From: a bacterium BMS3Bbin03 | GTDB lineage: Bacteria; Zhuqueibacterota; JdFR-76; BMS3Abin05 | NCBI GenBank assembly: GCA_002898015.1 | Contig: BDTM01000035.1 | Coordinates: 42,401 to 106,400, forward strand | Length of the DNA: 64,000 nucleotides | Direction of reading: 5' to 3' | Shown here: positions 1 through 64,000 of the stretch, piece after piece | Layout of the letters: the number at the start of each line of letters is the position of its first letter | Numbering within the stretch: the stretch's first letter is position 1 | Made by a program: the position numbers and the translations under genes | Notes under the pieces: model-generated | Databases searched by the model: none | What the model was told of the DNA's origin: nothing | What the model saw: the letters and a program-made list of their open reading frames with translations, nothing else

Positions 1-800
1 CGGCTTTTTAATATCTTTGTCGTAGGCCTCTTTTGTGAGATCGCCGTTGGAAAGCATCATGTAAAGCACGGTGTTCCGCCGGCGGATGGATCGATCGTAA
101 TGGCGAATCGGTGAATAGCGTGCCGGTGATCGTAAAAGTCCCACAAGCACGGCGCTCTCATCGACGGTCAGGTCCTGGACTTTTTTATTAAAATAATACT
201 CTGCGGCGCCTTTAATTCCGTAAGCGCCATGCCCATAATACACATGATTCAGATACATTTCCAGTATTTCGGGTTTGGAATAGTGGCGTTCAATCTGGAC
301 GGCCGTAATCAGCTCCCTGATTTTGCGTGTTAGTTTCTTCTTTTTGGTAAGATACAGCTCACGCGCCAATTGCTGGGTAATCGTGCTGGCGCCCTGTGAT
401 TTCGACATGTGCACGACATCGATAAAAGCAGCCTTGATCGTACGTTTCAAATCAAAGCCCCAGTGATTCCAGAATCTTCGGTCTTCCGTGTCGATCAGCG
501 CCTTTTTCATGTGATCCGGGATGTCTTTCAGGGGGACGATTTCCCTTTTTTGGGTGTAAAGCTCTTTTATGACGACATTGTTTGCGGAATAGATTTTTGT
601 GGCCAATTTCGGCTCGTAATGTTCCAGTTCGGTTAAAGAAGGCAGCCCTTGAAAAATATAAATGGTGTACCAGATGAGCAGCGCCAGCAGCACAATCCCG
701 ATACTTCCGCCAATCAGACGGGCTCTATTTTTAAGAAGAGAATTAAAATCGAACGAAGGGCTTTTTTTGTGATTCTCTTCCGAACGTAATCGTCGTCTCA
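1..800 (-). CDS. Penicillin-binding protein 1A-type, N-terminal transglycosylase (GT51) region; partial, C-terminus lies beyond the window start
   Basis: Reverse-strand translation from the ATG at about 800 gives MRRRLRSEENHKK..., a transmembrane anchor, and GT51 motifs (RFWNHWGFD, SQGASTITQQLAREL, RKIRELITAVQIE, YLNHVYYGHGAYGIKGAAEYYF). The reading frame is still open at position 1. Confidence 0.8.
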
Positions 801-891
801 TAAATTGAAATGAATCTCCATGCTAAAATGTATCCCGGTACATTGCCGATTTTACAACTTAAACTAATACGTTTAAGCCCAAAAAGAGTTC

Positions 892-1662
892 CTAATCGTG
901 AATGCCTCTAAATGAATCGTCTTCAGCCGGATGCCATATTCGCGGCTCAAGCGTCGTGCCGTCGAAAACGGCGTACGTAAAATGAACCATCCAATCTCCA
1001 AGATTGATATAAACTTTTTCCCCTTCTTTGTGAAAGACGGAACGGTGCGTGTGTCCCATGACCACAATTTCGTACCCTTTCCGGAATTGTTCCCGTGCAT
1101 AAGTCAGATACTCGGCATCTTCCGCAGCCGCCTGCTCCGGAGCAAGCATATAATGATTCCGGCTTAAATGGGATGCGTACCGGGCAATCGGAATGCCGAT
1201 GTCGGGATGGATCCAGCGGTAAAGCCAAATCACAAAAGGATTTTGCAGAATCTTTTTCAGTATTCGGTACCCGACGTCTTTTTCAACAAGACCGTCGCCG
1301 TGGAAAAAATAAAAAGATTTTCCGAGAATCGTTTCGGTGTGGACACCGTGATAGGTGCGAATTCCCATTTGTTTCTCGAAAAAACGGCGCATCCAGAAAT
1401 CATGATTTCCCGAAATAAACGTAATTGGAATATCACGTTCGCGGAGAAGCATCAGCTTTGAAAGAATGTGCTGGTAGTAGGTGGGGATGGCGTGTTTATA
1501 TTCAAACCAAAAATCAAACAGATCACCCAGAATATAAAGGGCAAAATCTTCCTGTGTATTTAAAAAACTAAAAAATGATCGTAAATATTTTTCTTTGAGT
1601 ATCTCATTTTCCTGATCGTGCGATCCGATATGAACATCCGAAATGAAATAGACCTTTTTCAT
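892..1662 (-). CDS. Calcineurin-like metallophosphoesterase, UDP-2,3-diacylglucosamine hydrolase (LpxH)-like
   Basis: 256 aa. The N-terminus MKKVYFISDVHIG...ILGDLFDFW and the GNHD, GHTH and GDW metallophosphoesterase motifs are typical of the LpxH family. Confidence 0.6.
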   Translation of the reverse strand: MKKVYFISDVHIGSHDQENEILKEKYLRSFFSFLNTQEDFALYILGDLFDFWFEYKHAIPTYYQHILSKLMLLRERDIPITFISGNHDFWMRRFFEKQMGIRTYHGVHTETILGKSFYFFHGDGLVEKDVGYRILKKILQNPFVIWLYRWIHPDIGIPIARYASHLSRNHYMLAPEQAAAEDAEYLTYAREQFRKGYEIVVMGHTHRSVFHKEGEKVYINLGDWMVHFTYAVFDGTTLEPRIWHPAEDDSFRGIHD

Positions 1663-2044
1663 TATTCCTTATTTTATCTCAAAGATATTGAATTCATTAA
1701 ATAAATTGATTTTTAAAAATTTAACACAAGTTTTTATGAAATGCAAGCGTAATTCTCAAAGAGTATTGAGTTTTCTTCAAATACAGGGTTCAATAGCTGA
1801 TTTCTGTCAGGGCTCTATTCCCCAAAAAAAACGGCTTCTCTGAATGGACACCCAATCCCTGCGGGGGTTTTAAAATCGGGATGTCCCCTGAAAAGCGCCG
1901 TTTGCGAGGCGAGATACATCCGCCACGGGGGTGAGCCCGTGGGAAAAGAGAGAAGAAAATGTTCCAGCCCCCGCCGGAGCCGATATTTTGGCTTTCAAAA
2001 ACTTCTTGACTTGTTTAAAAGAATTCGTTACACTAAAATTAAGA

Positions 2045-2910
2045 TGAAAGAATATTCGGCAAAAGCCTGTGCAAAAATCAATATCGGCTTAAAGGTTTTG
2101 GGCCGGCGCGCGGACGGCTACCACGACATTGAAACCATTTTTCAGTCGATTGATTTATGTGATGAAATTTCAATTTCGACGGCTGAGAAAGGCATTCAAA
2201 TTATTTCCGGTCACAGGGATGTTCCGGCGGACGAAACGAACCTCTGCTGGCGGGCCGCCCAATTGCTGCAGGCGTTCTCCGGGGAAAAGCGCGGCTGCAA
2301 TATCCATATTGCAAAACGCATTCCCGTGGGTGCCGGACTCGGCGGCGGAAGCTCGGATGCAGCCGTGACACTGCGGTTACTGAATCGGCTCTGGAATTTA
2401 GGCTTGGATGACGAAGTTCTTTTTAAAATAGCGTTAAAATTGGGTGCGGATGTCCCGTTTTTTTTAAATCCGGGCAGTGCCGTCGCTTATGGAGTGGGTG
2501 AAGAATTACGCCGCTTTGAGAATAAATGTGTTTTTTTTGGAGTTGTGGTCTATCCCAATATTAGAATTTCCACCGCCTGGGCGTACGGAAATCTTAAATT
2601 AAACTTGACAAATAAAAAAAATTATATTAAATTAGAGACATATTTTGTGGAAAAGCTGTTATTACAAGAATATCCGCTTTTTTTTTCAAATGATTTTGAA
2701 TCTCTTGTATTGGAATTTTATCCCGAATTAAATGAAATCAAAGCCTTAATTTTGAAATCAGGGGCTGATTTTGCCGGGTTGTCCGGAAGTGGTTCTGCGT
2801 TTTTCGGATTGTTTCAGCAAGAGGAAAAGGCTAAAGCAGCTCTAACGTTATTTGACAGTCATCCTTACCAAAAGTTTTTTGTGCGTCCTTACCGGGAAGT
2901 ACCCGATTAA
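2045..2910 (+). CDS. ispE: 4-diphosphocytidyl-2-C-methyl-D-erythritol kinase
   Basis: The GHMP kinase signature AKINIGLKVLGRRADGYHDIETIF and the ATP-binding loop PVGAGLGGGSSDAA are present. I placed the start at the internal Met (MKEYSAKA...) rather than the longer ORF-track start. Confidence 0.85.
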
Positions 2911-2986
2911 CTTTCTTCGGTTTTCCTGAAATAAATATAGAATTTCTGAATAGAAGGGAAATATTCAAAAAAAGAGGGAGAGGGAA

Positions 2987-3295
2987 ATGGAAATAACCGA
3001 AGTAAGCATCACACCGTTGGAAGAATCACGTTTGAAAGCCTATGTAAATATTACATTTGACGAAGTGTTCGTCATACATGGTTTGCGCGTGATTCAAGGG
3101 AACCACGGCATGTTTGTATCTATGCCCGCACGAAGGCTTCCAGATGGCTCTTATAAAGATATTGCCCATCCTATCACGAATGCCTTCCGCCTAAAAATCC
3201 AGCAAGTGGTTTTAGATGCTTACAAAGAGATAATCAGTGAAAATACGCTCGAGAAAACCGAGGATCAAAAACAAGAAAATGTAGCAGTCCAGTAA
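2987..3295 (+). CDS. spoVG: SpoVG family protein
   Basis: 102 aa. MEITEVSITPL...KAYVNITFDEVFVIHGLRVIQGNHGMFVSMP is a strong SpoVG signature. The GAGGGAGAGGG Shine-Dalgarno site lies upstream. Confidence 0.85.
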   Translation: MEITEVSITPLEESRLKAYVNITFDEVFVIHGLRVIQGNHGMFVSMPARRLPDGSYKDIAHPITNAFRLKIQQVVLDAYKEIISENTLEKTEDQKQENVAVQ

Positions 3296-3344
3296 GATTG
3301 GTTCCGGTATTGTGTGGTGTGGTGGCTGTTTTGGGTTAAAAAAA

Positions 3345-4295
3345 ATGTCAATGAACAATGATTTGAAGTTATTTTCGGGCACTGCTAATCCCGCATTGGC
3401 CGAGCGAATTGCCGATAGTTTGAATCGCCCGCTGGAGTCTTTATCCATTCGGCGCTTTAGCGATGGTGAGATCTGGGTGAAATATGTTGAAAATATCCGT
3501 GGAACGGATGTTTTTCTCATTCAGCCCACCTGCTCGCCGGCTGAAAATATCTTGGAATTGCTGATTATGATCGATGCGGCGAAACGGGCATCCGCGCGGC
3601 GCGTGACGGCGGTTCTCCCTTATTACGGGTATGCCCGCCAGGATCGCAAAGACCAGCCGCGGGTGTCAATTTCTTCGAAACTGATGGCAAATCTAATCAC
3701 AACGGCCGGCGCGGATCGTGTCCTTACCATGGATTTGCACGCCGCCCAAATTCAGGGTTTTTTCGATATCCCGCTTGATCATCTGTATTCATCTTTTGTC
3801 TTCGTTGAATATTTCCGTAAAAAAAATATTGAAAATCTGGTGGTCGTTTCACCGGATATCGGCAGCATTAAAATGGCTCGTGCCTATTCAAAACGGTTGG
3901 GTGCCCAGTTGGCGCTGGTTGACAAGCGACGGCCCAAACAAAATGTGGCCGAGATCATGCACATTATTGGCGATGTGAAAGACAAAAACGTGCTTATTGT
4001 GGATGATATGGTGGATACGGCCGGAACTTTGGTCGGAGCGGCGGCAGCCATGAAAAAGAAAGGGGCCAGGCGTGTTTTTGCAGCCTGTACCCATGCCTTA
4101 ATGTCGGGGGATGCCGTAAAAAGGATCGATGAATCCCCCGTCGATGAAATGGTTGTGACCGATACAATTCCGGTGGCAAAAGAAAAAATGATTGGAAAAT
4201 TAAAAATATTGTCTGTGTCGTCGATTTTTGCTCAGGCAATTGAGAGAATTCATAAAGAAGAGTCTATTAGTATTTTATTTGATGTTGAAAAGTAG
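3345..4295 (+). CDS. prs: Ribose-phosphate pyrophosphokinase
   Basis: LKLFSGTANPALAERIA..., the PRPP-binding motif VLIVDDMVDTAGTL, and GYARQDRK are present. The start was set at the MSMNND Met. Confidence 0.9.
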   Translation: MSMNNDLKLFSGTANPALAERIADSLNRPLESLSIRRFSDGEIWVKYVENIRGTDVFLIQPTCSPAENILELLIMIDAAKRASARRVTAVLPYYGYARQDRKDQPRVSISSKLMANLITTAGADRVLTMDLHAAQIQGFFDIPLDHLYSSFVFVEYFRKKNIENLVVVSPDIGSIKMARAYSKRLGAQLALVDKRRPKQNVAEIMHIIGDVKDKNVLIVDDMVDTAGTLVGAAAAMKKKGARRVFAACTHALMSGDAVKRIDESPVDEMVVTDTIPVAKEKMIGKLKILSVSSIFAQAIERIHKEESISILFDVEK

Positions 4296-4309
4296 AAGGG
4301 AGAATCTGT

Positions 4310-4957
4310 ATGGCCGAAGCAGTTATTAAGGCAGATTTGCGTGAAAAAGGTAAAAAGTCCGAATTAAAACAACTTCGGAAAATGGGTAAAATTCCCGCTG
4401 TGTTTTATAGTTCCCATAAAAATTCCGTCACGATTACTCTGGATGAAAAAGAAATGCGCCATTTATTTTTGGCAGGCACCAATATTTTTGACCTGGATAT
4501 GGGGAAGGGAAGAAAAAAGGCCTGCATCGTGCGGGAGATCCAGGTTGATCCCGTGACGGACCAGATTGTCCATGTCGATCTTCTGGGGATTAAGGCATCG
4601 GAAAAAGTGACCATGAAAATCCCCGTTTTGCTTATCGGCAGTGCGGTGGGTGTAAAAGATTTTGGCGGCATTCTGGAACATCAATTACGAGAAATTGAAA
4701 TATCTTGTCTGCCCAAAGACATTCCTGCGCATATCGAAGTAAACGTCTCTGAACTTAACCTGGGCGACAGCATAAGTGTCAGGGACCTGAAGCCTGAAAA
4801 TATCGAAATTTTAACGGATTCCGAGCAGACAATTGCTTCCGTGGTTCATCCGAGAAAAGCAGAAGTCGTCGAAGAAGAAGTTATCGTTGAGGAGGAAGTA
4901 CAGCCTGAAGTGATTCATGGGAAAGAAGAGCCCAAGGAAAACGAATCAACGAAATAG
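4310..4957 (+). CDS. rplY: 50S ribosomal protein L25 / general stress protein Ctc
   Basis: MAEAVIKADLREKGKKSELKQLRKMGKIPAVFY is the L25/Ctc N-terminal domain, and the acidic C-terminal extension is typical of the Ctc form. The position between prs and pth is conserved. Confidence 0.85.
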   Translation: MAEAVIKADLREKGKKSELKQLRKMGKIPAVFYSSHKNSVTITLDEKEMRHLFLAGTNIFDLDMGKGRKKACIVREIQVDPVTDQIVHVDLLGIKASEKVTMKIPVLLIGSAVGVKDFGGILEHQLREIEISCLPKDIPAHIEVNVSELNLGDSISVRDLKPENIEILTDSEQTIASVVHPRKAEVVEEEVIVEEEVQPEVIHGKEEPKENESTK

Positions 4958-5070
4958 TGCGCGGAAGGCGAGTCACAAGTCCCGGTACGGCCCTGCATTT
5001 GTCGCACCGCTTTGGTTTAAAAGCCTGTTTTTTATTCATGAGCCGTTTTAGTTCTTTGGAAATGTAAGCT

Positions 5071-5661
5071 ATGGCAGACGACGCGAATTCACGCTATTTA
5101 ATCATCGGATTGGGGAATCCCGGCAAAAAGTATCAACACACCCGTCACAATGCCGGTTTCCTGGTGGTTGACGCTTTTGCCGAAAAGCACGGCCTGAGTT
5201 TTCGGCAGGGCAGAGGGGACTATCTCCAGGCAAACGGGGTTATCAATCGCAAAAAGATCAGTCTGATTAAGCCATTAACCTTCATGAATAATAGTGGTTT
5301 AGCCGTTCAACAGGCGGTTCATTTTTTTAAGGTCGATCTTTCGAATATCCTTGTGGTCGTGGATGATTTTCAGATTCCGCTCGGAACCATTCGAATTCGG
5401 AAGCAGGGAAGCGGCGGCGGGCACCATGGGCTGGCTTCCATTATTAGTCAGCTTCAAACACTCAATTTCCCCCGAATGAGAATAGGGATCGGAAAAGAGC
5501 AGGCCATTCCAAATTGGGTAACGTTTGTGTTATCTGATTTTGCCCGGGAGGAATTTGAGACGTTTAATGCGGTTGTCCCCATCGCAGTTGAGGCTATTTT
5601 GTGTTTTATTGAAGAAGGAATTGAAAAGACGATGAATCAATACAATCGAAAAAACGACTGA
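5071..5661 (+). CDS. pth: Peptidyl-tRNA hydrolase
   Basis: YLIIGLGNPGKKYQHTRHNAGF is the canonical Pth N-terminus. Confidence 0.9.
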   Translation: MADDANSRYLIIGLGNPGKKYQHTRHNAGFLVVDAFAEKHGLSFRQGRGDYLQANGVINRKKISLIKPLTFMNNSGLAVQQAVHFFKVDLSNILVVVDDFQIPLGTIRIRKQGSGGGHHGLASIISQLQTLNFPRMRIGIGKEQAIPNWVTFVLSDFAREEFETFNAVVPIAVEAILCFIEEGIEKTMNQYNRKND

Positions 5662-5702
5662 ACATTAGAGCCAGTTTATTTTCTTTGAAAACGGAGGTTT
5701 AA

Positions 5703-6086
5703 ATGAAACAAAATTTGTACGAAACAATAATCATCATAGATCCACAGTTAGATCAGGAGAAAATTGAAGAGTTAGTGAATAAAATTCAGAAAATAATTAC
5801 GGACAGCGGCGGCTCCATTCGAAAAGTTGATCAATGGGGTAAAAAACGGATGGCGTATGAAATTAAAAAGAAACAATACGGGTATTATATTTACTTCTTC
5901 TATGAATCCGACGGCAGCGTGATCGATGCGATAGGAAAAGATTTTCGTTTAAATGAGTTTATTTTGCGCGATTTAACGGTTAAATTGGATATGAAAGCCG
6001 TCCGGCAAATGGAAAAAGGGAAAATAGTCGATTTTAGAAAATTCGGACGGATGAATCAAAATCGAATGCACAGAGCCAACGCATAA
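5703..6086 (+). CDS. rpsF: 30S ribosomal protein S6
   Basis: MKQNLYETIIIIDPQL...KVDQWGKKRMAYEI is the S6 signature. A GGAGG Shine-Dalgarno site lies upstream. Confidence 0.85.
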   Translation: MKQNLYETIIIIDPQLDQEKIEELVNKIQKIITDSGGSIRKVDQWGKKRMAYEIKKKQYGYYIYFFYESDGSVIDAIGKDFRLNEFILRDLTVKLDMKAVRQMEKGKIVDFRKFGRMNQNRMHRANA

Positions 6087-6134
6087 AAAAGTTTGTCCAG
6101 CATAAAAAAAATAGGAGATCTAAAATTGATTCGG

Positions 6135-6353
6135 ATGAGAAAAAAACGGATTTGTCGTTTTTGCGAGAATAATATTGAATATATTGATTATAAAGAAGAA
6201 AAACTGCTCCAAAGATTCACAACAGAGCAAGGGAAAATCATACCTCGCAGAATTTCCGGCACCTGTGCGCACCACCAACGCCAGTTAGTCAGGGCCATTA
6301 AACGGGCTCGCCATCTGGCATTAATACCATTTGTGGCAGAACACACAAACTAA
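6135..6353 (+). CDS. rpsR: 30S ribosomal protein S18
   Basis: [10 protein letters not shown]...IDYK...[33 protein letters not shown] is present. The start is ambiguous: ATG 6135, TTG 6126 or the ORF-track start at 6093. An AGGAG site at about 6113 favours 6126 or 6135. Confidence 0.8.
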
Positions 6354-6397
6354 TTTTTAAAAGATCACACATTATCACGATAGGGAGTTAAGGTGAG

Positions 6398-6841
6398 ATG
6401 AAAGTCATTTTGAAGCAGGATGTTGAATCTGTCGGGTCGGTTGGCGACATCGTTGAAGTGAAAAACGGATATGCCAGAAATTATCTTGTGCCCCAGGGCA
6501 TGGCGCTCGAGGCGACCCGGGGGAATTTAAAACAAATTGATCAGGAAAAGAAAACTCTGGAGCTGCAAAAAAACAGAGAGAAGAAGACCGCCGAAGAATT
6601 GGCAAACAAATTGAACAACACGTCCATAACCATTTCAGTTCCGGTGGGAGAAGAGAACAGGCTGTTTGGATCTGTGACTTCTCAGGATATTGCCGATTCT
6701 TTAAAAGAAAAAGACTTTAAGATCGATAAACGGAAAATTATCCTGGAAGAGCCGATCAAGGTGTTAGGCATCTATTCTGTTCCGATTAAAATTCATTCTG
6801 AAGTAGAGGCTAAAGTAAAAGTCTGGGTCGTTAAAAAGTAG
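6398..6841 (+). CDS. rplI: 50S ribosomal protein L9
   Basis: MKVILKQDVESVGSVGDIVEVKNGYARNYLVPQG is a strong L9 signature. Confidence 0.9.
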   Translation: MKVILKQDVESVGSVGDIVEVKNGYARNYLVPQGMALEATRGNLKQIDQEKKTLELQKNREKKTAEELANKLNNTSITISVPVGEENRLFGSVTSQDIADSLKEKDFKIDKRKIILEEPIKVLGIYSVPIKIHSEVEAKVKVWVVKK

Positions 6842-6884
6842 AGTGCCCTTTCAGGCCGCTTTTTACTTTTAATCAGGATTTCCT

Positions 6885-7589
6885 ATGACTCTTTTCTGGT
6901 TACTTGTATTAGCACATTTGGTGGGCGATTTCCCTCTTCAAACAGATACAATCTTCTTTTACAAAAATAAATACAAGTGGGGAATCCTTTTACATGTGAG
7001 TATTTGTGCAGTAATGAATGTTGTGTTTACTGTGCCTTATCTAAAATATCCGTCCTTTTGGGGGGTTCTTTTCCTTCTGTTTATCTCACATGTTTTTTAT
7101 GATTCGGGAAAAATCTGGTTTGCCGGGAATATAATCAAAGACAGTGTATTTCTCTTTTTGTTTGATCAATTTTTACACGTATTCACCATCTGGCTGCTCA
7201 GTATCATATTTATCGGAATGCACCCGGTACTCAAGATCAGTAATGCGATACCGTTTTATTCAAACAGAATTTTAATTATTCAATTGTCCGGATTCCTTTT
7301 CGCCGTTTTTGCTCTGGCGCCGCTTGTTTTTTATGTTAAGCTTTTTATAAATACCCGATTTAGCCGGGGGGAAAAAAAGTCCCTTGTATTTCCCGAGTTT
7401 AAAGAACGCATCCCCGGGTATATTGAACGATTTTTTCTGGTTCTTTTCGCATTTTTGGGTGGGTGGTATTGGCCGGGGGTTCTGCTTGTTTTCGGAATCA
7501 GAATTTATTATCAGCGAAAATTTGATTGGCCTGTTTTGATTTTTGGAAGCGGAATCGCTCTTTTAACCGGTGTGTTAATTCGATTTTAG
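6885..7589 (+). CDS. Polytopic membrane protein, DUF3307-like
   Basis: 234 aa with multiple hydrophobic helices. The HLVGDFPLQ motif is characteristic of the DUF3307 family. Confidence 0.5.
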   Translation: MTLFWLLVLAHLVGDFPLQTDTIFFYKNKYKWGILLHVSICAVMNVVFTVPYLKYPSFWGVLFLLFISHVFYDSGKIWFAGNIIKDSVFLFLFDQFLHVFTIWLLSIIFIGMHPVLKISNAIPFYSNRILIIQLSGFLFAVFALAPLVFYVKLFINTRFSRGEKKSLVFPEFKERIPGYIERFFLVLFAFLGGWYWPGVLLVFGIRIYYQRKFDWPVLIFGSGIALLTGVLIRF

Positions 7590-7667
7590 TTTTTATCAAT
7601 TGATTTTTCTTTTAATATTCGTTAAATTTCAAACAAAAGGGTTGGGAAAAATTTTGCGGAGGTGAAG

Positions 7668-7886
7668 ATGGAAGAAATTGTATTTCCGGAATGTCAAAAA
7701 TGCAGCACTGGTGTATTGGTGCCGTTGTCTGATTATGGAAGAGATGGAGCCACCATTATGTACAAAGCGTGGGTCTGTACAAATCCGGAGTGTGGTTTCC
7801 ACATTCGAATTGACAATGGAGAAGTCAGTTTTGGCCAGACAAAGGATCAATCGAATCGAAGGAAAAGAATAGTTTTAAAGAGATGA
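7668..7886 (+). CDS. Small zinc-ribbon protein (CxxC...CxxC)
   Basis: 72 aa with CQKCSTG and CTNPECG cysteine pairs. A GGAGGTGA Shine-Dalgarno site lies 5 nt upstream of the ATG. The ORF-track start at 7662 sits too close to this site. Confidence 0.45.
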   Translation: MEEIVFPECQKCSTGVLVPLSDYGRDGATIMYKAWVCTNPECGFHIRIDNGEVSFGQTKDQSNRRKRIVLKR

Positions 7887-7965
7887 AGCATCTCAAACAG
7901 GATAAAAGAATTTTCCTTTTGCGCTATTTTTCTTCTTGTGAAAAAAAACCATTCATCAAAATTCT

Positions 7966-8889
7966 ATGAATATCTTTCGAAAAATATTTTTTGATTATAA
8001 GATTAAACTCTTCATTGTGGCAATAGCCGTTTTGCTCTGGTTGTATGTTTCCATTGAAGATACTTACGAATATAATTTTCCGGTCCGAATCGTTCCCGTT
8101 AATGTGCGTTCCAATTACCTGATTGTGAATAATTATCCCAGAGAGGCCCTGGTTAAATTTCGCGGGAAGGGAAAAAATCTATTTGCCCTAAAAAGTTCGG
8201 ACAAACAAATTCGATTTGATCTTGCGCATTATCGCAGAAAAGCTATTTATCGATTGAGACCCGAGATGGTGGAAGTGCCGTCCGATTTGTCGGTTCAGGT
8301 GCTTCAGATTGTGAATCCCGATACGGTTGTATTTGTACTGGAGCGCAAATCGGAAAGGGAACTGCCCATTATTCCCAATATTTCAATGGTATTGGAACCC
8401 GGGTACATCGTTGTGGGTGAAATAAAAATAACACCGCCGAAGGTTCGCGTTTCGGGCCCCAAAAGTGTGGTCGATACGTTAAAAATTCTGCACACCCGGA
8501 AGTTATTTTTTGAGCATGTAAAATCTGATTTGAACGGTAAGGTCAGGCTGGTGTTCCAGGAGAATCATCATTTAACCGTGACGCCAAAATGGGTCCGGTA
8601 TTCGATTAATGTCCAGCAGTTGGGTGAGAAGACGGTTAAGGACATTCCCGTAAAATTGTTGAATGCTCCGGTAAAAGGTAATTTCAGGGTTATTCCTTCC
8701 ACAATTTCCGTGACGATCGAAGGAGGCGTCGACCTTTTGGATAAGATTACAGCGAAGGATATTTATGTGTATATTGATTACAAACAGCGAAAAATTGATC
8801 ATGACGAATATAAAGCGATTATAGAACTGCCTCCCGAGACACGCTTTTCCAATGCCTTTCCGCACACGTTTAAAGTTGTTACGGATTAA
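7966..8889 (+). CDS. YbbR-like domain protein (CdaR-type)
   Basis: There is an N-terminal transmembrane helix followed by repeated YbbR-like beta modules (VRIVPVN..., VRVSGPKSV..., ISVTIEGG...). Confidence 0.55.
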   Translation: MNIFRKIFFDYKIKLFIVAIAVLLWLYVSIEDTYEYNFPVRIVPVNVRSNYLIVNNYPREALVKFRGKGKNLFALKSSDKQIRFDLAHYRRKAIYRLRPEMVEVPSDLSVQVLQIVNPDTVVFVLERKSERELPIIPNISMVLEPGYIVVGEIKITPPKVRVSGPKSVVDTLKILHTRKLFFEHVKSDLNGKVRLVFQENHHLTVTPKWVRYSINVQQLGEKTVKDIPVKLLNAPVKGNFRVIPSTISVTIEGGVDLLDKITAKDIYVYIDYKQRKIDHDEYKAIIELPPETRFSNAFPHTFKVVTD

Positions 8890-8891
8890 TA

Positions 8892-9920
8892 ATGAAAGTA
8901 CTCGGGATAGAGTCGTCCTGTGACGAAACGGCTGCCGCCGTTCTGGAGGACGGAAAACTATTGTCCAATGTAATATTATCCCAACTGGACGTTCATCGAA
9001 AGTACGGAGGCGTTGTGCCGGAGCTGGCCTCCCGGGCGCACGTGCAGGCCATATTGCCCATCATCCGGGAAGCTCTGAACGAGGCCCATCTCGGCCGGGA
9101 AGCGATTGACGGAATTGCCGTCACCTACGGCCCCGGACTGATTGGTTCGCTGTTGGTCGGGCTGAATGTGGCAAAAGGGATGGCGGCTGTATTGGATAAA
9201 CCGTTGATTGGGGTGAATCACATCGAGGGACACATTTTTGCCAATTCACTGGATCATCCCGAAATGGATTTGCCGTTTTTGGCCCTGATTGTTTCCGGAG
9301 GGCACACGCAATTAGTGGATGTGCAGGACTGGGGGAAGTACGCCATTGTCGGAAAAACAATCGATGATGCCGCCGGAGAAGCTTTCGACAAGGTGGCGAA
9401 ACTGCTGGGGCTGGGTTACCCGGGAGGTCCGGAGATTAATCGTCTGGCAAAAACCGGCGATCCGGATTTTGTGAAATTCCCGAGAGCCTGGATGGGTGCC
9501 GATAATTTGAATTTTAGTTTCAGTGGATTAAAGACGGCCGTTTTAAATTACGTGGAATCAAAATCGGATGAATTTAAGCAAAAACATCTTGCCGATATTG
9601 CGGCCGGTTTTCAGCAGTCGGTAGTGGACGTGTTGATTGAAAAATCCCGAAAAGCGCTTGTGCGATTGGGTTACAAAACAATGGCGCTGGCGGGGGGAGT
9701 GGCTCGAAATTCGGCCTTAAGAAAGGCGTTTCTGAAAATGGGGGAGCAGAACAATCTCACAATTTATTTACCGGATTACGATTTTTGCACCGACAATGCG
9801 GCAATGATTGCCAGAGCGGGTGAATTCTATTTTCAACGGGGGCAGACATCGACCCTGGACCTGGATGCCGATCCGTCGCTGAAACTGCCGGCCAATTATC
9901 CGAAGGGTGCGGAGGCGTAA
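8892..9920 (+). CDS. tsaD: tRNA N6-adenosine threonylcarbamoyltransferase
   Basis: MKVLGIESSCDETAAAVL... and the HxxGH metal site (VNHIEGHIF) identify the Kae1/TsaD family. Confidence 0.9.
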   Translation: MKVLGIESSCDETAAAVLEDGKLLSNVILSQLDVHRKYGGVVPELASRAHVQAILPIIREALNEAHLGREAIDGIAVTYGPGLIGSLLVGLNVAKGMAAVLDKPLIGVNHIEGHIFANSLDHPEMDLPFLALIVSGGHTQLVDVQDWGKYAIVGKTIDDAAGEAFDKVAKLLGLGYPGGPEINRLAKTGDPDFVKFPRAWMGADNLNFSFSGLKTAVLNYVESKSDEFKQKHLADIAAGFQQSVVDVLIEKSRKALVRLGYKTMALAGGVARNSALRKAFLKMGEQNNLTIYLPDYDFCTDNAAMIARAGEFYFQRGQTSTLDLDADPSLKLPANYPKGAEA

Positions 9921-9927
9921 GTCGGGA

Positions 9928-12117
9928 ATGATTGCAGGTTTGAGTTTTAGCCTTTCGATTCAGGGGAGTTCGATTCTTTTAGCCGGACTGGTGATTTTTT
10001 CCATCGCCCTGGCCGTCTGGCTGTATTTGTACACGTATCCCCCAATTTCAAAGGGGCTGCGTATTTTTCTGGGAATTCTCCGCACACTGGCGCTTTTATT
10101 GATCGTGCTGCTTATCTTTCATCCGATTTTCCACGTGGTACGGCTTTATCTTCAGCGGCCGGATATTGCCGTTCTTGTCGACACCTCCCGCAGCATGACA
10201 ATCAAAGACGGACGTCGAATACGCGCCAATGTGGAGAAAGAAGTGCTTCGACAAAAAACGTTTAAAAATTTGAGCAAGCGGTACAATCTTCATTATTATT
10301 ACTTTTCGAATCGTGCCAAACCCTTTAAGGTGTCGAATCTGGATTCCCTGAACTTTAAATGGGATGGAACGGACATTTCACAATCCCTTTTAGATGTTCG
10401 GAAGGCTTTGCTCAATCAATATTTTTCCGGTGTTATTCTGATTTCAGATGGAATTTATAACGTGGGTGAAAATCCTCTTTTTCTGGCCAAAAATTATAAT
10501 GTGCCGATTTATTGCATCGGTATCGGCGATTCCACCGAAAAGAAAGATGTCTTAATTGCCCGGGTTCTGACGAACCGGATTGTGTATGCCAAAAATAAAA
10601 TACCGGTTGATGTCGTGGTGACCCAGTATGGATTTAAAGGGTCCAAAGTGATGGTGGTTTTGAAAAGAAATGGAAAAGTCATTGATTCGCAGCCGGTTAC
10701 GCTTGGTCCTTCAAAACAGGAGGAAACCGTCAGGTTGTATTTCACGCCGTTAAAAGAGGGATTTCAAAAATATGAAGTCGTCATTCCGCCTTTGAAATCG
10801 GAATTTACGACTTTAAATAATAGGCGCAGTTTTTACGTCAAGGTTTTAAAGAGCAAGCTGAAGGTGCTTATTCTGGCCGGCGGACCGTCCACGGATGTGA
10901 AATTTATCCGGCGCATTCTGGACGACGACGAGAACATCGATGTCAGAGTCGTGGCTCAAAAACGGTACGGGGGATTTTATGTCATTCCGGCGTCAGCCCG
11001 TTGGGAGACTGAACGGTTCGATGCCTTTGTGATGATTGGATTTCCAAGGTGGGGGATTCGCCCGGGTTTAAAACGGTTTTTACAGGCAAAATTGCTTCGG
11101 CCGAAAAAATCCCTGCTTTTTATCGACGGGGATAATTTGCGGTTGACTGATTTGCAGTTTCTGCAGCCCGTATTGCCTTTTAAAATCGATCTCACACCGG
11201 CACGTTTGTCGCAAGTCTATCTGGAACTCACATCGGCGGGTGAACAGGAGGATATTTTACGCGTCACAAATAATATGGAATCCAACATAAATCTCTGGCA
11301 GGATTTGCCGCCGGTCGATACGTATCTGCGGAATTTTTCGCCTTTGCCCGGGACGAAGGTATTGGCCGAAATTAATCCCGGACGGTCCAAATTGCCGCCC
11401 AATGCCCGGTTTAAAAAACCGCTTATTCTTTTGAGAAATCTGGATGGGCAGAAATCCATCGCGCTCCTGTTTGAAAATGTCTGGCGTTGGGATTTGATGA
11501 TGTGGGGCGTCGGAAAGAATGATGAAGTGCTGAATAAGTTTTTGTCCCGGTCCATCCGCTGGCTCTCGACGCGTGTCGAAAATAAACCCGTGCAACTGCG
11601 CACAGATAAGCAGATTTACCGAAGCGGAGAAGAGGTGGTTTTTCTGGGACAGGTTTACGACAAAGCTTTTAAACCGGTCGACGGCGCAGATTTTCGAGTA
11701 ACGGTCAGGAGCAAAAAAGATACCGTAAATCTTCTTCTGGAAAATGCGGGCAATGGAAATTACCAGGGAAAATTCCGCATTCAAATCCCCGGTGCTTACA
11801 CGTACAGAGGAACGGCGCGTTTGAATCGGTTGCTGTTGGGAGAAGCAAAGGGGAAGTTCTCGGCGGGAGAATTTCAAATCGAATTTCTGCAGACACGCAT
11901 GAATCAAAAACTGCTCCGGGAACTTTCGCAAAGCACATCCGGAAAATATTACAATCCGGACCAGGTGTCGCAGATCGAAAAAAACATTCGGATTCCCAGC
12001 CGGGAACTTTCGTCGGAAACGGAGTACAATCTCTGGAATTTTTGGTTCATCCTGGGCCTGATTGTACTGCTTTTCACAATTGAATGGAGCATCCGCAGGC
12101 GAAAAGGATTGTTGTAA
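9928..12117 (+). CDS. vWA-domain membrane protein (BatA-like N-terminal double transmembrane anchor, C-terminal transmembrane anchor)
   Basis: About 730 aa. There are two N-terminal transmembrane helices, a vWA MIDAS-like stretch (VLVDTSRSM), and a C-terminal transmembrane helix (FWFILGLIVLLFTIEW). The start is ambiguous between 9907 and 9928. Confidence 0.55.
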   Translation: MIAGLSFSLSIQGSSILLAGLVIFSIALAVWLYLYTYPPISKGLRIFLGILRTLALLLIVLLIFHPIFHVVRLYLQRPDIAVLVDTSRSMTIKDGRRIRANVEKEVLRQKTFKNLSKRYNLHYYYFSNRAKPFKVSNLDSLNFKWDGTDISQSLLDVRKALLNQYFSGVILISDGIYNVGENPLFLAKNYNVPIYCIGIGDSTEKKDVLIARVLTNRIVYAKNKIPVDVVVTQYGFKGSKVMVVLKRNGKVIDSQPVTLGPSKQEETVRLYFTPLKEGFQKYEVVIPPLKSEFTTLNNRRSFYVKVLKSKLKVLILAGGPSTDVKFIRRILDDDENIDVRVVAQKRYGGFYVIPASARWETERFDAFVMIGFPRWGIRPGLKRFLQAKLLRPKKSLLFIDGDNLRLTDLQFLQPVLPFKIDLTPARLSQVYLELTSAGEQEDILRVTNNMESNINLWQDLPPVDTYLRNFSPLPGTKVLAEINPGRSKLPPNARFKKPLILLRNLDGQKSIALLFENVWRWDLMMWGVGKNDEVLNKFLSRSIRWLSTRVENKPVQLRTDKQIYRSGEEVVFLGQVYDKAFKPVDGADFRVTVRSKKDTVNLLLENAGNGNYQGKFRIQIPGAYTYRGTARLNRLLLGEAKGKFSAGEFQIEFLQTRMNQKLLRELSQSTSGKYYNPDQVSQIEKNIRIPSRELSSETEYNLWNFWFILGLIVLLFTIEWSIRRRKGLL

Positions 12118-12127
12118 AGGGGGAATA

Positions 12128-14677
12128 ATGAAATTTCTTCTTCTTTTTTCGTTCATTTTTTTGGTTCTGTTTTCATTCGTGCAAACGGTCTTTCCTCAGG
12201 TGCGGCTTTCTGAAATTATGTTTGATCCGGTCGGCAGTGAATACACCGATGAGTTTATCGAAATTTACAATCGAAGCCTGTCGGATTCGATCAATCTTTC
12301 AGGCTGGAAAATCGGCGATGAAAAATCGCTGGATGCCGTCACGGAGGCAGGGTCCGGATTAGTGCTGGCCCCGGGGCAGTACGGGCTCATCCTGGATCCC
12401 GGGTATTTTACACACTCGACCGCGTACGATTCACGCATTCCGCCCGGCGCTCTAATTCTGACCATAACCGGCAATTCGTTTGGAAGCGGTGGATTGAGCA
12501 ATTCAAAACCGGAGACGGTTTATCTGGTCAACGCAGCAGGGGATACGGTCGATGCTTACCGGTACACACTAGACAATCCGCCGGGTTTTTCAGACGAAAA
12601 AATAAACATGAATCAGAATTCAAATACAAATAATTGGAAGAACGCCCTGATCCTAAACGGCACGCCAGGGTATCTGAATAGTGTGGCACGGCGGACACAA
12701 GATGTGGCTCTGATTGCCGCCGATTGGGATTCGCTTCAAGTCCGAAACGGCGGGGCATTTTCTCCCCTTTTCAGAATCAAAAATGCGGGGACAGTTTCTG
12801 CCTCGGGCATGAATTTGGCCGTTTACGAGGACAAAGATTTTAATGAAGAGTTTGAAACCTCCGAAATAATTTTTCAGAAGGCTGTTCCGGAAACCCTTTC
12901 TGCGGAAGATTCCCTTGCGCTAAAAATCAATCTCGGGAAATTAGCTCCCGGCCTTCACCGGTTTAAGGCGGTGTTGAACTGGGCGTCCGATGAAAATATC
13001 CGGAACAATTTTCTCCTGTTTAAAGTGCCGGTAAAATTTTTGCCGCATTCTCTCCTGTTTTCGGAAATCATGTACCGTCCCGCGGCAGGCTCTCCGGAAT
13101 GGGTGGAAATCAAAAATGTTTCCGGAGCCGCTGTCCGGCTTTATCGATGGTATTTTTCAGATGAAAACACAAACCGGGCCGGTGAGGTGTTCCGGGATCC
13201 CGTCCGGCTTCAGCCGAACGGCTACGTGGTTCTGGCACAATCCGAAATTCCGGATGCGCCGGATTCACTTCGGTCCCGCGAAATTATTGTTCCGAATTGG
13301 CCCACATTGAACAACTCGGGTGACGAAGTGTGGTTGTTCGATCCGGCCGGTGCGCCGATTGCGCAGACGGACTACTCGATTCAGCCTTTAACACCGGCCG
13401 GATTTTCGCTCGAACGCATGGAATTTGCAATCGATCAGGCGGATTCGGATGCCTGGGGCGTCAGCCGAATCGCGGGCGGCACACCTGGCAGTCCCAATTC
13501 CATCAACCCGTTGTTCGTGGACGGTGTTCTTGATTGTGCGCCTGAAAATGATCCGGTAAAAGTTTATTTTAAAGATTCGGTGATTGTAAATTTCCTTTTT
13601 AAAAATGAAGGCAGGCGGAAGATCGGGGAGAGCCGGGTTAAAATTTATGAGGATCGAAATCAAAACGGGGCATTTGAGCCAGAGGAACAAATTCAGGAGG
13701 AGTCGTTTTGTTCAGAAACCTTAAATCCGGGAGATTCCGTCAATTGCAGCGTTTATCTTGATGGATTATCTTCGGGCAAACATTCTCTGTCGGCATTTTG
13801 GGAGGTTCGGGAGGAGCAAAATCCGGCCGACAACCGGGTTTCTTTTTTCGTCTGGCGGGGTTTCCCGGAATCGGCCGTCGTGCTCAACGAAGTCATGTAC
13901 GATCCCCGTCCCGGCCGGCCGGAATGGGTGGAATTATTCAATCCCGGGGCAGAAGCCGTATCGCTGCAGGATTGGCTGATTTGTGATACACGAAAAGCCC
14001 TTGGGAAGGGGGCATTTAGGCCGCCGTCTTTCATTCTCCCTGAAGATTTCAAAGTCCTCACCCGGGATTCATCCTTTTTTACGGTTTACCCGGATGTCGA
14101 TAAAGACCATGTTCTGGTTGATAAAAATTTCCCCACATTGAACAATTCGGGCGATTCATTATTTTTAATAGATTTATCCGGTGCGACGATTGACAGCCTG
14201 GTTTACCGCTCTGCCTGGGGCGGACAAAACGGCCGTTCCCTGGAGAGAATTCGCTCCGGGAATTCGACTGCGGACAGCACCAACTGGAGTGCCTCGGTCG
14301 CCGAATCGGGGTGCACCCCCGCGGCACCGAACAGCATTTTGCTTCACACGGAGGCGTCGGGCAATTGGCTGACGATTGCGCCGGATCCATTTTCTCCGGA
14401 CGGGGATGGAAGAGATGATTTTGTGACGTTCACCATTCAGACAAAATTTCCAACAGCCGTGGCTGAATTGAAAATTTTTGATTCTGTGGGCAGGGAAATT
14501 CGGAGATTACTGGCCAATCAGCCTGTTGGGAGCCGGTACGAATGCATCTGGGACGGCCGTGATGTCAACGGAAAGATTCTGCCCATGGGGATTTACATTG
14601 CCTATTTGGAAATTTATGTGAATCAAAGGAAACAAAAGTCGACTAAAAAAGTATTTGTATTAGCAAAACGAATGTGA
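12128..14677 (+). CDS. Secreted protein with three lamin-tail-domain (LTD) repeats and a T9SS C-terminal sorting domain
   Basis: It has a signal peptide (MKFLLLFSFIFLVLFSFVQT). The LTD-like motif repeats three times (SEIMFDPVGSEYTDEFIEIYN, SEIMYRPAAGSPEWVEIKN, NEVMYDPRPGRPEWVELFN), each followed by a beta-sandwich. The C-terminus (PDPFSPDGDGRDDF...KIFDSVGREI...WDGRDVNGK...GIYIAYL...KKVFVLAKRM) fits the Por-secretion tail pattern. Confidence 0.6.
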   Translation: MKFLLLFSFIFLVLFSFVQTVFPQVRLSEIMFDPVGSEYTDEFIEIYNRSLSDSINLSGWKIGDEKSLDAVTEAGSGLVLAPGQYGLILDPGYFTHSTAYDSRIPPGALILTITGNSFGSGGLSNSKPETVYLVNAAGDTVDAYRYTLDNPPGFSDEKINMNQNSNTNNWKNALILNGTPGYLNSVARRTQDVALIAADWDSLQVRNGGAFSPLFRIKNAGTVSASGMNLAVYEDKDFNEEFETSEIIFQKAVPETLSAEDSLALKINLGKLAPGLHRFKAVLNWASDENIRNNFLLFKVPVKFLPHSLLFSEIMYRPAAGSPEWVEIKNVSGAAVRLYRWYFSDENTNRAGEVFRDPVRLQPNGYVVLAQSEIPDAPDSLRSREIIVPNWPTLNNSGDEVWLFDPAGAPIAQTDYSIQPLTPAGFSLERMEFAIDQADSDAWGVSRIAGGTPGSPNSINPLFVDGVLDCAPENDPVKVYFKDSVIVNFLFKNEGRRKIGESRVKIYEDRNQNGAFEPEEQIQEESFCSETLNPGDSVNCSVYLDGLSSGKHSLSAFWEVREEQNPADNRVSFFVWRGFPESAVVLNEVMYDPRPGRPEWVELFNPGAEAVSLQDWLICDTRKALGKGAFRPPSFILPEDFKVLTRDSSFFTVYPDVDKDHVLVDKNFPTLNNSGDSLFLIDLSGATIDSLVYRSAWGGQNGRSLERIRSGNSTADSTNWSASVAESGCTPAAPNSILLHTEASGNWLTIAPDPFSPDGDGRDDFVTFTIQTKFPTAVAELKIFDSVGREIRRLLANQPVGSRYECIWDGRDVNGKILPMGIYIAYLEIYVNQRKQKSTKKVFVLAKRM

Positions 14678-14684
14678 GGCAGGG

Positions 14685-15083
14685 ATGGGAAAGACATTCA
14701 AAACGGAACTTCAAGTGCGCTCCTACGAATTAGATTTTTACGGACATGTCAATAATGCCATTTATTTGAACTACCTTGAATACGCTCGGGGGAACTATCT
14801 TGAGCAGGTTGGATTTTCTTTTAAAGGCCTTATCAAACAGGATGTTTATCTGCTTGTCGCCCGGGTGGAAATGGATTACAAAGCCCCGGCGCACATGTCG
14901 GATTGGCTTGAAATTGAAGGCTTCATTGAAAAATTCGGGACGAAGAGCCTGGTTTTTCGTCAGATTATTCGAAACAGAACCAGTGCAGAACTGGTTTTGG
15001 ATGCGAGATCAACCCTTGTTTTTGTCAATGGAAAGAGGAAGACAATTCCGATTCCGGATAATTTCAAAGAGAAATTTCTTTAA
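14685..15083 (+). CDS. Acyl-CoA thioesterase, hotdog fold (YbgC/4HBT family)
   Basis: 132 aa. YELDFYGHVNNAIYLNYLEYAR is typical of the 4HBT family. Confidence 0.7.
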   Translation: MGKTFKTELQVRSYELDFYGHVNNAIYLNYLEYARGNYLEQVGFSFKGLIKQDVYLLVARVEMDYKAPAHMSDWLEIEGFIEKFGTKSLVFRQIIRNRTSAELVLDARSTLVFVNGKRKTIPIPDNFKEKFL

Positions 15084-15105
15084 CCTGTAACCGAAGGAGG
15101 CAAAC

Positions 15106-16188
15106 GTGCAGCGAATATTTGAAAAAATTAGAGAAAGCGCCGGGTTAGAAATTTCTCAATATGCGTTCGACAAAATATTAAGGGCGATGGCCACAGATTC
15201 TTATGGATGGAGAATTGTGGATATTTCGGATCAGCCGTTTAATTTGGTGGCGGAAACACTCAAGCAAATGGAAAATACCGGTTATCTTAAATTTGTGGGC
15301 AGCCGAATCGATCTCACCCGGAATGGGAAGAATCTGCTGCGCCAGCGCGGGATCTACCCAAAAGCCGACTTCCGGTGCACCCATTGCAAAGGCACCGGAT
15401 ACGATGTGTCGACTTACGAAGAAATGATTGCGAAATTTAACGAAACGCTTGAAAAGCTGCCGCGCCCGGAGTCGATTCAGAATCGCTGGATTATGACCCC
15501 GGAGTCGATTTTCAGGCGCGCCATGCTGATGGTACAAAAGGGTAATTCGGCCGGTAAGGAAATCGTGATTTTGAAAGATGCCGATTTGTTGAGCCTCGCA
15601 CTTGCATTAACCCGGCTCCCCGATAAAATTACGGTTCTGGAGGACAATCGTGAAATGGCGGATTATCTGTTCAATTTGTCGCACACCGCCCGTCTTCCGA
15701 TCGAAGTTCACGAATATGATCTGAAAGATGCCATACCTAAAAAATTCTTTGGCAAATACGATGTGTTCATGGCCGATCCGCCGGAAGGCTATGAAAGTCT
15801 GATGCTTTATTTAAAACGGGGGTTGGCGCTTCTTCGCCCGGGGGAAGGCCAGGCAGGATTTTTCGGGTTAACGCACACGGAGGCCTCTCTTCGGAAATGG
15901 CAGACCCTGCAGCGGGAATTATTGCTGATGAACGATATCGTCATCACGGATATTTTGTATGAATTCACCGAATATGAAAATGAAAATTTTCAACCGGATA
16001 AAATCCAGGCGGATGTTCCCATCTTTCAACAAAAGCCGACCGTCCCGTGGTACAAATCTTGTGTGTATCGTCTGGAGACTCTCGAGGAATTTGAGCCGCT
16101 CAGCGAGCCAATTGAAATCCATGACGATTTAATGAATGAAGAACAATTGGCTTATTCAAAAAAAACGGAGATCAAAGAGGAAACGTGA
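15106..16188 (+). CDS. DUF43/BpsA-like protein (candidate branched-chain polyamine aminopropyltransferase, Rossmann fold)
   Basis: 360 aa. The N-terminal domain looks like a winged helix. The C-terminal Rossmann region has IVILKDADLLSLALAL, which resembles the GDDDLxSxA loop I recall for DUF43/BpsA. This assignment is made from memory of the family only. Confidence 0.4.
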   Translation: MQRIFEKIRESAGLEISQYAFDKILRAMATDSYGWRIVDISDQPFNLVAETLKQMENTGYLKFVGSRIDLTRNGKNLLRQRGIYPKADFRCTHCKGTGYDVSTYEEMIAKFNETLEKLPRPESIQNRWIMTPESIFRRAMLMVQKGNSAGKEIVILKDADLLSLALALTRLPDKITVLEDNREMADYLFNLSHTARLPIEVHEYDLKDAIPKKFFGKYDVFMADPPEGYESLMLYLKRGLALLRPGEGQAGFFGLTHTEASLRKWQTLQRELLLMNDIVITDILYEFTEYENENFQPDKIQADVPIFQQKPTVPWYKSCVYRLETLEEFEPLSEPIEIHDDLMNEEQLAYSKKTEIKEET

Positions 16189-16238
16189 AAATAAGGATTC
16201 CTCGTTCATGCAGAATATTTAAAAAAGACCACTCATAA

Positions 16239-18863
16239 TTGAAAAATTCCTTTCTGGAAAAGCGGCTTGAAATTTTCAGGCGTCATCGGGGGAAATGGGA
16301 GGGCGCAGCCGCGGCGCAGGAGCTGACGCAGCTCACCGATGAGCTGATCACCCGGACTTTTTCGGATCAGTTCGGAGACCAAAATTCGGGTGTGGCCGTT
16401 TTTGCGCTGGGCGGATACGGGCGCTGCGAGCTCAATCTTCATTCCGATGTCGATTTATTGATTGTCACCGAAAACTCGAGTGCCGCTTTTCAACGATCAC
16501 TTCAGAAGATCATTCAATCCTTCTGGGACCTTGGGCTGGAAGTCGGGCATCAGGTGCAATCGATCGAGCAAACGATTGAGCTTGCCCTGCAGGAATGGAC
16601 CTTTCGGACGACTTTGCTGGAAATGCGCACTTTATGGGCCGATTTAAATCTGGTTGCGGAGGTTCAGAAGAACCTTCAAAGCCGGGTCATCTTTAAAGAC
16701 TACAAATCATTTCTCAAGACGATTCTCGCGGAGACAGAGACGCGTCATCAAAAATACGGCAATTCGCCGCAGTTACTGGAACCCAATCTCAAAAATGGAA
16801 TGGGGGGGCTGCGTGATTTTCACACACTGCTCTGGCTTTACCACAGCCACCCGGACTTTTCCCGGAAATTTGAAATACATCGAACCGCCCGCTCCGCCAC
16901 GCTTCATCTTTTAGAGAATTTCTTTCATCAGGCTTTTTTGCTGGAGGGCGATCATTTTGCTCTGAAACACGCGTTTGAATTTTTCATGACGCTGAGAAAT
17001 GAACTGCATTTTCTGACCGGGCAGAAAACCGACCGGCTGGAATATGGGCTGCAAAAGAAAATCACTTCAACACTCGGTTATGAAGATGTCCCGGAAATTC
17101 TGGCTGTTGAACAATTTCTGCGGGAATATTACTTGCACGCCCGTAAAATTTACCACACGTATCAAATTTTGTCTGAACTGTTCATACCCAAAATGACCTA
17201 TTTGCAAAAAGTCGAGGCCGATTCTTCGCAAGAAACACTTGCGCCGGCGATTTCAAGAATCGGCAATTCCATTGTGTTCAGCGGCGTTTCCACCCGGAAT
17301 TTTTCCGACCAGCCGGAGCTTCTGATGAAGATTTTTTTCTGGAAGCAAAAATATGATCTGAAATTGGGGGAATTCCTGAGAAGCCTGCTTTACCACCAGG
17401 CACAGAATCTGAATGAAGATTTCCAGAGAAATCAGGAAGTCATTCGTGTGTTTTTGCAGATTATGCAGAATCCCGAACGGTTGGGGGACGTCCTGCGGAC
17501 CATGCACGAGCTTGAGATTCTGGATCGCTTTCTGCCCGAGTTTTCAGCCATCACGGCTCTGGCGCAGCACGATCTCTATCATTACTATTCTGCAGATGAG
17601 CATACGCTTCTGGCCATTCAAAATGTGGCTGATTTAATGAACAGGGAAAAAGACCCATTCGAACTAAAATCGACATTAGAAAAACTGCCCCAAAAGGAAA
17701 TCTTGTTTTTGGCGCTTCTTTTTCACGACGTCGGAAAAGCGCTCCCCGGTTCGCATATTGAAACCGGCGTTGTACTGGCCAGGGAAGTTTTTGAGCGCTG
17801 GAAATTTTCGGGAGAAGCGGCTGAAAGAGTGCTTTTTCTGATTGAAAATCACTTAAAGATGGAACAATTTGCCTTCCGGAGGAATAGCGAAGATCCCTCC
17901 ACTTTGCAGCAATTTGCGAAAATTGTGCAGAACGTTCAAAATTTAGAATTGCTGTACCTGTTAACTTACGGCGATTTATCGGCTTTAAATCCAACCATCT
18001 GGTCTGAGTGGAAGGCCATTCAATTGTGGGAGCTCTTCCGGAATACGAAGCGCTATTTAATGGGTAAAAGCTTTTCTGCGCCTTTAAGTGAAAAAGAATT
18101 GATCCGTCTGTCCGAAGAAGTTTTGGCTTTTCTTTCTCCGGACATGAATCAAAACACGGTGTTAAAACACTTAAAACTGCTGGAAGAAGATTACTTAAAA
18201 ACATTTGAATCGCGTGAAATCGCACGGCATTTGGGGTTAATTGCCGATCTTCAGCAGCGCACGGCTTCTTTTGATTTTCGGGATCTCCGGACGCACTGGG
18301 ACGTCACCATTGTGACCCTGGATAAACCGCATTTGCTGGCCGAGATCTGCGGCGTGCTGGCTGCGAATGATCTGAGTATCTTTTCGGCTCAAATCTTCAC
18401 CCGCCGGGACGGTGTGGTGATCGACAGATTTCGTGTTCTGCCCTTTTCGAGCAATATTCAATTTTCCGAAATTGTTCAAAAAGACATCCTGGAGGATTTG
18501 ATCCGGGTCCTGTCCGGAAGAGAAGATTTAGGGCGCCTCCTCGCGCAGCACAAACGCCGCTGGAAACGCCGAAAATTTAAGGAAAGCGGCCGGCCGGATG
18601 AAATTGTGTTTGACAATCAGCTCTCGCCGGATTTCACAATCATCGACATTTTTACCGATGATGCGCCCGGCCTGCTCTACCAGATTGCGGACACCCTTTC
18701 AAAAAGCGGTGTCGATATTAGATCCGCTAAAATTTCTACACGGGTCGATCAGGCCTCCGACAGCTTTTATGTGGTCGACGATCAGGGACAAAAAATTTTG
18801 GATAAAACCCGCCAAATCAAAATTAAAGAAAGTGTCCTGCAGTCCCTCCGGCGCCGGCTCTGA
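16239..18863 (+). CDS. glnD: [Protein-PII] uridylyltransferase / uridylyl-removing enzyme
   Basis: 874 aa. It has a nucleotidyltransferase motif (VFALGGYGRCELNLHSDVDLLIV), an HD domain (LLFHDVGK), and two C-terminal ACT-like domains. The start is probably TTG at 16239. Confidence 0.8.
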   Translation: MKNSFLEKRLEIFRRHRGKWEGAAAAQELTQLTDELITRTFSDQFGDQNSGVAVFALGGYGRCELNLHSDVDLLIVTENSSAAFQRSLQKIIQSFWDLGLEVGHQVQSIEQTIELALQEWTFRTTLLEMRTLWADLNLVAEVQKNLQSRVIFKDYKSFLKTILAETETRHQKYGNSPQLLEPNLKNGMGGLRDFHTLLWLYHSHPDFSRKFEIHRTARSATLHLLENFFHQAFLLEGDHFALKHAFEFFMTLRNELHFLTGQKTDRLEYGLQKKITSTLGYEDVPEILAVEQFLREYYLHARKIYHTYQILSELFIPKMTYLQKVEADSSQETLAPAISRIGNSIVFSGVSTRNFSDQPELLMKIFFWKQKYDLKLGEFLRSLLYHQAQNLNEDFQRNQEVIRVFLQIMQNPERLGDVLRTMHELEILDRFLPEFSAITALAQHDLYHYYSADEHTLLAIQNVADLMNREKDPFELKSTLEKLPQKEILFLALLFHDVGKALPGSHIETGVVLAREVFERWKFSGEAAERVLFLIENHLKMEQFAFRRNSEDPSTLQQFAKIVQNVQNLELLYLLTYGDLSALNPTIWSEWKAIQLWELFRNTKRYLMGKSFSAPLSEKELIRLSEEVLAFLSPDMNQNTVLKHLKLLEEDYLKTFESREIARHLGLIADLQQRTASFDFRDLRTHWDVTIVTLDKPHLLAEICGVLAANDLSIFSAQIFTRRDGVVIDRFRVLPFSSNIQFSEIVQKDILEDLIRVLSGREDLGRLLAQHKRRWKRRKFKESGRPDEIVFDNQLSPDFTIIDIFTDDAPGLLYQIADTLSKSGVDIRSAKISTRVDQASDSFYVVDDQGQKILDKTRQIKIKESVLQSLRRRL

Positions 18864-18865
18864 TT

Positions 18866-21800
18866 CTAAAGCCCCCTGCGGCTCAACTGATTTTTGGTTT
18901 TTCGGAGGATCTCCCGGACGGTTTCCATTTGCGATCGCAAAGTTTTAAGAAACGCTTCGCCCGTTTCGAACCCCAGTGCTTTTGCAAGAAAATCCAATTT
19001 TTCCGGTTGTAACGGAATTCTGGCTTTCGGGCGTTCCAGTCCGATGTGAAGATAGGTTTCAATCAAACGGTAGAAATGGTAGCTTTCTCTTAAACGGCCG
19101 GCATCATCCGCAGAAAGAATTCCGCGGTCTGCTAATTTCGGAAGAATGTCTATTGGTGTTCCCCGCCGAATTTCTTCGAATTTCCGTCCGTATTTTAATT
19201 GAAGCGCCTGCGTCAGAAACTCAATATCGACAATACCGCCGGGGCTGTTTTTAAAATCCAGCTCCTTTGAAAATCCCCTGCGGGCTTTCCGGTGGATATT
19301 CTCGAGCATTGAAAAGATCTCTTCAATCTGTTTTCTTTCATACGCTGAATGAAATATGAAGTCTTGCAGAAAAAGCGACAGTTTATCCCAGACGGCGGGA
19401 TTGCCTGCAATCAAGCGCACGCGCAGCAGGGCCTGACGTTCCCACAATTGAGAACGGTTCAGGAGATACTTTTTGTACGAATCGACTGAAATAAGAAGGG
19501 GCGCCTGAGCGCCCTCCGGCCGCAGGCGCGCATCGATTTTATAAAGTTGTCCCCACGGGGTGATCCGGTTGAGTCCGGAAATAAGCTTTTGAAGCACGGC
19601 TTCCTGTGTTTGAAGGGGAGGATCCTTTTCTTCAGCCGTTAGAAAAATGACATCCAGGTCTGAGCCGAAATTGAGCTCCTGTGATCCGAGCTTGCCCAGG
19701 GCTAAAACGGCTGCCGGAAAAGCGCCGCGCCATGCGTGGCCGGTCAACACATGCGACAGAGTCAATTCGAGCGTCCCGTCTGCCAGAGCGGAAAGTTCTC
19801 GAAACGCCTGCTCGGGCGAAACCAGTCCGGCTTCAAACCGAACACCAATCCGGACAAAATGAAAATTCTTGAGCCGGAGCAACTGATTGAACCAGTTTTT
19901 TGCGTTCGTCGACTCCATTCTCTGAGAAAAATCCGTTTTAAATGAGGTTTTTGCAAAAGGCAAATGCAGGTTTTCCACATTCGTTAAAATTGAGAGAAAT
20001 TCGGGAAACAGCCCGAACGACCGGGCAAAAAGCGGCGCTCTTCCGCAAATTTGTGCGAGGAGGGAGAGAAATTTCGGGTTTTCATTCATTAGATTGTACA
20101 GGTTTTGAGGACTTCCGTAAGCGCCTGCCGCGTTTGAAAATTGCAGCAACGCCTGATCCGCGGAGGGCTGCCTCTGAACTTCTTTAAGGAGTTTTGGGAA
20201 AAGAGATTGAAAAGAATGTCCTGCCGCCGGCGTTAACGGTTTTTGACGGCTTCCTTTTAAAAGTTTCTGAATGGCCTGGTGGCTTTGTTCCGCCTTTTTG
20301 AATCCCAGTTCAATGAAATGTGATTTTACAGCGGGTGTCAGCTTTTCGGAGAGCAGAATTTCTTCGGAAAAATCATCCGCTTGCGGGGGCACGGTTTCCC
20401 CCATAATGGAATTGTAAATCTTACCGACTTTTTTAGTGTGAAGATGGACGGCTTTCCGAAAATCCCGTCTATTTTGAAATCCCATTTTCCGGGTAAGAAT
20501 AATGAGTTTCTTCGAATCGGTCGGCAGGAGATGTGTCTGGCGCCAATTTTCAAGTTGAAGATGGTGTTCAATCTTTCTGAAAAAAATGTAAGCCTCTTTC
20601 AGATCGACGGCTTCTGAATCCGTGAGCAGTTTTCTGTAGTGCAGATTCTCAATCGCCTTAAGGGAGTTTGATTCCCGAATATCCGAAAAAATTCCGCCGT
20701 TCATAAGCTGCAGTGCCTGGATAGAAAATTCAATATCCCGGATGCCGCCGTGCCTGAGTTTAATATTGACTTGATCCGTTTGCTGCCCGGCTAATTTTTC
20801 TTCGATGGTACGTTTGATTTCACCGATTTCTTCCAGCGGACTTTTAAAGAATGTTTTCGGATAAACAAAGGCCTGGAGAGCGTTTAAATAGGCGTGTCCA
20901 AATGGAAGATTTCCGGCCACGGGTCGTGCTTTAATCAGCATTTGGCGTTCCCAGAGCTGGCCGCGAAGTTCGTAATAATGCAGATAGCTGGCAAACGATC
21001 GTGCCAGCGGTCCGGAAGCGCCGTCCGGACGGAGCCGCGTGTCCACACGATACAGGGCCTCGCCGTTTGAGAATGTGCTCAGCGTGTGGACAATTTTTTC
21101 GGCGAGCTGATTAAAATATTCGTGAGTGGTAAAGGCTTTTTTCGTGTCGAGGCGCGTTCCCACGCCTTCTTCCGAATAAACAAAAATAATGTCAATATCC
21201 GATGAATAATTAAGTTCTCTGCCGCCCAGTTTTCCTAGGCCGATAATTGAAAAATCTTCTGTTACCGTCCCGAATTTTTTGTTAAATTCCGCTGAATGAA
21301 GCGTCAGCACGGTTTCAACAATCGCGTCCGCCAGATCGGACAGATTTCGTACAGTGGTTTGAAAATTACTCCAGCCCATAATGTCCAATGTGCCGATGCG
21401 AAGGATCTCCCGCCGTTTCAAGCGTTTTAACAGCTCGACTTTTTTCTCCGTCGACGTATATTGGCCGGACATCGTGTTAAATTCCCTGTAAAAAGAATCA
21501 GGGTCAAATTCGATCTGGTTAATTCCGGAAGTGACGAGCCAATAAAAATATTCCGGATGCCGGATCATGATATCGGCGAGATAATTGCTGTGCCCGAAAA
21601 GCGTCAGCAAAATTTCGAGGAAGTGCGGGTACGCCGATAAAAAATGGTAAAACGACGTTTGATTGATGACGGCCTGGGCCATTCTTTCAAAATGATTGAG
21701 GGCCTGGTCCGGGTCAGGAACGGCGGCGAGAATTCGGCCTATTTCTGGCCGGAGTTTTTGGAAGAGAGGCTTGCCAAAAGGATTTGTCTGAAGGCGATCA

Positions 21801-21880
21801 AAATTGGATTTCGCCGAACGGGGATTTTTGAAAATAGTCCAATTCATTATCATTTTAATATACAAAGCATCCGTTGACAA
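18866..21880 (-). CDS. glnE: Glutamine synthetase adenylyltransferase / adenylyl-removing enzyme
   Basis: About 1000 aa. It has two nucleotidyltransferase modules (GLGKLGGRELNYSSDIDIIFV and ALGKLGSQELNFGSDLDVIFL), each with a GlnE-type helical domain. It is convergent with glnD with a 2-nt gap. The start is either TTG at 21880 or ATG at 21853. Confidence 0.8.
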   Translation of the reverse strand: MSTDALYIKMIMNWTIFKNPRSAKSNFDRLQTNPFGKPLFQKLRPEIGRILAAVPDPDQALNHFERMAQAVINQTSFYHFLSAYPHFLEILLTLFGHSNYLADIMIRHPEYFYWLVTSGINQIEFDPDSFYREFNTMSGQYTSTEKKVELLKRLKRREILRIGTLDIMGWSNFQTTVRNLSDLADAIVETVLTLHSAEFNKKFGTVTEDFSIIGLGKLGGRELNYSSDIDIIFVYSEEGVGTRLDTKKAFTTHEYFNQLAEKIVHTLSTFSNGEALYRVDTRLRPDGASGPLARSFASYLHYYELRGQLWERQMLIKARPVAGNLPFGHAYLNALQAFVYPKTFFKSPLEEIGEIKRTIEEKLAGQQTDQVNIKLRHGGIRDIEFSIQALQLMNGGIFSDIRESNSLKAIENLHYRKLLTDSEAVDLKEAYIFFRKIEHHLQLENWRQTHLLPTDSKKLIILTRKMGFQNRRDFRKAVHLHTKKVGKIYNSIMGETVPPQADDFSEEILLSEKLTPAVKSHFIELGFKKAEQSHQAIQKLLKGSRQKPLTPAAGHSFQSLFPKLLKEVQRQPSADQALLQFSNAAGAYGSPQNLYNLMNENPKFLSLLAQICGRAPLFARSFGLFPEFLSILTNVENLHLPFAKTSFKTDFSQRMESTNAKNWFNQLLRLKNFHFVRIGVRFEAGLVSPEQAFRELSALADGTLELTLSHVLTGHAWRGAFPAAVLALGKLGSQELNFGSDLDVIFLTAEEKDPPLQTQEAVLQKLISGLNRITPWGQLYKIDARLRPEGAQAPLLISVDSYKKYLLNRSQLWERQALLRVRLIAGNPAVWDKLSLFLQDFIFHSAYERKQIEEIFSMLENIHRKARRGFSKELDFKNSPGGIVDIEFLTQALQLKYGRKFEEIRRGTPIDILPKLADRGILSADDAGRLRESYHFYRLIETYLHIGLERPKARIPLQPEKLDFLAKALGFETGEAFLKTLRSQMETVREILRKTKNQLSRRGL

Positions 21881-22150
21881 ATCAACAAAGAAGTGCTTTT
21901 TATAAAAAGGAACCTTGCAGATGGTCGGGAATTGAGCAGTTGGTTAATTTATTGTCATATTTTTAACCGAAATTGCACCATTTTAGAACAGTATCCGCAG
22001 TCATCTTTGGAGTAAGCCCATTAAATTGGGTCTAATCCGGGATATTCAAAATTGTAACAAAATTGCAGCAATTTGTAAAATAATGAGTTAACACTTTCTC
22101 TGTCATTGAATTGAAATATTTCTCATTTTTTAGGCGAAATAATAAAATCT

Positions 22151-22165
22151 TGGCATATTGGTTGC
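22151..22165 (+). promoter_or_regulatory. Candidate sigma54 (-24/-12) promoter, TGGCAT-N5-TTGC
   Basis: TGGCATATTGGTTGCT matches the TGGCAC-N5-TTGCW consensus with exact spacing. It lies about 65 nt upstream of the response-regulator ATG at 22230. Confidence 0.35.
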
Positions 22166-22229
22166 TGGATACTAAAGTGAATTTGAGAAAAGAAAGAAAA
22201 CGTAATTTTGCTGAGAGAGGATGTAACCG

Positions 22230-22910
22230 ATGAGAGAAGAGAAAATTTTAGTAGCTGTTGCGAATAACCTTCTCCGAACGAAAATAGCCAGAACACTCAG
22301 GGAAGTCGGATTCGGCGTGGCGGGCGCCAAGGATGGCAAAGATGTCATTGCGCGCGTGAACGAAGCCCTGCCGGTTATCTTATTCATGGATGTGGACTTA
22401 CCGGAAATTTCGGGATGGACCATCTGCAAGGAATTAAAGGATAATCGACTGACACGCCGAATTGGTATTATCTTAAGCGCGTATGAATCCGATGAGAATG
22501 ATCGCGTGAAAGGATTGGAATTAGGGGCCGATGATTTCATCGATTATCCGTTTGGAATGCGGGAAATGCTCGCCCGGGTAAAGGCTTTGTATCGCCGCAT
22601 TCGTTTGGATCGAAATCAAATCAAAGTGCGGGACATTGAAATCGATCTGGACGAGCATCGCGTTAAAAAGGCCGGCCTGCCCATTGATTTAACCTACATT
22701 CAATTTAAATTACTCTACTTGCTGGCATCACGGAGAGAAAATGTCTTCTCACGCCAGGAAATATTGGAGCGGGTCTGGGGGCATAAAATCTATGTCACCA
22801 ATCGAACCGTGGACGTTCACATAAAACGGCTGCGTGAAAAATTAGGCGAAGCAAAGTACCCGTCCAAATATATCGAGACGATTCATGGTGTCGGCTATCG
22901 TTTCATGTAA
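22230..22910 (+). CDS. Atypical OmpR/PhoB-family response regulator (receiver-like domain lacking the acidic pocket and conserved Lys, plus winged-helix DNA-binding domain)
   Basis: 226 aa. The C-terminal winged helix (RTVDVHIKRLREKLG...GVGYRF) is canonical. In the receiver domain, ILVAVANN replaces the usual ILVVDDD, and DYPF replaces (T/S)KPF. The phospho-Asp position is retained (FMDVDLP). Confidence 0.7.
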   Translation: MREEKILVAVANNLLRTKIARTLREVGFGVAGAKDGKDVIARVNEALPVILFMDVDLPEISGWTICKELKDNRLTRRIGIILSAYESDENDRVKGLELGADDFIDYPFGMREMLARVKALYRRIRLDRNQIKVRDIEIDLDEHRVKKAGLPIDLTYIQFKLLYLLASRRENVFSRQEILERVWGHKIYVTNRTVDVHIKRLREKLGEAKYPSKYIETIHGVGYRFM

Positions 22911-22980
22911 AAATAATTAAATGTTTTTGAAAAACTGACGATGATATAATAAATCGATAGAAGTCAAAGATTTTCTTCCT

Positions 22981-23019
22981 CCCAAGGGGCCTTCGGCGAG
23001 AGCCGGGGGCTTTTTTTTA
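22981..23019 (+). terminator. Probable intrinsic terminator (GC-rich structured segment plus T8 run) between convergent genes
   Basis: CCCAAGGGGCCTTCGGCGAGAGCCGGGGGCTTTTTTTT lies directly after the regulator stop codon. The stem is imperfect. Confidence 0.4.
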
Positions 23020-23170
23020 TTGAGACCATTTAAAGAACCAGCCGGGTTATTTCATAAACCGCGGAGTGCGCCGAGGACGCCGAATTATTTCCATTAAGAT
23101 TAATCATAAAAAAGGTAAAAAATTCAGCCGCCAAGCCGCCAAGTCACAGTTGGTTTATTCATGGGCGGCT

Positions 23171-25137
23171 TTACAACTGCTTTTCCACCCATTTTCCAAG
23201 ACCGCCGGCAACAATTAATTCCTGTGCGGCGGTTCCGACGGGACCGAAAGCATATTCTTTTCCAGCAGCCGTCAAGAGGGCTTTTTTGAAATCCAATCTT
23301 GCCCGAATCCCCGTTCGGATGGTGAGTGCTTCGGTGCCAAATTGCTTTTTGAGATCCGTCACCAGCCCGGGTGCTTCGAGCACCAGAAATCCATTGTTAA
23401 TCGCATTCCGTTTGTAGGTTTCACTGAACGAACCCGCCAGTACCAGTTTTATGCCGCCGTATTTCAGCGCTGTGGCCGCCTGCTCCCGGGAACTCCCGGT
23501 GCCGAAATTAAATCCGCCGACCAGAATATCGCCTTTTTTGACAAGGGTTCGAAATTGCGGATCATAATTTTCCATGACCACGCCTGCCTGCTGCTCCGGC
23601 GTAAAATCATCGATGTAAGTGTATTTGCCGGGATAAATCCCGTCCGTATTCAGATTGTCCTGCGGGCAGAAAACCAACTCGCCTTCGATGACGTCCGGGA
23701 AACCGGGAAGAATGGCAATTTCCCGTGCGGCATGCCCGGGCCTTTCGTGATCGATGATAGATGCTTCCGGCTTCAGATCATCAAAATCACCGGGGTAATC
23801 GATTTTTCCGGCGATTGCCGAAGCGGCCACAACCGCAGGAGACGCCAGGTACGCATGCGCTTTGGGCGAGCCCATTCGCCCCTTGTAATTTCGATTGGTG
23901 GCCGAGATCCCGACTTCCCCGTCTTTCAGCAAACCTTCCCCAAGTCCGATGCAGGGGCCGCAGCCCGGCGGGAGGGGAGTGGCGCCGGCGTTTAGGAGTG
24001 TCTGCCAATCGCCGCGCCGGTCACTTTCGGCCTGTACGTCACGGGAAGCGGCCGCAATATAAAATTCGACGCGGGGAGAAATCCGCCTGCCTTTTACGAC
24101 TGCCGCCGCCTCCGCCAGATCACTCACCCGGCTGTTCACACAGGAAACGACGTAGGCCCGGTCAATTGCAACGGCCTTTCTGCGTATTTCCATAATGGGT
24201 GCGGCAATCTTGACCGTGTCCGGTCCGGACACATGCGGCTGAACGGAGTGTAAATCCAGCACAAGCTCTTTTGCGTAAAAAGCGTCTTTATCTGCAGAAA
24301 CAGGCTGGGCTTCCAACGCCTGAATGCGCGTTTCACAAATGCGCGGATGGGCGTCTTTCCAATCGGCATCGGAGGCCACGCCTTCGGGACCGCGTTCGGC
24401 GACAAAAGCGGCGCGTGCACGCAGCCACCGAATGGTTGTCGCATCGATGGGAAACACACCGGCCAGCGCACCCCATTCCGTGGTCATATTGGCAATGGTC
24501 AGGCGCTGATCAATGGCGAGGTTCCCGACACCCTCGCCCGCAAATTCAATGGCATGGTTGAGCACTTCATCGTGATTAAACAATCCCGCCAGCGTCAGGA
24601 TGACGTCCTTGCCGCTTACACCCGGACGAAGGCTTCCGGTGAGAACCACTTTTGCCACAGGCGGAACCTGCCACCACGTTCGGCCGGTTGCCCAGATTGC
24701 CGCCGCATCCGTACGCACGACCGGCGTTCCCAAACAACCCAGCCCCCCGTACATATTCGAATGACTGTCCGAAGCCACCACCAGAGTGCCCGGCCAGGCG
24801 TAGCCCTCCTCCACCATTATTTGATGGCCAATGCCTCTGCCTGCCGGATAAAAATCGCTGCCCATTTCCGCGGCAAACGCTTCGATTTTAGCGTATTTTC
24901 GCCGGTTCTTTTCGCTTTTGTCCTGTATGTTATGATCCAGTGCAAAGACCACCTGCCGGGGGTCCGCCAGTTTTTTCGCGCCGATCGCATGAAATTTCGG
25001 AATCACAGCGCCGGTATTGTCGTGCGTCATGACGTAAGCCGGCCGAATCGATAAGAAATCGCCGCTGTGAACAAGCGTGTCTTTGTCCAGCCCGACGGCA
25101 AAACGCCCGGCAATTTTTTCAATCAAGGTTTGGCTCA
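23171..25137 (-). CDS. Aconitase-family hydro-lyase with fused large (LeuC-like) and small (LeuD-like) domains
   Basis: About 655 aa from the internal Met MSQTLIEKIAGRF. The N-terminal part is LeuC-like (MTHDNTGAV..., Fe-S ligand region GPCIGLGEG...). The C-terminal part is LeuD-like (GGFNFGTGSSREQAATAL). The upstream 49 codons of the longer ORF look non-coding. Confidence 0.65.
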
Positions 25138-25344
25138 TGAAATCGGTCTCCTCTAAAATCTTTTTGATCCTGAATGAAATTTCCGCGAAGATTTGCGCGG
25201 TGAACGCGCACAAAATCCAATGCGGAATTTCGACAGGCATAAATTCATATCGGTTCAATTTAAAACATAAAATGCAAAAAATCAAAAAGAAAAAGCCGTT
25301 AATCCTGCGAATGATTTCTGTTGCTTTTCAGGGGGCGATTCATT

Positions 25345-25412
25345 AAATTAATTAGGAATTAGGAATTAGGAATTAGGAATTAGGAATTAGGAATTAGGAA
25401 TTAGGAATTAGG
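25345..25412. repeat. Perfect 7-bp tandem repeat (AATTAGG) x9, a simple-sequence repeat
   Basis: Nine identical heptamers, read directly from the sequence. They end 9 nt before the GGGAGGG Shine-Dalgarno site of the acetyltransferase gene, in the divergent intergenic region. Confidence 0.95.
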
Positions 25413-25421
25413 GAGGGTGTT

Positions 25422-26006
25422 GTGGAGGAAGCTGTTTATATTCATCCGAAAGCGCTTGTTGAAACCGATACAATTGGCGCACGCACACGCGTCTGGGCTT
25501 TTGCTCATGTGATGAAGGGCGCCGAGATTGGCAGCGACTGCAATATTTGTGATCATTCCTTTGTGGAATCGACGGTCAAAATTGGGAATCTTGTGACGGT
25601 CAAAAACGGTGTGGCCATCTGGGAGAAAGTCACGGTGGAGGACGGGGTGTTTTTGGGGCCGTACTGTGTGTTTACAAATGACATGAATCCGCGTGCCGAG
25701 GTCAAGAAGGGGCCTGCAGGTCTCATTCCCACCCGGATTTGCAGAGGGGCCTCCATTGGTGCCAATGCCACTATCGTGTGCGGCATCACCATTGGCCGAT
25801 ATGCTTTTATCGGGGCGGGGGCGGTGGTGACGAAGGATGTCCCGGACTTTGCGATGGTTTACGGAAATCCGGCCGGAATTCACGGTTATATGTGCGCGTG
25901 TGGCGAGAAAATAGAAACCTTCGGCAAACCCTGTCCGAAGTGCGGACGGATTTACAAAAAAGATGGGGAGAAGGTTGTTTGTGCAGAGGGGTGTCAAGCG
26001 AAATGA
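25422..26006 (+). CDS. Hexapeptide-repeat (left-handed beta-helix) acyl/acetyltransferase with a C-terminal Cys-rich zinc-ribbon tail
   Basis: GTG start 4 nt after GGGAGGG. Hexapeptide repeats are visible (IGSDCNICDHSFV, IGNLVTVKNGVAI, IGANATIVCGITIG, IGAGAVV). The tail is CACGEK...CPKCG...CAEGC. Confidence 0.7.
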   Translation: MEEAVYIHPKALVETDTIGARTRVWAFAHVMKGAEIGSDCNICDHSFVESTVKIGNLVTVKNGVAIWEKVTVEDGVFLGPYCVFTNDMNPRAEVKKGPAGLIPTRICRGASIGANATIVCGITIGRYAFIGAGAVVTKDVPDFAMVYGNPAGIHGYMCACGEKIETFGKPCPKCGRIYKKDGEKVVCAEGCQAK

Positions 26007-26100
26007 TGACTGGGCAAATGCCGTGGAAAACAAATTTTAGCGGCTGCATGAGGCAAACAGTCACAGTGCAGAACGCGATGCAGATCGGGGCTGCGGGAAG

Positions 26101-26598
26101 ATGAAAACGGTGCGGTCGCTCGCGTTGGGCGGTATTCTTGCGGCTCTTTACGCGGCGCTGACAATTTTGTTTGCTCCGATTAGTTACGGCCCTTTACAGG
26201 TGCGGGTTTCGGAAGCGCTCACCGTGCTGCCGTTTTTAACACCGGTGGCGATTCCGGGGCTTGCCGTCGGCGCCCTGCTGGCCAATATTTTTGGCGGATT
26301 TGGCCCCTGGGATATTATCGGAGGGAGCTTTTTAACCTTAATCGCCGCTTATGTAACCCGCCTGACGGCCAAAACGGGGAAACCCTGGCTGGCTCCGGTT
26401 CCGCCGATTCTGATCAATGCTTTTGGGGTAAGCGCTTATTTGCAATTTTTGGTAACGGGCTTTCAACCCGGGATTAAAACCTATTTCTATTTTGTAGTCA
26501 CCATCGGCCTGGGAGAATTGATTGCGTGTTTCGGGCTCGGATATCCGCTGCTGCGCTTTTTGATGAAGAAGAAATTGTTTGTTAAAAATAATGCGTGA
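26101..26598 (+). CDS. QueT-like small membrane transporter (queuosine-precursor transporter family)
   Basis: 165 aa with 5-6 transmembrane helices and Gly-rich helices. It resembles the QueT/ECF-S-like family. Low certainty. Confidence 0.45.
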   Translation: MKTVRSLALGGILAALYAALTILFAPISYGPLQVRVSEALTVLPFLTPVAIPGLAVGALLANIFGGFGPWDIIGGSFLTLIAAYVTRLTAKTGKPWLAPVPPILINAFGVSAYLQFLVTGFQPGIKTYFYFVVTIGLGELIACFGLGYPLLRFLMKKKLFVKNNA

Positions 26599-26687
26599 AT
26601 CCCCTGTCCCGGGAGCGGTCATTCAGGATTTTTGAAGCGGATGAGCCTATTGTCAGAAATAATCTCATACAAAATTTTAAGGTCACT

Positions 26688-27770
26688 ATGACAAAAACAA
26701 AGCACACTTTTGTAGATCGACGGGATTTTCTCAGGAAAAGCTTCGTGGGGATGGCATCCGTTCCGCTTTTATCACTCCGCACTTCGGAGAAGAATCATTT
26801 CTCAAAAAGCCGGCCGTTGATAAAACCACCGCGATTGCAGAACGGGGACACCATTGCACTGGTCACACCTGCCAGCGGACCGTTTGAGTCCAGCACGATT
26901 TGGAAAACACGCGTTCGCCTGCAAAATCTTGGCTTTCGTGTGAAACTGGGAAAACACATTTCCGAGAATTACGGGTATCTCGCCGGATCGGACCGGGATC
27001 GGGCCGAAGACTTACACACGATGTTTAAAGATTCTTCCGTTCGTGCGATTGTGGCACTGCGCGGCGGCTATGGCTCCGGGCGTTTGCTGAACCATCTGGA
27101 TTTTGAGCTGATTCGGAACCACCCCAAAATACTCATCGGCTACAGTGACATTACATCGCTCCTGCTGATGGTTTACAAGCTTTCCGGACTGGTGGTTTTC
27201 CACGGACCGGTGGGTGTTTCCGATTTTACCGATTATACACAGAAATATTTCCGGATGATGCTTTCATCAACAAAAGCGGCCGGGCCTATTGATTTTCCGG
27301 AGCCGGAGGATCCCCTCCTGCCGGCGAACCAAACCTGGCCCATTCATGGGGGACGAGCCGCCGGCCGAGTGGTAGGCGGCAATCTGACCCTGGTTTGCGC
27401 CAGTCTGGGAACGCCGTATGAAATCGAAACAAAGGGAAAACTTCTTTTCCTGGAAGATACTGAAGAAGAACCCTATTCCCTTGACCGCATGTTTACACAA
27501 TTGGATAACGCCGGGAAACTGGACGAAGCGGCGGCGATTGTTCTGGGGCACTGTGAAAAGTGCGGCCCCCGTGATTTTAAGCCCGGGTTCGATCGTACAT
27601 TAAGCGTGGAAGAGGTGTACCGCGATCGTCTGGGGCATCTTAAAAAGCCGATTTTAGCGGATCTTCCCATCGGCCATCTCCACGATAAAATCACCGTCCC
27701 TCTGGGAATCCGGGCCGCGGTAGATGCCGATAAACGGCAATTTATTTTTGAAGAAGCGGCGGTCTCCTGA
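26688..27770 (+). CDS. LD-carboxypeptidase (peptidase S66, LdcA/MccF family) with a twin-arginine (Tat) signal
   Basis: The Tat motif is DRRDFLRKSFVGMASVPLL. The S66 catalytic region is GDTIALVTPASG...GYSDITSLLL (nucleophile Ser), and a conserved C-terminal His region is present. The start was set at MTKTKHT. Confidence 0.7.
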   Translation: MTKTKHTFVDRRDFLRKSFVGMASVPLLSLRTSEKNHFSKSRPLIKPPRLQNGDTIALVTPASGPFESSTIWKTRVRLQNLGFRVKLGKHISENYGYLAGSDRDRAEDLHTMFKDSSVRAIVALRGGYGSGRLLNHLDFELIRNHPKILIGYSDITSLLLMVYKLSGLVVFHGPVGVSDFTDYTQKYFRMMLSSTKAAGPIDFPEPEDPLLPANQTWPIHGGRAAGRVVGGNLTLVCASLGTPYEIETKGKLLFLEDTEEEPYSLDRMFTQLDNAGKLDEAAAIVLGHCEKCGPRDFKPGFDRTLSVEEVYRDRLGHLKKPILADLPIGHLHDKITVPLGIRAAVDADKRQFIFEEAAVS

Positions 27771-27979
27771 AGCCGAATTATTTGCAGGATGAGGAACCCG
27801 TAAAACACACGCCGGAAACTGAACAACGCCTCGTCTGAACGCCTCCCCTCTTCGACGTTTACCGGTTCATTTGAAATGGTTTAAAATTCATATCTTTCAT
27901 TTGCGGTCCGGTGATTTTACGGCTGAATCGTGACGTTTTTTCTCATGAAAAATGCCTGTTAAAAATTCTAATTTAATGC

Positions 27980-28007
27980 TTGACATTGGAAAAAAAAATC
28001 TTATATT
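27980..28007 (+). promoter_or_regulatory. Sigma70-like promoter, TTGACA-N16-TATATT
   Basis: TTGACATTGGAAAAAAAAATCTTATATT has a consensus -35 and a near-consensus -10. It lies about 240 nt upstream of the outer-membrane-receptor gene. Confidence 0.4.
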
Positions 28008-28179
28008 ATTAGTGAAATTAAGAAATTGTCATAAAATTACCTGCTCGATAGTATAAAGAAATCTTTAAGGTGACAGATCTTTCCGAAGTTTAAGCGTTCA
28101 ATTCTTGAGGGAATTTTTAAAGCAAATTCAATTGCCGGGGAACGGGGTTTTTTAGTTCATTGCTTTTCAGGAGGAGGTG

Positions 28180-28227
28180 ATGAATCTTTCCTTTTTTTAT
28201 TCTGCTGTATTCTATTTCATGATTTAA
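28180..28227 (+). CDS. 15-codon leader ORF (MNLSFFYSAVFYFMI) with a strong Shine-Dalgarno site
   Basis: AGGAGGAGGTGATG is followed by 15 codons (4 Phe, 2 Tyr) and a TAA stop. It ends 20 nt before the GGAAGGAGGT site of the downstream outer-membrane-protein gene. Confidence 0.3.
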   Translation: MNLSFFYSAVFYFMI

Positions 28228-28246
28228 AAGGAAGGAGGTCGTATCG

Positions 28247-31039
28247 ATGGGACTGCGTCGTATTTGTCCAATCGCTGGGGTTTTCCTGCTTTCTTTTCTG
28301 ATGTTGTATCCCCTGTTTTTATGGGCGGGAACCACCGGAAAAATTGCAGGATACGTCCGTGACAAAAGCAACAACCAGCCCTTACCGGGAGCCAATGTAA
28401 TCATTGTTGGCACGCAAATGGGGGCGGCCACGGATGCAAATGGTTATTTTTATATCATTAACATTCCGCCTGGTGTTTACAAAGTACAGGTCCGGATGAT
28501 TGGGTATGAAACGGTTTTGATGAAAAATGTTCGGGTGCAGGTTGATCGAACCACAAAAACCAATTTCTCTCTTCCGTCCACCGTTTTAAAATTGGGAAAA
28601 GAAATCGTGGTAACGGCGGAACGTCCTTTAATCGAACCGGATATCACAACCAAAACCAACACCATTTCTGCAGAAGAATTAAAGACGATGCCCGTGAGAG
28701 GCATCGCAGATATTATGACATTACAATCGGGTATCATGGAGGTCATGGGATCTTTCAACAAAGTTCCCGGATTTGATTCCCGCGGAATTGATGATGTGCA
28801 TGTGCGCGGCGGGCGGAACGGTGAAATTGCCTACATGATCGACGGGATGTATGTGGAGGATGCGATTTACGCCGGGATGGGCACGCTGCTCAATCGGGAA
28901 GCTATCCAGGAATTGACCATTATTACCGGGAATTTTAACGCGGAGTATGGTCAGGCCCAATCTTCGATCGTGAATATTGTGACAAAAGAAGGCGGCGCAC
29001 GGTATACCGGATTAATGGAAGCCAGTACCGGTGAAATTGCAGGAAAGCTTGGTTCCAAGCCGGATGACCTGCGTGATGCGCACCAATTAATCGGTTCGTT
29101 CGGCGGTCCCGTGCCGCTGATCAAGCGCATGAATTTCTTTCTTTCCGGAAGTCAATCGTTTAAACGCTACGCGGTTTATCAATTCGACAACATCGTTTAC
29201 GATCCGAAGAATCCGGATAAAAGCACCTGGTCTTACGGTGCCTATCGAAAGGCATTTGAATGGGATACCATCCCGGGGTGGCGCGCATTTGGATTTAACC
29301 ACACCTGGGATTTTTCCGGAAAACTCACTTACCGGTTTAATCCCAGCATGAAATTAATATTAACGAATCGTTTAACAGAACGTCTGTTTCGGAATTTCGA
29401 TTGGGCCTGGCAGTATGCGGAGGCGGGCCGGCACGTGGTGAAGGATAGAACGGATCAACAGGGCCTGATCTGGACGCACCAGCTCAGTTCGTCCACATTT
29501 TATAATATTCGCGCCAGCCGTTTCTGGAAAGGGCGGACCTTTCGGGTGCACGGCATCAATAATCACGAATTGACGCCCGGGCATGCGGACAAGCTGATTG
29601 AACTGGGTGCCACAAGAGACTCAAGAGGATTTGGACCTCAGGAATACCCCACACGGGCCACAGTAGGGGGCTTTTATACGCCCATGAAATTTGTGCGTTT
29701 TGACACCCTAACGGACGGAGAGATTCGTCAGGTTTACACCGGAAGTGCCACACAATACTGGACACGCACCTATCAACAAACCTATGAATATTCATTATCA
29801 CTCACCAGCCAGATTCAGCGTCATCACCAGATTAAAACGGGTGTCGAGTACAAGACCTATGATCTGTATTTTCTTGAATTTCAATATCCGTGGATTCCAA
29901 ATCCCTACTCCGAATATTATATGAACCATCCGGAGGAAGGAAGCTGGTACCTCCAGGATAAAATGGAATACGAAAACCTGATTATAAATGCCGGCATACG
30001 CTTTGATTATGCCAATTCAAAAGGGTCTATGTGGGAAGACCCGACAAACCCGGGCAGTCCGGTGGTGACCGGGAAAAAGAAATATCAGTGGTCGCCCCGG
30101 CTCGGAATCGGGCATCCCATTACGGACAAAGCCACATTCCATTTTGCTTACGGGCAATTTTTTCAGGTGCCTGAATATCGGAACCTGTACACCAATAACG
30201 ACCGCGATCTCTCCACGCCCCGGCCTTTGTTTGGAAATCCCAATCTGAAGGCACAGCGAACCATTGCGTACGAAGTTGGCATTCGTCAGCAAATCGGACA
30301 AAATTGGGCGGTTGACATCACGGCCTGGTCAAAAGAAAGCAGTGAGTTGACGGGGACCATTAACGTAACCGGTTTTGACCCGCACGGCATCGGTTTGTAC
30401 GATTATTATGTGATGGTAAACCATGATTACGGAAGTTCTCGCGGATTGGATATCAGCATCCAAAAGCGTTACAGCAATTATTTTCGCGGGCAGCTTAACT
30501 ACACCTATTCGGTGGCAAAAGGCAATCAGCGGTATTCGTGGTCAGGATACTGGAACAGTGTCACGGATGAAACCGAACCCAAGAAGGAATACCTGATGCC
30601 CTGGGATCAGCCGCACACACTGGATGCCAACGTTTCGATCATCTTCCCGCGGTATTTCGGCCCGAAAGTCTGGAAATTTAAACCGTTATCCGAGTTTTAT
30701 ATGAATTTTATTGTGCGGCTCCACAGCGGGTATCCGTATACTCCGAGTTCCGGCGGTCAATCGTTAGAGCCGAACTCGGGAAGGCGCCCCTGGTTCTTCT
30801 CGATCGATACGATGATTCGCAAAGATATCCGGATTTTGGGGAATACAAAAATAGCCTTGTTTTCCAGAATTTACAACTTAACGGATCGAAAAAACCCCAT
30901 TTACGTGTATTCAGAGACGGGAAGTCCAACGGATCCGGGGCCTTACGCCAGTAAAACAGCTACTTCGACCTATTACGACAGACCGCATTATTTTGGCCCA
31001 AGGCGGACTATCGACTTTGGTTTGCAGTTTTTATTTTAA
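28247..31039 (+). CDS. TonB-dependent-receptor-like outer-membrane beta-barrel with an N-terminal carboxypeptidase-regulatory-like domain
   Basis: 930 aa with a signal peptide. The CarbopepD_reg-like fold is GKIAGYVRDKSNNQPLPGANVIIVG...DANGYFYIINIPPGVYKV. A plug-like region and a long Tyr/Gly-rich amphipathic barrel follow. The protein ends in a terminal Phe (GLQFLF). Confidence 0.65.
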   Translation: MGLRRICPIAGVFLLSFLMLYPLFLWAGTTGKIAGYVRDKSNNQPLPGANVIIVGTQMGAATDANGYFYIINIPPGVYKVQVRMIGYETVLMKNVRVQVDRTTKTNFSLPSTVLKLGKEIVVTAERPLIEPDITTKTNTISAEELKTMPVRGIADIMTLQSGIMEVMGSFNKVPGFDSRGIDDVHVRGGRNGEIAYMIDGMYVEDAIYAGMGTLLNREAIQELTIITGNFNAEYGQAQSSIVNIVTKEGGARYTGLMEASTGEIAGKLGSKPDDLRDAHQLIGSFGGPVPLIKRMNFFLSGSQSFKRYAVYQFDNIVYDPKNPDKSTWSYGAYRKAFEWDTIPGWRAFGFNHTWDFSGKLTYRFNPSMKLILTNRLTERLFRNFDWAWQYAEAGRHVVKDRTDQQGLIWTHQLSSSTFYNIRASRFWKGRTFRVHGINNHELTPGHADKLIELGATRDSRGFGPQEYPTRATVGGFYTPMKFVRFDTLTDGEIRQVYTGSATQYWTRTYQQTYEYSLSLTSQIQRHHQIKTGVEYKTYDLYFLEFQYPWIPNPYSEYYMNHPEEGSWYLQDKMEYENLIINAGIRFDYANSKGSMWEDPTNPGSPVVTGKKKYQWSPRLGIGHPITDKATFHFAYGQFFQVPEYRNLYTNNDRDLSTPRPLFGNPNLKAQRTIAYEVGIRQQIGQNWAVDITAWSKESSELTGTINVTGFDPHGIGLYDYYVMVNHDYGSSRGLDISIQKRYSNYFRGQLNYTYSVAKGNQRYSWSGYWNSVTDETEPKKEYLMPWDQPHTLDANVSIIFPRYFGPKVWKFKPLSEFYMNFIVRLHSGYPYTPSSGGQSLEPNSGRRPWFFSIDTMIRKDIRILGNTKIALFSRIYNLTDRKNPIYVYSETGSPTDPGPYASKTATSTYYDRPHYFGPRRTIDFGLQFLF

Positions 31040-31106
31040 GCTGAATCATTTGTGGTGTCAATTAAGGATTTTAATTGTAGCTGTTGTGAATGATGGAGGT
31101 CTTGTA

Positions 31107-34100
31107 ATGAATATCAAACAAAAAACGCTTTTTATATTGATACTTGGGCTTGCAATCGGCTTTTGGGGGCTGCAGTTTTCAAGCCTTGCGGCAGATAAAA
31201 AATCGGCCAAAAACAGCTATCTTAAGAAACCCCAAAGAAATATCGATTTTGCAGCGGGAATTTTGGATGCCGGTAAATTACAAAATGCTGTTTTTAATGA
31301 CGGGCGATTGGCCACATGGGCGTACCGGCCCTCCGTACCGGCCGCTTTTTACAAGGGTTGGTCCTATATTCCCGATTTAAGTATGATCATTGGTATCCCG
31401 GAGGATTCCAGTTGGACCCCTAAAAAACTGGATCCGGTCACAAATAAAATGATCAGTATGGGACCCACTGTTTCAGAGAGATTTGTGGCCAGTGACTGGG
31501 GCCCCAGTGCGGGAGCGAATGGAAAGTTACATTCCGGAGATGCCACCGTCGGCGATGTTCTGACCGGAACCAGCATAGGCGCTGTTCCGCTGATGGCCAC
31601 GAGCACGATTAAAAAAAGCTGGCCCAAAGATGACAGCGGCAACCGGTTCTGGCCGGGACCCTGGGCAGTAGACCCAATAACGGGAAAGGTTTTAAAAGGG
31701 CATTTTACCTCGGACAAAGACATCTTTTTCAGCATCACCGATTATGATGTCAATGACCAGGATGTTCCCTATGCGGATTCGGATAACGACACCCTGCAGG
31801 GGTACCCCATCGGGCTGAAATTGGATATCTCCGGCTATTCATACGGCCGGTCCTACGCAGAAGACATCTTATTCTTTCCGATGAAAATCATTAACACAAG
31901 CAAAAATAATTATCATGGGATGTATGTTGGCTTTTATATGGATGCCGACATCCCGGAGTACAACTTAAAAACGACCGTTAACGACCGTATGGACTGGATG
32001 AGTTTCATTAAGGATGAATATGATCCTGAAACGGATTCCACCTATCATTACAATATGGCGTACATTTACGACTACCGCTGGGGCACCGGGGATTTTAGCG
32101 GTGTATCCGATCCGGATGCCTGGAAAGTGTATGCCAGCATGAAATTGCTGGACACACCCGTTAACCCCAAAACCGGAGAACAACTGGGAATCACGGATTG
32201 GCACTGGTTCCAATGGGAGAACCGCCCGGGGATCATTGATTCCAAACGGCAGGAACTGATTCAATATAAAGTCATCAGCGGCGATACATCCGGATTGACC
32301 CCGGAAGAAAGCGATGCCTATTTCTGGCCCGATCCTTCCGGTCATCTGGATCCGCATTTTGATTCGCCCGAAGGCATTCGAACGATGTATCCGGATGGAT
32401 TGGACTGCGTGTTTATCATGAGTTCGGGGCCTTTTGACCTGGCCGCCGGGGATACGGCCGTGTTTTCATTTGCCATGATTATGGGAGATAATTTAAAAGA
32501 TCTTAAATTTAATGCCCGTACCGCCCAGTTTATGTATAATTTGCACTATCAGGGTGCCAATCCGCCGATAGCCCCACACGTCACGGCAGTTCCCGGAAAA
32601 GGGCGAATAACCCTTTATTGGGATCGCGTGGCGGAATCTTCTATCGATATTATGACGGGATACCAGGATTTTGAAGGGTATCGAATTTACCGCACGACGA
32701 GTAATCCCGTCAACAATGAATGGGGTACCGAAATTCGAAATGATCTGGGAAACGTGGTTGAGTTTGTGCCGGTCGCCCAATTTGACTTAGCTGACGGGAT
32801 CAAAGGTCCCGATCCTCAGAACCCTTATTTCAATCTGGGGAATGACACAGGCTTGAAACACTCCTGGACAGATTCCACCGTTTTGGACGGCGTGACCTAC
32901 TGGTATGCCGTCGCCCCTTATGATCGCGGTGTTCGTCCCGAAACCGAATTCAATCCGGATCATTGGCCCCTGCTGGCAGCCCTTGAAACCGCAAAAGGCA
33001 CAAACCCGGATGCGACACCGAATTTGGTGGAGGTTGTGCCCGGTCCAAAGCCTTCCACATATGTGCCGCCGGAGATTGTCCTGAAACCGAAGCCCGGAAC
33101 TCTCGGAAATGGAAAAATCAAAGCTTCGATCATCGATCCGGTGGCCATTACCGGACATACTTATGAAATCAGTTTTGATGATACAACCACGCGTGGAAAA
33201 CTTCTTTACAACGTCTGGGATGCGACCGATCAGGCATGGGCTCTAAAAGGAGCCGATGAAACCCGGGGGCAGGAAGGGCCGTTCTTTGACGGTTTGCAGC
33301 TTTTGATTGATAATTATCAATCAATCGGACTATTGGCGGATTCCTCGGGGTGGACCACCGCGACAGGCGATTCAACGGATGTGACATGGACTTATTCGGC
33401 GACCGGTTTTAGTAATCCGCACAATTATGAAATTCGATTCACGGATGAAGGAGATACGAGTGTGTTCATGCCTCCGCTGATAAGAGTGCCCTTCGAGGTC
33501 TGGGATGTGACCGTCGATCAAAAATTGGATTTTATCAGTTTTGCGGCGAGTACGGACACAACGCCGGAGATGAAAAATACCTGGACAAGCGGCGATGCGT
33601 TTATGATTCGTGAAAAAGTGAGGGGCCGGGTGCGAAGTACCTTCAGCTTTAAATTGGAAGGGATTCCGGATACCGTCATCACAACAATCGATACGACGAT
33701 TAATGGGGCGGACACGACAATTGTGGACACGACCATTACACCCAAAATACCCCCGAAAACGGGTGACGTGCTGCACCTGATCACGACAAAACCGTTTAAA
33801 CGCGACCGTGATGTTTTTGTGCTTGAAACTTCCCATTACAAACTCGAAAAAAGGATTCAGCAAAAAGAATTAAAAATGGTTCGGGTGGTGCCCAATCCTT
33901 ACATTGTTTCGGCAGAATGGGATTTAAATCCGTACATCCGGCATATTCAGTTTCGGAATTTGCCGAACGAGTGTGTGATTCGTATTTTCACATTAACAGG
34001 AGACAAGGTTAAAACGATTCATCACAAGAACGCGACGCAGGGATGGGAATTCTGGAATATGCAGACGTATAACGGGCAGGAAATCGCGTATGGCTTGTAT

Positions 34101-34163
34101 TTATACATAATTGAAACGCCGGACGGCAAGACGCAAATGGGTAAATTTGCGGTTATTAAATAG
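31107..34163 (+). CDS. Large secreted protein with a variant T9SS-type C-terminal beta-sandwich, candidate PorU-like from synteny
   Basis: About 1018 aa. The signal peptide is MNIKQKTLFILILGLAIGFWGLQFSSLAA. The C-terminus (VVPNPY...NLPNECVIRIFTLTGDKV...GLYLYIIETPDGKTQMGKFAVIK) resembles a Por CTD. It sits immediately upstream of the PorV-like gene. GGAGGT lies 6 nt before the ATG. Confidence 0.5.
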   Translation: MNIKQKTLFILILGLAIGFWGLQFSSLAADKKSAKNSYLKKPQRNIDFAAGILDAGKLQNAVFNDGRLATWAYRPSVPAAFYKGWSYIPDLSMIIGIPEDSSWTPKKLDPVTNKMISMGPTVSERFVASDWGPSAGANGKLHSGDATVGDVLTGTSIGAVPLMATSTIKKSWPKDDSGNRFWPGPWAVDPITGKVLKGHFTSDKDIFFSITDYDVNDQDVPYADSDNDTLQGYPIGLKLDISGYSYGRSYAEDILFFPMKIINTSKNNYHGMYVGFYMDADIPEYNLKTTVNDRMDWMSFIKDEYDPETDSTYHYNMAYIYDYRWGTGDFSGVSDPDAWKVYASMKLLDTPVNPKTGEQLGITDWHWFQWENRPGIIDSKRQELIQYKVISGDTSGLTPEESDAYFWPDPSGHLDPHFDSPEGIRTMYPDGLDCVFIMSSGPFDLAAGDTAVFSFAMIMGDNLKDLKFNARTAQFMYNLHYQGANPPIAPHVTAVPGKGRITLYWDRVAESSIDIMTGYQDFEGYRIYRTTSNPVNNEWGTEIRNDLGNVVEFVPVAQFDLADGIKGPDPQNPYFNLGNDTGLKHSWTDSTVLDGVTYWYAVAPYDRGVRPETEFNPDHWPLLAALETAKGTNPDATPNLVEVVPGPKPSTYVPPEIVLKPKPGTLGNGKIKASIIDPVAITGHTYEISFDDTTTRGKLLYNVWDATDQAWALKGADETRGQEGPFFDGLQLLIDNYQSIGLLADSSGWTTATGDSTDVTWTYSATGFSNPHNYEIRFTDEGDTSVFMPPLIRVPFEVWDVTVDQKLDFISFAASTDTTPEMKNTWTSGDAFMIREKVRGRVRSTFSFKLEGIPDTVITTIDTTINGADTTIVDTTITPKIPPKTGDVLHLITTKPFKRDRDVFVLETSHYKLEKRIQQKELKMVRVVPNPYIVSAEWDLNPYIRHIQFRNLPNECVIRIFTLTGDKVKTIHHKNATQGWEFWNMQTYNGQEIAYGLYLYIIETPDGKTQMGKFAVIK

Positions 34164-34200
34164 ACACAAAACTGCCATTAAATTTTTCGGAGGAAAATCA

Positions 34201-35223
34201 ATGAAACGCGTGATTTTAACGATGACTCTGATTTTGGGCCTGTTCTGGAATCTGGCGCAGGCACAGGAAATGAGCCGCGTGGCCACTGCCAGCGCCCAGT
34301 TTTTAAAATTCGGTGTGGGTGCACGTGCCCTGGCTCTTGGCAGCGCTTATGTGGCTTTTGAAAATGATCCGTTTTCACTCTATTGGAATCCCGCCGGTAT
34401 CGCCTCCATACAGGGTACGGCTGTGGCTGTTTCCAGGAGTAATTATTATGGCGGCATATCGCACAACTTTTTTGGAACCGTTCTGGGTCTGGCGGAAGGC
34501 GCTTTAGGCCTGAGTGTGACTTACATGGGTACAAATGAAATTGAAGTGACTACGCTTTCTTCGCCCGACGGAACCGGAACCTATTACGATGTCAGCGGTA
34601 TGAGCGTCGGATTGACGTATGCCCGAAATATTACCAACGTTTTAAAAATGGGAATCACGGCGAAACTGGTTCGGGAGCGTATTTACCGGGAAACGGCTAA
34701 CGCACTTGCAGTTGATTTCGGCTCCATCATCAACACCGGATTGGGAGGCGTCAAACTGGCCATGTCACTGACGAATCTTGGGCAATCCATGCAATTGCGG
34801 GGTCCCGATTTGCGCGTCTCGCACGACCGGTATCCCAATAATCCTGCAGAGGCGAACGTAAAAGCGGATTTATTTACGGACAAATGGCCGCTGCCGATGG
34901 TGTACACCATTGGCATCAGGACAGATATCGTGGGGGGTGATGGAATGAATATTCCCAGCCAGGTGCATCGATTGACCGTTGCATTTTCCGCCAATGATGC
35001 CTGGGATGCGGTTTTAAGAGCCAATTACGGACTGGAATATGAATGGCGAAACTTGTTCTCCATCCGAGCGGGTTTCATGCAAAAGTACGATACAGCCCGT
35101 TTTACACTTGGCGGCGGCGTGAGGTATCAATTGGGACGTACAACGATGCTGCTTGACTATGCGTATGTAAATTACAGTTATTTGGGCAGTACCAATCATT
35201 TTTCTCTGGAATTTCACTATTAA
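34201..35223 (+). CDS. porV: PorV/LptO-like outer-membrane protein (T9SS shuttle, FadL-like barrel)
   Basis: It has a signal peptide and the N-terminal motif SAQFLKFGVGARALALGSAYVAFENDPFSLYWNPAGIA, which matches the conserved PorV N-terminal box (FL.I..GARA..MG.A....D..S..WNPAG). The barrel is Gly/Tyr-rich and ends in an aromatic residue. Confidence 0.6.
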   Translation: MKRVILTMTLILGLFWNLAQAQEMSRVATASAQFLKFGVGARALALGSAYVAFENDPFSLYWNPAGIASIQGTAVAVSRSNYYGGISHNFFGTVLGLAEGALGLSVTYMGTNEIEVTTLSSPDGTGTYYDVSGMSVGLTYARNITNVLKMGITAKLVRERIYRETANALAVDFGSIINTGLGGVKLAMSLTNLGQSMQLRGPDLRVSHDRYPNNPAEANVKADLFTDKWPLPMVYTIGIRTDIVGGDGMNIPSQVHRLTVAFSANDAWDAVLRANYGLEYEWRNLFSIRAGFMQKYDTARFTLGGGVRYQLGRTTMLLDYAYVNYSYLGSTNHFSLEFHY

Positions 35224-35264
35224 ATTGCTTATATTACTTTGTGTTAATTTCTTATAGTCCCCTG

Positions 35265-35407
35265 AAAGGAGGTGAGGTAGCCCAACCCATTTGAATGAAT
35301 CCTATCTTATGAAATCGCGAAAGGAGGTGATATAGCAGTTGTATCGGATGCTGAATTCGATGAAAAAGTTGCGATTTAATCAAAAGCATGAAGGAGGATT
35401 AAAATGA
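35265..35407 (+). promoter_or_regulatory. 5' leader with repeated AAAGGAGGTGA (perfect anti-Shine-Dalgarno complement) motifs and overlapping mini-uORFs
   Basis: AAAGGAGGTGA occurs at 35265-35275 and 35330-35340, and GAAGGAGGA at 35390. A 19-codon uORF (35348..35407, MLNSMKKLRFNQKHEGGLK) ends in ATGA, overlapping the main ATG at 35404. Confidence 0.5.
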
Positions 35408-37542
35408 AGAAAAATTTTTGGGTTGCATTTTTAAGTTTGATATTGGTTTTAGCGCTGTCGTTGACGGTAATGGCGAATAACAAAAGATATGCGGTCATTC
35501 GTCCGGGTGTCCCGGGTCAGCAGAGCGATGTCATTTTTATGACCCCGAGTGAGTTGAATTCACCCAATGTGGTGCAAATTATTCAAAAGCGGTTTGCAAA
35601 ACTGAGTGCCTCCGAGGGCATTATTGATACGTTAAAACATACATTTAGCGGCGTCAACTTCGGTTTTGCAGATGGCGATACAATGGCTGCTTTCTTTCGT
35701 CCGCCTGCCGGCTGTATTGTGAAATCCGTTATCATGACCTTTCAGAAATGGGGCGGTCAATTAACATCAGCCATTAATCTCTCAATTTATGGGTCCAATT
35801 ACCATGCCACTGAAATTCCGGATAGTCTTTTATATGGTAATTTCAGTCCCATCAATCTGGGATGGTGGACTGCAAGTGGAAATTGGGCACCACAGGTGCC
35901 TTATAGCTTCTATCCTTTAGGTGACCTTCTCTGGGGCGATTTTCCCATCAGTCTGGATCCGTCGAAAGATTCCCAAACCATTGATACACCGATGATTTAT
36001 CTGGGTTTCGAACCGGATGTGAAGCGGAATGACTTCATGATTGTGGCGCGCCCGGTGCAGGGAAGCGGCCAGTCGACCACCGGTATTTCGGCAGGCGCTG
36101 CCAACGGTGATCCCATGTTTGTGGGCTTCAAATGCTATCATGCCGGTCGTCTCGGTGAAACAACCACACCCTCCTGGTGGATTCGCGAATATGCCTGGAC
36201 AGTATGGGTCGTGGTTGAATTTTATGAAAATACCCCACCGAGTATTGATATTACAAAGATGTCCAATACGTTTTCCGCCGGACCATTTACGGCAAAAGCC
36301 ATGATAAAAGATCTTGATGCACATGATGCGACTCAGGCCGGCGTGGCGGAAGCCTATTTGCATTACAGCACGAATGGTGCGGCATGGGATTCTGTGGCCA
36401 TGAGCGGTCCGGCATCCGGAGGTGAATTCTCTGCCGTGATTCCGGCGGTGACAGCCCCGACATTTGTGTATTATTATATAACGGCAAAAGACCCACCCGG
36501 ACTTTATACCACAACAGCGGCGGCGCCCAAGAAATTCTATGTCGGCATTAAAACCGGTTCAAACATTCTGCTGTTCAACCAGGGCGGCGGATACGCTTCC
36601 GTATTTGATTCTGTTTATATAAACGATCTGGATGCGCTTGGGTATAAATATGACTATATGTTTGGCAGTGTCGACGAGACCGTAAAAGCGGAAAACTACA
36701 AATACGTCATCGTTCCCGCAAACGGCAATCCTATGCCGTCTTTATCCGATAGTCTGGGTTTAAACAAATTTGTAACGCTGTTGGATAATGGCGGAAATCT
36801 ATTGGTCAGCTCTGACGAAGCATTCGGATACTATACCTATGGTTGGCCGGGAGATACCCTGGCAACACCGGGCGGTTTCTTCCATGATTATCTTCATGTG
36901 AAAGAAGAATTCAGCGATGCCCCCTACGACAAGATCATGGATGTGCCGGGCGACGGTTTTGCAGACGCCTTAACCGATACGATTAAATTAACATTTCCGT
37001 CTGGTGTAGAAAACTATAGTGATGCCGTTTTGCCTACGGCAGATGGCTCCATGTTGTTTACGGTTACGCCGGATACATTTGCCAGCAAAACCGGCGGAAC
37101 TGTTAATGGTGCAGGTATTCTGTACAACGGAAATTATAAGGTTGTCTACTTGCCGTTTATTCTTGCAACATTAAACCAAAATGATCGCCAGACCATTATG
37201 AAGAGTGCGTTGGATTTCTTCGGTGCTACGAGCGATGTGTCGGAAGAAAATACGAATTCTCCGTACACGTACACATTACATCAGAATTACCCGAACCCAT
37301 TCAATCCGACGACGAATATCTCCTACAGCGTGGCGAAAGCGGGACAGGTGAATGTGGCTGTTTTCAATGTGATCGGCGAAAAAATTGCCGAGCTTGTAAA
37401 CGGTTATAAAACTGCCGGTTCTTATGGCGTGACGTGGAACGGAAAAGATAATGCCGGGCAGAATGTGGCCAGTGGTGTGTATTTCTACAGGATCAAAGCC
37501 GGTAATTTTACAATGACTAAAAAAATGGTTTTAATGCGGTAA
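35404..37542 (+). CDS. Secreted protein of unknown function with a T9SS C-terminal sorting domain
   Basis: 712 aa with a signal peptide. The C-terminus is NYPNPFNPTTNISYSV...VAVFNVIGEKIAELVNGYKTAGSYGVTWNGKDNAGQNVASGVYFYRIKAGNFTMTKKMVLMR, a canonical Por_Secre_tail. Confidence 0.7.
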   Translation: MKKNFWVAFLSLILVLALSLTVMANNKRYAVIRPGVPGQQSDVIFMTPSELNSPNVVQIIQKRFAKLSASEGIIDTLKHTFSGVNFGFADGDTMAAFFRPPAGCIVKSVIMTFQKWGGQLTSAINLSIYGSNYHATEIPDSLLYGNFSPINLGWWTASGNWAPQVPYSFYPLGDLLWGDFPISLDPSKDSQTIDTPMIYLGFEPDVKRNDFMIVARPVQGSGQSTTGISAGAANGDPMFVGFKCYHAGRLGETTTPSWWIREYAWTVWVVVEFYENTPPSIDITKMSNTFSAGPFTAKAMIKDLDAHDATQAGVAEAYLHYSTNGAAWDSVAMSGPASGGEFSAVIPAVTAPTFVYYYITAKDPPGLYTTTAAAPKKFYVGIKTGSNILLFNQGGGYASVFDSVYINDLDALGYKYDYMFGSVDETVKAENYKYVIVPANGNPMPSLSDSLGLNKFVTLLDNGGNLLVSSDEAFGYYTYGWPGDTLATPGGFFHDYLHVKEEFSDAPYDKIMDVPGDGFADALTDTIKLTFPSGVENYSDAVLPTADGSMLFTVTPDTFASKTGGTVNGAGILYNGNYKVVYLPFILATLNQNDRQTIMKSALDFFGATSDVSEENTNSPYTYTLHQNYPNPFNPTTNISYSVAKAGQVNVAVFNVIGEKIAELVNGYKTAGSYGVTWNGKDNAGQNVASGVYFYRIKAGNFTMTKKMVLMR

Positions 37543-37584
37543 TTTAGACTTCATAAGAAGAAAATTGCATGTGTTTAACGAATG

Positions 37585-37623
37585 GCAGAGGATGGGAAAC
37601 CGTCCTCTGCTGCTTATTTTTTG
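37585..37623 (+). terminator. Rho-independent terminator
   Basis: The GCAGAGGA / TCCTCTGC stem is 8 bp with a 10-nt loop, followed by TGCTTATTTTTTG. Confidence 0.6.
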
Positions 37624-37823
37624 TTTATTATCAATCCGTAAAGGATGCGGTTACGGTGTCGCCGGCTTCATATCTGCGTTTTTACAGGTTCCGAGCGTTC
37701 TTGCAAAATACGTTTGCCGAAATAGTGGTCTATCCGGTGCGTTGCCGTCCTTCCCAGAAAAACTTTTCATCACCAGCAAATTGGTAATCTTGCGTTTATA
37801 TTAAATGAATATTTAAGGAGGCT

Positions 37824-40800
37824 ATGAAACGGATGAGACGAACAATTTATTTTTTGCTTGTTATGGGCATCGTGTTTTCAAGTGCCATTTTAAAAGCCGA
37901 GAGACCTGTAAAAAGCCAAAAATACCTGTTTGATGGAAGAGGGTACGTTCAACCTCACAAAGTGCTTTTAAAAGTAAAAACTTTTGCTTCCCTGAGGATG
38001 AAAGGGATTACTTTTTACAAGCCGGCATCTATAACCGGCCTGGCGTCGGTCGATCGGGTATTGGAAAAGTTTGAAGTAAAGTCCGTTAAAAAATATTTGC
38101 AGCACAAGCCCATTCCTGCCGGAATACCCGATGATATTGACCGGATTTATGAAGCACGATACGCCTCAGATGCACCGCCGTGGGAAGTGGCAAAGGAACT
38201 GGCAAAAGATCCGAATCTGGCGTATGCGGAACCCGTGCCGGTGTTTTTTTTAGAGGATACACCCAATGATCCCATGTATTCTCAACAGGCTCATCTGCCT
38301 CAAATTCATGCGCCCGAAGCCTGGGGTGTTCAAAAGGGCGACAGTTCTGTGGTTATTGCCATCGTCGATTGTGGCGTGGATTACAAGCATGAAGATTTAG
38401 CGGCAAATTCCTGGATTAATGAAAAGGAAAAAAATGGTCTGCCGGGAGTTGATGATGATGGAAACGGCTACGTGGACGATATTTATGGGTGGGATTTTGG
38501 CGAAAACGATCCGAATCCGATAAATCCCCCTCCGGATCCGCTCGGTTATTATGCCCACGGTACCCATGTGGCGGGATTGGCGGCGGCCGTCACAAACAAT
38601 GGTGTGGGGGTTTCGGGATCAAGCTGGAACTGCCGGTATATGGCGGTTAAAGCGGCTAAAGATGATGACCCGCGGTCCATTACGAATGGGTATCAGGGGA
38701 TCACGTATGCGGCAGATAACGGCGCCGATGTCATCAATCTGAGCTGGGGCGGCGGCGGTTATTACCAGGCCGGTCAGGATGTGGTGGAATATGCGTACAA
38801 CAAGGGATCCCTTGTTGTGGCTTCTGCCGGAAATGATCCAAATGATAAAGTGCATTACCCGTCCGGCTATCGCTATGCACTGAGCGTGGGTGTGGTTGAT
38901 TCTCACGATCGCAAACCGGCCTGGGGTACCTGGGGTCTTTCCGTAGATGTGATGGCGCCGGGCGTTCAGGATTTATCGACTCTGCCGGGAAACAAATACG
39001 GCAGGATGTCGGGCAGCTCCATGTCTGCCCCCGTGGCTGCCGGAGTGGTCGCTCTTGTGAAAGCCCGGCATCCGACTTGGTCTGTGCAGCGCATTATGAA
39101 ACAGGTTGCTTTTACCGCCGATAATATCGACGCCGAAAATCCGGGTGTCGAAGGATTGCTTGGCGGGGGAAGAATCGATGCCTATCGTGCTGTAACGGAG
39201 ACAAACCCCACACCTTCGCCCCCTAAAATAAAACTGATCAGCACGAAGATTTCCGATTCGGATTATGGGAACGGCAATGGGGTATTCGAACAGGGTGAAA
39301 CGATTACGATTGAACCTAAATTCCATAATTACTCCATGGGGACAGGAACAAATGTTCAGTTCTCTCTGAACACAGGTGACGATTCCAGCATTGTACTGAT
39401 TGCCAAATCAAGTACCGTCTCTTTTGTGGATGAGGAATCTGTTTTTGGTTTGCCGGAGAAGTTTTCTTTTTTAATAAAACAAAATGCGCAGTCTCACATG
39501 ACGCGATTTTTCATCGGATACACGACGAGCGAAGGATTCACGAGAGCGGATAGTTTCGATGTCTTGATCGGCAAGACTCCTGTCCTTATTGTTGATGACG
39601 ATGACGGCCAGAATAATGTTCAGGGGTTCTACATTTCGAGTTTAAAAACATTGGGCGTGAATTACGGAATCTGGACTCATGTAACGATGGGAACGCCTTC
39701 CAGCAGCTATCTTTCGAGTTTTCCGATTGTAATCTGGTCTTGCGAATGGGCCTTTCCGTCATTGGACTCCAGTGACCGGGCGGTATTACAAAAATATCTG
39801 GACGGCGGCGGGAACCTGTTTATTTCGGGGCAGGATATTGGTTGGGATTTGGTCGATCCCACAAGCGACGATCATAATGCTTCAAGCGAACAATTCTTTA
39901 AAGATTATCTGCATGCGGAATATGATGCAGATAATGCGAATGATAAGCGGGTCCGGGGTGTTTTCGGAGATCCCATCGGCAATGGCTTAAATTTTGAAAT
40001 TAACCAGCCGGGGCGGGATATTACAAATCAGTATCCCGATGTTCTGAGCCCTCTCCCCGGTGCGTTCCCCGTGTGGCAGTATGAGATAAATGGGGGTTAC
40101 GGAGGTGTGCGATTTGCCGGAGATTACCGGGTGGTTTATTTTGGTTTCGGTTTTGAAGCCATTGATGCGCCTACCGCCATCACCCAGGCGGGCGAGTATT
40201 CAAAAAATCGCGTGACCGTGATGCGAAGAGTGCTCGATTATCTTAATCCTATTCAGATGACGCCTTTAAAAGATTCGGAAAATATGGAAATTACATTTCC
40301 TGTGAATGCGATTCTGAAGGGTGATACGGTTGATCTGAAGGGAATGGTGCTTTATTGGAAATTTAAAGATGATTCCGTGTTCCGGGCCGTCCCAATGAGT
40401 CGTCAGGACCGTTTGTTCAAGGCCACGATCCCGGCCGCGCATCGCACAACGCATATTGATTATTATCTGGAAGTGGAGAATCAATATTATAAATGGAGTG
40501 CCCCGCCGGGAGCACCCCGTAACTATTATCAATTTTTTGTAGGACCGGACACGATTCCTCCCGTAATTGTTCATGAAAATCTTCCGGACATGTTTAATGG
40601 TGAAAAACCGTATTCCGTTCATGTCAAAGTGACCGATAATATCAGTCTGGATATGAATTCGGTTTTTGTTCACTATAAAGTCCGTTCCGTTGAGGACAGC
40701 CTTCAGCTCAGCCCCGGGGCGGAAACCGGTCTGTTTAAAGGGTCGATCCCGCCGGTGGCCGCTTATGGGGATACGCTTGTGTATTGGTTTACGGCAAAGG

Positions 40801-41639
40801 ATCGATCTTTGTTAAAAAACAGAGCCGTGTCTCAAAAATATCGTTTTCTTGTGGGATTGGACAACTTTGAACGGGGGTTATCCGGCTGGGTTGTTAACCC
40901 GCCCGGGTGGGGGCTGGACAATACGAATGCGCACTCCGGGGAATTTTCCATAAACGACAGTCCGGGTAAAAATTACGGTTTGAATGAAGTCACCATCATC
41001 CAAACGGATTTTGGATTCGATTTTTCCAGGGCCAAAAAAGCAATGCTGAGCCTGTGGACGAAATATTATCTTGAATTTGGTCATGATTTTGGTTATATTG
41101 AGGTTAGTCCGGATGGTGGGTCCACATGGAAACAATTGGGTGAAAAAATCGGCGGTGTTTCAACCCGGTGGAAAGAAATCACGCGTTCACTCACGCCTTA
41201 CACCGGAGCCGGTTTCGATCAGGTCAAACTGAGATTTCGAATGGTTTCGGACAATCATCAGGGTCCCCCCTTTATGGGCTGGTATATCGATGACGTTCAA
41301 GTCATAGAAGGTAAAGATCTAACAAGCGTCGCGTCAAACTCAAATGAAAATACGATCCCTAAAAGCTGGGAAGTATCTCAAAATTATCCAAATCCTTTTA
41401 ATCCTGAAACTCGAATTTCTATCCGGGTGCCCGGAAAACAGCTCGTAAGAATCGATGTCTATAATAGTATTGGGCAGCATGTGATCACCCTTGTCAAAAA
41501 AGTTTTACCTGCGGGGAATTATCAGTTTAATTGGAAAGGTGTGAACCCAAAAGGGGAAGAAATGCCGTCCGGACTCTATTTTTTAAGGGTCAGAGGTAAA
41601 AAATTTACAAAAATTCAAAAAATGGTTCTCATGCGCTAA
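37824..41639 (+). CDS. Subtilisin-like serine peptidase (S8) with large accessory domains and a T9SS C-terminal sorting domain
   Basis: 1271 aa. The catalytic triad is in context: Asp in VIAIVDCGVDYKHEDL, His in HGTHVAGLAA, Ser in GSSMSAPVAAGVVALV. The C-terminal CTD is NYPNPFNPETRISIRV...GLYFLRVRGKKFTKIQKMVLMR. Confidence 0.8.
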   Translation: MKRMRRTIYFLLVMGIVFSSAILKAERPVKSQKYLFDGRGYVQPHKVLLKVKTFASLRMKGITFYKPASITGLASVDRVLEKFEVKSVKKYLQHKPIPAGIPDDIDRIYEARYASDAPPWEVAKELAKDPNLAYAEPVPVFFLEDTPNDPMYSQQAHLPQIHAPEAWGVQKGDSSVVIAIVDCGVDYKHEDLAANSWINEKEKNGLPGVDDDGNGYVDDIYGWDFGENDPNPINPPPDPLGYYAHGTHVAGLAAAVTNNGVGVSGSSWNCRYMAVKAAKDDDPRSITNGYQGITYAADNGADVINLSWGGGGYYQAGQDVVEYAYNKGSLVVASAGNDPNDKVHYPSGYRYALSVGVVDSHDRKPAWGTWGLSVDVMAPGVQDLSTLPGNKYGRMSGSSMSAPVAAGVVALVKARHPTWSVQRIMKQVAFTADNIDAENPGVEGLLGGGRIDAYRAVTETNPTPSPPKIKLISTKISDSDYGNGNGVFEQGETITIEPKFHNYSMGTGTNVQFSLNTGDDSSIVLIAKSSTVSFVDEESVFGLPEKFSFLIKQNAQSHMTRFFIGYTTSEGFTRADSFDVLIGKTPVLIVDDDDGQNNVQGFYISSLKTLGVNYGIWTHVTMGTPSSSYLSSFPIVIWSCEWAFPSLDSSDRAVLQKYLDGGGNLFISGQDIGWDLVDPTSDDHNASSEQFFKDYLHAEYDADNANDKRVRGVFGDPIGNGLNFEINQPGRDITNQYPDVLSPLPGAFPVWQYEINGGYGGVRFAGDYRVVYFGFGFEAIDAPTAITQAGEYSKNRVTVMRRVLDYLNPIQMTPLKDSENMEITFPVNAILKGDTVDLKGMVLYWKFKDDSVFRAVPMSRQDRLFKATIPAAHRTTHIDYYLEVENQYYKWSAPPGAPRNYYQFFVGPDTIPPVIVHENLPDMFNGEKPYSVHVKVTDNISLDMNSVFVHYKVRSVEDSLQLSPGAETGLFKGSIPPVAAYGDTLVYWFTAKDRSLLKNRAVSQKYRFLVGLDNFERGLSGWVVNPPGWGLDNTNAHSGEFSINDSPGKNYGLNEVTIIQTDFGFDFSRAKKAMLSLWTKYYLEFGHDFGYIEVSPDGGSTWKQLGEKIGGVSTRWKEITRSLTPYTGAGFDQVKLRFRMVSDNHQGPPFMGWYIDDVQVIEGKDLTSVASNSNENTIPKSWEVSQNYPNPFNPETRISIRVPGKQLVRIDVYNSIGQHVITLVKKVLPAGNYQFNWKGVNPKGEEMPSGLYFLRVRGKKFTKIQKMVLMR

Positions 41640-41656
41640 TACCGAAAAAGGAGGTG

Positions 41657-41779
41657 ATGAGATTTTTATCCGAAAAATATTATTTACAAAAAGGAGGTGA
41701 GGCGAACAAAAAAATCCTTGTTGCGGATGAAAAAACCAGTCATGGATTAAAATTTATCGACTGGCAAATCGTAAAATAA
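41657..41779 (+). CDS. 40-codon small ORF in the cargo-gene leader (MRFLSEKYYLQKGGEANKKILVADEKTSHGLKFIDWQIVK); speculative
   Basis: It starts 2 nt after AAAGGAGGTG and contains a second AAAGGAGGTGA internally. It ends 27 nt before the next cargo gene. Confidence 0.2.
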   Translation: MRFLSEKYYLQKGGEANKKILVADEKTSHGLKFIDWQIVK

Positions 41780-41806
41780 TTTCAAACCAAAATGGAGGGT
41801 AACAAC

Positions 41807-44800
41807 ATGAGTAAAAGGTTGTTTTTATTTGCCACTGCGGTCATGTTGGCTGTATTTGGTGTGTTTGCGGTTTATGCTTCGAATAGTCCCCAAAAGTCGG
41901 TTGTGACAAGCAAGGTTAAAACCGTTCAGAAAAAGAAATTTCAAATGATTCGTTCTAACGGAACTGAAGCGGCCACGGCTGCCACACCATTATTCTTCGA
42001 TGATTTTGAAGGCACTAATCCCACATGGTGGCCCGATGCAAGCTGGAACAACACGGGTGATCCCGATCCCAATACCGGGCGCCAGTTTTCGAGAAAATCG
42101 ACGTGGGAATACACCGACTCATCGTATAGCAGCCCCACGCATAGCTGGCATAATTTGGTCAATGCCAATCAGGATCTGGACTTCTTGTTCTCACCTGTGT
42201 TTCACGTACCGGATTCGGTGACGATTGACGGGATTACCAGTGTACTAAAGGGCGGCTTTATCCAGTTTATGGCCAAAAAAGGCGGCAAAGGCATACTGAA
42301 TGTTTTTGTGAGCGCAGCCACTCCCCTTTGGGAAGTTGTATCCGATGATCCTCACAGCGGAGCCAATAATTATAATATGACTCAACCCAGTAACCCGATG
42401 CTGCATCAGTGGTTAATTTCTCCGAAAATTGATTTAACCGGAAAAACGGCGCCCAAACTGGATTTCTGGCACAATTATATTTCCGAAGACAAGTGGGATT
42501 ATCTGGCTGTAGATGTGTCTACCGACAGTTTTGCCACTTATACGAATCTGGCGTATTATACGGGCGAACAGGATGCCTATACAGAAGTAAATCTGGATTT
42601 GTCGGCTTTCGCCGGCGAGCAAATCTGGTTCCGTTTCCGCTACGTAGCCGATTATGGAGCAACAGCAGATAACGCGCATTGGGATGTGGATGACATTCTG
42701 GTTGCCGATGGCACCGATACGGTATTCTTTTCCGGTGCAGAAACTGAACCTGACCCCTTTACAAAGGCCGGGTTCATGGGCGGTACATCTGTTGCGGCAT
42801 TTAATACCGAACAGGATTGGGGCCTTGTCGATTTGGGTAATGTCCTTCTGAAAGGCGTTAAACCGGGTGTGGATGCGCGTTTGGCGTTTCAATGGACTAC
42901 TTCAGGAGACACCACGTTAACCGGCGCAGGCATCTATGTGGATGATGTCTCCGTTATTCCAATGGGAATGCAGCATGTCGATTTAGAAGCTGTTGGCGCC
43001 GCCGGCTTAAACAACGCTGCCCTTGGCAGACCGCTTAATGCAAAAGTTGTGGTTGCCAATGCGGGTCTCGATACGTTAAGCGGCCGTATTTCATGGCTGG
43101 CAAAAGTCTTTAAAAATGTAACTCCCGACAGCAGTGCTCTTGTCGGCAATATGGTTGGTTTTCAGCAAGTCAGTGGTTTCACTCCCGATTCAGTTATCTA
43201 TATTCCAACGCTGCAAAACACACGTTGGGTTCCAAAAGAACCGGGTGATTACACATTGGATGTGGATGTCATTTTCAATGGTGACACTTACATGTCCAAT
43301 AATAATGTGAAGGTAGATTTCACCGTACTCGGGCCTCCTTTTGCCATTCCGGTCTATCGTGAAGATTTCGAGCCCAGAGCCGGCCAGACGTCCTTAGCAG
43401 ATTTCGGGTGGACGGTTGACAATGGCGGCGGCGGTTCACACACTTGGGTTTATGATACCTGGATATATGGCTGGGGTCCGGTCATATCAGGATATTTTTA
43501 CGATTGGACGGCTGATTCTGCCAGTGCGGCACAGGCATTAGATGAAACGCTGACCAGTCCTGAAATTGACATTTCTAAGGTCAATTCGCATAATGTCCTG
43601 TTTTTGAACTGTTATATCTATTTCCGGCCCGGCCACGCCGGTCTGGGAGCCCCCTGGGGTGCGCAACCCAGCGATATGACGATTCAATATTCCGTAGACG
43701 GCGGCGCCTGGCAGCAAGCATTCTACTGGGCTGATAACGATACACTGCCCGGAGATTACAATCGTTGGCCGCAGACCCGGTTGGGTGTGCCGTATTATCA
43801 CAAAACCGACATGGTGCTTCCCGGAGCAGCCGGTGGAAAAACACTCCAGATCCGCGTCAACTTCACTTCTACGAACTCGTATCTCTTTGGCATCAACTTC
43901 GATGAGGTCATCATTTACCAGGGTCTGATTAATCCATTGTTAGGCAAGGTGAAAGATGTGCCCAACGATAATGGTAAACAAGTCCGCTTGAATTGGATGA
44001 GATCCTGGAACGATCTGATGACCGCTAAGGGTGAAGGTTTGCAGAATCCGGTGACGCATTACAATGTCTGGAGAGGCTTTGGAATCCCGGGCGCGGGAGA
44101 AGCCAGACATGTGACTTCAACGGAAGCCATGCTGCGTGGTGCTGCCGGCATGAAAATTGGTGACAAAGTCATCGTCGATGACAACAACATGCTGTGGGAA
44201 CTGGTGGGCTCTGTTCCGGCAATGGGATGGAAATTCTATTCCTACGTCGCTCCGACCCTTGAGGATTCTGTCAGCACCTCATTCATGGTTTCTGCTCATC
44301 TGACCAATCCGATGGTATTCGATTACTCAAATATCAGTGCAGGCATATCCATCGATAATCTGGCGCCGCACATACCGGGTGGACTGACGGGTGGTCAGGT
44401 AGATTCCCATGTAAAAATCGTCTGGCAGCCGGTAACCGATAATGACCTGATGTTCTATACGGTTTATCGCAGCCAGGGAAATGGTAATTTGGTGCGATTG
44501 ACAAGAACAACGAGCACCTCTTATGTAGATGCGAATGTCACTCTGGAGAAGACTTATCATTATGCCATTACCGCCACCGATTTTGGGTGGAATGAGAGTC
44601 AAAAATCGGAAAAACTGTCGGTTTCCGTGACCAGTGTGAATGAAAAAGTTTCTAATGCAATCCCGACGGATTACGCATTGAATCAAAATTATCCGAATCC
44701 ATTCAATCCGACCACGGAAATTCGCTACGCGATTCCAAAGAGTGCAAATGTGACCATTTCAATTTATAACGTATTTGGTCAGAAAGTACGCACGCTGGTA

Positions 44801-44944
44801 ACCGGATACAAGTCTGCCGGCTATTATGTGGCAAACTGGAATGGCCGTTCCGATAATGGTCGCGAAGTCTCTTCCGGTATTTATTTCTATGAAATTCATG
44901 CCGGTACATTTACGGCCACAAAGAAGATGACTTTAATGCGGTAA
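41807..44944 (+). CDS. Secreted protein with an FN3 domain and a T9SS C-terminal sorting domain
   Basis: There is a GGAGGG site 6 nt before ATG 41807, and a signal peptide. The FN3-like module is VKIVWQPVTDNDLMFYTVYRSQGNGNLVRLTRTTSTSYVD. The C-terminal CTD is NYPNPFNPTTEIRYAI...GIYFYEIHAGTFTATKKMTLMR. Confidence 0.65.
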   Translation: MSKRLFLFATAVMLAVFGVFAVYASNSPQKSVVTSKVKTVQKKKFQMIRSNGTEAATAATPLFFDDFEGTNPTWWPDASWNNTGDPDPNTGRQFSRKSTWEYTDSSYSSPTHSWHNLVNANQDLDFLFSPVFHVPDSVTIDGITSVLKGGFIQFMAKKGGKGILNVFVSAATPLWEVVSDDPHSGANNYNMTQPSNPMLHQWLISPKIDLTGKTAPKLDFWHNYISEDKWDYLAVDVSTDSFATYTNLAYYTGEQDAYTEVNLDLSAFAGEQIWFRFRYVADYGATADNAHWDVDDILVADGTDTVFFSGAETEPDPFTKAGFMGGTSVAAFNTEQDWGLVDLGNVLLKGVKPGVDARLAFQWTTSGDTTLTGAGIYVDDVSVIPMGMQHVDLEAVGAAGLNNAALGRPLNAKVVVANAGLDTLSGRISWLAKVFKNVTPDSSALVGNMVGFQQVSGFTPDSVIYIPTLQNTRWVPKEPGDYTLDVDVIFNGDTYMSNNNVKVDFTVLGPPFAIPVYREDFEPRAGQTSLADFGWTVDNGGGGSHTWVYDTWIYGWGPVISGYFYDWTADSASAAQALDETLTSPEIDISKVNSHNVLFLNCYIYFRPGHAGLGAPWGAQPSDMTIQYSVDGGAWQQAFYWADNDTLPGDYNRWPQTRLGVPYYHKTDMVLPGAAGGKTLQIRVNFTSTNSYLFGINFDEVIIYQGLINPLLGKVKDVPNDNGKQVRLNWMRSWNDLMTAKGEGLQNPVTHYNVWRGFGIPGAGEARHVTSTEAMLRGAAGMKIGDKVIVDDNNMLWELVGSVPAMGWKFYSYVAPTLEDSVSTSFMVSAHLTNPMVFDYSNISAGISIDNLAPHIPGGLTGGQVDSHVKIVWQPVTDNDLMFYTVYRSQGNGNLVRLTRTTSTSYVDANVTLEKTYHYAITATDFGWNESQKSEKLSVSVTSVNEKVSNAIPTDYALNQNYPNPFNPTTEIRYAIPKSANVTISIYNVFGQKVRTLVTGYKSAGYYVANWNGRSDNGREVSSGIYFYEIHAGTFTATKKMTLMR

Positions 44945-44962
44945 TTTGTTCCTGTTCAAAAA

Positions 44963-44994
44963 GCCATCCGGGATTTCCCGGGTGGCTTTTTTAT
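44963..44994 (+). terminator. Rho-independent terminator
   Basis: GCCATCCGGGATTTCCCGGGTGGC forms a 10-bp stem with one G-U wobble, followed by TTTTTTATATTTTTT. Confidence 0.75.
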
Positions 44995-45027
44995 ATTTTT
45001 TAGCAACGACCCAAATGGGAGGAAAAC

Positions 45028-45705
45028 ATGCGCCGGATAGTTGTCATTGTTTTGAGCAGTGTTTTTTTTAGCATAATAGCCGCGGGTTGTGGGGGGAATT
45101 TGAAAACACTAAATGAACCGCCTGCTTCTAAAAATACAATCCTGATTATCGGACAGGTGATTTTACAAAACTATTTTTACAATACCGATCAAACGGAAGT
45201 GATTAAAGATGGTATTCAGGTCGCCGTGATCGGAAAAATTGAGAAAAACGGGAAAAATAAGATTGTGGGCTATTGGGCCACAACCGATAAGAACGGCTAT
45301 TTTTATCTGGCGGATCTGCCTCCGGGTCAATACAATTTAAAGGGAATCAAAAGCGTGGTGGCCCGTGGGACATTGATCACGATTATAAATCCCCTGAAAT
45401 ATACAGGCAGTATCTTTCAGATTCAGCCGGGTGAAATTGTTATTTTTGACGGTACTTATCTCCCGTACAAAGCGCAAAACAGAGTGATCGATTTGCTGCA
45501 CAATGTCTTTACGATTGACAAGACCAGCGAAAATACGGGTAATGTGAATCATCGGACCTATCTGTCCCTGAAAAATGCAAAACTGGTCACGGGTGAGATG
45601 ATAACCGAACCGCCTGTTCCAAAATATTTTCTCTCCAAATATCCGGCAAATCCCTGGAAACCCTATCTGGAGAAAGTATTGATCAATGAAGAAAAGTCGG
45701 AATAG
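45028..45705 (+). CDS. Lipoprotein with a carboxypeptidase-regulatory-like beta-sandwich
   Basis: The lipobox is IAAGC. The TDKNGYFYLADLPPGQYNL motif is present. The Shine-Dalgarno site is GGGAGG. Confidence 0.5.
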   Translation: MRRIVVIVLSSVFFSIIAAGCGGNLKTLNEPPASKNTILIIGQVILQNYFYNTDQTEVIKDGIQVAVIGKIEKNGKNKIVGYWATTDKNGYFYLADLPPGQYNLKGIKSVVARGTLITIINPLKYTGSIFQIQPGEIVIFDGTYLPYKAQNRVIDLLHNVFTIDKTSENTGNVNHRTYLSLKNAKLVTGEMITEPPVPKYFLSKYPANPWKPYLEKVLINEEKSE

Positions 45706-45718
45706 GATTTATAAAGAA

Positions 45719-47392
45719 TCATTTTAGCTCTAACCAGATCGGATTTGAAAAAGAAGCTTTACCGGTGTCTGTGGCAGCTTCCAGCCTCAGATAAACTTCT
45801 TTCCGGGAGAGTTCAATTTTTCTAAAAATTCGGCTTCTGAAATTCGATTCTTTTCTTTCTTGGAATCTTAATTGTGTCTCCTGAATCTTTGCGCCGGATC
45901 TGTCAATTTTTCCAAGGAGCAATTTTATTTTGTGAAGCTTTCCAAATTCCGGCGTGGATTTAAAATCGGCCTGAATTTCAAAAGTACCTCCTGAAATTGT
46001 AGATCCCATTTCTGCGATTTCGCGGTTTTCATTTTGGGCCGTAAAATTCAGGGCCGGCCCGTCCGTGATGAAACAACGGCCTCTTTTCAGAGCGTTCAGG
46101 ATCGCTTCAAACGAGAAAGAATCCGCAAATACGCCGGTTCGCGTTTTGCCTAAAATTTGGCTGTTCTTTTCATGCATCTTGAAAAACGGAAAACGAACCT
46201 GGCGGTAGCGGTTAAAATTTCCATGCGCATCCGTTCCGGCGTAAATATATTTTTTGTATCCCCTGGCCAGACTCCATTTCCACAGGCGGAGCCCGTCTAT
46301 AAAACCCTGGTCGATAGCACCGTTGAGAATTTGCAAGCCTGACAGATTTTTATGAAGAATATCCTGCATTTCCCATTTTCCGCGATTAATGAGAATGCTC
46401 TCCAATTTTGGGACGGGCACCGCGGGGTGTGCGGCGATTGCGGCGGCTGTATCCGGAATTTTTTGCAGAAGATCCGGAATGCTGCTTTCCGAATAAAATT
46501 TAAACCACTTTTCAGCCCCATCGCCGCTTCCTTTGTGAAACCGGGGATCGTTGAGAATCAGGAAATGCACGTTTCGGTTACGCCTGTTTCTGACGGTGAC
46601 CTCTTCCCCGGAAATCATGATCGGCTTTTTTCCGTTTGACGGTTTGTTCAATTGAGAAAGTTCTTTCCGGAATCGTTTCCATTTTGTAAGTTTGGGATCA
46701 TTCTTGATATAATTGTCGATGAAATCATCCAGATCGTAGGAGTGGTCTGTTACGGCCACAAAGGAGAGCCCGACCGCTTCGGCCGCCTCCTGAATGGCGG
46801 GTAAAGGCGCACCGAATTCAACCTGATCGCTTGTGTAATTGGAGTGGGTATGCAAATCACCGTAAAACAAACCCGGCAGGCAGGGAAGTTTGGACGAGCT
46901 GATTTTGACGCACAGCGGCGCGTGTGACGTCCCCGTATAATTGTCATTTTGAAAATTGTAAATCTTTTTTTTATGTCGAATCGTAATGGTAACATTCAGT
47001 TCGATCGTCCCTGTGTTCATGCCGGAAGGGTCGAGCCAAAACTGTCTGTGCCAGAAAGGGCTGTCCAGTTTAAGCGAATTGTCAAAAAGAATTTTGTGCG
47101 AAAGTCCTTCTCCGTTTAATTTGAAATCAACCCGAATAGTCCGAAGCTCAATCGGGAAAAGGTGGGCATCTTTAATAATGACGAGCACGGGCAGTTTTTG
47201 TCCGGGTTCGAGCCGGTGGGGGGCATCCGCCAGAATTTCCGGAAAAAGGTGCTTCAGGCGGCTGTAAATTCCCTTGAACTGATAGTGAATTTCGGCATAA
47301 AAGAAACCCGCCGAAAACAAATAACACGTCCATTGGAACAAATTCCCGGAATGATTTAAATAAAAAGAGTGTTCCCAGATCATAAATGACAT
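45719..47392 (-). CDS. PHP-domain metal-dependent phosphoesterase with an extra C-terminal domain
   Basis: 557 aa. The PHP motifs are GDLHTHSNYTSD, VAVTDHSYD and GTDAHG. Confidence 0.6.
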   Translation of the reverse strand: MSFMIWEHSFYLNHSGNLFQWTCYLFSAGFFYAEIHYQFKGIYSRLKHLFPEILADAPHRLEPGQKLPVLVIIKDAHLFPIELRTIRVDFKLNGEGLSHKILFDNSLKLDSPFWHRQFWLDPSGMNTGTIELNVTITIRHKKKIYNFQNDNYTGTSHAPLCVKISSSKLPCLPGLFYGDLHTHSNYTSDQVEFGAPLPAIQEAAEAVGLSFVAVTDHSYDLDDFIDNYIKNDPKLTKWKRFRKELSQLNKPSNGKKPIMISGEEVTVRNRRNRNVHFLILNDPRFHKGSGDGAEKWFKFYSESSIPDLLQKIPDTAAAIAAHPAVPVPKLESILINRGKWEMQDILHKNLSGLQILNGAIDQGFIDGLRLWKWSLARGYKKYIYAGTDAHGNFNRYRQVRFPFFKMHEKNSQILGKTRTGVFADSFSFEAILNALKRGRCFITDGPALNFTAQNENREIAEMGSTISGGTFEIQADFKSTPEFGKLHKIKLLLGKIDRSGAKIQETQLRFQERKESNFRSRIFRKIELSRKEVYLRLEAATDTGKASFSNPIWLELK

Positions 47393-47453
47393 TCCATTTT
47401 TTAGTTTCTTTGCGGTTTAACCGGCTCTGCCCAAAAATCAAAAAGTGAACGGG

Positions 47454-48467
47454 TCATTCTGTCCGAATCGTCCGTTGAAATGTTTTCTCGAATTCATATT
47501 TCAGTTTAGGCCACACACTCAAGTAAAAGTACGGATCCCTTTTGTAGAGGAACGAGGGATCAAAATAGCAATTGATTGTGCAGTTTTGACAAAAAGAGTA
47601 GCGTCCCTGATTTTTCAGAGCTTCTCTGCGTTGTTTTGAATTCAGCGCTTCTGGCAATGATGTCCCGATCGGAATGGTCTGGCTGCGATGGTGAAAACAG
47701 GGGAGAAGAAGCTCATTTTGGGGGGAAATAACGACGGTGGATGAAACCCCCCGGCACCGCGGATTTCCCCGCTGATTGCCTCCCGAGCGTATGAAATGGT
47801 GATAAGCACGATTCACATAAACATAAGACGCATTTTGAAATATTTCAATGTATTTTAGGGCGCTTTCCGAAATACCGGTATTCCCGAAGTAGCTGAACAC
47901 AGGATTGGTGACTAACAGGAGTTTTCGTTTTTGTGCAAATGTTACAAGCTGCGGCATTTCTTTGGCATTTTGAGCGGTAACCGTAAAAAGTAAATCCGGT
48001 TTTTCTCCCAGAGAGAGCGCCAAATCGATGCTTTCCATCAACCGCTCAAAAACAGGAACGCCGCGAAGGGTGTTCAGGCGTTTCGGATTTAAGGAATCCA
48101 ATGAAAAGTGCAGAATATCAACCAGGCCTTTTAGCTGCTGTGCACGGCCCGGGTAAAGAATCGTATTGGTGGTGACGCTGGTGATAAAGCCGAGGCGTTT
48201 GGCTTCTTTGAGCATTTGAGGCAGGTCTTTGTTCAGCAGGGGTTCACCGCCGGTAAAATCAACAAAAATGACGCCCATCCGGCGAAGATCCTGTAGATTT
48301 CGAATGACCTCTTTCAGCCCGGCATCCTGAGAGTGTTTGTAATCTTCCCGCTGCCAGAAATCACAGAAAACGCAGCGCGCATTGCAGCGGTACGTGACGT
48401 AATAATTGCAGAGGATGGGACGGTTTTTAAACACATTGGTGAAGTTCTTCAGGTTGTTTAAAATCAT
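47454..48467 (-). CDS. Radical SAM enzyme
   Basis: 337 aa. The CxxxCxxC motif near the N-terminus is YRCNARCVFCDFW. A glycine-rich SAM motif (DFTGGEPLL) is also present. Its stop overlaps the start of the downstream GT2 gene (ATGA-type coupling at 48464-48467). Confidence 0.75.
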   Translation of the reverse strand: MILNNLKNFTNVFKNRPILCNYYVTYRCNARCVFCDFWQREDYKHSQDAGLKEVIRNLQDLRRMGVIFVDFTGGEPLLNKDLPQMLKEAKRLGFITSVTTNTILYPGRAQQLKGLVDILHFSLDSLNPKRLNTLRGVPVFERLMESIDLALSLGEKPDLLFTVTAQNAKEMPQLVTFAQKRKLLLVTNPVFSYFGNTGISESALKYIEIFQNASYVYVNRAYHHFIRSGGNQRGNPRCRGVSSTVVISPQNELLLPCFHHRSQTIPIGTSLPEALNSKQRREALKNQGRYSFCQNCTINCYFDPSFLYKRDPYFYLSVWPKLKYEFEKTFQRTIRTE

Positions 48468-49594
48468 GAGCGAATGGTGTTTCCCTTGTAATGGTCTTTT
48501 TTCCAGTGAATGGAATTGGAAAAAGCGAAAAAAGTGAACACGGTTGTGTACAGGAAATAAAAAATTTCAAAAAACGGGAAATAAGACAAAAGGCTCAATT
48601 TTCGATTGGGAATCAAGGTACGAAAGAGTAAGACCAAATCCGTTATGAAAATCAGAATAATTCCAAATGCGGCGGTGGCGTACGTCGAACTGAAAAAAAG
48701 AGAAACCGGAAGAAGCAGATGATTTAAAAAACTTACGCTCATAAGCAGAAGCCCGAAAAAACGGACACTTTTTCCGCCGACGACCCATCGTTTTCGCTGT
48801 TGGAAAAAACCTTTCAGGGTGGGTTCGGGGAAGCTGGTCACCGTTGTATCCGGATGGATTGGAAAGCGAATTTCCCAATCGGTGCGCTTGCAGACAATCC
48901 GGAGGAATGCAAAATCTTCCGTCACGCTAAAGCCGATGTGCGGATATCCCCCCACCTGGAAGTAAACCCGCCTTCGCAGCGCCATGTTGTTTCCAATGCA
49001 ACTGGATGGTTTTCCAAGACCTGTGGCTCCGGAGGCGGCGGTTAAAAGATACGCCCAATCCAGCGCCTGCACGCCCTCCCACAGCGTGTGCCTCGTGTGC
49101 CGCGCCGCAAGGTACGTCTGGCCGCACACCACGCCGACGTCGTCATTGAAATAAAGAAGCATGCTTTCGATCCAGCGTTCGTTCAAAATACAATCCGCAT
49201 CCGTTAAAAAGACAAATTCACCCGTGGCAATTTCCATTGCCTTGTGAATGGCATTCTCTTTTCCGGACATGTAATTCTCAATTTTATTGATGTGAATGGC
49301 CTGAATGTAATCGTGCTGACGCGCCATTTCATCGAAAATAGAACCCGTTCGATCAGAGGAGCGGTCATTCGCAAGAATAACCTGCAGGCGGCCTTTTGGA
49401 AAAGAAAGCCTCAAAAGCGACTGCAAAAAGACCGGCAGATTTTGTTCCTCATCTCTTGCAGCGAGAATCACAGTAACCTTTGCTTTCGGATTTAAGGAAT
49501 AGGTCTTCTGTTTTAAGAAAGTGCCGATCAGCAGCAGAACACCCATACCGATGTACAAAAATACGAGGATTTCCAGAAAGTCTTTTGAGATCAT
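48464..49594 (-). CDS. Membrane-integrated family 2 glycosyltransferase (GT2)
   Basis: There are N-terminal transmembrane helices, a GT-A core with DxD (LTDADCIL) and a QxxRW-like motif (QQRKRWVVG), and C-terminal transmembrane helices. Confidence 0.75.
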   Translation of the reverse strand: MISKDFLEILVFLYIGMGVLLLIGTFLKQKTYSLNPKAKVTVILAARDEEQNLPVFLQSLLRLSFPKGRLQVILANDRSSDRTGSIFDEMARQHDYIQAIHINKIENYMSGKENAIHKAMEIATGEFVFLTDADCILNERWIESMLLYFNDDVGVVCGQTYLAARHTRHTLWEGVQALDWAYLLTAASGATGLGKPSSCIGNNMALRRRVYFQVGGYPHIGFSVTEDFAFLRIVCKRTDWEIRFPIHPDTTVTSFPEPTLKGFFQQRKRWVVGGKSVRFFGLLLMSVSFLNHLLLPVSLFFSSTYATAAFGIILIFITDLVLLFRTLIPNRKLSLLSYFPFFEIFYFLYTTVFTFFAFSNSIHWKKDHYKGNTIRS

Positions 49595-50262
49595 TGGGCG
49601 TTCTCCCGCAGCTTTTTTAGGCGAAACAGTTCAGAAAGGGGGCTGAAGGAAAAGCCTCTGTCCAGAAGATGCCTGAGAATGGCGGGCAAAGCTTGAATCG
49701 TCTGCGAAACATTTTTCCCTGAATCGTGAAATAAAACCACCGATCCCGGTTTCACGGAAGTCAGTACATTCCGAACGATGTCTTGGGCAGATGTTTTTTC
49801 CTTGTAATCTCTGGAATCCACATTCCACAGCACCATTTGAAGGTTCTGCGCTTCCGATATTTTTTTCATGGCCGGACGAAAGCGTCCGTAAGGCGGCCGA
49901 AAAAGGAGGGGCTGTAAACCACAGGCTTGATGAATGAGTCCATTGGTCCGTTGAATTTCTTCCGAAATAAACGATTTTTTGCGAAGCCATAAAGGCACAT
50001 GACTGAAGCCGTGGTTCCCGATTGAATGGCCTTCCCGTGTGCATTGGCTGAGAAGTCCGGGCGCCGCAGGGATTTTTTCGCCTTTGATAAAAAACGAGGC
50101 TTTTGCACGAAAATCTTTTAAAATCGACAAGACTTGCGGCGTAGAATGGACATCCGGACCATCGTCGAACGTGAGAAAGACAATGCGTGCCTCTGTTGGG
50201 ACCCGAAACAAAACCCAAGGGAAAATTTTTTCTGCCGGGGAGAAAAAAACGGAATCATTCAT
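49591..50262 (-). CDS. Polysaccharide deacetylase (CE4, NodB domain)
   Basis: The motifs TFDDGPD and HSIGNHGFSH match CE4 motifs 1 and 2. Confidence 0.8.
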   Translation of the reverse strand: MNDSVFFSPAEKIFPWVLFRVPTEARIVFLTFDDGPDVHSTPQVLSILKDFRAKASFFIKGEKIPAAPGLLSQCTREGHSIGNHGFSHVPLWLRKKSFISEEIQRTNGLIHQACGLQPLLFRPPYGRFRPAMKKISEAQNLQMVLWNVDSRDYKEKTSAQDIVRNVLTSVKPGSVVLFHDSGKNVSQTIQALPAILRHLLDRGFSFSPLSELFRLKKLRENAQ

Positions 50263-50281
50263 TTATAATACCCTGCCTCAT

Positions 50282-51415
50282 CTATCCGCGATTGAACCTG
50301 CCCTTCCATTCGTAATTTCCATTTAATCCCTTTAGACTAACCCATAAAATATAAGGAATCTGGAAAAATTGGGCAAGAAGAAAATATTTCAGTAAATCAA
50401 TTCTTCCGGTAAATCCGGCGCCTTTGTAAACGATTTGAAAATCGACACCCCATTTTACGGAAAAAGCAATCAAAATATAAAACCAGGGAAATCCGAGCAC
50501 CAGCCAGACCGGCCAGAGAAAGAGAGCCAAATAAAATAAATAGACCGAAATTAGAAAAAAAACGATCGATTTATTCAGGTAGTGGGGACTATTACTGGCC
50601 CAGCGCGTTCGTTGATTGAGAAATGCCTTTAAATTTTTCACGGGCCGGGTAAAATTATTCGTATTTTTTTCAACCGCAAATCGAATTTTCCAGTCGGTCA
50701 GATTGTGAATTTTCTGCACAAGCAAGTTGTCATCTCCGGACGGGATATGGTCGATGTCATGAAAGCCGCTCACCTCTTCGAAAACGCACCGGCGGTAGCT
50801 TAAATTGGCGCCGTTGCTGATGACGGGCTTGCCTTTGCCGATAGCGCCGGCGCCGGCGGTGACCAGCCCTAAAAATTCCAGGGATTGGATTTTGTGGAAG
50901 AGTGTTTTTTCAAATTTGGGGTGAATAAGAATGTACCCGGAAACCGCACCCACATCCGGTTTGTAGTGCCTGGCAAGTCCTGTCAGCCAGGTGGGCTGAA
51001 CCGTACAGTCCGCATCGACGGTGGCGATGATTTCACTTTCTGTGTGCTCGATTCCATATTGAAGAGCTGCCTTTTTATATGCCTTCTGCGCGTGATTTTC
51101 CCGGTATTGAAACAATTGAACACGGCCGGGGAAACGTTTCTCAAATGTCCGGACAATCTCTGCCGTCTGATCGGTTGAATGATCGTCGATGACGGCAATT
51201 TTATATAATTCGGGCGGATAGGTTTGATTAAGAACAGAATTTAGACAAATTGTAATATTGGCTTCTTCATTTCTGGCGGGAATCAAAATCTGAAAAAACG
51301 GCTTTGCTTCGGATGTGCCCGGCTTGAGGCGCAGCAGCCCGCTGTAATAACCGCTGATTTTGATGAGATAAAAAAGGATCAGGAACAAAAGCAGTCCTGC
51401 AAAAAAAATAATCAT
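50282..51415 (-). CDS. Membrane-integrated family 2 glycosyltransferase (GT2)
   Basis: It has an N-terminal transmembrane helix, IATVDADCTV as the DxD motif, QRTRWASN as a QxxRW-like motif, and a C-terminal transmembrane bundle. Confidence 0.75.
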   Translation of the reverse strand: MIIFFAGLLLFLILFYLIKISGYYSGLLRLKPGTSEAKPFFQILIPARNEEANITICLNSVLNQTYPPELYKIAVIDDHSTDQTAEIVRTFEKRFPGRVQLFQYRENHAQKAYKKAALQYGIEHTESEIIATVDADCTVQPTWLTGLARHYKPDVGAVSGYILIHPKFEKTLFHKIQSLEFLGLVTAGAGAIGKGKPVISNGANLSYRRCVFEEVSGFHDIDHIPSGDDNLLVQKIHNLTDWKIRFAVEKNTNNFTRPVKNLKAFLNQRTRWASNSPHYLNKSIVFFLISVYLFYLALFLWPVWLVLGFPWFYILIAFSVKWGVDFQIVYKGAGFTGRIDLLKYFLLAQFFQIPYILWVSLKGLNGNYEWKGRFNRG

Positions 51416-52356
51416 GACCTTCCTCTCAAGGGATGTTTTTCTTTAATCAAAAAGTAAAGCCCCGCCAGACCCGGAATTAATAAATTGATTACGAATAAAA
51501 GAATGGGGCCGTTAAATGCCGCCGCAGAAGAGACGGAAAATTTTTTGAAAAAAAATACCGAAGCCCCTTCCCGAATACCAAGATCCCCGATTGAAATCGG
51601 CAGGATTGTTTTTATAAAAAATACCGTCGGAATTGTTATGGCACCGGCCTGAACGGGCACCTTCTCAAAGGCATTTACTAAAATATAAAATTGAAATGAA
51701 AAAATCAAGTAAGCGGCAAATGAAAGAAGAAAAACTTTCCGGCCTCTTTGATTATTCAGTATTTCCAGACCATAAATTAAACGGTGAAGGGGATGATCCT
51801 GTGGAAAATGGCCTCCGATCTTGAGTACCCATGCCTTAAAAAGTTCGGGAAATATGGGAGAAATGAGAAGAATTGTAAAAAACAGTTCAAGAATAATTTT
51901 TATCGTGCCGTTTAACGTGGCGATAAACGGAAATTCGGAAAGAAATAGTAGGGCTGTCCACCCGCCAATGCCGATTACGATGAGCATCGTGTAAATTTTA
52001 TCAACCGCCACAACCCCCATGGCGATGACCCAGTCGGTTTTTTTGACGAAAAAAGCTCTGGAATATTCGCCGATCCGGCCCGGAGTCGTAAATCCAATTG
52101 CAAGACTGATCAGAAATTCACGCATGGCTTCTGAGAAAGTGGACGCCGGACGAATCCACCTCACCATGTAATGCCATTTGTAAATTTGAAGATACAGATT
52201 CACCGGCATCAGGATAAAAGCCAGAATGATGAGCGACAAATCCGCCGTAAGAAAGGCCTGACCAATTTGTGCCGGCCTGATTGTCCAGATGAGTGCGCCT
52301 AAAATGAGAAGCGCCAGTGCGATTTTAATGCCCCGAAAAGCCGTTTTACTGATCAT
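51412..52356 (-). CDS. Polytopic membrane protein, flippase-like (PF03706/HpnL-like, lysyl-PG-synthase transmembrane-region family)
   Basis: 314 aa with about 8 transmembrane helices. The topology and partner genes match the UPF0104/PF03706 family, which commonly pairs with GT2 enzymes. The start and stop overlap both neighbouring genes. Confidence 0.5.
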   Translation of the reverse strand: MISKTAFRGIKIALALLILGALIWTIRPAQIGQAFLTADLSLIILAFILMPVNLYLQIYKWHYMVRWIRPASTFSEAMREFLISLAIGFTTPGRIGEYSRAFFVKKTDWVIAMGVVAVDKIYTMLIVIGIGGWTALLFLSEFPFIATLNGTIKIILELFFTILLISPIFPELFKAWVLKIGGHFPQDHPLHRLIYGLEILNNQRGRKVFLLSFAAYLIFSFQFYILVNAFEKVPVQAGAITIPTVFFIKTILPISIGDLGIREGASVFFFKKFSVSSAAAFNGPILLFVINLLIPGLAGLYFLIKEKHPLRGRS

Positions 52357-53470
52357 GAGATTCCACAGATGAATTTTCTTTCCAGTGAATGGGTAAAAAG
52401 AAGCTTAAAATGCCGATAATCCAGACTTCCGCCGGGTAAAAATATTCCCAGAAAAACATCATGTTCATCGGGAGATCAAATTTAAATTTTCGTTGTGCTG
52501 TTGTAAAAATAGTAAAATCAATCAAAAGCTTTGTTACAAACAAACCGGCAATGAGCCAAGAGTGCTTTCCAAAAAACAAAAGAACCGGAAGAAGAAGTAA
52601 AATAGTGTGACTCAGATAAAACAGGCCGTACAGAATTTTAGAAGGGAAATTGTAATATTTCCCGGCAGAAAAATGGCGAATGCGCTGGCTGAAAAAATGC
52701 TTCCATGACATTGGCGGACTGCTGACGACAGTACTTTTGGGGGTATCTGCAAAGGCCAGTTTGTAAGACGTTTTCTTCCGCACCAGGTGCAAAAACAGAT
52801 CGTCGTCACCGGAAATGGAGTGCGCAATCGGAGTGAAGCCGTTCACTTTTTCGTACACGGATTTTCGGTAGGCCAGATTTCTGCCCGTGGCCGTCATCGG
52901 AATTTGCCAGGCAAGTCCTGCTTTGGCAACCAGGTTATCGAACACGCTTTCGATTGCCGTAAACTTTTGAAGAAAGCCGTTCTTTTGTGCCTGAAGCGGG
53001 GCGAATCCGACCACAATGCCCGTTTCACGCGTGAAGCAGGGGAGGGTTGCTTCGATCCAGGTGGCAGCGGGGCGGCAATCCGCATCGGTGAAAAGTAAAA
53101 TTTCACTCCGGCTCTTTTCGATTCCCAGGCTGAGAGCAAATTTTTTGGCGGGCATGTTCAGGGATGTCTCTTCGATTCGAATGACGCGCAGATTGGGCAA
53201 TTTTTGCTGCCACTCATTTAAAATTTTCGGTGAATCATCCGACGACCGGTCATCGACAATTATAATTTCAAATTTGTTTTGCGGAAATGTTTGGCTTTGT
53301 AAAGATTCCAGTAAAGCCGGCAGATTGGCGGCTTCGTTGTGTGCCGCGATGATAACCGAAATAAAATGCGGAAGCCGGTCTGTTTTTTCGAATGAATAAA
53401 ACAGACCTTTTATGAGAAATAAAATCCAGATCAAATAAATGAGGAAAATTGTCAGAATAAAGATAATCAT
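52346..53470 (-). CDS. Membrane-integrated family 2 glycosyltransferase (GT2)
   Basis: It has an N-terminal transmembrane helix, FTDADCRP as the DxD motif, SQRIRH as a QxxRW-like motif, and C-terminal transmembrane helices. It is the first gene of the minus-strand operon. Confidence 0.75.
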   Translation of the reverse strand: MIIFILTIFLIYLIWILFLIKGLFYSFEKTDRLPHFISVIIAAHNEAANLPALLESLQSQTFPQNKFEIIIVDDRSSDDSPKILNEWQQKLPNLRVIRIEETSLNMPAKKFALSLGIEKSRSEILLFTDADCRPAATWIEATLPCFTRETGIVVGFAPLQAQKNGFLQKFTAIESVFDNLVAKAGLAWQIPMTATGRNLAYRKSVYEKVNGFTPIAHSISGDDDLFLHLVRKKTSYKLAFADTPKSTVVSSPPMSWKHFFSQRIRHFSAGKYYNFPSKILYGLFYLSHTILLLLPVLLFFGKHSWLIAGLFVTKLLIDFTIFTTAQRKFKFDLPMNMMFFWEYFYPAEVWIIGILSFFLPIHWKENSSVESHDQ

Positions 53471-53540
53471 TATCCAAACAATTTAGGATTTTCTGGAAAA
53501 ATAAGCAAGGTATTTCTAAAATAAAAAGCAAAACCTGAGG

Positions 53541-53606
53541 TTTAACAATAAAAAATGGGCTTCGCAGTTCTTCTCTGAGTATACCCAAGCATCCTGAGCG
53601 AAGCCC
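53541..53606 (-). terminator. Candidate intrinsic terminator on the minus strand (9-bp GGGCTTCGC/GCGAAGCCC stem, large loop, then a U-run)
   Basis: On the minus strand the hairpin is followed by ATTTTTTATTGTT. It lies just downstream of the small ORF at 53650..53853. Confidence 0.4.
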
Positions 53607-53649
53607 GATCCCGGATTAAGGGAAGTTTTCGGGAGGGAAAACAAATTTC

Positions 53650-53853
53650 TTAAAATTCGAAATAAAATGTGCCGTCTTTATTGATACCCATTTTACCCGT
53701 AAAGAGAATAAAATTCGGGTTTTGTTCTTCCTTATATTGCTGAGCTTTTTTTATATTTCGTGTGCATTTAATTTTATAACCCTTGTTTTTCATTTTGTTT
53801 GAAAGTGATTGACCGAATCCCTGATTACTGCCCAAAATAAGTATTTTCTTCAT
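53650..53853 (-). CDS. 67-aa ORF resembling only the N-terminal Rossmann segment of a short-chain dehydrogenase (possible gene remnant)
   Basis: MKKILILGSNQGFGQSL carries the SDR glycine motif (GxxxGxG), but the ORF stops after about 65 residues. It has its own downstream terminator. Confidence 0.3.
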   Translation of the reverse strand: MKKILILGSNQGFGQSLSNKMKNKGYKIKCTRNIKKAQQYKEEQNPNFILFTGKMGINKDGTFYFEF

Positions 53854-54153
53854 GGTTTTCCTTTTTGCGGTTTTAACGGGTGCGGAGATTTTTAAAAGAA
53901 CATTTTTCGGATAACGACTGCCAAAATCATACCAAAAAACACGAAACGACAAAATAGGCTAACACCTTGATTATTAAGAACAAATATCCCGCATTATTTT
54001 ATTATTTAACAACGATTGTCACGAATCGACGCAACCATTTTAAAGCATGTCTTCAACTGAAACAGAATTTGCTTGCAATTCTTGTTTTTCTTTTTTACAC
54101 TGATTTGGATCGATGTGGATACCTGAATTAAAAATTCTGAAGGAGAAGCGCTA

Positions 54154-54837
54154 TTGAAAGATAGACGATTATTGTTTGCCGAGCTGTCGAAACGGTTGAA
54201 AGATTATTTTGGCGAACCGGAGCGGCCGGATGGCCTAAATCCTCTTGACGTGCTTATTGAGACCATTTTGTCCCAGAATACAAACGATCGCAACCGGGAT
54301 ATTGCCTTTAAACAATTAAAACAGCACTTTCCAACCTGGGAGGAGACGGAAAAAGCCCCTGCTGAATCCGTCGAAGAAGCCATTCGTCCCGCCGGCCTGG
54401 CGAGACAGAAGGCGCCGCGGATTCAACATATTATTAAATGGATCGAAAATGAATATGGAACACTCGATATTGGTTTTATCTGTGATTGGGATATTGATGA
54501 GGTGATTCAGACGTTTACTCAGCTTAAAGGCATCGGCATCAAAACGATTAGTGTCGTTTTGATGTTCGCCTGCGGAAAAAATGTATTTCCGGTTGATACG
54601 CATATTCACAGGATCTCGAAACGGCTGGGACTGATTTCAGAAAAAACATCTGCCGAGAAGGCCCATTCGATTCTTGGCGATTGGGTGCCGCCGGAGGAAG
54701 CCTATTCCGTTCACATCAATTTGCTCAGGCTGGGACGAACAATTTGCCTGGCCAGAAAACCGAAATGTGATAAATGTCCCGTTTGGGATTTGTGCGATTA
54801 CGGCCGTCAACATAAAGACCAGGGAAATCCGCGCTGA
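54154..54837 (+). CDS. Endonuclease III-like HhH-GPD base-excision glycosylase with a [4Fe-4S] cluster loop
   Basis: TTG start with an AGGAG site 8 nt upstream. The helix-hairpin-helix motif is LKGIGIKTISVVL, the GPD Asp is present, and the C-terminal CxxxxxxCxxCxxxxxC loop is CLARKPKCDKCPVWDLC. Confidence 0.8.
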   Translation: MKDRRLLFAELSKRLKDYFGEPERPDGLNPLDVLIETILSQNTNDRNRDIAFKQLKQHFPTWEETEKAPAESVEEAIRPAGLARQKAPRIQHIIKWIENEYGTLDIGFICDWDIDEVIQTFTQLKGIGIKTISVVLMFACGKNVFPVDTHIHRISKRLGLISEKTSAEKAHSILGDWVPPEEAYSVHINLLRLGRTICLARKPKCDKCPVWDLCDYGRQHKDQGNPR

Positions 54838-54951
54838 AAAAGGGGATTTGGATTTTTATTTCTCAATATTTACGAAAAAACATACAAGATGGAGATGACA
54901 GTTAAGTAGTGCTACGTCTGCCTCTGTTTGTGCCATATGACCGCCGGCGGA

Positions 54952-55002
54952 CGGGAATTGAAAACACACACGCCTCTCCGCCGGAGACAATTGGCATCAA
55001 CC
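54952..55002 (-). repeat. Copy 1 of the extragenic repeat family (GGTTGAYGCCAAT-N4-C-N-GGCGG module plus adjacent CGGGAATTGAAAACACACAC module)
   Basis: The reverse complement GGTTGATGCCAATTGTCTCCGGCGGAGAG aligns with copies at 59851 and 61448. The adjacent CGGGAATTGAAAACACACACGCCTC aligns with 59873-59900. Confidence 0.7.
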
Positions 55003-55041
55003 GAATGGCCAATTTCATCCATTTGCTAGAAATCACATATC

Positions 55042-55326
55042 GTCCTTACAGGACTTCAAATCATTGGATTTGGCACTTCGCTATAAACATACCGTCCCTA
55101 CGGGACTTTCAAGAGATTTGACAAACAAATATGACTTACAACCGAATACGGCAGTATAATGTTTTTCATGTAAAATTAGATTTGTTGCTTTTTCGAATCT
55201 CTGACATGATAGAGCCACTTTATTGAAAAGATATTGTCTTTGATGCTATTTCCATTTTTTATGTCCCGTTAGGGACAAAATGTTTATAGAAGATTAATAA
55301 ACACACGATTAAAGTCCCGTAGGGAC
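55042..55326. repeat. Four copies of a 13-14 bp palindrome GTCC(C/T)(G)TA(C/G)(A/G)GGAC, arranged as two pairs 47-52 bp apart
   Basis: gtccttacaggac (55042-55054), gtccctacgggac (55094-55106), gtcccgttagggac (55263-55276), gtcccgtagggac (55314-55326). A fifth copy, atccctacgggat, lies at 59619-59631. Confidence 0.8.
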
Positions 55327-55736
55327 GAAATGTAATTGCCATTATAAATCGTTGAACTCTTAAGTTAACGGCTATGGTTTGCGGCGGAGAGCTCCGCCTG
55401 TGACTATCGCCGTCAACCCAAGCTGAAGCTCTCCGCCGCAGGCGGATTGTCGTGAACTTCAGCTCGCGGATCACAATCCATCTCCTGTTTTCCGGTGTTT
55501 TAACCCCCAAGGATCGAATGAATCGGGGTTAAAACCCCCTTTAGATTTGCTTTTTATTCGGTATCCACGCTCTAAAGAGCGTGGCAAGTCAAATAAATCA
55601 ATCAGATTTTCACAATATTGTTTTGGGTTGACTATTATGGCCGCCGGCAGATGGGAAAATATTGAAATAGGCTTAAAATAATCATATATTTTAATGAAAA
55701 TTTTGTCTAATTTTAAATTAGGAAAGGTTTTGATTT

Positions 55737-57269
55737 ATGGCCGCTCGAAAATTGCGTTATTTGAAATATATTATTTTTATTTTAGTGGGTGTGATCGTTG
55801 GTGTCTCTTTGACGCTTCGATTGGACCTCACCAATTCCAGCAAGGCGAACGAATTTAAGCCGGCCCTGAAACCGGACTTTCGTTTTGAAGAACCGGCCGC
55901 TAAACCTCCGGCCAACTCCATTGCCCTGAAAAATCTTCAAAATGCTTTTATTGAAATATCGCAGGCGGTAAAGCCGTCTGTTGTGAATATCAACATCACA
56001 AAAAGTGTTTCAATGAAAGACTTGGGGAAGTTCCATGGAAAAAACAAAGATTTTTGGGAATTTTTTAACAAGAAATTTTTTCGCAAGAATCCGCCGAAAC
56101 AATTTCGTCAGGGATATTCGGGATCGGGTATTATTATCGCCAGAGACGGGTACATCTTGACGAATACACACGTGGTTGAAGATGCCGATGAAATCGAAGT
56201 GACGCTTTACGACAAACGCACGTATCCGGCGCAAATTGTCGGACTGGATCCGCTGACTGAAATTGCCGTGGTTAAGATTAAAGCCGACAGCCTGAAGCCG
56301 GCCAGTCTCGGCAATTCCGATAACGTGCAGGTGGGGCAGTGGGTACTCGCTTTTGGGAATCCATTGGAATTAAAATTTACGGTTACCGCCGGCATCGTCA
56401 GTGCGTTGGGACGGCAGATGCGAATTATTCAGGATAATTTCGGAATTGAAAATTTTATTCAAACGGACGCCGTGATTAATCCCGGGAACAGCGGCGGGGC
56501 GCTCGTGAATTTGAACGGACGCGTGATTGGAATCAATACCGCTATTGCGTCAAAAAGCGGTTTTTATGAAGGATATGGATTTGCGATTCCCATCAATCTG
56601 GCAAAAGTCATTGCCCGGGATCTGATCACAACGGGTAAAGTCATTCGTGCCTACCTTGGCATTGCCATGAGTACAGTGGACGAGCTGCGGGCAAAAGCCT
56701 ACGGATTGAAACAGCCGGTGGGCGTTTATGTGGACAATATTTTAGGGGACGGGCCTGCGGGCAAGTCCGGTGTGCGGGAAGAAGACATTATCCTGGCCAT
56801 TAATGGGAAAAAAGTAAATTCTCCCAATCAGATCCAAAATTACGTCGCACTCCATCGTCCGGGTGATAAGGTGACACTTAAACTATATCGGGATCACAAG
56901 ATTCTGAAAATTCCGGTGACTCTGGGTGAGCGGGAAACATCTGTACCCCTTGTCCAGAATGCTCGGAAAAACAAGGAAACCGAAAAACAAAGTTTGGGAT
57001 TGACCGTCCGGAACATGACGAAAAAGGATCGAAAAGAACTCCGGATAAAGCAGAAAAAAGGGGTCATTGTGGATTCGGTCGAGCCGTTCAGCAAAGCGTT
57101 CGATGCCCGGTTTCGTCCGGGATACTTGATTCTGGAAGCAAACCATCAACCGCTGAAAACGAAAAGGAACTTTGAGAAAATTCTCAAGAAGGCAAAGTCC
57201 GGAGATGTCGTTATTTTTCTCGTTCAGGGCGGAAACCAGACGACGCACCTTTTTCTTGAGATTCCCTAA
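55737..57269 (+). CDS. htrA: HtrA/DegP-family periplasmic serine endoprotease (S1C) with PDZ domains
   Basis: There is a signal anchor. The catalytic His is in ILTNTHVV, Asp follows, and the catalytic Ser is in GNSGGALVNLNGRVIGINTAI. Two PDZ-like domains follow. Confidence 0.85.
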   Translation: MAARKLRYLKYIIFILVGVIVGVSLTLRLDLTNSSKANEFKPALKPDFRFEEPAAKPPANSIALKNLQNAFIEISQAVKPSVVNINITKSVSMKDLGKFHGKNKDFWEFFNKKFFRKNPPKQFRQGYSGSGIIIARDGYILTNTHVVEDADEIEVTLYDKRTYPAQIVGLDPLTEIAVVKIKADSLKPASLGNSDNVQVGQWVLAFGNPLELKFTVTAGIVSALGRQMRIIQDNFGIENFIQTDAVINPGNSGGALVNLNGRVIGINTAIASKSGFYEGYGFAIPINLAKVIARDLITTGKVIRAYLGIAMSTVDELRAKAYGLKQPVGVYVDNILGDGPAGKSGVREEDIILAINGKKVNSPNQIQNYVALHRPGDKVTLKLYRDHKILKIPVTLGERETSVPLVQNARKNKETEKQSLGLTVRNMTKKDRKELRIKQKKGVIVDSVEPFSKAFDARFRPGYLILEANHQPLKTKRNFEKILKKAKSGDVVIFLVQGGNQTTHLFLEIP

Positions 57270-57288
57270 TCGGAAGGAATTTGGATTG

Positions 57289-57489
57289 AACTATTTTGAA
57301 AGAATACGATTGAAAGATCGATTTGCGATTCGCGGGACAATCTTCATTGTACTGGGGACAATTGGGCTGTTAGTTGAATTGCTTTTTCGGACCCGGCCGC
57401 AGATTTTTGTCATTCTTTTGTACGGCGGGTTGATCGGTGTGTCGCTGTTGATCATTTTTACCATTACCGACCCGCAGCTTCGTGAATAG
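57289..57489 (+). CDS. Small two-helix membrane protein (about 66 aa); speculative
   Basis: TTG start 9 nt after GGAAGG. It has two hydrophobic helices (IFIVLGTIGLLVELLF and IFVILLYGGLIGVSLLIIFTI). Its stop overlaps the GTG start of the downstream peptidase by 8 nt. Confidence 0.3.
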   Translation, partial: NYFERIRLKDRFAIRGTIFIVLGTIGLLVELLFRTRPQIFVILLYGGLIGVSLLIIFTITDPQLRE

Positions 57490-59494
57490 AAAATTTACAA
57501 TCCTTTTATCGCTTATTTTACTGCTTTGCTGGAAGCAGCCCTTTTTATTTGCTCAGGGGCTTATTTCTGTTTCTTCCCTTGAAAAACCAGTCCGTTCTGC
57601 AAGCCCGGCTATTCCCGGCAATCGCCCTGACGATCGGGCGGGGCGGGGAATTAATATATTAAAATACAGTGTTTATTTGGAACCGTCGTTTCTCACGAAA
57701 TCTCTTTACGGGAAATGCACACTCACTTTTGAAATAACAGATGCCATTCCCGACAGTACGGTTCGTTTAAATCTGGTGAATCTCAAGGTCGATTCCGTGA
57801 CCTCCGGAGATCGATCGTGGGCGTTTTTTCAGAAGGATAGTCTGCTGTTTTTGCAATCGCCAACCGGATTTCAAATCGGAGATACGGTTTCTGTGACGAT
57901 TGTTTATCAAGGCTACCCGACAAACGATTCATTCGGCGGATATTTTGCGACAAAGCGCATTATTTACACGGTGGGTGAGGGCCTGTACACGCAGCCGCCG
58001 TCCATGACGCGCCGGTGGATTCCTTCCGTAGACAGGCCCGATGCTAAGGCACTGCTCAAAATGACGGTCAGGGTTCCGTCCGGAAACATTGTGGGCTCCA
58101 ACGGGCTGCTGGTTAAAGTCATTCACAATTCCGATCAAACCGATGCATTCGTCTGGCAGGAAGATTTTCCGATTGCGCCCTATCTGATGTCCATCGGTAT
58201 CTCAAAGTTTGCACGATTCAACCAGGTTTATGTGAATGCTTCGGGCGATACGCTGCCGATTCAGAATTTTGTTTATCCTGAAGACAGCCTAAAAGCCGTT
58301 GAAGATTTTAAAAATTTACCGGACATGATCCGCTTCTTCTCACAAAAATTTGGACCGTACCCCTTTAAAAAATACGGCATGCTGGAAGCCCCTATGGGAG
58401 GGGCGATGGAGCACCAAACCCTTACCACTCTGAGTAGTTTTCTGATCACAGGCGACCGGCGTTACGAAGGCATCATTGCCCATGAACTGGGACATCAGTG
58501 GTGGGGGGATTGCGTCACGCTGGCCGATTGGGGGGACATCTGGCTCAATGAGGGATTTGCCACCTATTCCGATGCGCTGTACACCGAGCACGCTTACGGT
58601 GAGAAGGCATTTCGCGCCAAGATGGATGGCTTTGCCGCACTTTATTTTCGTGAAGATGACACGGTGGGCCGGTTTCCGATTTATGATCCTCAAAAAATGT
58701 GGGGCGCCACGGTTTATGAAAAAGGGGCCTGGGTGCTGCACATGCTGCGCGGCGTTGTGGGCGATTCCGTTTTTTTTGAGATTATGCGGTCTTACCGGTC
58801 ATCTTTTGAGTACGGCAACGCCACCATCGCAGATTTTCAGCAGGCGGCGGAATCCGTTTCCGGGGAAGATCTGGATTGGTTTTTTCACGAATGGCTTTTT
58901 GAAGCGGGCTATCCGATTTATCAGTTTCGGTGGCAGGCGAAACCCGCCAATCCGGGTGGAACCGAAGTTGTTCTGAACATTCGGCAAATTCAAACCAAGG
59001 CGCCGCTCTTCCGAATGCCGATCCAGTTCGGATTTGATTTTGAAGACACGACTTTTATCAAAACGATCCATGTGAATCAGGATGAGCAAAATTTTCACTT
59101 CACCTTCAATGGAGCTCCCAGTCGAGTTGTTTTTGATCCCAATCAATTTGTACTGAAGAAGCTGTACAATCTTTCCACACTCTATCCGCCGGAGGAATTT
59201 CGGCTCCTGCAAAGTTACCCGAATCCGTTTTATGCGGGTGAATCCTCACAAAAAATAATAATCGTTTTCTGGACGCGCTCAAAATACAGCCAATATTATG
59301 TTCAATTAAAGATTTACAATTCACTGGGGCAAATCGAGCGAATCCTCGTGGACGGAAAAATCCCTCCCGGTTACCACGAACGCACCTGGCGTGCCTGGTC
59401 CGACGAAGGCCGTCCTGTACCTGCCGGCGTCTATTTTTGTGTGTTGACCCAGGGAAACGAAACACAAACCCGTAAAATTGTGGTCGTCCGTTAA
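57482..59494 (+). CDS. M1-family zinc metallopeptidase (aminopeptidase N-like) with a T9SS C-terminal sorting domain
   Basis: It has a signal peptide. The GAMEH exopeptidase motif is present. The zinc site is HELGHQWWGD...WLNEGFATY (HExxH-x18-E). The C-terminal CTD is SYPNPFYAGE...GVYFCVLTQGNETQTRKIVVVR. Confidence 0.8.
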   Translation: MNRKFTILLSLILLLCWKQPFLFAQGLISVSSLEKPVRSASPAIPGNRPDDRAGRGINILKYSVYLEPSFLTKSLYGKCTLTFEITDAIPDSTVRLNLVNLKVDSVTSGDRSWAFFQKDSLLFLQSPTGFQIGDTVSVTIVYQGYPTNDSFGGYFATKRIIYTVGEGLYTQPPSMTRRWIPSVDRPDAKALLKMTVRVPSGNIVGSNGLLVKVIHNSDQTDAFVWQEDFPIAPYLMSIGISKFARFNQVYVNASGDTLPIQNFVYPEDSLKAVEDFKNLPDMIRFFSQKFGPYPFKKYGMLEAPMGGAMEHQTLTTLSSFLITGDRRYEGIIAHELGHQWWGDCVTLADWGDIWLNEGFATYSDALYTEHAYGEKAFRAKMDGFAALYFREDDTVGRFPIYDPQKMWGATVYEKGAWVLHMLRGVVGDSVFFEIMRSYRSSFEYGNATIADFQQAAESVSGEDLDWFFHEWLFEAGYPIYQFRWQAKPANPGGTEVVLNIRQIQTKAPLFRMPIQFGFDFEDTTFIKTIHVNQDEQNFHFTFNGAPSRVVFDPNQFVLKKLYNLSTLYPPEEFRLLQSYPNPFYAGESSQKIIIVFWTRSKYSQYYVQLKIYNSLGQIERILVDGKIPPGYHERTWRAWSDEGRPVPAGVYFCVLTQGNETQTRKIVVVR

Positions 59495-59546
59495 CAATGA
59501 TCCTTTGATGACCCTTTTAATTTTTGGCACCCAGCCGAAGTCCCTT

Positions 59547-59573
59547 CCCGCCGCAGGCCATTGGCGTCAACTT
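59547..59573 (-). repeat. Copy 2 of the extragenic repeat family
   Basis: The reverse complement AAGTTGACGCCAATGGCCTGCGGCGGG starts 53 nt after the peptidase stop codon. Confidence 0.7.
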
Positions 59574-59850
59574 AAATTTGTAATTTGGCGGAATTTTCCT
59601 AAAAACAAAAAACATATCATCCCTACGGGATTTGAAGCGATTTTGGTATCATTGTACTACAAACATTTCGCCCCGCTGGGGCTGTGTTGTAACTCGTTAT
59701 TTATGAATAGCTTGATACCGACCCAATGAAAGCGCCGTTAGGTACGACATGTTATTTTTGTTTTCTGAAGAGCAAGATTAGCCAGGAATACTATAAAATG
59801 CGAAGCAATTATTTATAAATACTGCGTTTACAAAACTCTAAATAGCAATT

Positions 59851-59900
59851 AGGTTGACGCCAATAGCCGCAGGCGGGCGGGAATTGAACACACACCCCTC
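59851..59900 (+). repeat. Copy 3 of the extragenic repeat family (both modules)
   Basis: AGGTTGACGCCAATAGCCGCAGGCGGGCGGGAATTGAACACACACCCCTC is present. Together with copy 2 it forms inverted copies about 300 bp apart. Confidence 0.7.
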
Positions 59901-60227
59901 TTGGCCGAAGGGAAAGCTCTCCGCCCTTAGCAGAGAAACTTCACCGCACAGGTAATAGCCGTCAGCTTAAGCTCGCGGAACACAATCCATTCACTATGAA
60001 AACGTGGTGAATCTTTCTTATTACGCTTGTTTTGTTTTGTCTGTGATGTAACAATTTCTTGCCGGTTTATAAATTTCTTTTCCAGAATATCTAATGAATA
60101 AAAAATTGTGGTTCCTTTTCCCATTCTTCTATTTATCCCTTGATAATGGCGGGAGAATTATTTAATTTAAAAAAATCAAAATGCGTTTCGATTCTGTTAA
60201 AATCTTTTTCACTTATTGGAGTAACTG

Positions 60228-61274
60228 ATGAAAGTATTCTCTGTTCGCTGGATTTTACCGGGATTGCTGCTCATTTCCGGAGGCTGGGGGTGTTCCCAAA
60301 ACAAAGGAGCTAAAGTGGATCATTTATTTCGGGATTACCAGGGTAACCGGCCCGGTGCGGCTGTGATGATCATCAAAGATGGTCATCCCCTTCTGACCAA
60401 AACCTACGGCATGGCCAATCTTGAGAAAAAAATTCCGGTGAGCCCCGCCGCCAATTTTCGTCTGGCCTCCGTAACCAAACAGTTTACGGCCATGAGTATC
60501 CTTATGCTGGTGGAGCGGGGCCGGTTGAGACTTTCCACCACATTGGGTGAGCTTTTTCCGGATTTTCCGGCATACGGCCGAACCATCACGATTGATCAAT
60601 TGCTGCACCACACCTCCGGGCTTCTGGCCTACGAGGACATCATCCCGGACACCGTCAAAAAGCAGGTTAGGGACAGGGATGTGCTGGCGCTCATGATGCG
60701 GCAGGACAGCACCTACTTTCCGTCCGGCACGGCCTACCGCTACAGTAACACCGGCTACGCTGTTCTGGCAATGGTGATTGAAAAGGTTTCAGGCTTGTCC
60801 TATGCGGATTTTGTGCGTCAAAATATTTTTGAGCCTCTGGGAATGACCCAAACCGTGGCTTACGAAAAGGGCATTTCGACGGTGCCCGATCGCGCGTTCG
60901 GATACACAGTGGAAGGCGATTCCATTGCCTTGACGGATCAGAGCACCTACAGCGCCGTATTGGGTGACGGCGGCATTTATTCCTCCATTAACGATTTGTT
61001 CAAATGGGATCAGGCACTCTACGGGAACAGACTTCTTTCCTTTCAAACACAGAATTACGCCTTCACGCCGCAACTGGAGCACTACGGCTGCGGCTGGCGG
61101 ATTGACCGGTACAAGGGGCACCGGCGGATTCATCACACGGGCAGCACCATGGGATTCCGAAACGTCATTCAGCGCTTCCCGGACGATCATTTCACCGTGA
61201 TTATTTTGACCAACCGAAAAGCCCCCGGTGTGGCTCCCCTGGCAGAAAAACTTGTGGACTGGTACCTGCTGTAA
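60228..61274 (+). CDS. Serine hydrolase of the beta-lactamase (class C / PBP-like) family, lipoprotein
   Basis: The lipobox is GGWGC. The SxxK motif is in ASVTKQF, a YSN-like motif is in YRYSNTGY, and HTG stands in for the KTG motif. Confidence 0.7.
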   Translation: MKVFSVRWILPGLLLISGGWGCSQNKGAKVDHLFRDYQGNRPGAAVMIIKDGHPLLTKTYGMANLEKKIPVSPAANFRLASVTKQFTAMSILMLVERGRLRLSTTLGELFPDFPAYGRTITIDQLLHHTSGLLAYEDIIPDTVKKQVRDRDVLALMMRQDSTYFPSGTAYRYSNTGYAVLAMVIEKVSGLSYADFVRQNIFEPLGMTQTVAYEKGISTVPDRAFGYTVEGDSIALTDQSTYSAVLGDGGIYSSINDLFKWDQALYGNRLLSFQTQNYAFTPQLEHYGCGWRIDRYKGHRRIHHTGSTMGFRNVIQRFPDDHFTVIILTNRKAPGVAPLAEKLVDWYLL

Positions 61275-61447
61275 AGCAGGGGGGTGAGCCGCCGAGGTAA
61301 CGGAGATTTGTCTTCGCGATGAACCAAATTTTAATTTACCGGTTCTTATTTTTACCATTAACTTTATTTTAATCCTCCAATCCTTTTAATTCCATAATCC
61401 TGTCCAAATATTTAAAAAATGATAAACAAGATATTCTATCGGATCCA

Positions 61448-61480
61448 GAGGTTGACGCCAATTATCTCAGGCGGATAGGG
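61448..61480 (+). repeat. Copy 4 of the extragenic repeat family
   Basis: GAGGTTGACGCCAATTATCTCAGGCGGATAGGG lies in the convergent intergenic region. Confidence 0.7.
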
Positions 61481-61491
61481 GCGTGTTCTCT

Positions 61492-62376
61492 TTATTGGCG
61501 GCGATATGCCAGACGGAGGCCCTCTTCCACAGTCAAAAGCGGGGTGGTTAGAATGGATTTGGCAAGAGAAATATTCAGAGAGACATCCTGAGGCCGCTGG
61601 GCAGAAGGATTTGGATCAAACATGGATTTCCGAATGAGCAAATCGTCCGAAACCCCCAGGATATTGGCCAAGATTTTTCCAAATGAGTAGCGATCGATTC
61701 TCTGAGATCCTCCAAGGTGCAGGATTCCCCTGAATTCGGAAGAAGCCAGCTCCAAAAGGGCATTGACCAGGTTTTCGACCCAGATGGGTGTGCGAAATTG
61801 ATCGGCGAACAGGGGTGTGGGTTGTTTTTTCTCCCAGGATTGCCGGAGCCACTCTGAAAAGGAATATCGATGGAGCGGCGATTTTCCATACAGGATGGCG
61901 ATCCGCAGGACAACCGCATTCAAACAGGTTTCCAACACGACCCGCTCGGCGGCCGCTTTTGTTCTGGCATAATGGCTGAGCGGATTGACCGGATCTTCTT
62001 CTGAATAATTCCCTTTTTTGCCGTCAAAAACCAGATCGGTTGAAATGTAAATGAACCGGCTTCCAATCTTTTGGGCCTTTTCCGCCAGGAATTTTGTGGC
62101 CTCAACATTCAGTAAACGACAGGCGGAAGGATCGGCTTCACACACATCGACTTGTGTTTGTGCCGCCGTGTGGATGATGACATCCGGGCGGAAATTCTTG
62201 AAAAGGGCCTCGACATCCGGCCCGGAAGTCAGGTCCGCTCGCAAAAGCCTTGAATGCGCCGGATTTTGAGCAGCATGGGCAAAATGGAGGGCTGTTGTTT
62301 CCCACGTTTCGGCGGCTTTCCGGAGAAGCACACTTCCCAGAAAGCCCGAAGCGCCCGTAATAAGGATTTTTTTCAT
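61492..62376 (-). CDS. NAD(P)-dependent reductase, dTDP-4-dehydrorhamnose reductase (RmlD)-like
   Basis: The start was set at the internal Met MKKILITGASGFLGS (GxxGxxG motif). The catalytic YxxxK is YARTK. The size, about 294 aa, is typical of RmlD. The upstream 55 codons of the longer ORF look non-coding. Confidence 0.65.
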   Translation of the reverse strand: MKKILITGASGFLGSVLLRKAAETWETTALHFAHAAQNPAHSRLLRADLTSGPDVEALFKNFRPDVIIHTAAQTQVDVCEADPSACRLLNVEATKFLAEKAQKIGSRFIYISTDLVFDGKKGNYSEEDPVNPLSHYARTKAAAERVVLETCLNAVVLRIAILYGKSPLHRYSFSEWLRQSWEKKQPTPLFADQFRTPIWVENLVNALLELASSEFRGILHLGGSQRIDRYSFGKILANILGVSDDLLIRKSMFDPNPSAQRPQDVSLNISLAKSILTTPLLTVEEGLRLAYRRQ

Positions 62377-62395
62377 TTGCCCGGGCGTGATGAAT

Positions 62396-63151
62396 TTAAA
62401 ATTGCCTTTGAATTTGAATTGCCCACAATTTTCCTTCTGCAGTATTGAAGACGGTTTCAAATTTCCACGGTAAAACACCGGTCTGCAGCTTCTTGTTGTG
62501 CTGCCGTGTGGTCCAGATGGCATCGATGCCGCTGATGACATGGTTCATAAAAACGACGCCCAGAGTAATGACGGCGTTGCGGTAAGCGGTTTCACTTTGA
62601 ATGCGCAATTGATTAAACTTTTTTCGTGATGCCCCGGAATCCCATTCCCACCAGTTTTCTTCCGTCAAAGGGTAGGTGAGGTCGTATCGGCGCAGCCGGC
62701 GCTGGTACTCGTTGTATTCCAGAATATCCTGGTAATAACTGATGTTTGTGACGAACCGTTTGGGTTTGTTTTTAAACAGGGCGCCGGCATGAATCGCTGC
62801 GAATGCCTTGTAATCTTTTGCTTTCATAGCCCCGTACAACTGGAATCCGGCGAGCGCAGCGCCCAGAATTCCCTCGGAAACCCAAAAAGCCCTGGCATGA
62901 TTCTTCGCACCGGCGTTCCACTCGCCCCACCCGGGCAGCAGCAGCGATTGTAAAAAAGCTTTTCCGGGAGGAATTGGTTTGCGGGAGAGTGTAGATTCCT
63001 GTTTAAACAGCAATGGTGAAGAAAGTGTCACAAGCAGGGGTTTCTCAGGGAAAAAAGAGACCGCCTCTGTTTTTTGCGCCAGGAGCAAATGGCCTGTGCC
63101 TCCGGAAAAAGTCAACATCACCAAGATCGAAACGAATTTGTGCATTACCAC
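62396..63151 (-). CDS. Secreted hypothetical protein, paralog A of a tandem pair
   Basis: It has a signal peptide. It shares LLPGWGEWNAG...AF and NHVISGIDAIWT motifs with the adjacent gene, and they overlap by 7 nt. Confidence 0.5.
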   Translation of the reverse strand: MVMHKFVSILVMLTFSGGTGHLLLAQKTEAVSFFPEKPLLVTLSSPLLFKQESTLSRKPIPPGKAFLQSLLLPGWGEWNAGAKNHARAFWVSEGILGAALAGFQLYGAMKAKDYKAFAAIHAGALFKNKPKRFVTNISYYQDILEYNEYQRRLRRYDLTYPLTEENWWEWDSGASRKKFNQLRIQSETAYRNAVITLGVVFMNHVISGIDAIWTTRQHNKKLQTGVLPWKFETVFNTAEGKLWAIQIQRQF

Positions 63152-63936
63152 TCCGTCTTTAACTGCGCCATAAAAACCGGCCGGTTGTTCAAATAAATAT
63201 ATTTCATTTGGACTTTTTGCTTCACTGTTTTATTGAAAACTTTAGCGGTCCAGGCGGCATCCATGGCGCTGATCACATGATTTGCAAGTACGATTGCCGT
63301 CATTGCGGTGGCCACTTTTAGTGCCCGGTTGCTTCGTTCCCGCAATTCCATATAAAACAAACTTTTTTTAGATGTGTCCTGCTTGACGATGTCGGGATCG
63401 GGATTCTTGACATCGTCCCAGCCGGCGTTGAATTCCATGTATTTCCCAATCATCTCGTAATATTGCTGGGTTTTTGTGTTGGGCAATGCGTGGGCAAAAG
63501 TCTGTTTCTGTTCCGCCGGCAGTGCGTTGAACCATTGTAACCACCGTTCTTTGCTCCAATTTTGATCCGCGTAGATTTTAAACTTGTTTTCTAAATTCGC
63601 CCCGTCTTTATGATAGTAAAAATAAGCCGCCCAGCTCCCGATTTCCACACCGGCAAAAAAGGCCGCTTTCCATTTGGATTCTGCGTAAAACTCACCGGCG
63701 CCCGGCAGAATGGCAGAAAACAGAAGCGCCCTTTTGGGCGATTTGCGGATTGCCTTTGGTTGGGCCGGTTTCTGATCATTAAAATTAAGGGCATTTTCCG
63801 CAGACAGTCCCTGACTCTGAAAAGGTTTCCCCCAAAAGCCGGGCCTGAGTACAACGGATTGAGTTGGTTCCTTCGCCCAGACGAATCCCGCCGAAAAAAG
63901 TACAAACAAACCGATTATTCTGAAAATTGACTTCAT
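63145..63936 (-). CDS. Secreted hypothetical protein, paralog B of a tandem pair
   Basis: It has a signal peptide. The motifs ILPGAGEFYAES...AAFFAGVEIG and NHVISAMDAAWT are present. An AGAGGTGATC Shine-Dalgarno site precedes the ATG. Confidence 0.5.
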   Translation of the reverse strand: MKSIFRIIGLFVLFSAGFVWAKEPTQSVVLRPGFWGKPFQSQGLSAENALNFNDQKPAQPKAIRKSPKRALLFSAILPGAGEFYAESKWKAAFFAGVEIGSWAAYFYYHKDGANLENKFKIYADQNWSKERWLQWFNALPAEQKQTFAHALPNTKTQQYYEMIGKYMEFNAGWDDVKNPDPDIVKQDTSKKSLFYMELRERSNRALKVATAMTAIVLANHVISAMDAAWTAKVFNKTVKQKVQMKYIYLNNRPVFMAQLKTEW

Positions 63937-64000
63937 TTTTGATCACCTCTTTACAAGTTTTAAATTGTTATATTCTAATTTTACATCAACTTAATATCGG

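Follow-up and report, generated by a model that had tools for sequence, protein, structure and literature searches.

Pseudo-receiver regulators account for about an eighth of all receiver domains, and little is known about what turns them on or off (PMC12632262). HP1043/HsrA of Helicobacter pylori and CosR of Campylobacter are orphan OmpR/PhoB-family proteins that have a degenerate receiver and need no phosphorylation in order to act, and their protein level appears to be the controlled quantity (PMC5253667, PMC8345958, PMC12632262). ChxR of Chlamydia trachomatis, an atypical OmpR/PhoB protein, forms dimers, attaches to DNA and switches on transcription, all without being phosphorylated (PMC3960148). 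In actinobacterial GlnR, an atypical OmpR-family protein that has no cognate kinase, the Asp is retained for dimer stabilisation and not for phosphorylation (PMC12632262, citing Lin et al. 2014). Switching by a ligand or by modification has been documented for JadR1, RedZ and Ser/Thr-phosphorylated GlnR, and control of constitutively active pseudo-receiver proteins at the level of their synthesis is a recognised model (PMC12632262).

Here, we describe an atypical OmpR-family regulator of this already known type, together with its well-defined and conserved control region, in a 64-kb stretch of DNA that was analysed over its whole length (hereafter the window). By behaviour, the closest known proteins are HP1043/HsrA, ChxR and GlnR; by sequence, the regulator is a PhoB-like offshoot. 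Like HP1043/HsrA and CosR, it is an orphan OmpR/PhoB-family protein with a degenerate receiver, and it shares the HP1043-type fold, with 2hqr and 8uvx among its Foldseek matches, but at only 23-28% identity and in a different phylum; we found no mention of a sigma-54 promoter for HP1043 in the papers cited above. ChxR differs in activating its own promoter, we came across no description of sigma-54 dependence for it, and there is no specific sequence relationship between the two proteins. With GlnR the regulator has in common its atypical OmpR-family character, the lack of a cognate kinase and a possible nitrogen context, which for the regulator consists of synteny in one clade only. The GlnR chains 8hig and 8hih match only residues 95-226 of the regulator, at about 1e-17 to 1e-18 as against 1.6e-35 for MtrA (HMMER); a GlnR-specific sequence relationship was not found, and GlnR is not an orthologue. 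To our knowledge, Actinobacteria lack sigma-54, so the mode of GlnR expression differs from that of the regulator described here.

Among pseudo-receiver proteins, this regulator is an unusually clean case, in that the phosphorylation chemistry appears to be gone while the dimer face and the DNA-binding domain are kept. Its control elements can moreover be read in the DNA: a promoter of the sigma-54 type is preceded by an enhancer-like dyad, and relatives also carry a structured leader.

A PhoB-like regulator below the PhoB cut-offs

The regulator gene (22230..22910, plus strand) starts with ATG and encodes a protein of 226 amino acids, identified as an atypical OmpR/PhoB-family response regulator by Pfam, NCBIfam and alignments. 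A Shine-Dalgarno-like sequence, GAGAGAGGA (22213..22221, plus strand), was read off upstream, its 3' end 8 nt from the ATG. An intrinsic terminator (22984..23023, plus strand), made of a 14-bp stem followed by a T-run, lies 74 nt past the stop codon, and the gene is therefore monocistronic. The protein comprises a pseudo-receiver (about residues 1-123) and a C-terminal winged helix (about residues 131-226). Both domains of the OmpR/PhoB family were detected with Pfam, the receiver fold as Response_reg PF00072 (62.4 bits, cut-off 30.2) and the winged helix as Trans_reg_C PF00486 (92.9 bits, cut-off 26.2).

A confident AlphaFold2 model (pLDDT 86.4), for which 40 family sequences were aligned, consists of a (beta-alpha)5 domain and a winged helix, with pLDDT values of about 90-96 in the (beta-alpha)5 receiver. 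The top Foldseek matches of this model in the PDB are PrrA, MtrA, RpaA, KdpE and CosR, and the full-length matches to PrrA, MtrA, RpaA and KdpE have E-values of about 1e-18 to 1e-20. In Foldseek, the receiver of the model and the structure of BeF3-activated PhoB (1zes) overlay at 1.2 A, with a TM-score of 0.94 normalised to the target.

An identical protein has been deposited as GBD93332.1 (GCA_002898095.1, bacterium BMS3Abin05) under the name 'phosphate regulon transcriptional regulatory protein PhoB'. Taken at its word, this name would make the regulator a degenerate PhoB orthologue that runs the phosphate regulon. The likeness to E. coli PhoB is considerable, since the PhoB model TIGR02154 is the best-scoring NCBIfam model, the conserved residues of alpha4-beta5-alpha5 are identical, and the recognition helix and wing are very PhoB-like (helix RTVDVHIKRLR in the regulator, RTVDVHIRRLR in PhoB). 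However, the TIGR02154 score of 201.8 bits is well under the cut-off of 296.2, two other PhoB models also stay under theirs (NF053854, 166.7 versus 270; NF007546, 159.4 versus 471), and no NCBIfam equivalog model reaches its cut-off for this protein. The PhoB wing Arg R219 is replaced by an His that is invariant in the regulator family, the acidic pair, the Thr/Ser and the Lys of the phospho-acceptor pocket are lost, a pocket that is destroyed family-wide, and the promoter is of the sigma-54 type. No phoR, pst or phoU lies beside the regulator, either in the 64-kb window or in nine annotated contexts of relatives. A PhoB orthologue in charge of the phosphate regulon is hence an improbable reading, and the public PhoB annotation of GBD93332.1 should be corrected, since the protein fails to reach the PhoB scores.

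Loss of the phospho-acceptor pocket

The pocket residues were identified by HMMER alignment to MtrA, PrrA and RegX3 and by a MAFFT alignment in which E. coli PhoB was placed among 169 family members; the two alignments agree on all pocket positions of the regulator. The acidic pair is replaced by V10 and A11 (ILVAVANN aligns to ILVVDDDA) and the conserved Lys by Y106 (DYPF aligns to MKPF), and the phospho-Asp is retained as D54 (FMD). These are the substitutions, and the one retained residue, that the first-pass annotation had proposed from the sequence, and they hold against MtrA, PrrA, RegX3 and PhoB. A further loss was found at the Thr/Ser position, which is occupied by A84, with S83 falling one residue too early, so that only one of the five catalytic residues, D54, is left. 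The regulator accordingly does not carry the full set (DD, D, T/S and K) of a canonical phosphorylatable receiver, and it is a pseudo-receiver or atypical response regulator as defined in PMC12632262.

The same annotation had called the regulator an orphan with an intact winged helix, which the domain searches and alignments bear out. No histidine kinase was found among real open reading frames of at least 150 amino acids in the 64-kb window. In most of the relatives examined, no histidine kinase gene adjoins the regulator. One KSB1-like subclade carries a small HisKA/HATPase_c gene about 0.8 kb upstream, and the sigma-54 promoter lies between this gene and the regulator.

Judged from the loss of its pocket residues, Mg2+-dependent phosphotransfer is predicted to be beyond the capacity of this protein. 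It might nevertheless still be phosphorylated through D54, by a distant kinase or by acetyl phosphate; D54 is present here and in 148 of 169 relatives, the KSB1-like subclade has its kinase-type gene nearby, and phosphorylation can survive substitutions at DD, T or K (PMC12632262). Against this stand the absence of four of the five catalytic residues, both metal ligands included, the lack of a kinase within 64 kb, and the existence of 21 relatives in which another residue has taken the place of the Asp and the DNA-binding domain has hardly changed. We regard phosphorylation through D54 as very unlikely and infer from the lost metal ligands, and from the 21 of 169 relatives that have replaced the Asp and kept their DNA-binding domain, that the regulator probably acts independently of Asp phosphorylation.

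A conserved putative dimer face in a fast-evolving receiver

Protein searches retrieved full-length homologues at 53-85% identity, of which the closest named ones come from Calditrichaeota and KSB1 metagenome-assembled genomes. A further 80 loci came from metagenome contigs that were scanned for TYIQFKLLYLLA, a peptide specific to the family. A scan of a genome collection relied on RTVDVHIK, a peptide common to ordinary OmpR regulators, and 78 of its 80 loci were unrelated, leaving two usable ones (L005 and L006). The regulator thus belongs to an uncharacterised family that extends across Calditrichota and KSB1. Literature searches turned up no publication that deals with the family or with sigma-54 in Calditrichota.

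In a 40-sequence alignment the C-terminal domain is near-invariant and the N-terminal domain highly variable, and among 169 distinct family proteins pairwise identity averages 90% over the DNA-binding domain and 43% over the receiver. None of the 169 has the canonical quintet of catalytic residues, and none has both acidic residues together, although the second acidic position is acidic in 17. The Lys is retained in 102 proteins. The phospho-Asp is kept in 148 (88%), in likeness to the retained Asp of GlnR, and is replaced in the other 21 by N, E, G, H, F or Y.

At least 90% conservation was found at 18 receiver positions, of which 11 fall in residues 87-123, the alpha4-beta5-alpha5 region (Fisher p = 0.004). 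All 11 (E89, G99, A100, D101, D102, E112, A115, R116, A119, R122 and R123) are identical in PhoB. Active OmpR/PhoB receivers dimerise through the alpha4-beta5-alpha5 face, and this pattern of conservation fits a pseudo-receiver that has been kept as a dimerisation module.

The pseudo-receiver might instead be a sensor in its own right, with a small ligand or a covalent modification at a residue other than Asp switching DNA binding and the sigma-54 promoter supplying one layer of control. The receiver fold is retained with high AlphaFold2 confidence, alpha3 has four residues (W63, C66, K70 and D72) that the whole family keeps although no catalytic role is obvious for them, and mechanisms of this kind are documented for other atypical regulators (PMC12632262). 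However, at 43% identity the receiver evolves too fast for a conserved ligand pocket to be likely; the conserved positions cluster on the dimer face and not in a pocket, and the alpha3 Cys is also present in the canonical MtrA and RegX3. Sensing by the pseudo-receiver itself is therefore a doubtful explanation, and we retain the reading of this domain as a probable dimerisation module.

A sigma-54-type promoter conserved across the family

The sigma-54-type promoter TGGCATATTGGTTGCT / TGGCATattggTTGCT (22151..22166, plus strand) has TGGCAT as its -24 and TTGCT as its -12 element, and its first base is 79 nt upstream of the ATG. The pattern TGGCAY-N5-TTGCW occurs nowhere else in the 64-kb window, where chance would give 0.09 matches. 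A -24/-12 element was found at all of the first 11 orthologous loci, on the coding strand and 66-266 nt before the ATG. Where the metagenome loci extend 300 bp or more upstream of the gene, it precedes 71 of 73 orthologues, 64 of them with the strict pattern and seven differing only at the last base, and two loci (L112 and L164) are without it. When 653 kb of family loci were searched on both strands (1.3 Mb), 73 matches lay within 700 nt upstream of the regulator gene and 11 elsewhere. Across 68 distinct promoter contexts the TGGCA and TTGC blocks are invariant and their flanks vary freely, giving the family consensus TGGCAT-A-N4-TTGCA. The sigma-54 site proposed in the first-pass annotation thus appears genuine, being kept in nearly all orthologues and rare elsewhere in the same loci.

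A sigma-70-like sequence, TTGGCA-17-TAAAGT (9 of 12 positions), overlaps the site, and the gene could in principle be read from a housekeeping-sigma promoter, with the -24/-12 match being fortuitous. Such a coincidence is extremely unlikely, given that GG-N10-GC with the full TGGCAY and TTGC blocks is invariant in the 68 contexts, that the element recurs in all but two of the orthologues at variable distances from the ATG, and that so few chance matches are expected in the window. The comparison strongly suggests a functional sigma-54 promoter, with promoter activity predicted from its conservation.

No rpoN and no sigma-54 activator gene was found among real open reading frames of at least 150 amino acids in the window. 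All retrieved loci, 1.95 Mb in total, were also translated in six frames and searched for the RpoN box, which was found in none of them, a result that is uninformative for this genome. One relative (L087) encodes an NtrC/AtoC-type activator with a GAFTGA loop near the regulator, adjoining a PAS kinase, and another (L118) has a NifA-like activator directly downstream of the regulator.

A dyad element upstream of the promoter

Aligning 58 dereplicated orthologous upstream regions on the -24 element revealed a 17-bp motif, TGGTYGATTTTCRACCA, which is a 7-3-7 imperfect dyad and often recurs 19 bp further downstream. In 58 of 58 loci the dyad was located between 156 and 230 bp upstream of the -24 element, with a good score in most. 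The 17-bp matrix gave 61 matches of 16 bits or more across 653 kb, 54 of them in the 700 bp that precede the regulator gene, and shuffled windows give about 0.15 matches per 64 kb.

In the window, the dyad falls in a conserved upstream block (21922..21992, no strand assigned), a candidate enhancer (UAS) or possibly an autoregulatory site, which contains TGGTCGGGAATTGAGCA (21922-21938), TGGTTAATTTATTGTCA (21941-21957) and TGTCATATTTTTAACCG (21953-21969). The matrix matches are weaker here, at 14.6 bits for TGGTCGGGAATTGAGCA, which carries the family motif on the minus strand, and 12.0 bits for TGTCATATTTTTAACCG. Nevertheless, when the intergenic region is aligned with those of the closest loci (L149, L085 and L120), which have otherwise diverged, only the stretch 21920-21992 and the promoter stand out as conserved.

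We read the dyad as a candidate enhancer for a dedicated sigma-54 activator. It could instead be the operator of the regulator itself, which is plausible because the DNA-binding domain is invariant and HP1043 binds an inverted repeat head-to-head, an arrangement that would suit the dyad.

Other assignments of the motif were rejected. Tandem Pho boxes (11-bp direct repeats) do not account for it as a primary reading, the repeat period being 19 bp and the half-sites inverted. The enteric NtrC site is TGCACC-N5-GGTGCA; only a half-site-like TGCACCA was found, at 21984-21990, and it is not conserved beyond the close clade. A wider regulon was sought with the 17-bp motif, which gave about five distinct extra matches in 653 kb where about 1.5 are expected, so there is no evidence of a regulon.

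Linkage to glnE in one clade

The regulator lies next to a convergent glnD-glnE pair, as had been reported at first pass. The glnD gene (16239..18863, plus strand) encodes a PII uridylyltransferase (TIGR01693, 605 bits versus a cut-off of 519). The glnE gene (18866..21853, minus strand) encodes a glutamine synthetase adenylyltransferase (PF03710, 320 bits, and PRK11072, 557 bits, the latter over its cut-off); its start at 21853 follows the public gene call, and the longest open reading frame begins at a TTG at 21880. The genes glnE and regulator are divergent, with a 376-bp intergenic region between them, and on its other side the regulator is convergent with a downstream gene for a fused homoaconitase-type protein.

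Within the clade of 226-amino-acid proteins to which the regulator belongs, a divergent glnE is kept at seven of eight distinct evaluable loci (the window, L085, L086/L095/L152, which are one sequence, L088, L120, L142 and L149), with GlnE identity down to 38%, and L087 is the clade member without it. L085 and L120 also have glnD beside glnE. Neither glnE nor glnD was found at any family locus outside this clade, where the neighbours vary. The pairing in the clade of the window suggests that the input or the regulon of the regulator may concern nitrogen status. It is confined to the 226-amino-acid clade, and the nitrogen link is therefore a lead for the clade and not a property of the family. 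For poorly studied and mostly uncultured phyla, it offers a first regulatory handle on nitrogen control of the glnE/glnD type.

A stronger claim, building on the comparison with GlnR in the first-pass annotation, is a nitrogen role like that of GlnR, in which the regulator would be a master regulator of nitrogen assimilation acting on promoters of the glnA, amtB and glnB type. Its position divergent to glnE and near glnD, the retention of this pairing at most clade loci, and a conserved promoter of the sigma-54 type, a sigma factor that often serves nitrogen control, all speak for such a role. GlnR is, furthermore, a phosphorylation-independent OmpR-family protein (PMC12632262). However, the linkage to glnE and glnD is absent outside the clade, and by sequence and fold the regulator is closest to the PhoB/MtrA/PrrA group, with the GlnR structure 8hih ranking only 46th by fold; the upstream dyad is also unlike the enteric NtrC site. 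The 64-kb window contains no glnA, amtB or similar nitrogen gene as a candidate target. The pairing with glnE stands at the level of the clade, the protein is PhoB-like and not GlnR-like, and we regard a GlnR-like master regulator as rather unlikely.

Probable control at the level of synthesis

The reading that we consider probable is that the regulator is a constitutively dimeric atypical response regulator whose output is set by its sigma-54- and activator-dependent synthesis, following a logic like that of NtrC and Nac. Such a regulator would fit the synthesis-level, indirect control of constitutively active pseudo-receivers that is discussed in PMC12632262. Nac of Klebsiella and E. coli is free of any co-effector, is made from a sigma-54 promoter that depends on an activator, and then acts on other promoters, so that its amount encodes the signal. 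The parallel is a functional analogy only, Nac being a LysR-type protein that is unrelated to the regulator in sequence and fold.

In such a scheme, an AAA+ enhancer-binding protein would bind the dyad elements about 160-230 bp upstream and fire sigma-54 RNA polymerase at TGGCAT-N5-TTGCT, a promoter recognised by its conservation and presumed to be active. The monocistronic regulator mRNA would then be translated, the product would dimerise constitutively through its conserved alpha4-beta5-alpha5 face, and the near-invariant PhoB-like recognition helix would bind a conserved DNA target. Output would therefore follow the amount of protein and not its phosphorylation, and the regulator would form the second tier of a sigma-54 cascade. 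Dimerisation, DNA binding and the lack of phosphorylation are here predictions from the sequence and its conservation.

A more far-reaching and rather unlikely extension is that the protein is a lineage-wide master regulator of Calditrichota and KSB1, with a standing like that of RpaB or HsrA, which has abandoned phosphorylation and receives its inputs only at its synthesis. These inputs would come through the dedicated sigma-54 enhancer and, in many lineages, through a leader RNA of about 100 nt working as a riboswitch or a protein-binding attenuator; the clade of the window would have lost the leader and become coupled to glnE. If this were true, the family would provide a natural and dissectable example of pseudo-receiver switching as well as a new class of cis-regulatory RNA.

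A structured leader in relatives

About 35 of 88 family loci, the window not being one of them, have a structured element of 95-135 nt that is closed by a 12-17-bp helix and sits downstream of the -24 element, within the 190-317 nt that separate it from the ATG; examples are L100 (3467-3572, minus strand) and L005 (3847-3951). In an alignment of 14 sequences, 96% of cells pair and compensatory changes occur in 13 of 14 pairs, values reached by none of 500 shuffles, although the seed sequences had been chosen for having a long stem. Rfam 15 was searched under both gathering and E-value thresholds with the locus, the entire window and 20 related loci, and no known RNA family matched the leader or any other sequence. 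With a covariance model, the element was found once per locus, always in the leader of the regulator gene and nowhere else in 722 kb.

Leader region of the regulator gene

About 35 of the 88 family loci carry a structured element, roughly 100 nt long, in the regulator gene's 5' leader, for example at L005 3847-3951 (+), L100 3467-3572 (-), L106 3215-3322 (+) and L124 2406-2518 (-). It is absent from the window. The element is closed by a helix of 12-17 bp in which 13 of 14 pairs carry compensatory changes, a level of covariation that was equalled by none of 500 shuffles, and the words GGAAGGGTTT and GCACTGCATC are conserved in its interior. Rfam 15 contains no matching family. The element is a candidate for a new cis-regulatory RNA.

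In the window, the -12 element is succeeded on its 3' side by a short block composed of A(A/G)AAGTG and then TTG (22167-22200). This block is kept at the same place in the window's closest relatives (L085, L120 and L149), with no conservation in the remainder of the leader, and it could represent the start-site region or an operator. The top match in the window to the 17-bp dyad found upstream of the regulator gene across the family is TGGAAGATTTCCGGCCA (20903-20919, +; 21.1 bits), which outscores the copies in the intergenic region and is located within the coding sequence of glnE. A single dyad copy is likewise present within glnE in L086-type loci, at a codon position different from that in the window. 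The copy in the window's glnE may be either a chance occurrence or a remote site.

Annotation of the regulator and nearby signalling genes

A protein identical to the product of window 22230-22910 is deposited for bacterium BMS3Abin05 (GBD93332.1) under the name 'phosphate regulon transcriptional regulatory protein PhoB'. Because the protein scores under the cut-offs of all three PhoB models and has no phospho-acceptor pocket, this name is probably an over-annotation.

Several signalling genes near the regulator gene in relatives are candidates for an upstream signalling tier. Two of these contexts are each found in a single relative: a NifA-like sigma-54 activator that follows the regulator gene (L118 1806-3335, +), and a PAS kinase paired with an NtrC/AtoC-type activator, 3 kb from the regulator gene (L087 11883-15345, +). 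In a KSB1-like subclade, a HisKA/HATPase_c gene of 399 aa precedes the regulator gene by about 0.8 kb (L089 5985-7184, +).

Other genes in the window

A BpsA_C-domain gene (branched-chain polyamine synthase C-terminal domain; 15106-16188, +) lies directly upstream of glnD, and the order thioesterase gene, BpsA_C-domain gene, glnD is common to the window and L085. This may be a polyamine/nitrogen neighbourhood. The fused large-plus-small-subunit aconitase-family gene at 23171-25138/25285 (-) passes the cut-off of the homoaconitase equivalog TIGR00139 (850 against 530 bits), a match hinting that this bacterium has a lysine pathway of the alpha-aminoadipate type. At 28247-45705 (+), large genes for secreted or outer-membrane products follow one another. 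They encode a TonB-dependent receptor, a protein resembling PorV (34111-35223) and three proteins that bear C-terminal sorting domains for type IX secretion, one of which is a 1271-aa S8 subtilase. This gene content is consistent with an FCB-group organism.

Follow-up and report, generated by a model that had tools for sequence, protein, structure and literature searches.

A hypervariable AATTAGG heptanucleotide array in the predicted 5' leader of an acetyltransferase-queT operon of 'bacterium BMS3Abin05'

A perfect heptanucleotide repeat stands close before the start codon of an acetyltransferase gene in the window (the whole stretch of DNA analysed, 64 kb in length). It raises the question whether the number of units varies in nature and, if so, what a change of number would alter. 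To our knowledge, microsatellite-driven variation of expression is documented almost entirely in host-adapted pathogens. The organism considered here, the unclassified 'bacterium BMS3Abin05', is of another kind. The BMS3A metagenome was obtained from massive sulfide deposits beneath the seafloor of the Southern Mariana Trough, from their deep zone at the Archaean site (PMC11427306). The organism is free-living there (PMC11427306), in a setting without the host immunity by which contingency loci are classically explained. A literature search for the organism BMS3Abin05 returned no description.

Structure and natural variation of the array

The array consists of nine perfect units (Tandem Repeats Finder: period 7, 9.0 copies, 100% matches, no indels; Table 1). 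It is the sole strong tandem repeat in the 64 kb, the second-best repeat scoring 48 against 126, and no further tandem AATTAGG pair occurs in the window. A two-unit AATTAGG pattern (≤2 mismatches) has nine matches in the window, eight of them inside the array; in dinucleotide-preserving shuffles (n = 100) the mean is 0.84 matches, and 0/100 reached nine. The preliminary description had reported a perfect (AATTAGG)x9 repeat starting at 25345. The repeat and the rest of its description stand; the start does not, since five flank bases of TAAATT had been included and the array runs from 25350.

Table 1. Features of the locus, in window coordinates.
Feature	Coordinates	Strand	Evidence and remarks
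Homoaconitase-type gene, divergent	23171..25138	-	TIGR00139 E=1e-255, above curated cut-off; start codon 212 nt from array
Candidate -35 hexamer TTGCTT, acetyltransferase-queT	25321..25326	+	Invariant TTGnTTTT in three species
Candidate -10 hexamer TAAATT	25344..25349	+	Three-species alignment; inside invariant 10-mer ATTAAATTAA
(AATTAGG)x9 array	25350..25412	+	Tandem Repeats Finder score 126, 100% identity; predicted bulk of 5' untranslated leader
Shine-Dalgarno GGAGG	25412..25416	+	5 nt before start codon; first G is final array base
Left-handed beta-helix nucleotide-sugar N-acetyltransferase homologue (WlbB/FdtC/QdtC-like), 194 aa, GTG start	25422..26006	+	Pfam Hexapep 5.9e-22
QueT, queuosine-precursor ECF transporter S component	26101..26598	+	PF06177 1.8e-44

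The array is housed in a 283-bp intergenic region between the divergent homoaconitase-type gene and the hexapeptide acyltransferase gene, and its 3' end is 9 nt from the GTG of the latter. Each unit contains a plus-strand TAG and a minus-strand TAA. Three units therefore place a stop in all six frames, and the array cannot be coding. An 89-codon ORF (25077-25346, plus strand) ends 3 nt before the array; it was judged spurious because it begins within the homoaconitase gene, antisense to it, runs across the conserved promoter motif, and has an intergenic part that is conserved only in patches in sister species. A telomere-like (TTAGG)n repeat was rejected. The resemblance, pointed out in the preliminary description, is superficial, the period being 7 and not 5 and the array being internal to contigs of 31, 96 and 233 kb.

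Alleles were surveyed in contigs encoding exactly the same 194-aa protein (ten contigs, eight assemblies, three assemblers). The array recurs in these 10 independently assembled contigs from three different assemblers and is thus not an assembly artefact. The alleles are metagenomic consensus sequences, not clones, and the variation is between assemblies. Seven perfect units are present in L001, L002 and L005 (the last being NCBI MAG GCA_002898095.1 'bacterium BMS3Abin05'), eight in L004, and nine in L003, equal to the window. In L010 the array is 126 nt long (at least 18 units), a length that equals k-1 of the k127 assembly and is to be read as a lower bound or possibly as an assembly effect. 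Interrupted alleles (g = AATTAGG, a = AATTAAG) are gagaggg (L006) and at least gggagaggg (L009). They have the 3' part agaggg in common and differ by pure units added 5', as expected for slippage in the uninterrupted part. Logan contigs L007 and L008 break off within the array and say nothing about copy number. The k127 contig L009 starts inside the array at a unit boundary, which is read as the behaviour of a de Bruijn graph where two alleles diverge; the breaks of k127 contigs at the array (L009, L010) are a hint of coexisting alleles within one sample.

Between the window and the other contigs, ~6.5 kb of flank holds 14-35 substitutions (99.5-99.8% identity), so few that the alleles belong to one species-level population. 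A G/T SNP at -97 occurs with seven or nine units in all four combinations (G9 in the window, G7 in L001, T9 in L003, T7 in L002), and several copy numbers are found on each of the right-flank haplotypes TT and GC (+760/+763). Copy number is thus uncoupled from the flanking SNPs, which points to recurrent length change or recombination. All alleles (11/11) keep at least seven units, and none has collapsed. The array is confirmed as a hypermutable, slippage-type microsatellite that is hypervariable in nature. Slippage had been proposed from the outset, together with a comparison of copy number among related strains; that comparison gave 7, 8, 9 and at least 18 units, and interrupted alleles, on near-identical flanks.

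Further alleles were sought by other routes. A junction pattern had no matches in JGI metagenomes, an exact look-up of the homoaconitase sequence gave only the two already known contigs and no new alleles, and a look-up of the exact QueT sequence of the window gave no record. The locus shows three features of a contingency locus: a long perfect repeat of short units, a copy number varying among near-identical genomes, and a site where length could alter expression, here between a -10-like hexamer and the Shine-Dalgarno (SD).

Promoter motif, leader and neighbouring genes

The closest non-identical orthologues compared were L131 (82% identity, same divergent homoaconitase gene) and L134 (83% identity). 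No heptamer array was found upstream of the orthologues in L131, L134, L135/136 and L137/138. The upstream alignment of the window, L131 and L134 has an invariant TTGnTTTT, then 17 nt, then TAAATT; ten consecutive columns are invariant in the three species (ATTAAATTAA, window 25342-25351). TTGCTT-N17-TAAATT is a sigma-70-type pair with ideal spacing, and nothing else in the intergenic region is conserved across the three species. From this conservation, TTGnTT-N17-TAAATT would act as the acetyltransferase-queT promoter. The L131 counterpart of this motif precedes a leader without repeats, roughly 60 nt long, that ends in a AGGAGGGT ribosome-binding site in the same position and a TTG start. 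The two closest sister species have no array, yet motif, SD and a similar leader length are kept.

The array begins at the base right after TAAATT. In standard sigma-70 geometry the transcription start lies 5-9 nt after the -10 element, and the predicted start is accordingly placed at ~25355-25358, in the last bases of unit 1 or the first of unit 2. A sigma-70 consensus scan gave no promoter-like site within or after the array, and none on the minus strand of the intergenic region for the homoaconitase gene. The 9 nt between array and GTG are too few for a promoter to fit downstream, so the array should lie inside the transcript, and we infer that it is transcribed as the 5' leader. The -35/-10 spacer is non-repetitive and is no part of the array, and alleles whose sequence covers it show no difference in it; slippage therefore leaves the -35/-10 spacing unchanged. 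What slippage alters is leader length only, not the SD-to-start spacing. Leader length is ~51 nt with seven units, ~65 nt with nine, and at least ~128 nt with at least 18.

The palindrome TTAA-A-TTAA is contained in ATTAAATTAA (25342-25351, and in the L131 and L134 equivalents). By its symmetry it could be a site for a dimeric regulator, besides the -10 element. An OmpR-family response regulator gene (22230-22910) lies 2.4 kb from ATTAAATTAA. In L131 a short GGGAAT GGGAAT duplication (3960-3975) is found within the -35/-10 spacer, upstream of the orthologous acetyltransferase gene. The region is thus prone to small tandem duplications even without a long array.

Array RNA is unstructured at seven to nine units by folding prediction, with a minimum free energy (MFE) of 0.0 (7 units), -0.9 kcal/mol (9) and -6.0 (18). 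The DNA hairpin potential of the array is predicted to be zero on either strand. The predicted unpaired probability is constant from 1 to 18 units, at 0.27 for the SD and 0.37 for the start codon. Each unit provides an A/U-rich stretch, a weak SD-like AGGA and a UAG, and no AUG, GUG or UUG. With two weak start codons (GTG in the window, TTG in L131), the ribosome-binding region is probably of great weight for initiation. Roughly every second long ORF of the window has a recognisable SD. An Rfam scan of 25100-26200 gave no preQ1 riboswitch or other relevant family, even at E≤10; for want of an Rfam match, a riboswitch, or any other known RNA, was rejected both for the leader and for the stretch ahead of queT.

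The acetyltransferase is akin to sugar N-acetyltransferases, as first described, and the likeness holds at the level of the family. The solved structures matched are WlbB 3MQG (E=4.4e-47, residues 6-166), WxcM-like FdtD 4MZU (2.7e-43) and QdtC 3FS8 (1.6e-19). The match to the NeuD/PglB/VioB subfamily (2.4e-24) is below the curated cut-off. Database names are FdtC- or WbpD-type N-acetyltransferase. The N-terminus, MEEAVYIHPK, matches MDKTVFIHPK in the orthologue. A C-terminal Cys-rich tail (CACG...CPKCG...C) extends beyond the WlbB-aligned region.

The neighbours are the homoaconitase, QueT, LD-carboxypeptidase and TonB-dependent receptor genes. The divergent homoaconitase arrangement is also present in the orthologue L131. 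QueT is probably co-transcribed with the acetyltransferase. The two genes are linked in four lineages (the window, L131, L134 and L135/L136) and overlap in L135/L136. Variable surface glycan acetylation, the role suggested in the preliminary description, is unsupported: no glycosyltransferase, sugar-nucleotide or glycan/O-antigen cluster genes were found near the acetyltransferase, and the conserved neighbour is QueT. Judged by this neighbourhood, the substrate may not be a surface sugar.

The spacer between QueT and LD-carboxypeptidase (window 26599-26682) differs by ~20 substitutions and a 16-bp indel among otherwise near-identical strains. The LD-carboxypeptidase start is probably the ATG near 26688 (MTKTKHTFVDRRDFLRK, Tat-like) and not the GTG of the longest ORF at 26595, which explains the gene-caller lengths of 339-391 aa in different assemblies.

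AATTAGG arrays in other genomes and viruses

An exact scan of the genome collection for (AATTAGG)3 gave at least 120 stretches (L011-L130). Bacteroidota, Opitutales, Thermoanaerobaculia/Sulfomarinibacteraceae, Patescibacteria, Chloroflexota, Clostridia, Cyanobacteria and others are among the matches listed, which comprise 134 arrays of 3-17 units. Many of the listed arrays are embedded in longer degenerate heptamer arrays (AGTTAGG, AATGAGG, AATTGGG, AATTACG), and in Acidobacteriota AATTAGG arrays stand beside GATTTCG arrays. Array-rich genomes are those of the Opitutales isolate e4292735 (at least 5 loci) and of Thermoanaerobaculales GMC8.metabat2.114 (at least 7 arrays). Array-rich organisms in culture include Chitinophagaceae 26-R-25, Pinibacter aurantiacus and Chryseobacterium metallicongregator. 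Taking genomes and phage contigs together, some have 4-8 separate arrays.

Several local arrangements were observed. In Sulfomarinibacteraceae/Thermoanaerobaculia (L016, L066, L068, L090, L108, L127) AATTAGG and GATTTCG arrays are paired across a GCCGCCCGCCC-like core. In Opitutales (L062, L076, L082, L084, L093, L129) the arrays lie directly 3' of a GGCGCC-N4-GGCGCC hairpin. An order of array, loop and inverted array is present in L044, L052, L064, L073, L075, L079, L083, L092, L097 and L118; a reverse-complement array after a short loop or small hairpin would form long hairpins made wholly of 7-nt units.

In viral contigs AATTAGG arrays were found in 51 stretches (L141-L191) of ~39 contigs, several of which carry 4-7 arrays. 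Three composition-matched control heptamers gave 10, 12 and 13, so that AATTAGG is ~4 times commoner, a factor that rests on three controls. In 81 of 131 bacterial cases (among the matches listed) and 34 of 53 viral cases, a long ORF on the sense strand terminates at the array or within it, against 33 and 15 in antisense; the resulting ~2.4-fold excess comes from a crude ORF caller that yields shadow ORFs. In phage contigs the next start codon is often 0-15 nt after the last unit, and judging by this distance the AGGA of the array would have to serve as the ribosome-binding site. The idea that arrays elsewhere point at start codons, as TAACTGA arrays do, was rejected: they stand mostly after gene ends, in sense orientation. 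The context of the window array, the leader of an operon's first gene, is not the most frequent one for AATTAGG.

No description of AATTAGG arrays was found in the literature searched, and the dimer AATTAGGAATTAGG had no match there. The over-representation and strand bias of AATTAGG across phyla are a lead, not a result. A broad proposal built on them is rather unlikely. AATTAGG arrays would be a widespread, sequence-specific, transcribed intergenic element of bacteria and phages that combines a stop in every frame with a weak ribosome-binding motif. At gene junctions it would end stray translation and re-recruit ribosomes, or bind a conserved RNA-binding protein in 7-nt register. The BMS3Abin05 array would be such an element in an operon leader, with copy number setting translational output.

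What copy number may do, and comparison with known systems

The reading preferred here, put at about an even chance, is a leader microsatellite whose copy number tunes expression in a graded way. The array would be a slippage-prone microsatellite that arose recently inside the acetyltransferase-queT 5' leader in the 'bacterium BMS3Abin05' lineage, with unit 1 abutting the -10 element and the last unit abutting the Shine-Dalgarno. Replication slippage would add or remove 7-bp units, and the promoter hexamers, the 17-nt spacer and the SD-to-start spacing would remain untouched. Copy number would tune translation initiation of the operon and/or mRNA stability, possibly by ribosome standby or decoy sites or by an RNA-binding protein. 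The outcome would not be an ON/OFF switch. That copy number influences expression is itself something we infer; ON/OFF switching is less likely than either graded tuning or neutrality. The masking of the SD by RNA structure as the array grows was rejected, the array being unstructured; the constant accessibility of SD and start codon makes an occlusion switch unlikely. Against tuning, the simplest folding model predicts no effect of copy number, the promoter assignment draws on conservation in three species, and the two closest species are without the array, which is thus not required for the operon. The occurrence of a single such array in 64 kb and the free-living habitat, in which host immunity plays no part, also speak against it.

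A neutral hypervariable microsatellite is a serious rival, though somewhat less likely than tuning. It would be a recent slippage expansion in a tolerant, unstructured leader, with no selected effect on expression. Such neutrality agrees with the retention of promoter motif, SD and similar leader length in the closest relatives without the array, with a predicted SD and start accessibility that is constant over copy number, and with the occurrence of a single array in 64 kb. High polymorphism is also seen in the nearby QueT/carboxypeptidase spacer, so that constraint on intergenic DNA is weak here. Less easily reconciled with neutrality are the absence of collapse below seven units in 11/11 alleles, the over-representation of AATTAGG against matched heptamers, and the exact filling of the -10-to-SD gap in sense orientation, like the arrays before phage-contig start codons.

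Decidedly improbable is a binding platform, a widespread AATTAGG element recognised by a conserved RNA- or DNA-binding factor, with one protomer per 7-nt unit and copy number setting the occupancy. A candidate binding protein was not found, the sister species are without the array, and the contexts in other genomes (after gene ends, in inverted-array hairpins, beside GC-rich hairpins) are heterogeneous and unlike the leader position here. For a platform speak the presence of (AATTAGG)3 in at least 120 places in many phyla, its multiple copies in some genomes, its strand bias relative to genes and its excess over matched heptamers in viral contigs, with the three controls on which that excess is based. 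The UAG-N4 periodicity of the array presumably equals that of the HutP site, and one GGA per 7 nt would be reminiscent of CsrB repeats. S1, Csp or CsrA-type binders were proposed by MacGregor for the analogous TAACTGA arrays (PMC4679880).

Promoter-level phase variation, with unit number shifting the -35/-10 spacing or a UP element as the preliminary description had it and switching transcription ON or OFF, is scarcely tenable on geometry. In its favour, such switching typically involves a perfect non-triplet microsatellite ahead of a gene, and the copy number is variable. Against it, the sole conserved promoter-like motif lies entirely upstream of the array, the 17-nt spacer is outside it and identical where included, the 9 nt left to the start codon and the array itself hold no sigma-70 site, and the homoaconitase start codon is more than 210 nt away in a region with no minus-strand promoter-like site.

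The locus joins features of interest: a long perfect heptanucleotide array, naturally variable, in an uncultured free-living sub-seafloor bacterium, exactly between a candidate promoter and a ribosome-binding site. If copy number tunes output, "rheostat" contingency loci would extend to deep-biosphere organisms and to a mechanism based on leader length. The cross-phylum AATTAGG pattern is the more unusual lead and could matter more than the locus itself. Over-represented, multi-copy and strand-biased, AATTAGG suggests that the unexplained TAACTGA arrays have a relative not described so far, and it offers a concrete sequence for fishing out a binding factor.

Among known systems, the hmw1A and hmw2A genes of Haemophilus influenzae have perfect arrays of a 7-bp unit (TGAAAGA, ~9-38 units) that vary between and within strains (PMC2424069, PMC2651432). 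Expression falls stepwise as units rise from ~15 to 28, and is graded, not ON/OFF (PMC2424069, PMC2651432). The hmw repeats are found ~70-106 bp before the gene, and it is the amount of transcript that they influence (PMC2651432, PMC2424069). The array described here has in common with them a heptanucleotide unit in a perfect, variable array upstream of a gene (7 to at least 18 copies), a likeness of mechanism class between an unrelated unit and an unrelated gene. It differs in ending 9 nt from the start codon and abutting the SD, in belonging to a free-living sub-seafloor host and not a pathogen, and in being known from sequence alone.

In uspA2 of Moraxella catarrhalis, AGAT repeats are located in the 5' UTR, with 6-23 copies by strain and an optimum for expression at 18, as summarised in PMC4679880, which cites Attia and Hansen 2006. 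Both loci have a microsatellite in a transcribed leader, a predicted one in the present case, and a strain-dependent copy number. The uspA2 repeat is a tetranucleotide, belongs to a pathogen surface protein and has an effect shown experimentally, whereas an effect is deduced for the AATTAGG array. The poly-G tract of M. catarrhalis uspA1 is an upstream homopolymer/SSR of the phase-variable type in the account given in PMC4679880. A slippage-prone tract upstream of a gene is common to both; tracts of the uspA1 type alter promoter geometry, whereas the AATTAGG array is outside the -35/-10 spacer, downstream of the -10 element.

Direct repeats of the TAACTGA heptamer were described by MacGregor (2015) in Beggiatoaceae, Cyanobacteria and Bacteroidetes, with a patchy distribution across phyla (PMC4679880). 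They are in forward orientation, a few nt before start codons, with stops in all forward frames and unstructured RNA, and a translational role was proposed (PMC4679880). The sets are short (2-6 units), number 169 per genome and mostly stand in place of a recognisable ribosome-binding site (PMC4679880). The AATTAGG array is likewise forward and 9 nt from the GTG, with TAG in all three forward frames and an MFE of about 0. It differs in its unit, in its length (7 to at least 18 units), in occurring once in 64 kb, and in being followed by a strong GGAGG 5 nt from the GTG, so that the canonical SD is not replaced. Population-level variation of copy number was not the subject of the TAACTGA study (PMC4679880). 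The class of locus, a slippage-prone repeat upstream of a gene, is already well known, and the AATTAGG array is a further case.

Follow-up and report, generated by a model that had tools for sequence, protein, structure and literature searches.

Between positions 28,247 and 44,944 of a 64,000-nt stretch of DNA from bacterium BMS3Bbin03 (GCA_002898015.1, BDTM01000035.1:42401-106400; hereafter, the window), a gene for a TonB-dependent transporter (TBDT) is followed by genes for a large secreted protein (X), an outer-membrane barrel and three proteins with type IX secretion system (T9SS) C-terminal domains (CTDs). In the original prediction, X (31107..34163) was read as a PorU-like sortase and the product of 34201..35223 as the organism's PorV.

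Organization of the Locus

The ORFs of the transporter, X, the barrel and the three CTD cargo proteins were all found on the plus strand, with the coordinates that they had originally been given. The features of the locus are as follows.

27980..28009, plus strand: promoter-like site, TTGACA, spacer of 16–18 nt, TATATT/TATTAT (11/12 consensus matches; consensus match only)
28247..31039, plus strand: TonB-dependent transporter, 930 aa (Pfam matches and sequence motifs)
31107..34163, plus strand: protein X, secreted, all-beta, 1018 aa (signal peptide, HMM, AlphaFold model)
31239..32561, plus strand: N-terminal domain of X, galactose-mutarotase-like supersandwich, 440 aa (fold of the model)
33879..34160, plus strand: variant CTD of X, VVPNPY...NLP..C.I.IFTL.G..V...H...W...GLYLY...GKFAVIK, a class apart from the cargo CTDs
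34201..35223, plus strand: divergent PorV/PorQ-family outer-membrane barrel, 340 aa (sequence models only)
35404..37542, plus strand: 712-aa protein whose one recognised domain is a canonical type A CTD (TIGR04183, 37.3 bits)
37583..37612, plus strand: hairpin resembling an intrinsic terminator, with 13 pairs and then a T run, after the gene for the 712-aa protein
37824..41639, plus strand: 1271-aa subtilase of the S8 family that also carries a MAM-like domain and ends in a type A CTD (Peptidase_S8, 161.5 bits; TIGR04183, 33.6 bits)
41792..44944, plus strand: 1050-aa protein with InhA-like MAM, choice-of-anchor J and type A CTD (TIGR04183, 40.7 bits)
44958..44991, plus strand: strong terminator-like hairpin, 15 pairs, at the end of the cargo genes

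The genes of the triad (TBDT, X and barrel) show operon-like spacing, with gaps of 67 nt (TBDT/X) and 37 nt (X/barrel). The promoter-like site, the strong one upstream of the operon, lies within a 476-nt AT-rich gap 5′ of the transporter gene, and the first strong terminator-like site downstream of it lies 3′ of the fourth gene. Since no strong terminator-like site (13–15 bp stem) occurs between the 712-aa gene and the three genes upstream, this gene is probably the last of the operon. A single operon at 28247..37542 with a conserved core of three genes is the best explanation of the layout. Furthermore, Shine-Dalgarno sites of the GGAGG type stand in front of six of the seven island genes, and a core of at least 4 nt was found for 17 of 31 genes across the window, in agreement with the strong Shine-Dalgarno use claimed earlier.

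The three cargo proteins, one of them an S8 subtilase, were recovered as predicted: all pass the TIGR04183 cutoff of 23 bits, and the 712-aa protein scores 117.8 bits against the cargo-tail HMM. CTDs had also been proposed for an LTD protein and an M1 peptidase elsewhere in the window. The tail of the former passes CHU_C at 33.8 bits; that of the latter scores 22.9 bits, under the Pfam cutoff, and 53 bits against the lineage-specific cargo-tail HMM, and both proposals hold. Related genes accompany the triad in other genomes. In two Marinimicrobia loci, an S8-CTD gene similar to the one here (33% identity over 519 aa) is located 4–5 kb 3′ of the triad. A protein with the domain architecture of the 1050-aa protein is encoded directly 3′ of the barrel gene in Marinimicrobia loci; the two have only the CTD and weak MAM similarity in common, which is a likeness of architecture rather than demonstrated orthology.

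Judging by sequence models, the island is T9SS-related, since it encodes a PorV/PorQ-family barrel and at least three cargo proteins with canonical type A CTDs. Core T9SS genes (SprA/Sov, PorK/L/M/N = GldK-N and PorU) were not found within approximately 85 kb of the contig (the window and approximately 10 kb on each side). Indirect support for a T9SS in the BMS3Bbin03 genome is limited to a near-canonical PorV and many CTD proteins. T9SSs in non-Bacteroidota FCB phyla have already been discussed (PMC11285876; PMC11205867), so this part of the original case is not new.

The TonB-Dependent Transporter

Based on Pfam, the product of 28247..31039 is, as had been suggested, a TonB-dependent-receptor-like protein with a CarbopepD_reg N-terminus: it matched CarbopepD_reg_2 (71.8 bits), Plug (31.1 bits, cutoff 23.9) and TonB_dep_Rec_b-barrel (78.5 bits, cutoff 27). 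Its parts follow the order signal peptide, CarboxypepD_reg N-terminal extension, TonB box, plug, 22-strand-type barrel and C-terminal Phe (...LQFLF), the TonB-box-like EIVVTA being located at aa 119–124 (nt 28601–28618). The Oar and SusC classes have their domains in the same order. The plug, barrel domain, TonB box and C-terminal aromatic residue identify it as a TBDT, and on sequence grounds it has all the parts of an energised importer. It falls well short of the SusC/RagA subfamily model TIGR04056, scoring 53.1 bits (aa 32–228 only; cutoff 368), and it matched no solved TBDT barrel in a phmmer search.

TBDTs built in this way are also able to export protein, Oar from Myxococcus xanthus being an example (PMC6434023). 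It could be imagined that the transporter works outwards in the same way, with X or the neighbouring proteases being exported by TonB power and collected by the PorV-like barrel. The transporter shares the domain order of Oar (CarboxypepD_reg extension, plug with TonB box, barrel), and protease genes adjoin it in the window. However, only one case of Oar-type export is known, it comes from an organism without T9SS, and the protein exported by Oar has no CTD (PMC6434023), whereas the cargo proteins here carry standard T9SS type A CTDs and a near-canonical PorV is encoded on the contig, which indicates the ordinary T9SS route. We consider outward transport very improbable.

Protein X

The expected secreted protein of about 1018 aa with a variant CTD-like end was confirmed: X has a signal peptide (aa 1–29) with no lipobox Cys, and its CTD-like tail scores below the cutoffs. 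In the AlphaFold model (pLDDT 82.6), X is all-beta, helices being few, and is made up of a supersandwich (aa ~45–485), an FN3 domain (aa ~490–610), further beta-sandwiches and the variant CTD (aa ~925–1018). Pfam gave no match for the body of X, even with the threshold relaxed to E ≤ 10, and the X family is unannotated, with neither a Pfam nor an NCBIfam model for the body.

The reading of X as PorU relied on its position, that is, on a large CTD-bearing gene directly 5′ of a PorV-family gene, as is porU in Bacteroidota; this resemblance is positional only. A conserved His and a conserved Cys are also present in X. However, no C25 domain was found by Pfam, by NCBIfam or in the fold: X scored 13.8 bits with the PorU model NF033707, whose cutoff is 420, the match covering the last 85 aa alone, and no peptidase, gingipain or PorU chain was among the listed structural matches of X. 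The two residues in which a gingipain-like dyad could be sought, His366 and Cys434, lie in strands of the beta-sandwich N-domain and not in a C25 fold. As X is without a C25 domain, the PorU claim is refuted. In addition, the barrel is far short of the cutoff for the PorV equivalog, and the product of a nearby gene is a much better PorV. The reading of this gene pair as PorU and PorV, already refuted for family membership, retains next to no probability. Overall, the original interpretation is partly supported, and the observation behind it is partly confirmed.

His366 (nt 32202–32204), Arg373 (nt 32223–32225) and Cys434 (nt 32406–32408) of the N-domain are conserved in 70 of 95 members of the X family. 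The three are kept jointly in canonical members and lost in divergent paralogues. This conserved set hints at catalysis over simple binding. The modelled fold of the domain is of a carbohydrate-binding type. The N-domain also occurs in stand-alone proteins at 48–57% identity, with unrelated C-terminal halves. A T9SS CTD-type Pfam domain is present in three of the four full-length ones, and both whose contigs were looked up sit away from any transporter or barrel. A substrate-directed module accords with this distribution better than a machine part does.

The tail of X is below every curated cutoff (CHU_C, 21.6 bits; Por_Secre_tail, 12.8 bits with a cutoff of 27), and X does not qualify as type A CTD cargo by TIGR04183 / PF18962. 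Tails of the X class score approximately 155 bits against their own HMM and approximately 16 bits across classes, in a comparison with cargo CTDs of the same genomes; the X tail is thus a conserved class distinct from these cargo CTDs. It matches the CTD part of the PorZ model (E 7e-4) and has the CTDs of PorZ and PorU as its closest relatives according to profile models and structure comparison. PorU and PorZ are themselves T9SS substrates whose CTDs are retained for barrel binding, that of PorU staying on PorV and that of PorZ on PorQ, and cognate PorV-like barrels may shield a CTD from cleavage (PMC10202324).

The PorV/PorQ-Family Barrel

The product of 34201..35223 passes the PorV/PorQ subfamily model NF033709 over its full length (166.6 bits, cutoff 90) and Pfam PF19572 (28.8 bits, cutoff 27), and among solved structures its best relative is PorV from F. 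johnsoniae (6h3i_F, E 2.9e-9). No FadL/OmpP1 model or chain was in the result lists (Pfam, NCBIfam, PDB), which places it, by sequence, in the PorV/PorQ family and not with FadL/OmpP1. The barrel remains under the equivalog cutoffs for PorV (NF033710, 57.1 bits in the N-terminal half only, cutoff 250), PorQ (NF033711, 70.2 bits, cutoff 220) and PorV2 (NF052325, 74.5 bits, cutoff 325). A second gene of this kind was found on the same contig, 6.4–7.4 kb past the window end. Its product scores 235 bits on the PorV equivalog (cutoff 250) over the full length and matches 6h3i_F with E 5.5e-40; the two barrels share 23% identity. Hence, the family assignment of the original prediction stands, but the barrel is not the best PorV of the genome. 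With a near-canonical PorV elsewhere on the contig, the barrel next to X is an extra, specialised, divergent paralogue, and we propose that it serves X as a cognate anchor or shuttle.

Conservation of the Triad

Of 63 loci that could be tested for it, 56 have a TBDT homologue directly 5′ of an X homologue; for a barrel homologue directly 3′, the count is 51 of 56 testable loci. The loci are labelled KSB1, Calditrichota, Fidelibacterota/Neomarinimicrobiota (Marinimicrobia), Zhuqueibacterota and WOR-3, and the order TBDT-X-barrel was seen directly in contigs of Caldithrix abyssi and Marinimicrobia.

It is conceivable that these genes are co-located without forming a complex, X being a surface enzyme or adhesin with its own shuttle and the transporter importing something unrelated. 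T9SS cargo genes often cluster, the flanking cargo genes vary between lineages, and paralogous X arrays without an adjacent barrel or transporter exist (L021, L024 and L025). Nevertheless, gene order and short gaps are kept over at least three named phyla at protein identities down to 31–36%, so neutral co-location is unlikely, and we regard this explanation as quite improbable.

Most genomes seem to carry one canonical triad, in contrast to the many paralogous pairs of SusC/SusD systems; this single-copy pattern would also be in keeping with a role in housekeeping or in the machinery. In six Marinimicrobia loci, weaker tblastn matches to X and the barrel lie a few kb 5′ of the triad. In L045, the one locus examined in detail, they represent an adjacent X′-barrel′ gene pair, and the triad is flanked by genes for a regulator of the Lrp/AsnC family and for an S8 protease that bears a CTD. 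The Lrp/AsnC family recurs in nine loci, L045 not among them.

Comparison with Known Systems

The pair of X and its barrel is similar to PorZ-PorQ and PorU-PorV of the Porphyromonas gingivalis attachment complex, where a large surface protein is combined with a PorV/PorQ-family barrel; in both partners, the tail of X and the subfamily match of the barrel, the likeness extends to the sequence. It differs in the body of X, with a supersandwich, FN3 and beta-sandwiches in place of the C25 domain of PorU or the twin beta-propellers of PorZ; in the failure of the barrel at the PorV, PorQ and PorV2 equivalog cutoffs; and in the presence of a TBDT gene in the operon. We know of no report of PorU, PorV, PorZ or PorQ in an operon with a TonB-dependent transporter.

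This similarity raises the possibility that X and the barrel are T9SS machinery themselves and correspond, outside Bacteroidota, to the attachment complex. X would then either carry glycan or LPS in the manner of PorZ, seated on a barrel like PorQ, or process CTDs as an enzyme without C25 that uses the conserved His/Cys. Besides the affinity of the X tail, there is the score of the barrel, which is slightly better with the PorQ model than with the PorV model (70 vs. 57 bits here; 112 vs. 83 bits in L045), and the extra X′-barrel′ pair, together with that of the triad, recalls PorU-PorV plus PorZ-PorQ. The triad is usually single-copy, widely conserved and always found amid CTD cargo genes; His366, Arg373 and Cys434 go together, kept in canonical members and missing from divergent paralogues, and a carbohydrate-binding-type fold could bind LPS glycan. 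However, this explanation leaves no role for the tightly linked transporter (56 of the 63 loci), and the occurrence of the N-domain in ordinary stand-alone cargo with cleavable-type CTDs is unexpected for a dedicated component. We regard a machinery role as rather unlikely.

The SusC/SusD and RagA/RagB systems of Bacteroidota are similar in that a TBDT with a carboxypeptidase-regulatory-like extension adjoins the gene of a surface-exposed partner, with secreted hydrolase genes in the same locus. SusD is an alpha-helical lipoprotein, whereas X is all-beta and carries a CTD; X has no lipobox Cys and no SusD Pfam match, nor is it a TPR-like protein. The transporter scores 53 bits on the SusC/RagA model against the cutoff of 368, the triad has a third gene, for the PorV-like barrel, and most genomes have one copy and not dozens. 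We propose that the likeness of X to SusD is functional only.

In Flavobacterium johnsoniae, genetically linked pairs of type B CTD cargo and PorP/SprF shuttle have been demonstrated, the barrel setting both secretion and final location of the cargo (PMC12618676). Here too, a non-standard CTD is encoded beside its own specialised barrel. The barrel, however, is of the PorV/PorQ and not the PorP/SprF family, the X tail does not count as a type B CTD under any of the curated cutoffs, and no transporter is involved in the F. johnsoniae pairs.

A structural precedent for the proposed arrangement of transporter, barrel and X is BamA-BamG-BamH of the Bacteroidota BAM, in which a 14-strand FadL/PorV-like barrel packs on a larger barrel and holds a surface protein via extracellular loops (PMC12578637). 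That complex differs in its function, outer-membrane protein assembly, and in its surface partner, which is a lipoprotein and not a CTD protein.

Proposed Role of the Triad

Based on gene order and the fold of X, we suggest the following pathway. The first step would be the passage of X through the inner membrane via the Sec pathway. Then, the T9SS would recognise the CTD of X and export the protein. The CTD would be left uncleaved and bound to the cognate barrel encoded by the neighbouring gene, as the CTD of PorZ is on PorQ and that of PorU on PorV, so that X would be held at the cell surface beside the transporter and in contact with both. There, it may capture or trim a substrate for TonB-powered import, the conserved working part being the 440-aa galactose-mutarotase-like supersandwich. 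The co-encoded CTD hydrolases (the S8 protease and the MAM-domain protein) would generate this substrate; the fold of X suggests glycans and the neighbouring genes suggest proteins. X would thus do the job of the SusD/RagB lipoprotein of Bacteroidota, without being related to it.

We estimate the probability that X is exported by the T9SS, tethered via its uncleaved CTD to the cognate barrel and acts as the surface capture partner of the adjacent transporter at roughly 40%. The broader proposal, that the triad is an unrecognised outer-membrane complex of non-Bacteroidota FCB phyla in which a T9SS-exported, CTD-tethered partner replaces the SusC/SusD-type lipoprotein, is put forward somewhat more tentatively. 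If true, the type IX secretion apparatus would be directly coupled to nutrient import, and a function would be assigned to the unannotated X family, which comprises about 300 clusters at 50% identity, including those of the abundant ocean Marinimicrobia.

Gene Content of the Island

The island comprises a triad of genes on the plus strand, encoding a TonB-dependent transporter (TBDT), a 1018-aa secreted protein (X) and a PorV/PorQ-family protein (the barrel), followed by genes for three proteins with a C-terminal signal domain (CTD) of type IX secretion (T9SS). The intergenic gaps within the triad are 67 and 37 nt, and six of the seven genes in the island have a GGAGG-type Shine-Dalgarno site upstream.

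Features of the island (window positions)
27980-28009: strong promoter-like site upstream of the triad, matching the consensus
28247..31039, plus strand: TBDT (Pfam CarbopepD_reg_2, 71.8 bits; Plug, 31.1; barrel, 78.5)
31107..34163, plus strand: X, with a signal peptide and no lipobox Cys
34201..35223, plus strand: barrel, above the PorV/PorQ subfamily cutoff (166.6 bits vs 90)
35404..37542, plus strand: fourth gene, 712-aa CTD protein, passes TIGR04183 (type A CTD)
37583-37612: first strong terminator-like hairpin, 3′ of the fourth gene
37824..41639, plus strand: S8 subtilase, passes TIGR04183 (type A CTD)
41792..44944, plus strand: 1050-aa CTD protein, passes TIGR04183 (type A CTD)

The TBDT carries a TonB-box-like EIVVTA at residues 119-124 and ends in Phe. 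The original prediction had read the island as PorU-like and PorV genes next to a run of CTD cargo genes. Its observations were largely correct: the transporter with a CarbopepD_reg N-terminus, the three canonical-CTD cargo genes including an S8 subtilase, the strong Shine-Dalgarno use and the variant CTD at the end of X all held. However, the PorU identity did not.

X Is Not PorU

X is 100% identical to the database entry BMS3Abin05_00110, a hypothetical protein of bacterium BMS3Abin05. Its AlphaFold2 model (mean pLDDT 82.6) is beta-strand nearly throughout, and no gingipain, caspase-like or PorU chain was among the listed Foldseek matches of this model to the PDB. A profile of X and 39 homologues (40 sequences) found no meaningful solved relative among all PDB sequences. 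Pfam had no match at E ≤ 10 to the N-terminal or middle part of X; the sole matches were sub-threshold ones to CTD models within the last ~100 residues. Since a C25-like catalytic domain is absent from this all-beta protein, X as PorU is ruled out.

The Barrel and a Second PorV on the Contig

The barrel was proposed to be PorV, and its membership of the PorV/PorQ family is confirmed: the closest solved relative is F. johnsoniae PorV (6h3i_F, E 2.9e-9), and neither FadL models nor FadL chains occur in its result lists. Nevertheless, it is below all equivalog cutoffs (PorV, 57.1 bits against 250; PorQ, 70.2 against 220; PorV2, 74.5 against 325). A second PorV-family gene was found on the same contig, in the stretch beyond the window end (L086), ~6.4-7.4 kb past position 64000. 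Its product matches the PorV equivalog (NF033710) over its full length with 235 bits against 250 and 6h3i_F at E 5.5e-40, and shares 23% identity with the barrel. Based on its low PorV equivalog score, the better PorV nearby and this low identity, the barrel is an extra, specialised paralogue and not the organism's PorV.

Genes around the second PorV (L086:2498-9865, ~6-14 kb past position 64000, window minus strand, in the order listed)
L086:2498-3556: near-canonical PorV
then: 1072-aa CTD protein (543 bits against 600 on the model "T9SS-dependent M6-like inactivated metalloprotease")
then: 992-aa Tricorn/TolB-like beta-propeller protein

No C25 PorU adjoins the near-canonical PorV within this region. 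SprA, PorK/L/M/N and a true PorU were likewise not found in the ~85 kb read (the window and ~10 kb on each side), and N-terminal motifs of GldM and GldL had no match in 1.47 Mb of fetched loci. Reviews extend the T9SS to FCB phyla other than Bacteroidota (PMC11285876; PMC11205867), and Por CTD proteins are known to abound in SAR406 genomes (PMC5596340).

Conservation of the Triad across Phyla

A total of 446 homologues of X were detected. Among the 120 listed, all are named "hypothetical protein" except three, which have a different architecture and generic domain labels; the listed homologues are labelled as KSB1, Fidelibacterota/Marinimicrobia, Calditrichia (including Caldithrix abyssi) and other FCB-group genomes. 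Contigs of Caldithrix abyssi and Marinimicrobia carry a CarboxypepD_reg-type TBDT, X and the barrel in the same order, flanked by Por_Secre_tail genes. No description of this operon or of the X family was found in open-access texts.

With one genome scanned for each GTDB species, 115 relatives were obtained, and 78 loci were fetched. Judging by record titles, these include about 20 from Fidelibacterota/Neomarinimicrobiota, 17 from Calditrichota, 7 from KSB1 and one each from Zhuqueibacterota and WOR-3, the remainder having generic or unreliable MAG labels. By tblastn, X is directly preceded by a TBDT homologue in 56 of 63 testable loci and directly followed by a barrel homologue in 51 of 56. 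That the three genes are merely co-located is a less likely explanation of this arrangement. Arrays in which X paralogues have diverged make up most of the exceptions to the gene order: four loci (L021, L024, L025 and L026; KSB1-grouped and one labelled Zhuqueibacterota) contain two or three such paralogues in tandem with no adjoining barrel. The genome of isolate SRP141376_co3_458 has three separate X loci.

The flanking genes mostly vary by lineage. In the Marinimicrobia locus L045, the row consists of a pair of X- and barrel-like genes (X′ and barrel′), an Lrp/AsnC regulator, a CTD protein, the triad, a CTD protein and a CTD-bearing S8 protease; BNR and InhA-like MAM domains are found in representatives of the CTD families that flank the triad. 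The X′-barrel′ pair (L045:18-4246) is a degenerate second copy ~6-10 kb upstream of the triad, and its X′ tail is PorZ-like (E 4.7e-9). In L037, L046, L048, L077 and L082, tblastn gave matches of lower strength to both X and the barrel at the same upstream position. The regulator between the two units of L045 belongs to a family that recurs in nine other loci.

The cargo genes were also considered as conserved orthologues, but clear cross-phylum similarity was found for the S8 protease only (33% identity between the window and Marinimicrobia proteins across 519 residues); the MAM-domain proteins have little in common beyond the CTD. A role in peptidoglycan scavenging was suggested by two other neighbours.

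Genes that prompted the peptidoglycan-scavenging idea
26595..27770, plus strand: LD-carboxypeptidase (Peptidase_S66, murein-peptide recycling), directly upstream of the transporter operon
L008:13712-15004, L009:14484-15812, L010:11839-13119, L011:17537-18865, L013:17409-18734: 441-aa Mur-ligase-family protein, 3′ of the barrel gene

Blastp of the fetched related loci found no homologue of the LD-carboxypeptidase, which does occur on contigs of the source organism itself, and the Mur-ligase-family gene occurs in these five loci only. This idea was dropped because neither gene recurs widely. The Mur-ligase-family protein has the middle and C-terminal domains only and is possibly FolC-like; its gene lies within ~220 nt of the barrel gene in two loci (L008, L009) and ~3.2-3.5 kb downstream of it in the other three (one locus labelled KSB1, four KSB1-grouped contigs).

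Two Classes of CTD and a Possible Third

Tail HMMs were built from the 105 C-terminal residues, one for X homologues and one for the cargo families that recur in their neighbourhood. The cargo-tail consensus is QNYPNPFNP...SGIYFY...KM.LLK, while that of the X tails is VVPNPY.V.A.WE...FTNLP..C.I.IFTL.GE.V...H...WDL...GLYVYVVETP.G.K.GKFAIIR. Cargo tails score a median of 127 bits on their own HMM and ~16 bits on the X HMM; X tails score a median of 155 bits on their own and ~17 bits on the cargo HMM. The 712-aa protein (118 bits), the S8 protease (93), the 1050-aa protein (114) and the M1 peptidase (53) of the window fall into the cargo class.

With curated models, the X tail has sub-threshold matches to the CTD parts of PorZ (E 7e-4) and PorU (E 8e-3), and with Pfam to CHU_C (21.6 bits) and Por_Secre_tail (12.8 bits), likewise sub-threshold. 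In a search of the complete PDB with the X-tail profile, the very C-terminal ends of PorZ (5m11) and PorU (6za2) ranked second and third, with non-significant E values of 0.17 and 0.46. PorZ, bound to PorQ, and PorU, bound to PorV, are the two T9SS proteins that retain their CTDs (PMC10202324). For type B CTDs, dedicated shuttle genes adjoining their cargo are established (PMC12618676).

Two further proteins of the window had been credited with CTDs. For the M1 aminopeptidase (57482..59494), the C-terminal ~70 residues fail the Pfam CTD model (22.9 bits vs a cutoff of 27) yet reach 53 bits on the lineage cargo-tail HMM; thus, standard CTD models under-call cargo in these phyla. The tail of the triple lamin-tail (LTD) protein (12062..14677) bears out the claim by passing the CHU_C (type B-like) cutoff at 33.8 bits. 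On the lineage cargo-tail HMM it also scores just 33.8 bits, and it may represent a third CTD class of this genome.

The N-Terminal Domain of X

The N-terminal domain (residues ~45-485) recurs at 48-57% identity in the homologues P0054, P0059, P0068 and P0109, which have other C-terminal halves (FG-GAP repeats, FN3) and mostly T9SS CTD-type Pfam domains. Two of them, P0054 and P0109, were looked up, and each is encoded by a stand-alone gene with neither a transporter nor a barrel next to it. The domain family comprises 312 clusters (50% identity, E ≤ 1e-3). Among 47 distant members, no known domain except CTDs is recurrently fused in a way that would reveal an activity; one member has an S8 domain and one SprB repeats.

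Conserved residues of X (plus strand)
32202-32204: His366
32223-32225: Arg373
32406-32408: Cys434

These residues are jointly kept in 70 of 95 aligned members, including stand-alone cargo versions. Nearly all remaining members, mainly divergent paralogues, lack Cys434 and Arg373, and the 13 Marinimicrobia X′-type sequences lack His366 as well. The pattern of conservation suggests a functional site, perhaps catalytic or metal-binding, in a fold otherwise known as non-catalytic.

The main rival explanation, which we consider improbable, is that X and the barrel are part of the T9SS attachment machinery. It would account for the X tail, the usual single-copy state and the conserved His/Cys pair, but it leaves the transporter unexplained and fits poorly with the stand-alone cargo paralogues.

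Other Genes of the Window

The gene at 15106..16188 encodes a BpsA-type C-terminal domain of branched-chain polyamine synthase (189 bits), an enzyme usually associated with thermophiles. At 16239..21880, genes for a GlnD-like protein (plus strand; HD and ACT domains) and a GlnE-like adenylyltransferase (minus strand) converge 2 nt apart. The 736-aa protein at 9907..12117 has a weak MG2 (alpha-2-macroglobulin-like) match as its sole domain, no NCBIfam match and, at the C-terminus, a hydrophobic segment and then RRRKGLL. One further run of genes is probably a cluster for surface polysaccharide or lipid modification.

Putative modification cluster
47454..53470, minus strand: three GT2 glycosyltransferases, a lysyl-phosphatidylglycerol-synthase-like membrane protein, a polysaccharide deacetylase and a radical SAM enzyme

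Proposed Role of the Triad

Two results weigh most: across phyla, a complete TBDT is linked with X and a private PorV/PorQ-like barrel, and X ends in a tail of its own class that resembles those of PorZ and PorU. Based on these, we suggest, with a probability of about 0.4, that X is a tethered partner of the transporter. X would be exported by the T9SS, its uncleaved CTD would keep it tethered to the adjacent barrel, and at the surface it would serve as a capture or trimming partner of the TBDT, a non-homologous functional counterpart of SusD/RagB. A structural precedent for a barrel holding a surface protein is BamA-BamG-BamH, in which a FadL/PorV-like barrel is packed on a larger barrel (PMC12578637). 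Oar-like outward transport through the TBDT (PMC6434023) is less likely.

For genome annotation, a porV-family gene with a large CTD gene upstream need not mean porU, and a PorV/PorQ-family match need not be the organism's own PorV. In oceans, sediments and hydrothermal systems, Marinimicrobia/Fidelibacterota, Calditrichota and KSB1 are abundant and degrade organic matter; most of them are uncultured, and CTD-tagged proteins are plentiful in their genomes. The partners of TBDTs in Bacteroidota are surface lipoproteins. A conserved operon in which a transporter is joined by an unannotated surface protein of ~1000 aa and its private PorV-like anchor offers a testable answer to what partners such transporters would have in other FCB phyla, with Caldithrix abyssi and Fidelibacter multiformis as cultured hosts.

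Follow-up and report, generated by a model that had tools for sequence, protein, structure and literature searches.

In three leaders of the 64-kb stretch of DNA that we analyzed (the window), which comes from an uncultured Calditrichota bacterium, short boxes that are exact complements of the 3' tail of 16S rRNA lie well upstream of the gene's ordinary Shine-Dalgarno sequence (SD). We are confident that these boxes are conserved and selected as partners of the 16S tail, and that the genes downstream do not use them as their SDs. Going by their sequence, they are most likely sites of ribosome docking that protects the downstream cistron, boosts it, or both. More specifically, by analogy with the STAB-SD of Bacillus, non-initiating SD boxes of maximal strength (12-13 nt), in leader or intercistronic RNA, would stabilize the message. 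We put the probability of this reading at about one half.

The leader of cargo gene 1

Direct reading gives cargo gene 1 a leader of 180 nt, bounded by the stop codon of a PorV-like gene (35223) and by its own ATG (35404). Among named homologs of the cargo-1 protein, the closest are annotated as "Calditrichaeota bacterium," and ENA and Logan assemblies also have this contig. The original prediction described a repeated motif in this leader, and we found the exact 11-mer AAAGGAGGTGA at 35265 and 35320, along with a genuine SD, GAAGGAGGA (Table 1). Two more copies, at 41647 and 41690, make four in the window, all on the + strand, while 0.02 ± 0.14 copies are expected by chance (100 dinucleotide shuffles). 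Also present, as described, are a 19-codon uORF at 35348-35407, which runs from an ATG to a TGA (35405-35407) and shares ATGA with the cargo-1 start, and two shorter mini-ORFs (35295-35312 and 35309-35335). The uORF can be extended upstream to TTG 35339.

The motif was also said to recur before the next cargo gene. It does recur, but one gene further on: the next cargo gene, which encodes a subtilase (start 37824/37833), has an ordinary AAGGAGG and no box, and the second pair of boxes precedes the gene after it, cargo gene 3 (start 41807).

Table 1. Features of the window, in order of position. Energies are predicted for duplexes with the 16S tail.
Feature	Coordinates	Strand	Remarks
Best sigma-70-like promoter match	27980..28009	+	TTGACA-16/18-TATATT/TATTAT
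Receptor-leader decoy box GGAGGAGGTGAT	28170..28181	+	TonB-dependent receptor gene; -19.6 kcal/mol
Distal decoy box GAAAGGAGGTGA	35264..35275	+	No start codon within 15 nt downstream; -21.5 kcal/mol
Proximal decoy box GAAAGGAGGTGAT	35319..35331	+	76 nt 5' of cargo-1 ATG; only one start nearby, a TTG at spacing 11
uORF	35339..35407	+	From TTG 35339 or ATG 35348; TGA overlaps cargo-1 ATG
Small predicted hairpin	35342..35362	+	11 nt 3' of proximal box; tentative, folding energies not significant
Genuine SD of cargo gene 1, GAAGGAGGA	35390..35398	+	5 nt before ATG 35404; -12.4 kcal/mol
Cargo gene 1	35404..37542	+	712 aa; Por_Secre_tail (T9SS C-terminal sorting domain, CTD), FlgD_ig
Intrinsic-terminator-like hairpin and T-run	37583..37622	+	After cargo gene 1
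First cargo-3 decoy box AAAGGAGGTGAT	41647..41658	+	8 nt past subtilase stop; -19.6 kcal/mol; kept in L004
Second cargo-3 decoy box AAAGGAGGTGA	41690..41700	+	No nearby start codon; -18.1 kcal/mol; kept in L004
Cargo gene 3	41807..44944	+	InhA-like MAM domain and T9SS CTD; start from gene caller

Pairing with the 16S tail

The 16S tail GAUCACCUCCUUUC is near-universal. We scanned both strands of the window, which has no 16S gene, for exact complements of this tail. Complements of at least 10 nt occur five times, all in the leaders of cargo gene 1, cargo gene 3, and a receptor gene, and none of them adjoins the main start. These five boxes are 65-133 nt from the first in-frame start of the downstream ORF, or 69-152 nt from the starts used in the compilation of 25 instances described below. 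In the genuine start-proximal SDs of the window, the complement is only 7-9 nt long.

The boxes also rank 1-5 by duplex energy (from ViennaRNA) among all sites on either strand of the window. They range from -18.1 kcal/mol to -23.1 kcal/mol, with the proximal box GAAAGGAGGTGAT the strongest. The median across 43 genuine start regions is -7.4 kcal/mol. The organism clearly uses canonical SDs, as 20 of the 43 are at or below -8. The boxes are predicted to bind the anti-SD more strongly than almost every genuine SD of the window does. Complementarity to the 16S tail is a defining property of a STAB-SD, and here it takes the form of exact complements of 12-13 nt.

That the motif is complementary to the 16S tail was part of the original prediction, and it rests on the near-universal tail. 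Two other observations agree with it. Genuine SDs at 63941 (minus strand) and 7658 extend into GGTGATC, which supports the tail that we assumed, and a 16S 3' end found in another locus (L066) reads exactly as the assumed complement.

Opening a box is predicted to cost 2-11 kcal/mol, which is well under the duplex energies. We detected no selection for accessibility when boxes were compared to shuffled flanks (opening energy of 5.35 vs. 4.88 kcal/mol, not significant).

Conservation in orthologous leaders

We retrieved orthologous loci at a range of protein identities: L007 (96%), L130 (80%), L004 (73%), L005 (69%), L006 (48%), and the deep orthologs L128, L129, and L131 (about 33-35%) and L133 (30%). 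A metagenome scan with the cargo-1 alignment contributed four useful leaders. The original prediction had staked itself on conservation of the leader motifs, and boxes indeed persist in all the orthologous leaders examined, whose protein identities range from 96% to 30%. Each complete cargo-1 leader has at least one upstream box besides the real SD (usually two, but three in L128 and one in L133), and the leader of L131, which ends at a contig edge, has one box in its visible part. The deep orthologs (about 30-34% identity) retain boxes despite differing G+C content and spacers that cannot be aligned. Across the orthologous loci, complements of at least 9 nt are almost confined to these leaders.

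If the five closer leaders are aligned, the two boxes and the true SD appear as three long invariant runs, with only scattered single columns conserved elsewhere. The distal box GAAAGGAGGTGA is invariant in 5/5 of these leaders, and the genuine SD has the invariant core AAGGAGGAT. For a broader view, we compiled 25 boxes, taken from cargo-3 leaders, receptor leaders, and the leaders of 10 cargo-1 orthologs. Only positions -4 to +7 relative to GGAGG, which correspond to GAAAGGAGGTGA, carry information. Because the information content falls to about zero on both sides, the conserved 12-nt unit coincides with the stretch that pairs with 16S rRNA.

In 9 of the 10 cargo-1 orthologs, 68-81 nt separate the proximal box from the main start; in L133, the separation is 95 nt. 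It is rather constant even though the spacer cannot be aligned between subclades. We ruled out a repeat or mobile element as the origin of the boxes, as the shared part is the 12-nt box only and the flanks are unrelated.

Other leaders and genes of the window

The cargo-3 pair sits in a 167-nt spacer between the subtilase gene and the InhA-like/MAM cargo gene, which has its own SD (GGAGGG at 41795-41800). The two boxes are 152 and 109 nt from the start in the window and 153 and 111 nt from it in L004. An ATG adjoins the first box at spacing 2 and opens a uORF of 40 codons (41657-41779). L004 and L130 retain the cargo-3 pair as well as the receptor box.

The receptor box GGAGGAGGTGAT is part of a conserved block of the receptor leader, GGAGGAGGTGATGAAYYTTTCC (28150-28250 in the window, 1570-1680 in L130, and 2415-2500 in L004). 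Here too an ATG at spacing 2 opens a uORF, of 15 codons (28180-28227). In L128 and L129, the receptor box is about 30 nt 3' of a consensus promoter (TTGACA-17-TATATT) and about 170 nt 5' of the ATG. As for the folding of the receptor leader, an upstream U-rich strand is predicted to pair with the box and the ATG, and a CUUUCC element inside the uORF with the genuine SD (28226-28239); the folding z-scores are not significant. A switch in which translation of the uORF unmasks the SD would fit these predicted folds. In L129, a perfect hairpin (GCTCACCTCC-gcttgct-GGAGGTGAGC, 3808-3836) lies directly past the receptor stop codon, and one of its arms is SD-like and the other anti-SD-like; an unrelated hairpin is at the same place in L128.

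The receptor gene and cargo gene 1 are the ends of a four-gene cassette (28247-37542) that is also found in L004, L128, and L129 and is kept down to 33% identity in Calditrichota-like MAGs. It encodes a CarboxypepD_reg TonB-dependent receptor, a protein of about 1020 amino acids with no match in Pfam (1018 amino acids in the window), a PorV-like protein of about 340 amino acids, and a T9SS CTD protein of about 715 amino acids. The cassette may be a dedicated receptor/shuttle/cargo module. The window has a fourth T9SS-type cargo gene, at 12062-14677 (+ strand), with three lamin-tail domains (LTD) and a CHU_C signal. Because the upstream ORF (9907-12117) runs into its longest frame, this gene shows no intergenic leader, and it has no box. 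The boxes sit ahead of a few genes for envelope or secreted proteins that are very probably highly expressed.

Transcription units and RNA structure

The best promoter match in the window (Table 1) is likely, from its sequence, to be the start of a transcription unit that runs from the receptor gene to cargo gene 1. Convincing terminators follow cargo gene 1 (at 37583) and cargo gene 3 (at 44958), and none is found ahead of either cargo leader, so these leaders seem to lie between cistrons. Two units are probable: one of receptor, 1018-aa protein, PorV-like protein, and cargo 1, and one of subtilase and cargo 3. Our promoter scan listed no promoter-like site between the PorV-like stop and the cargo-1 start (35223-35404). 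One candidate just 5' of the distal box, TATAGT at 35253-35258, was rejected: it is altered in L007 (96% identity) and absent from other orthologs. Because no convincing promoter adjoins the boxes in the window, they would act inside polycistronic RNA or after processing.

The window has no match to Rfam at the gathering thresholds, and the leaders have none at E ≤ 5. Nor do the leaders fold better than shuffled sequences (z-scores of -0.5 and -1.9), and conserved RNA structure was not found in them. Small hairpins with differing stems are predicted 11-14 nt 3' of the proximal box in the window, in L130 (about 8927-8955), in L004 (about 9936-9956), and in L005 (about 4565-4581), which amount to few independent sequences.

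T9SS cargo and exported proteins in other phyla

Boxes precede 2 of the 4 CTD genes in the window and 1 of the 39 other genes (p ~ 0.02, hypergeometric, calculated by hand). The subtilase gene, the LTD cargo gene (12062-14677), a C25 peptidase gene of L004, and nine CTD genes in L137 and L139 have no box. The association with T9SS cargo that the original prediction proposed is therefore weak, and with so many boxless CTD genes and a boxed gene for a TonB-dependent receptor, we ruled out that the boxes accompany T9SS cargo in general. The element goes with individual genes rather than with a secretion class.

To look further afield, we scanned one genome per species for a twin motif, AAGGAGGTGA-N28-58-RRGGAGGTGA, which gave at least 120 stretches in at least 80 loci (a sample that is biased by design). 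The matches listed include coding repeats, tandem repeats, a 16S end, and about two dozen leaders. Among the matches listed, twin-box leaders are found in Chloroflexota, Desulfobacterota, Spirochaetota, Bipolaricaulota, WOR-3, "Cytophagia" MAGs, and others, and they have two or three boxes, then an ordinary SD, and then a gene for a protein with a signal peptide.

We classified 24 leader targets automatically and called signal peptides with a simple hydropathy rule. Among the matches listed, 13 of the 24 targets are signal-peptide-like, vs. 61 of 402 neighboring genes (odds ratio 6.6, p = 2.5e-5). We compared 20 of the targets to Pfam: among the matches listed, nine are solute-binding proteins of transporters and two are TonB-type receptors with CarboxypepD_reg, while a T9SS CTD, a multihaem cytochrome, FG-GAP, and DUF4397 account for one each and five have no match. 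The association of twin boxes with genes for exported proteins across phyla is a lead from sequence, not a census.

Among the matches listed, L010, L011, L012, L020, L022, L028, L033, L034, L040, L043, L052, L061, L067, L074, L085, and others have two or three GAAAGGAGGTGA(T) boxes per leader in the sense orientation; the targets in these listed matches are mostly ABC or TRAP solute-binding proteins. In several such loci among the matches listed, the last box is the genuine SD, with the extra copies 40-60 nt 5' of it. Noncoding tandem repeats with AAGGAGGTGA in L009 (2739-3000), L069, L080, and L082 (from Myroides, Chitinophaga, Bhargavaea, and a Burkholderiales MAG) appear unrelated to leaders.

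How the boxes might act

A function at the level of the ribosome is by far the most economical explanation of the boxes, and we infer ribosome binding with some effect on stability or yield. In the STAB-SD-like reading that we prefer, a 30S subunit or a post-termination ribosome would pair with the box through its anti-SD. The docked ribosome would be unable to initiate productively there, because either there is no start codon or the ATG is only 2-3 nt away. Once parked, it would shield the 5' side of the downstream cistron from decay that depends on the 5' end or that proceeds 5' to 3'. Parking would also keep ribosomes close to the ordinary SD, which is 70-150 nt downstream. Some observations weigh against this reading: no convincing promoter adjoins the boxes in the window, eight of the 25 boxes compiled have an ATG close by with an open frame behind it, and shuffled flanks leave the boxes just as accessible.

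Docking could instead raise initiation and not stability. The boxes would then be standby sites or translational enhancers that pick up 30S subunits and pass them on to the genuine SD, or that retain post-termination ribosomes. We think this is rather unlikely. The evidence for pairing with 16S rRNA applies to it equally. Also, the first cargo-3 box starts 8-10 nt past the upstream stop in the window and L004, which is ideal for catching terminating ribosomes; the rather constant distance of the proximal box from the main start would suit it; and neither a terminator nor a strong promoter separates the upstream genes from the cargo leaders. However, there is no obvious need for a standby site where the genuine SDs are strong by themselves and, in cargo leader 1, no predicted structure buries them. 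A direct hand-over would have to bridge 70-190 nt, which is a long way, and the receptor box of L128 and L129 is 170 nt from the start and beside a promoter.

uORFs near the boxes

Another possibility is that the boxes are the SDs of regulatory uORFs, so that cargo expression is set by termination and reinitiation at the ATGA overlap. We consider this unlikely. About half of the boxes are not SDs for uORFs, because 12 of the 25 boxes that we compiled, distal boxes among them, have no ATG, GTG, or TTG within 15 nt. A start codon at a spacing of 4-12 nt is found for 5 of the 25, as compared to 42% of random positions in the same leaders (p ~ 0.02, with instances that are not independent). For another 8 of the 25, an ATG lies at a spacing of 2-3 nt: seven of these read GGAGGTGATG, and the one in L133 reads GGAGGTGAATG (spacing 3). 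A spacing of 2-3 nt is far under the known optimum for an SD. As an internal control for productive spacing, we used a 72-codon ORF (7668-7886, + strand) with two CxxC pairs (zinc-ribbon-like), which is below the cut-offs for our ORF lists (150 aa and 90 aa); its genuine GGAGGTGA SD at 7658 has a spacing of 5 to ATG 7668. On the other hand, the frames opened by the ATGs that adjoin boxes are 7-40 codons long, with at least 14 codons in 7 of the 8 cases, and some boxes may drive real, if inefficient, translation of uORFs.

In the cargo-1 leaders, the uORF of the window is real, and an open frame leads from the proximal box to the region of the main start in the window, L007, L004, and L005. The start codon for this frame varies. 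In the window it would be the TTG or an ATG at spacing 20; L005 has an ATG directly after the box (spacing 2); and L004 has no canonical start near the box, although its frame is open to ATGA. The ATGA overlap itself is found only in the window and L005. Even in L007, a 1-nt deletion shifts the frame of the uORF, which ends with TAA just before the main ATG (stop at -1), and in L004 and L130, the ATG-started uORFs stop 5' of the SD (at -12). In L128, L129, and L131, the main ORF begins with ATGCGA, so the overlap is impossible. Open frames of 20-50 codons also occur in the other frames of the same leaders.

A uORF that acts by termination and reinitiation should have a conserved stop on or next to the main start, and the stop is not conserved among the orthologs; neither is the frame or the peptide. 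The regulatory role that the original prediction gave to the start-overlapping uORF is thus not borne out. We also ruled out a conserved small protein encoded in the leader, as the uORF peptides are not conserved. The receptor leader is more favorable to a regulatory uORF: the first four codons of its uORF (MN[LF]S) are conserved, as is the CUUUCC element, the predicted pairing partner of the genuine SD.

A high-G+C subclade has a conserved uORF, ATGGTARGCTGTGGACGACAAC, preceded by AGGGGG (L128 9956-10010, L129 8293-8345, L131 70-120). Starting 45 nt 5' of the main ATG, it crosses both the main SD and that ATG in a different reading frame.

A partner other than the ribosome

The classical layout of a CsrA target is a set of several GGA motifs with one on top of the genuine SD. 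The leaders have this layout, and a regulator could use the direct repeats, with their separation of 43-62 bp, as operators (22230-22910 encodes an OmpR-type response regulator), but a CsrA-like GGA-binding protein, an sRNA with CCUCC, or a DNA-binding regulator that recognizes direct repeats is very improbable as the partner, given that conservation spans the full 12-nt complement of 16S rRNA and stops at its end instead of being limited to GGA or a loop, that the leaders lack the conserved hairpins that would present the GGA of the box in a loop to CsrA/RsmA, that all instances are in the sense orientation, and that the same 12-mer in unrelated phyla fits the universal 16S rRNA better than a lineage-specific protein.

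Implications

If the boxes are ribosome-docking stabilizers, then the STAB-SD principle would reach beyond its Firmicute origin. So far, STAB-SD is known from one Bacillus toxin gene and is suspected in a few genes of Gram-positive bacteria. It would be an old and general way to boost particular cistrons within the operons of uncultured diderm bacteria. As the boxes are recognizable from sequence, they could point out which surface and secreted proteins of a metagenome-assembled genome are most highly expressed, and they could supply portable parts for expression. There is also a caution for gene callers and predictors of uORFs: a region's strongest SD may not be a start signal at all.

We find the tie to genes for exported proteins across phyla the most interesting lead. 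It is possible, though we lean against it, that non-initiating arrays of full-length anti-SD complements are a widespread and uncatalogued class of leader element that marks the messages of exported proteins made in abundance, in many phyla (Calditrichota, Chloroflexota, Desulfobacterota, Spirochaetota, and Bipolaricaulota among them). The marked mRNAs would be those of solute-binding proteins, TonB-dependent receptors, T9SS cargo, pilins, and cytochromes. Under this same tentative proposal, the boxes would be parking sites for ribosomes, with a preferred geometry of an ATG adjoining the box and a proximal box about 70-80 nt from the start, and the arrays would set the lifetime and output of the mRNA independently of the Firmicute RNase J1 context that defines STAB-SD.

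Comparison with known systems

Like termination-reinitiation in operons, the uORF of the window ends with ATGA over the main start, but this geometry is not conserved among the orthologs, and coupling is not required for cargo gene 1 because the gene carries its own strong SD.

Ribosome standby sites (the model of de Smit and van Duin; tisB) are usually unstructured stretches that serve a structured ribosome binding site (RBS), while the boxes are arrays of perfect anti-SD complements. Upstream RBSs can affect the main ORF, and pairs that cause occlusion are closely spaced to the main RBS (bioRxiv 10.64898/2026.05.12.723736). What these systems would have in common with ours is that ribosome binding upstream influences the main ORF, and that uORFs overlapping the main start can couple to it or occlude it. 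Unlike the occlusion pairs, the boxes are 70-150 nt from the main RBS.

In B. subtilis, a strong SD blocks RNase J1 in hbs and other genes, which is a stabilization of the 5' end that depends on ribosomes (PMC5737220). The very strong pairing of the boxes with the anti-SD could likewise be a roadblock to 5'-to-3' decay. The protecting SD of hbs initiates translation, whereas the candidates here are separate copies that probably do not.

The STAB-SD of Bacillus thuringiensis cry3Aa was reportedly described by Agaisse & Lereclus (1996) and Mathy et al. (2007). The cry3Aa element, located in the 5' UTR, resembles an SD and pairs with 16S rRNA without initiating; the bound 30S subunit blocks RNase J1 and so stabilizes the mRNA, and similar sequences are present in other Gram-positive genes (PMC4113751). 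Many cry genes have up to three upstream SDs, whose function is unknown (PMC12970973). We examined cry3Aa in plasmid pBMB51 (L140 703-717), where GAAAGGAGG is at -125 to -117 and an ATG follows at once (GGAGGGATG, spacing 1). This ATG opens an ORF of 7 codons.

The likeness to STAB-SD is in several features. Each box is a perfect SD-like sequence that begins with GAAAGGAGG, lies in an untranslated leader about 70-150 nt 5' of the real SD, and is not used by the main start, and it sits before a gene for a protein that is exported or accumulated and is massively produced (here, very probably so). Where an ATG adjoins the box, its spacing is probably non-productive in both systems (GGAGGGATG in cry3Aa and GGAGGTGATG here), and the receptor box of L128 and L129, near its promoter, has the geometry of a STAB-SD. 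There are also differences. The boxes here are 12-13 nt long, come in arrays of two or three, and belong to a diderm phylum of the FCB group, Calditrichota, and where STAB-SD has a mapped 5' end, the boxes of the window are probably inside polycistronic RNA. That the boxes work as STAB-SD does is an unproven assignment, drawn from features of the sequence. For an element of this type, both the phylum and the arrangement of the calditrichotan boxes are new.
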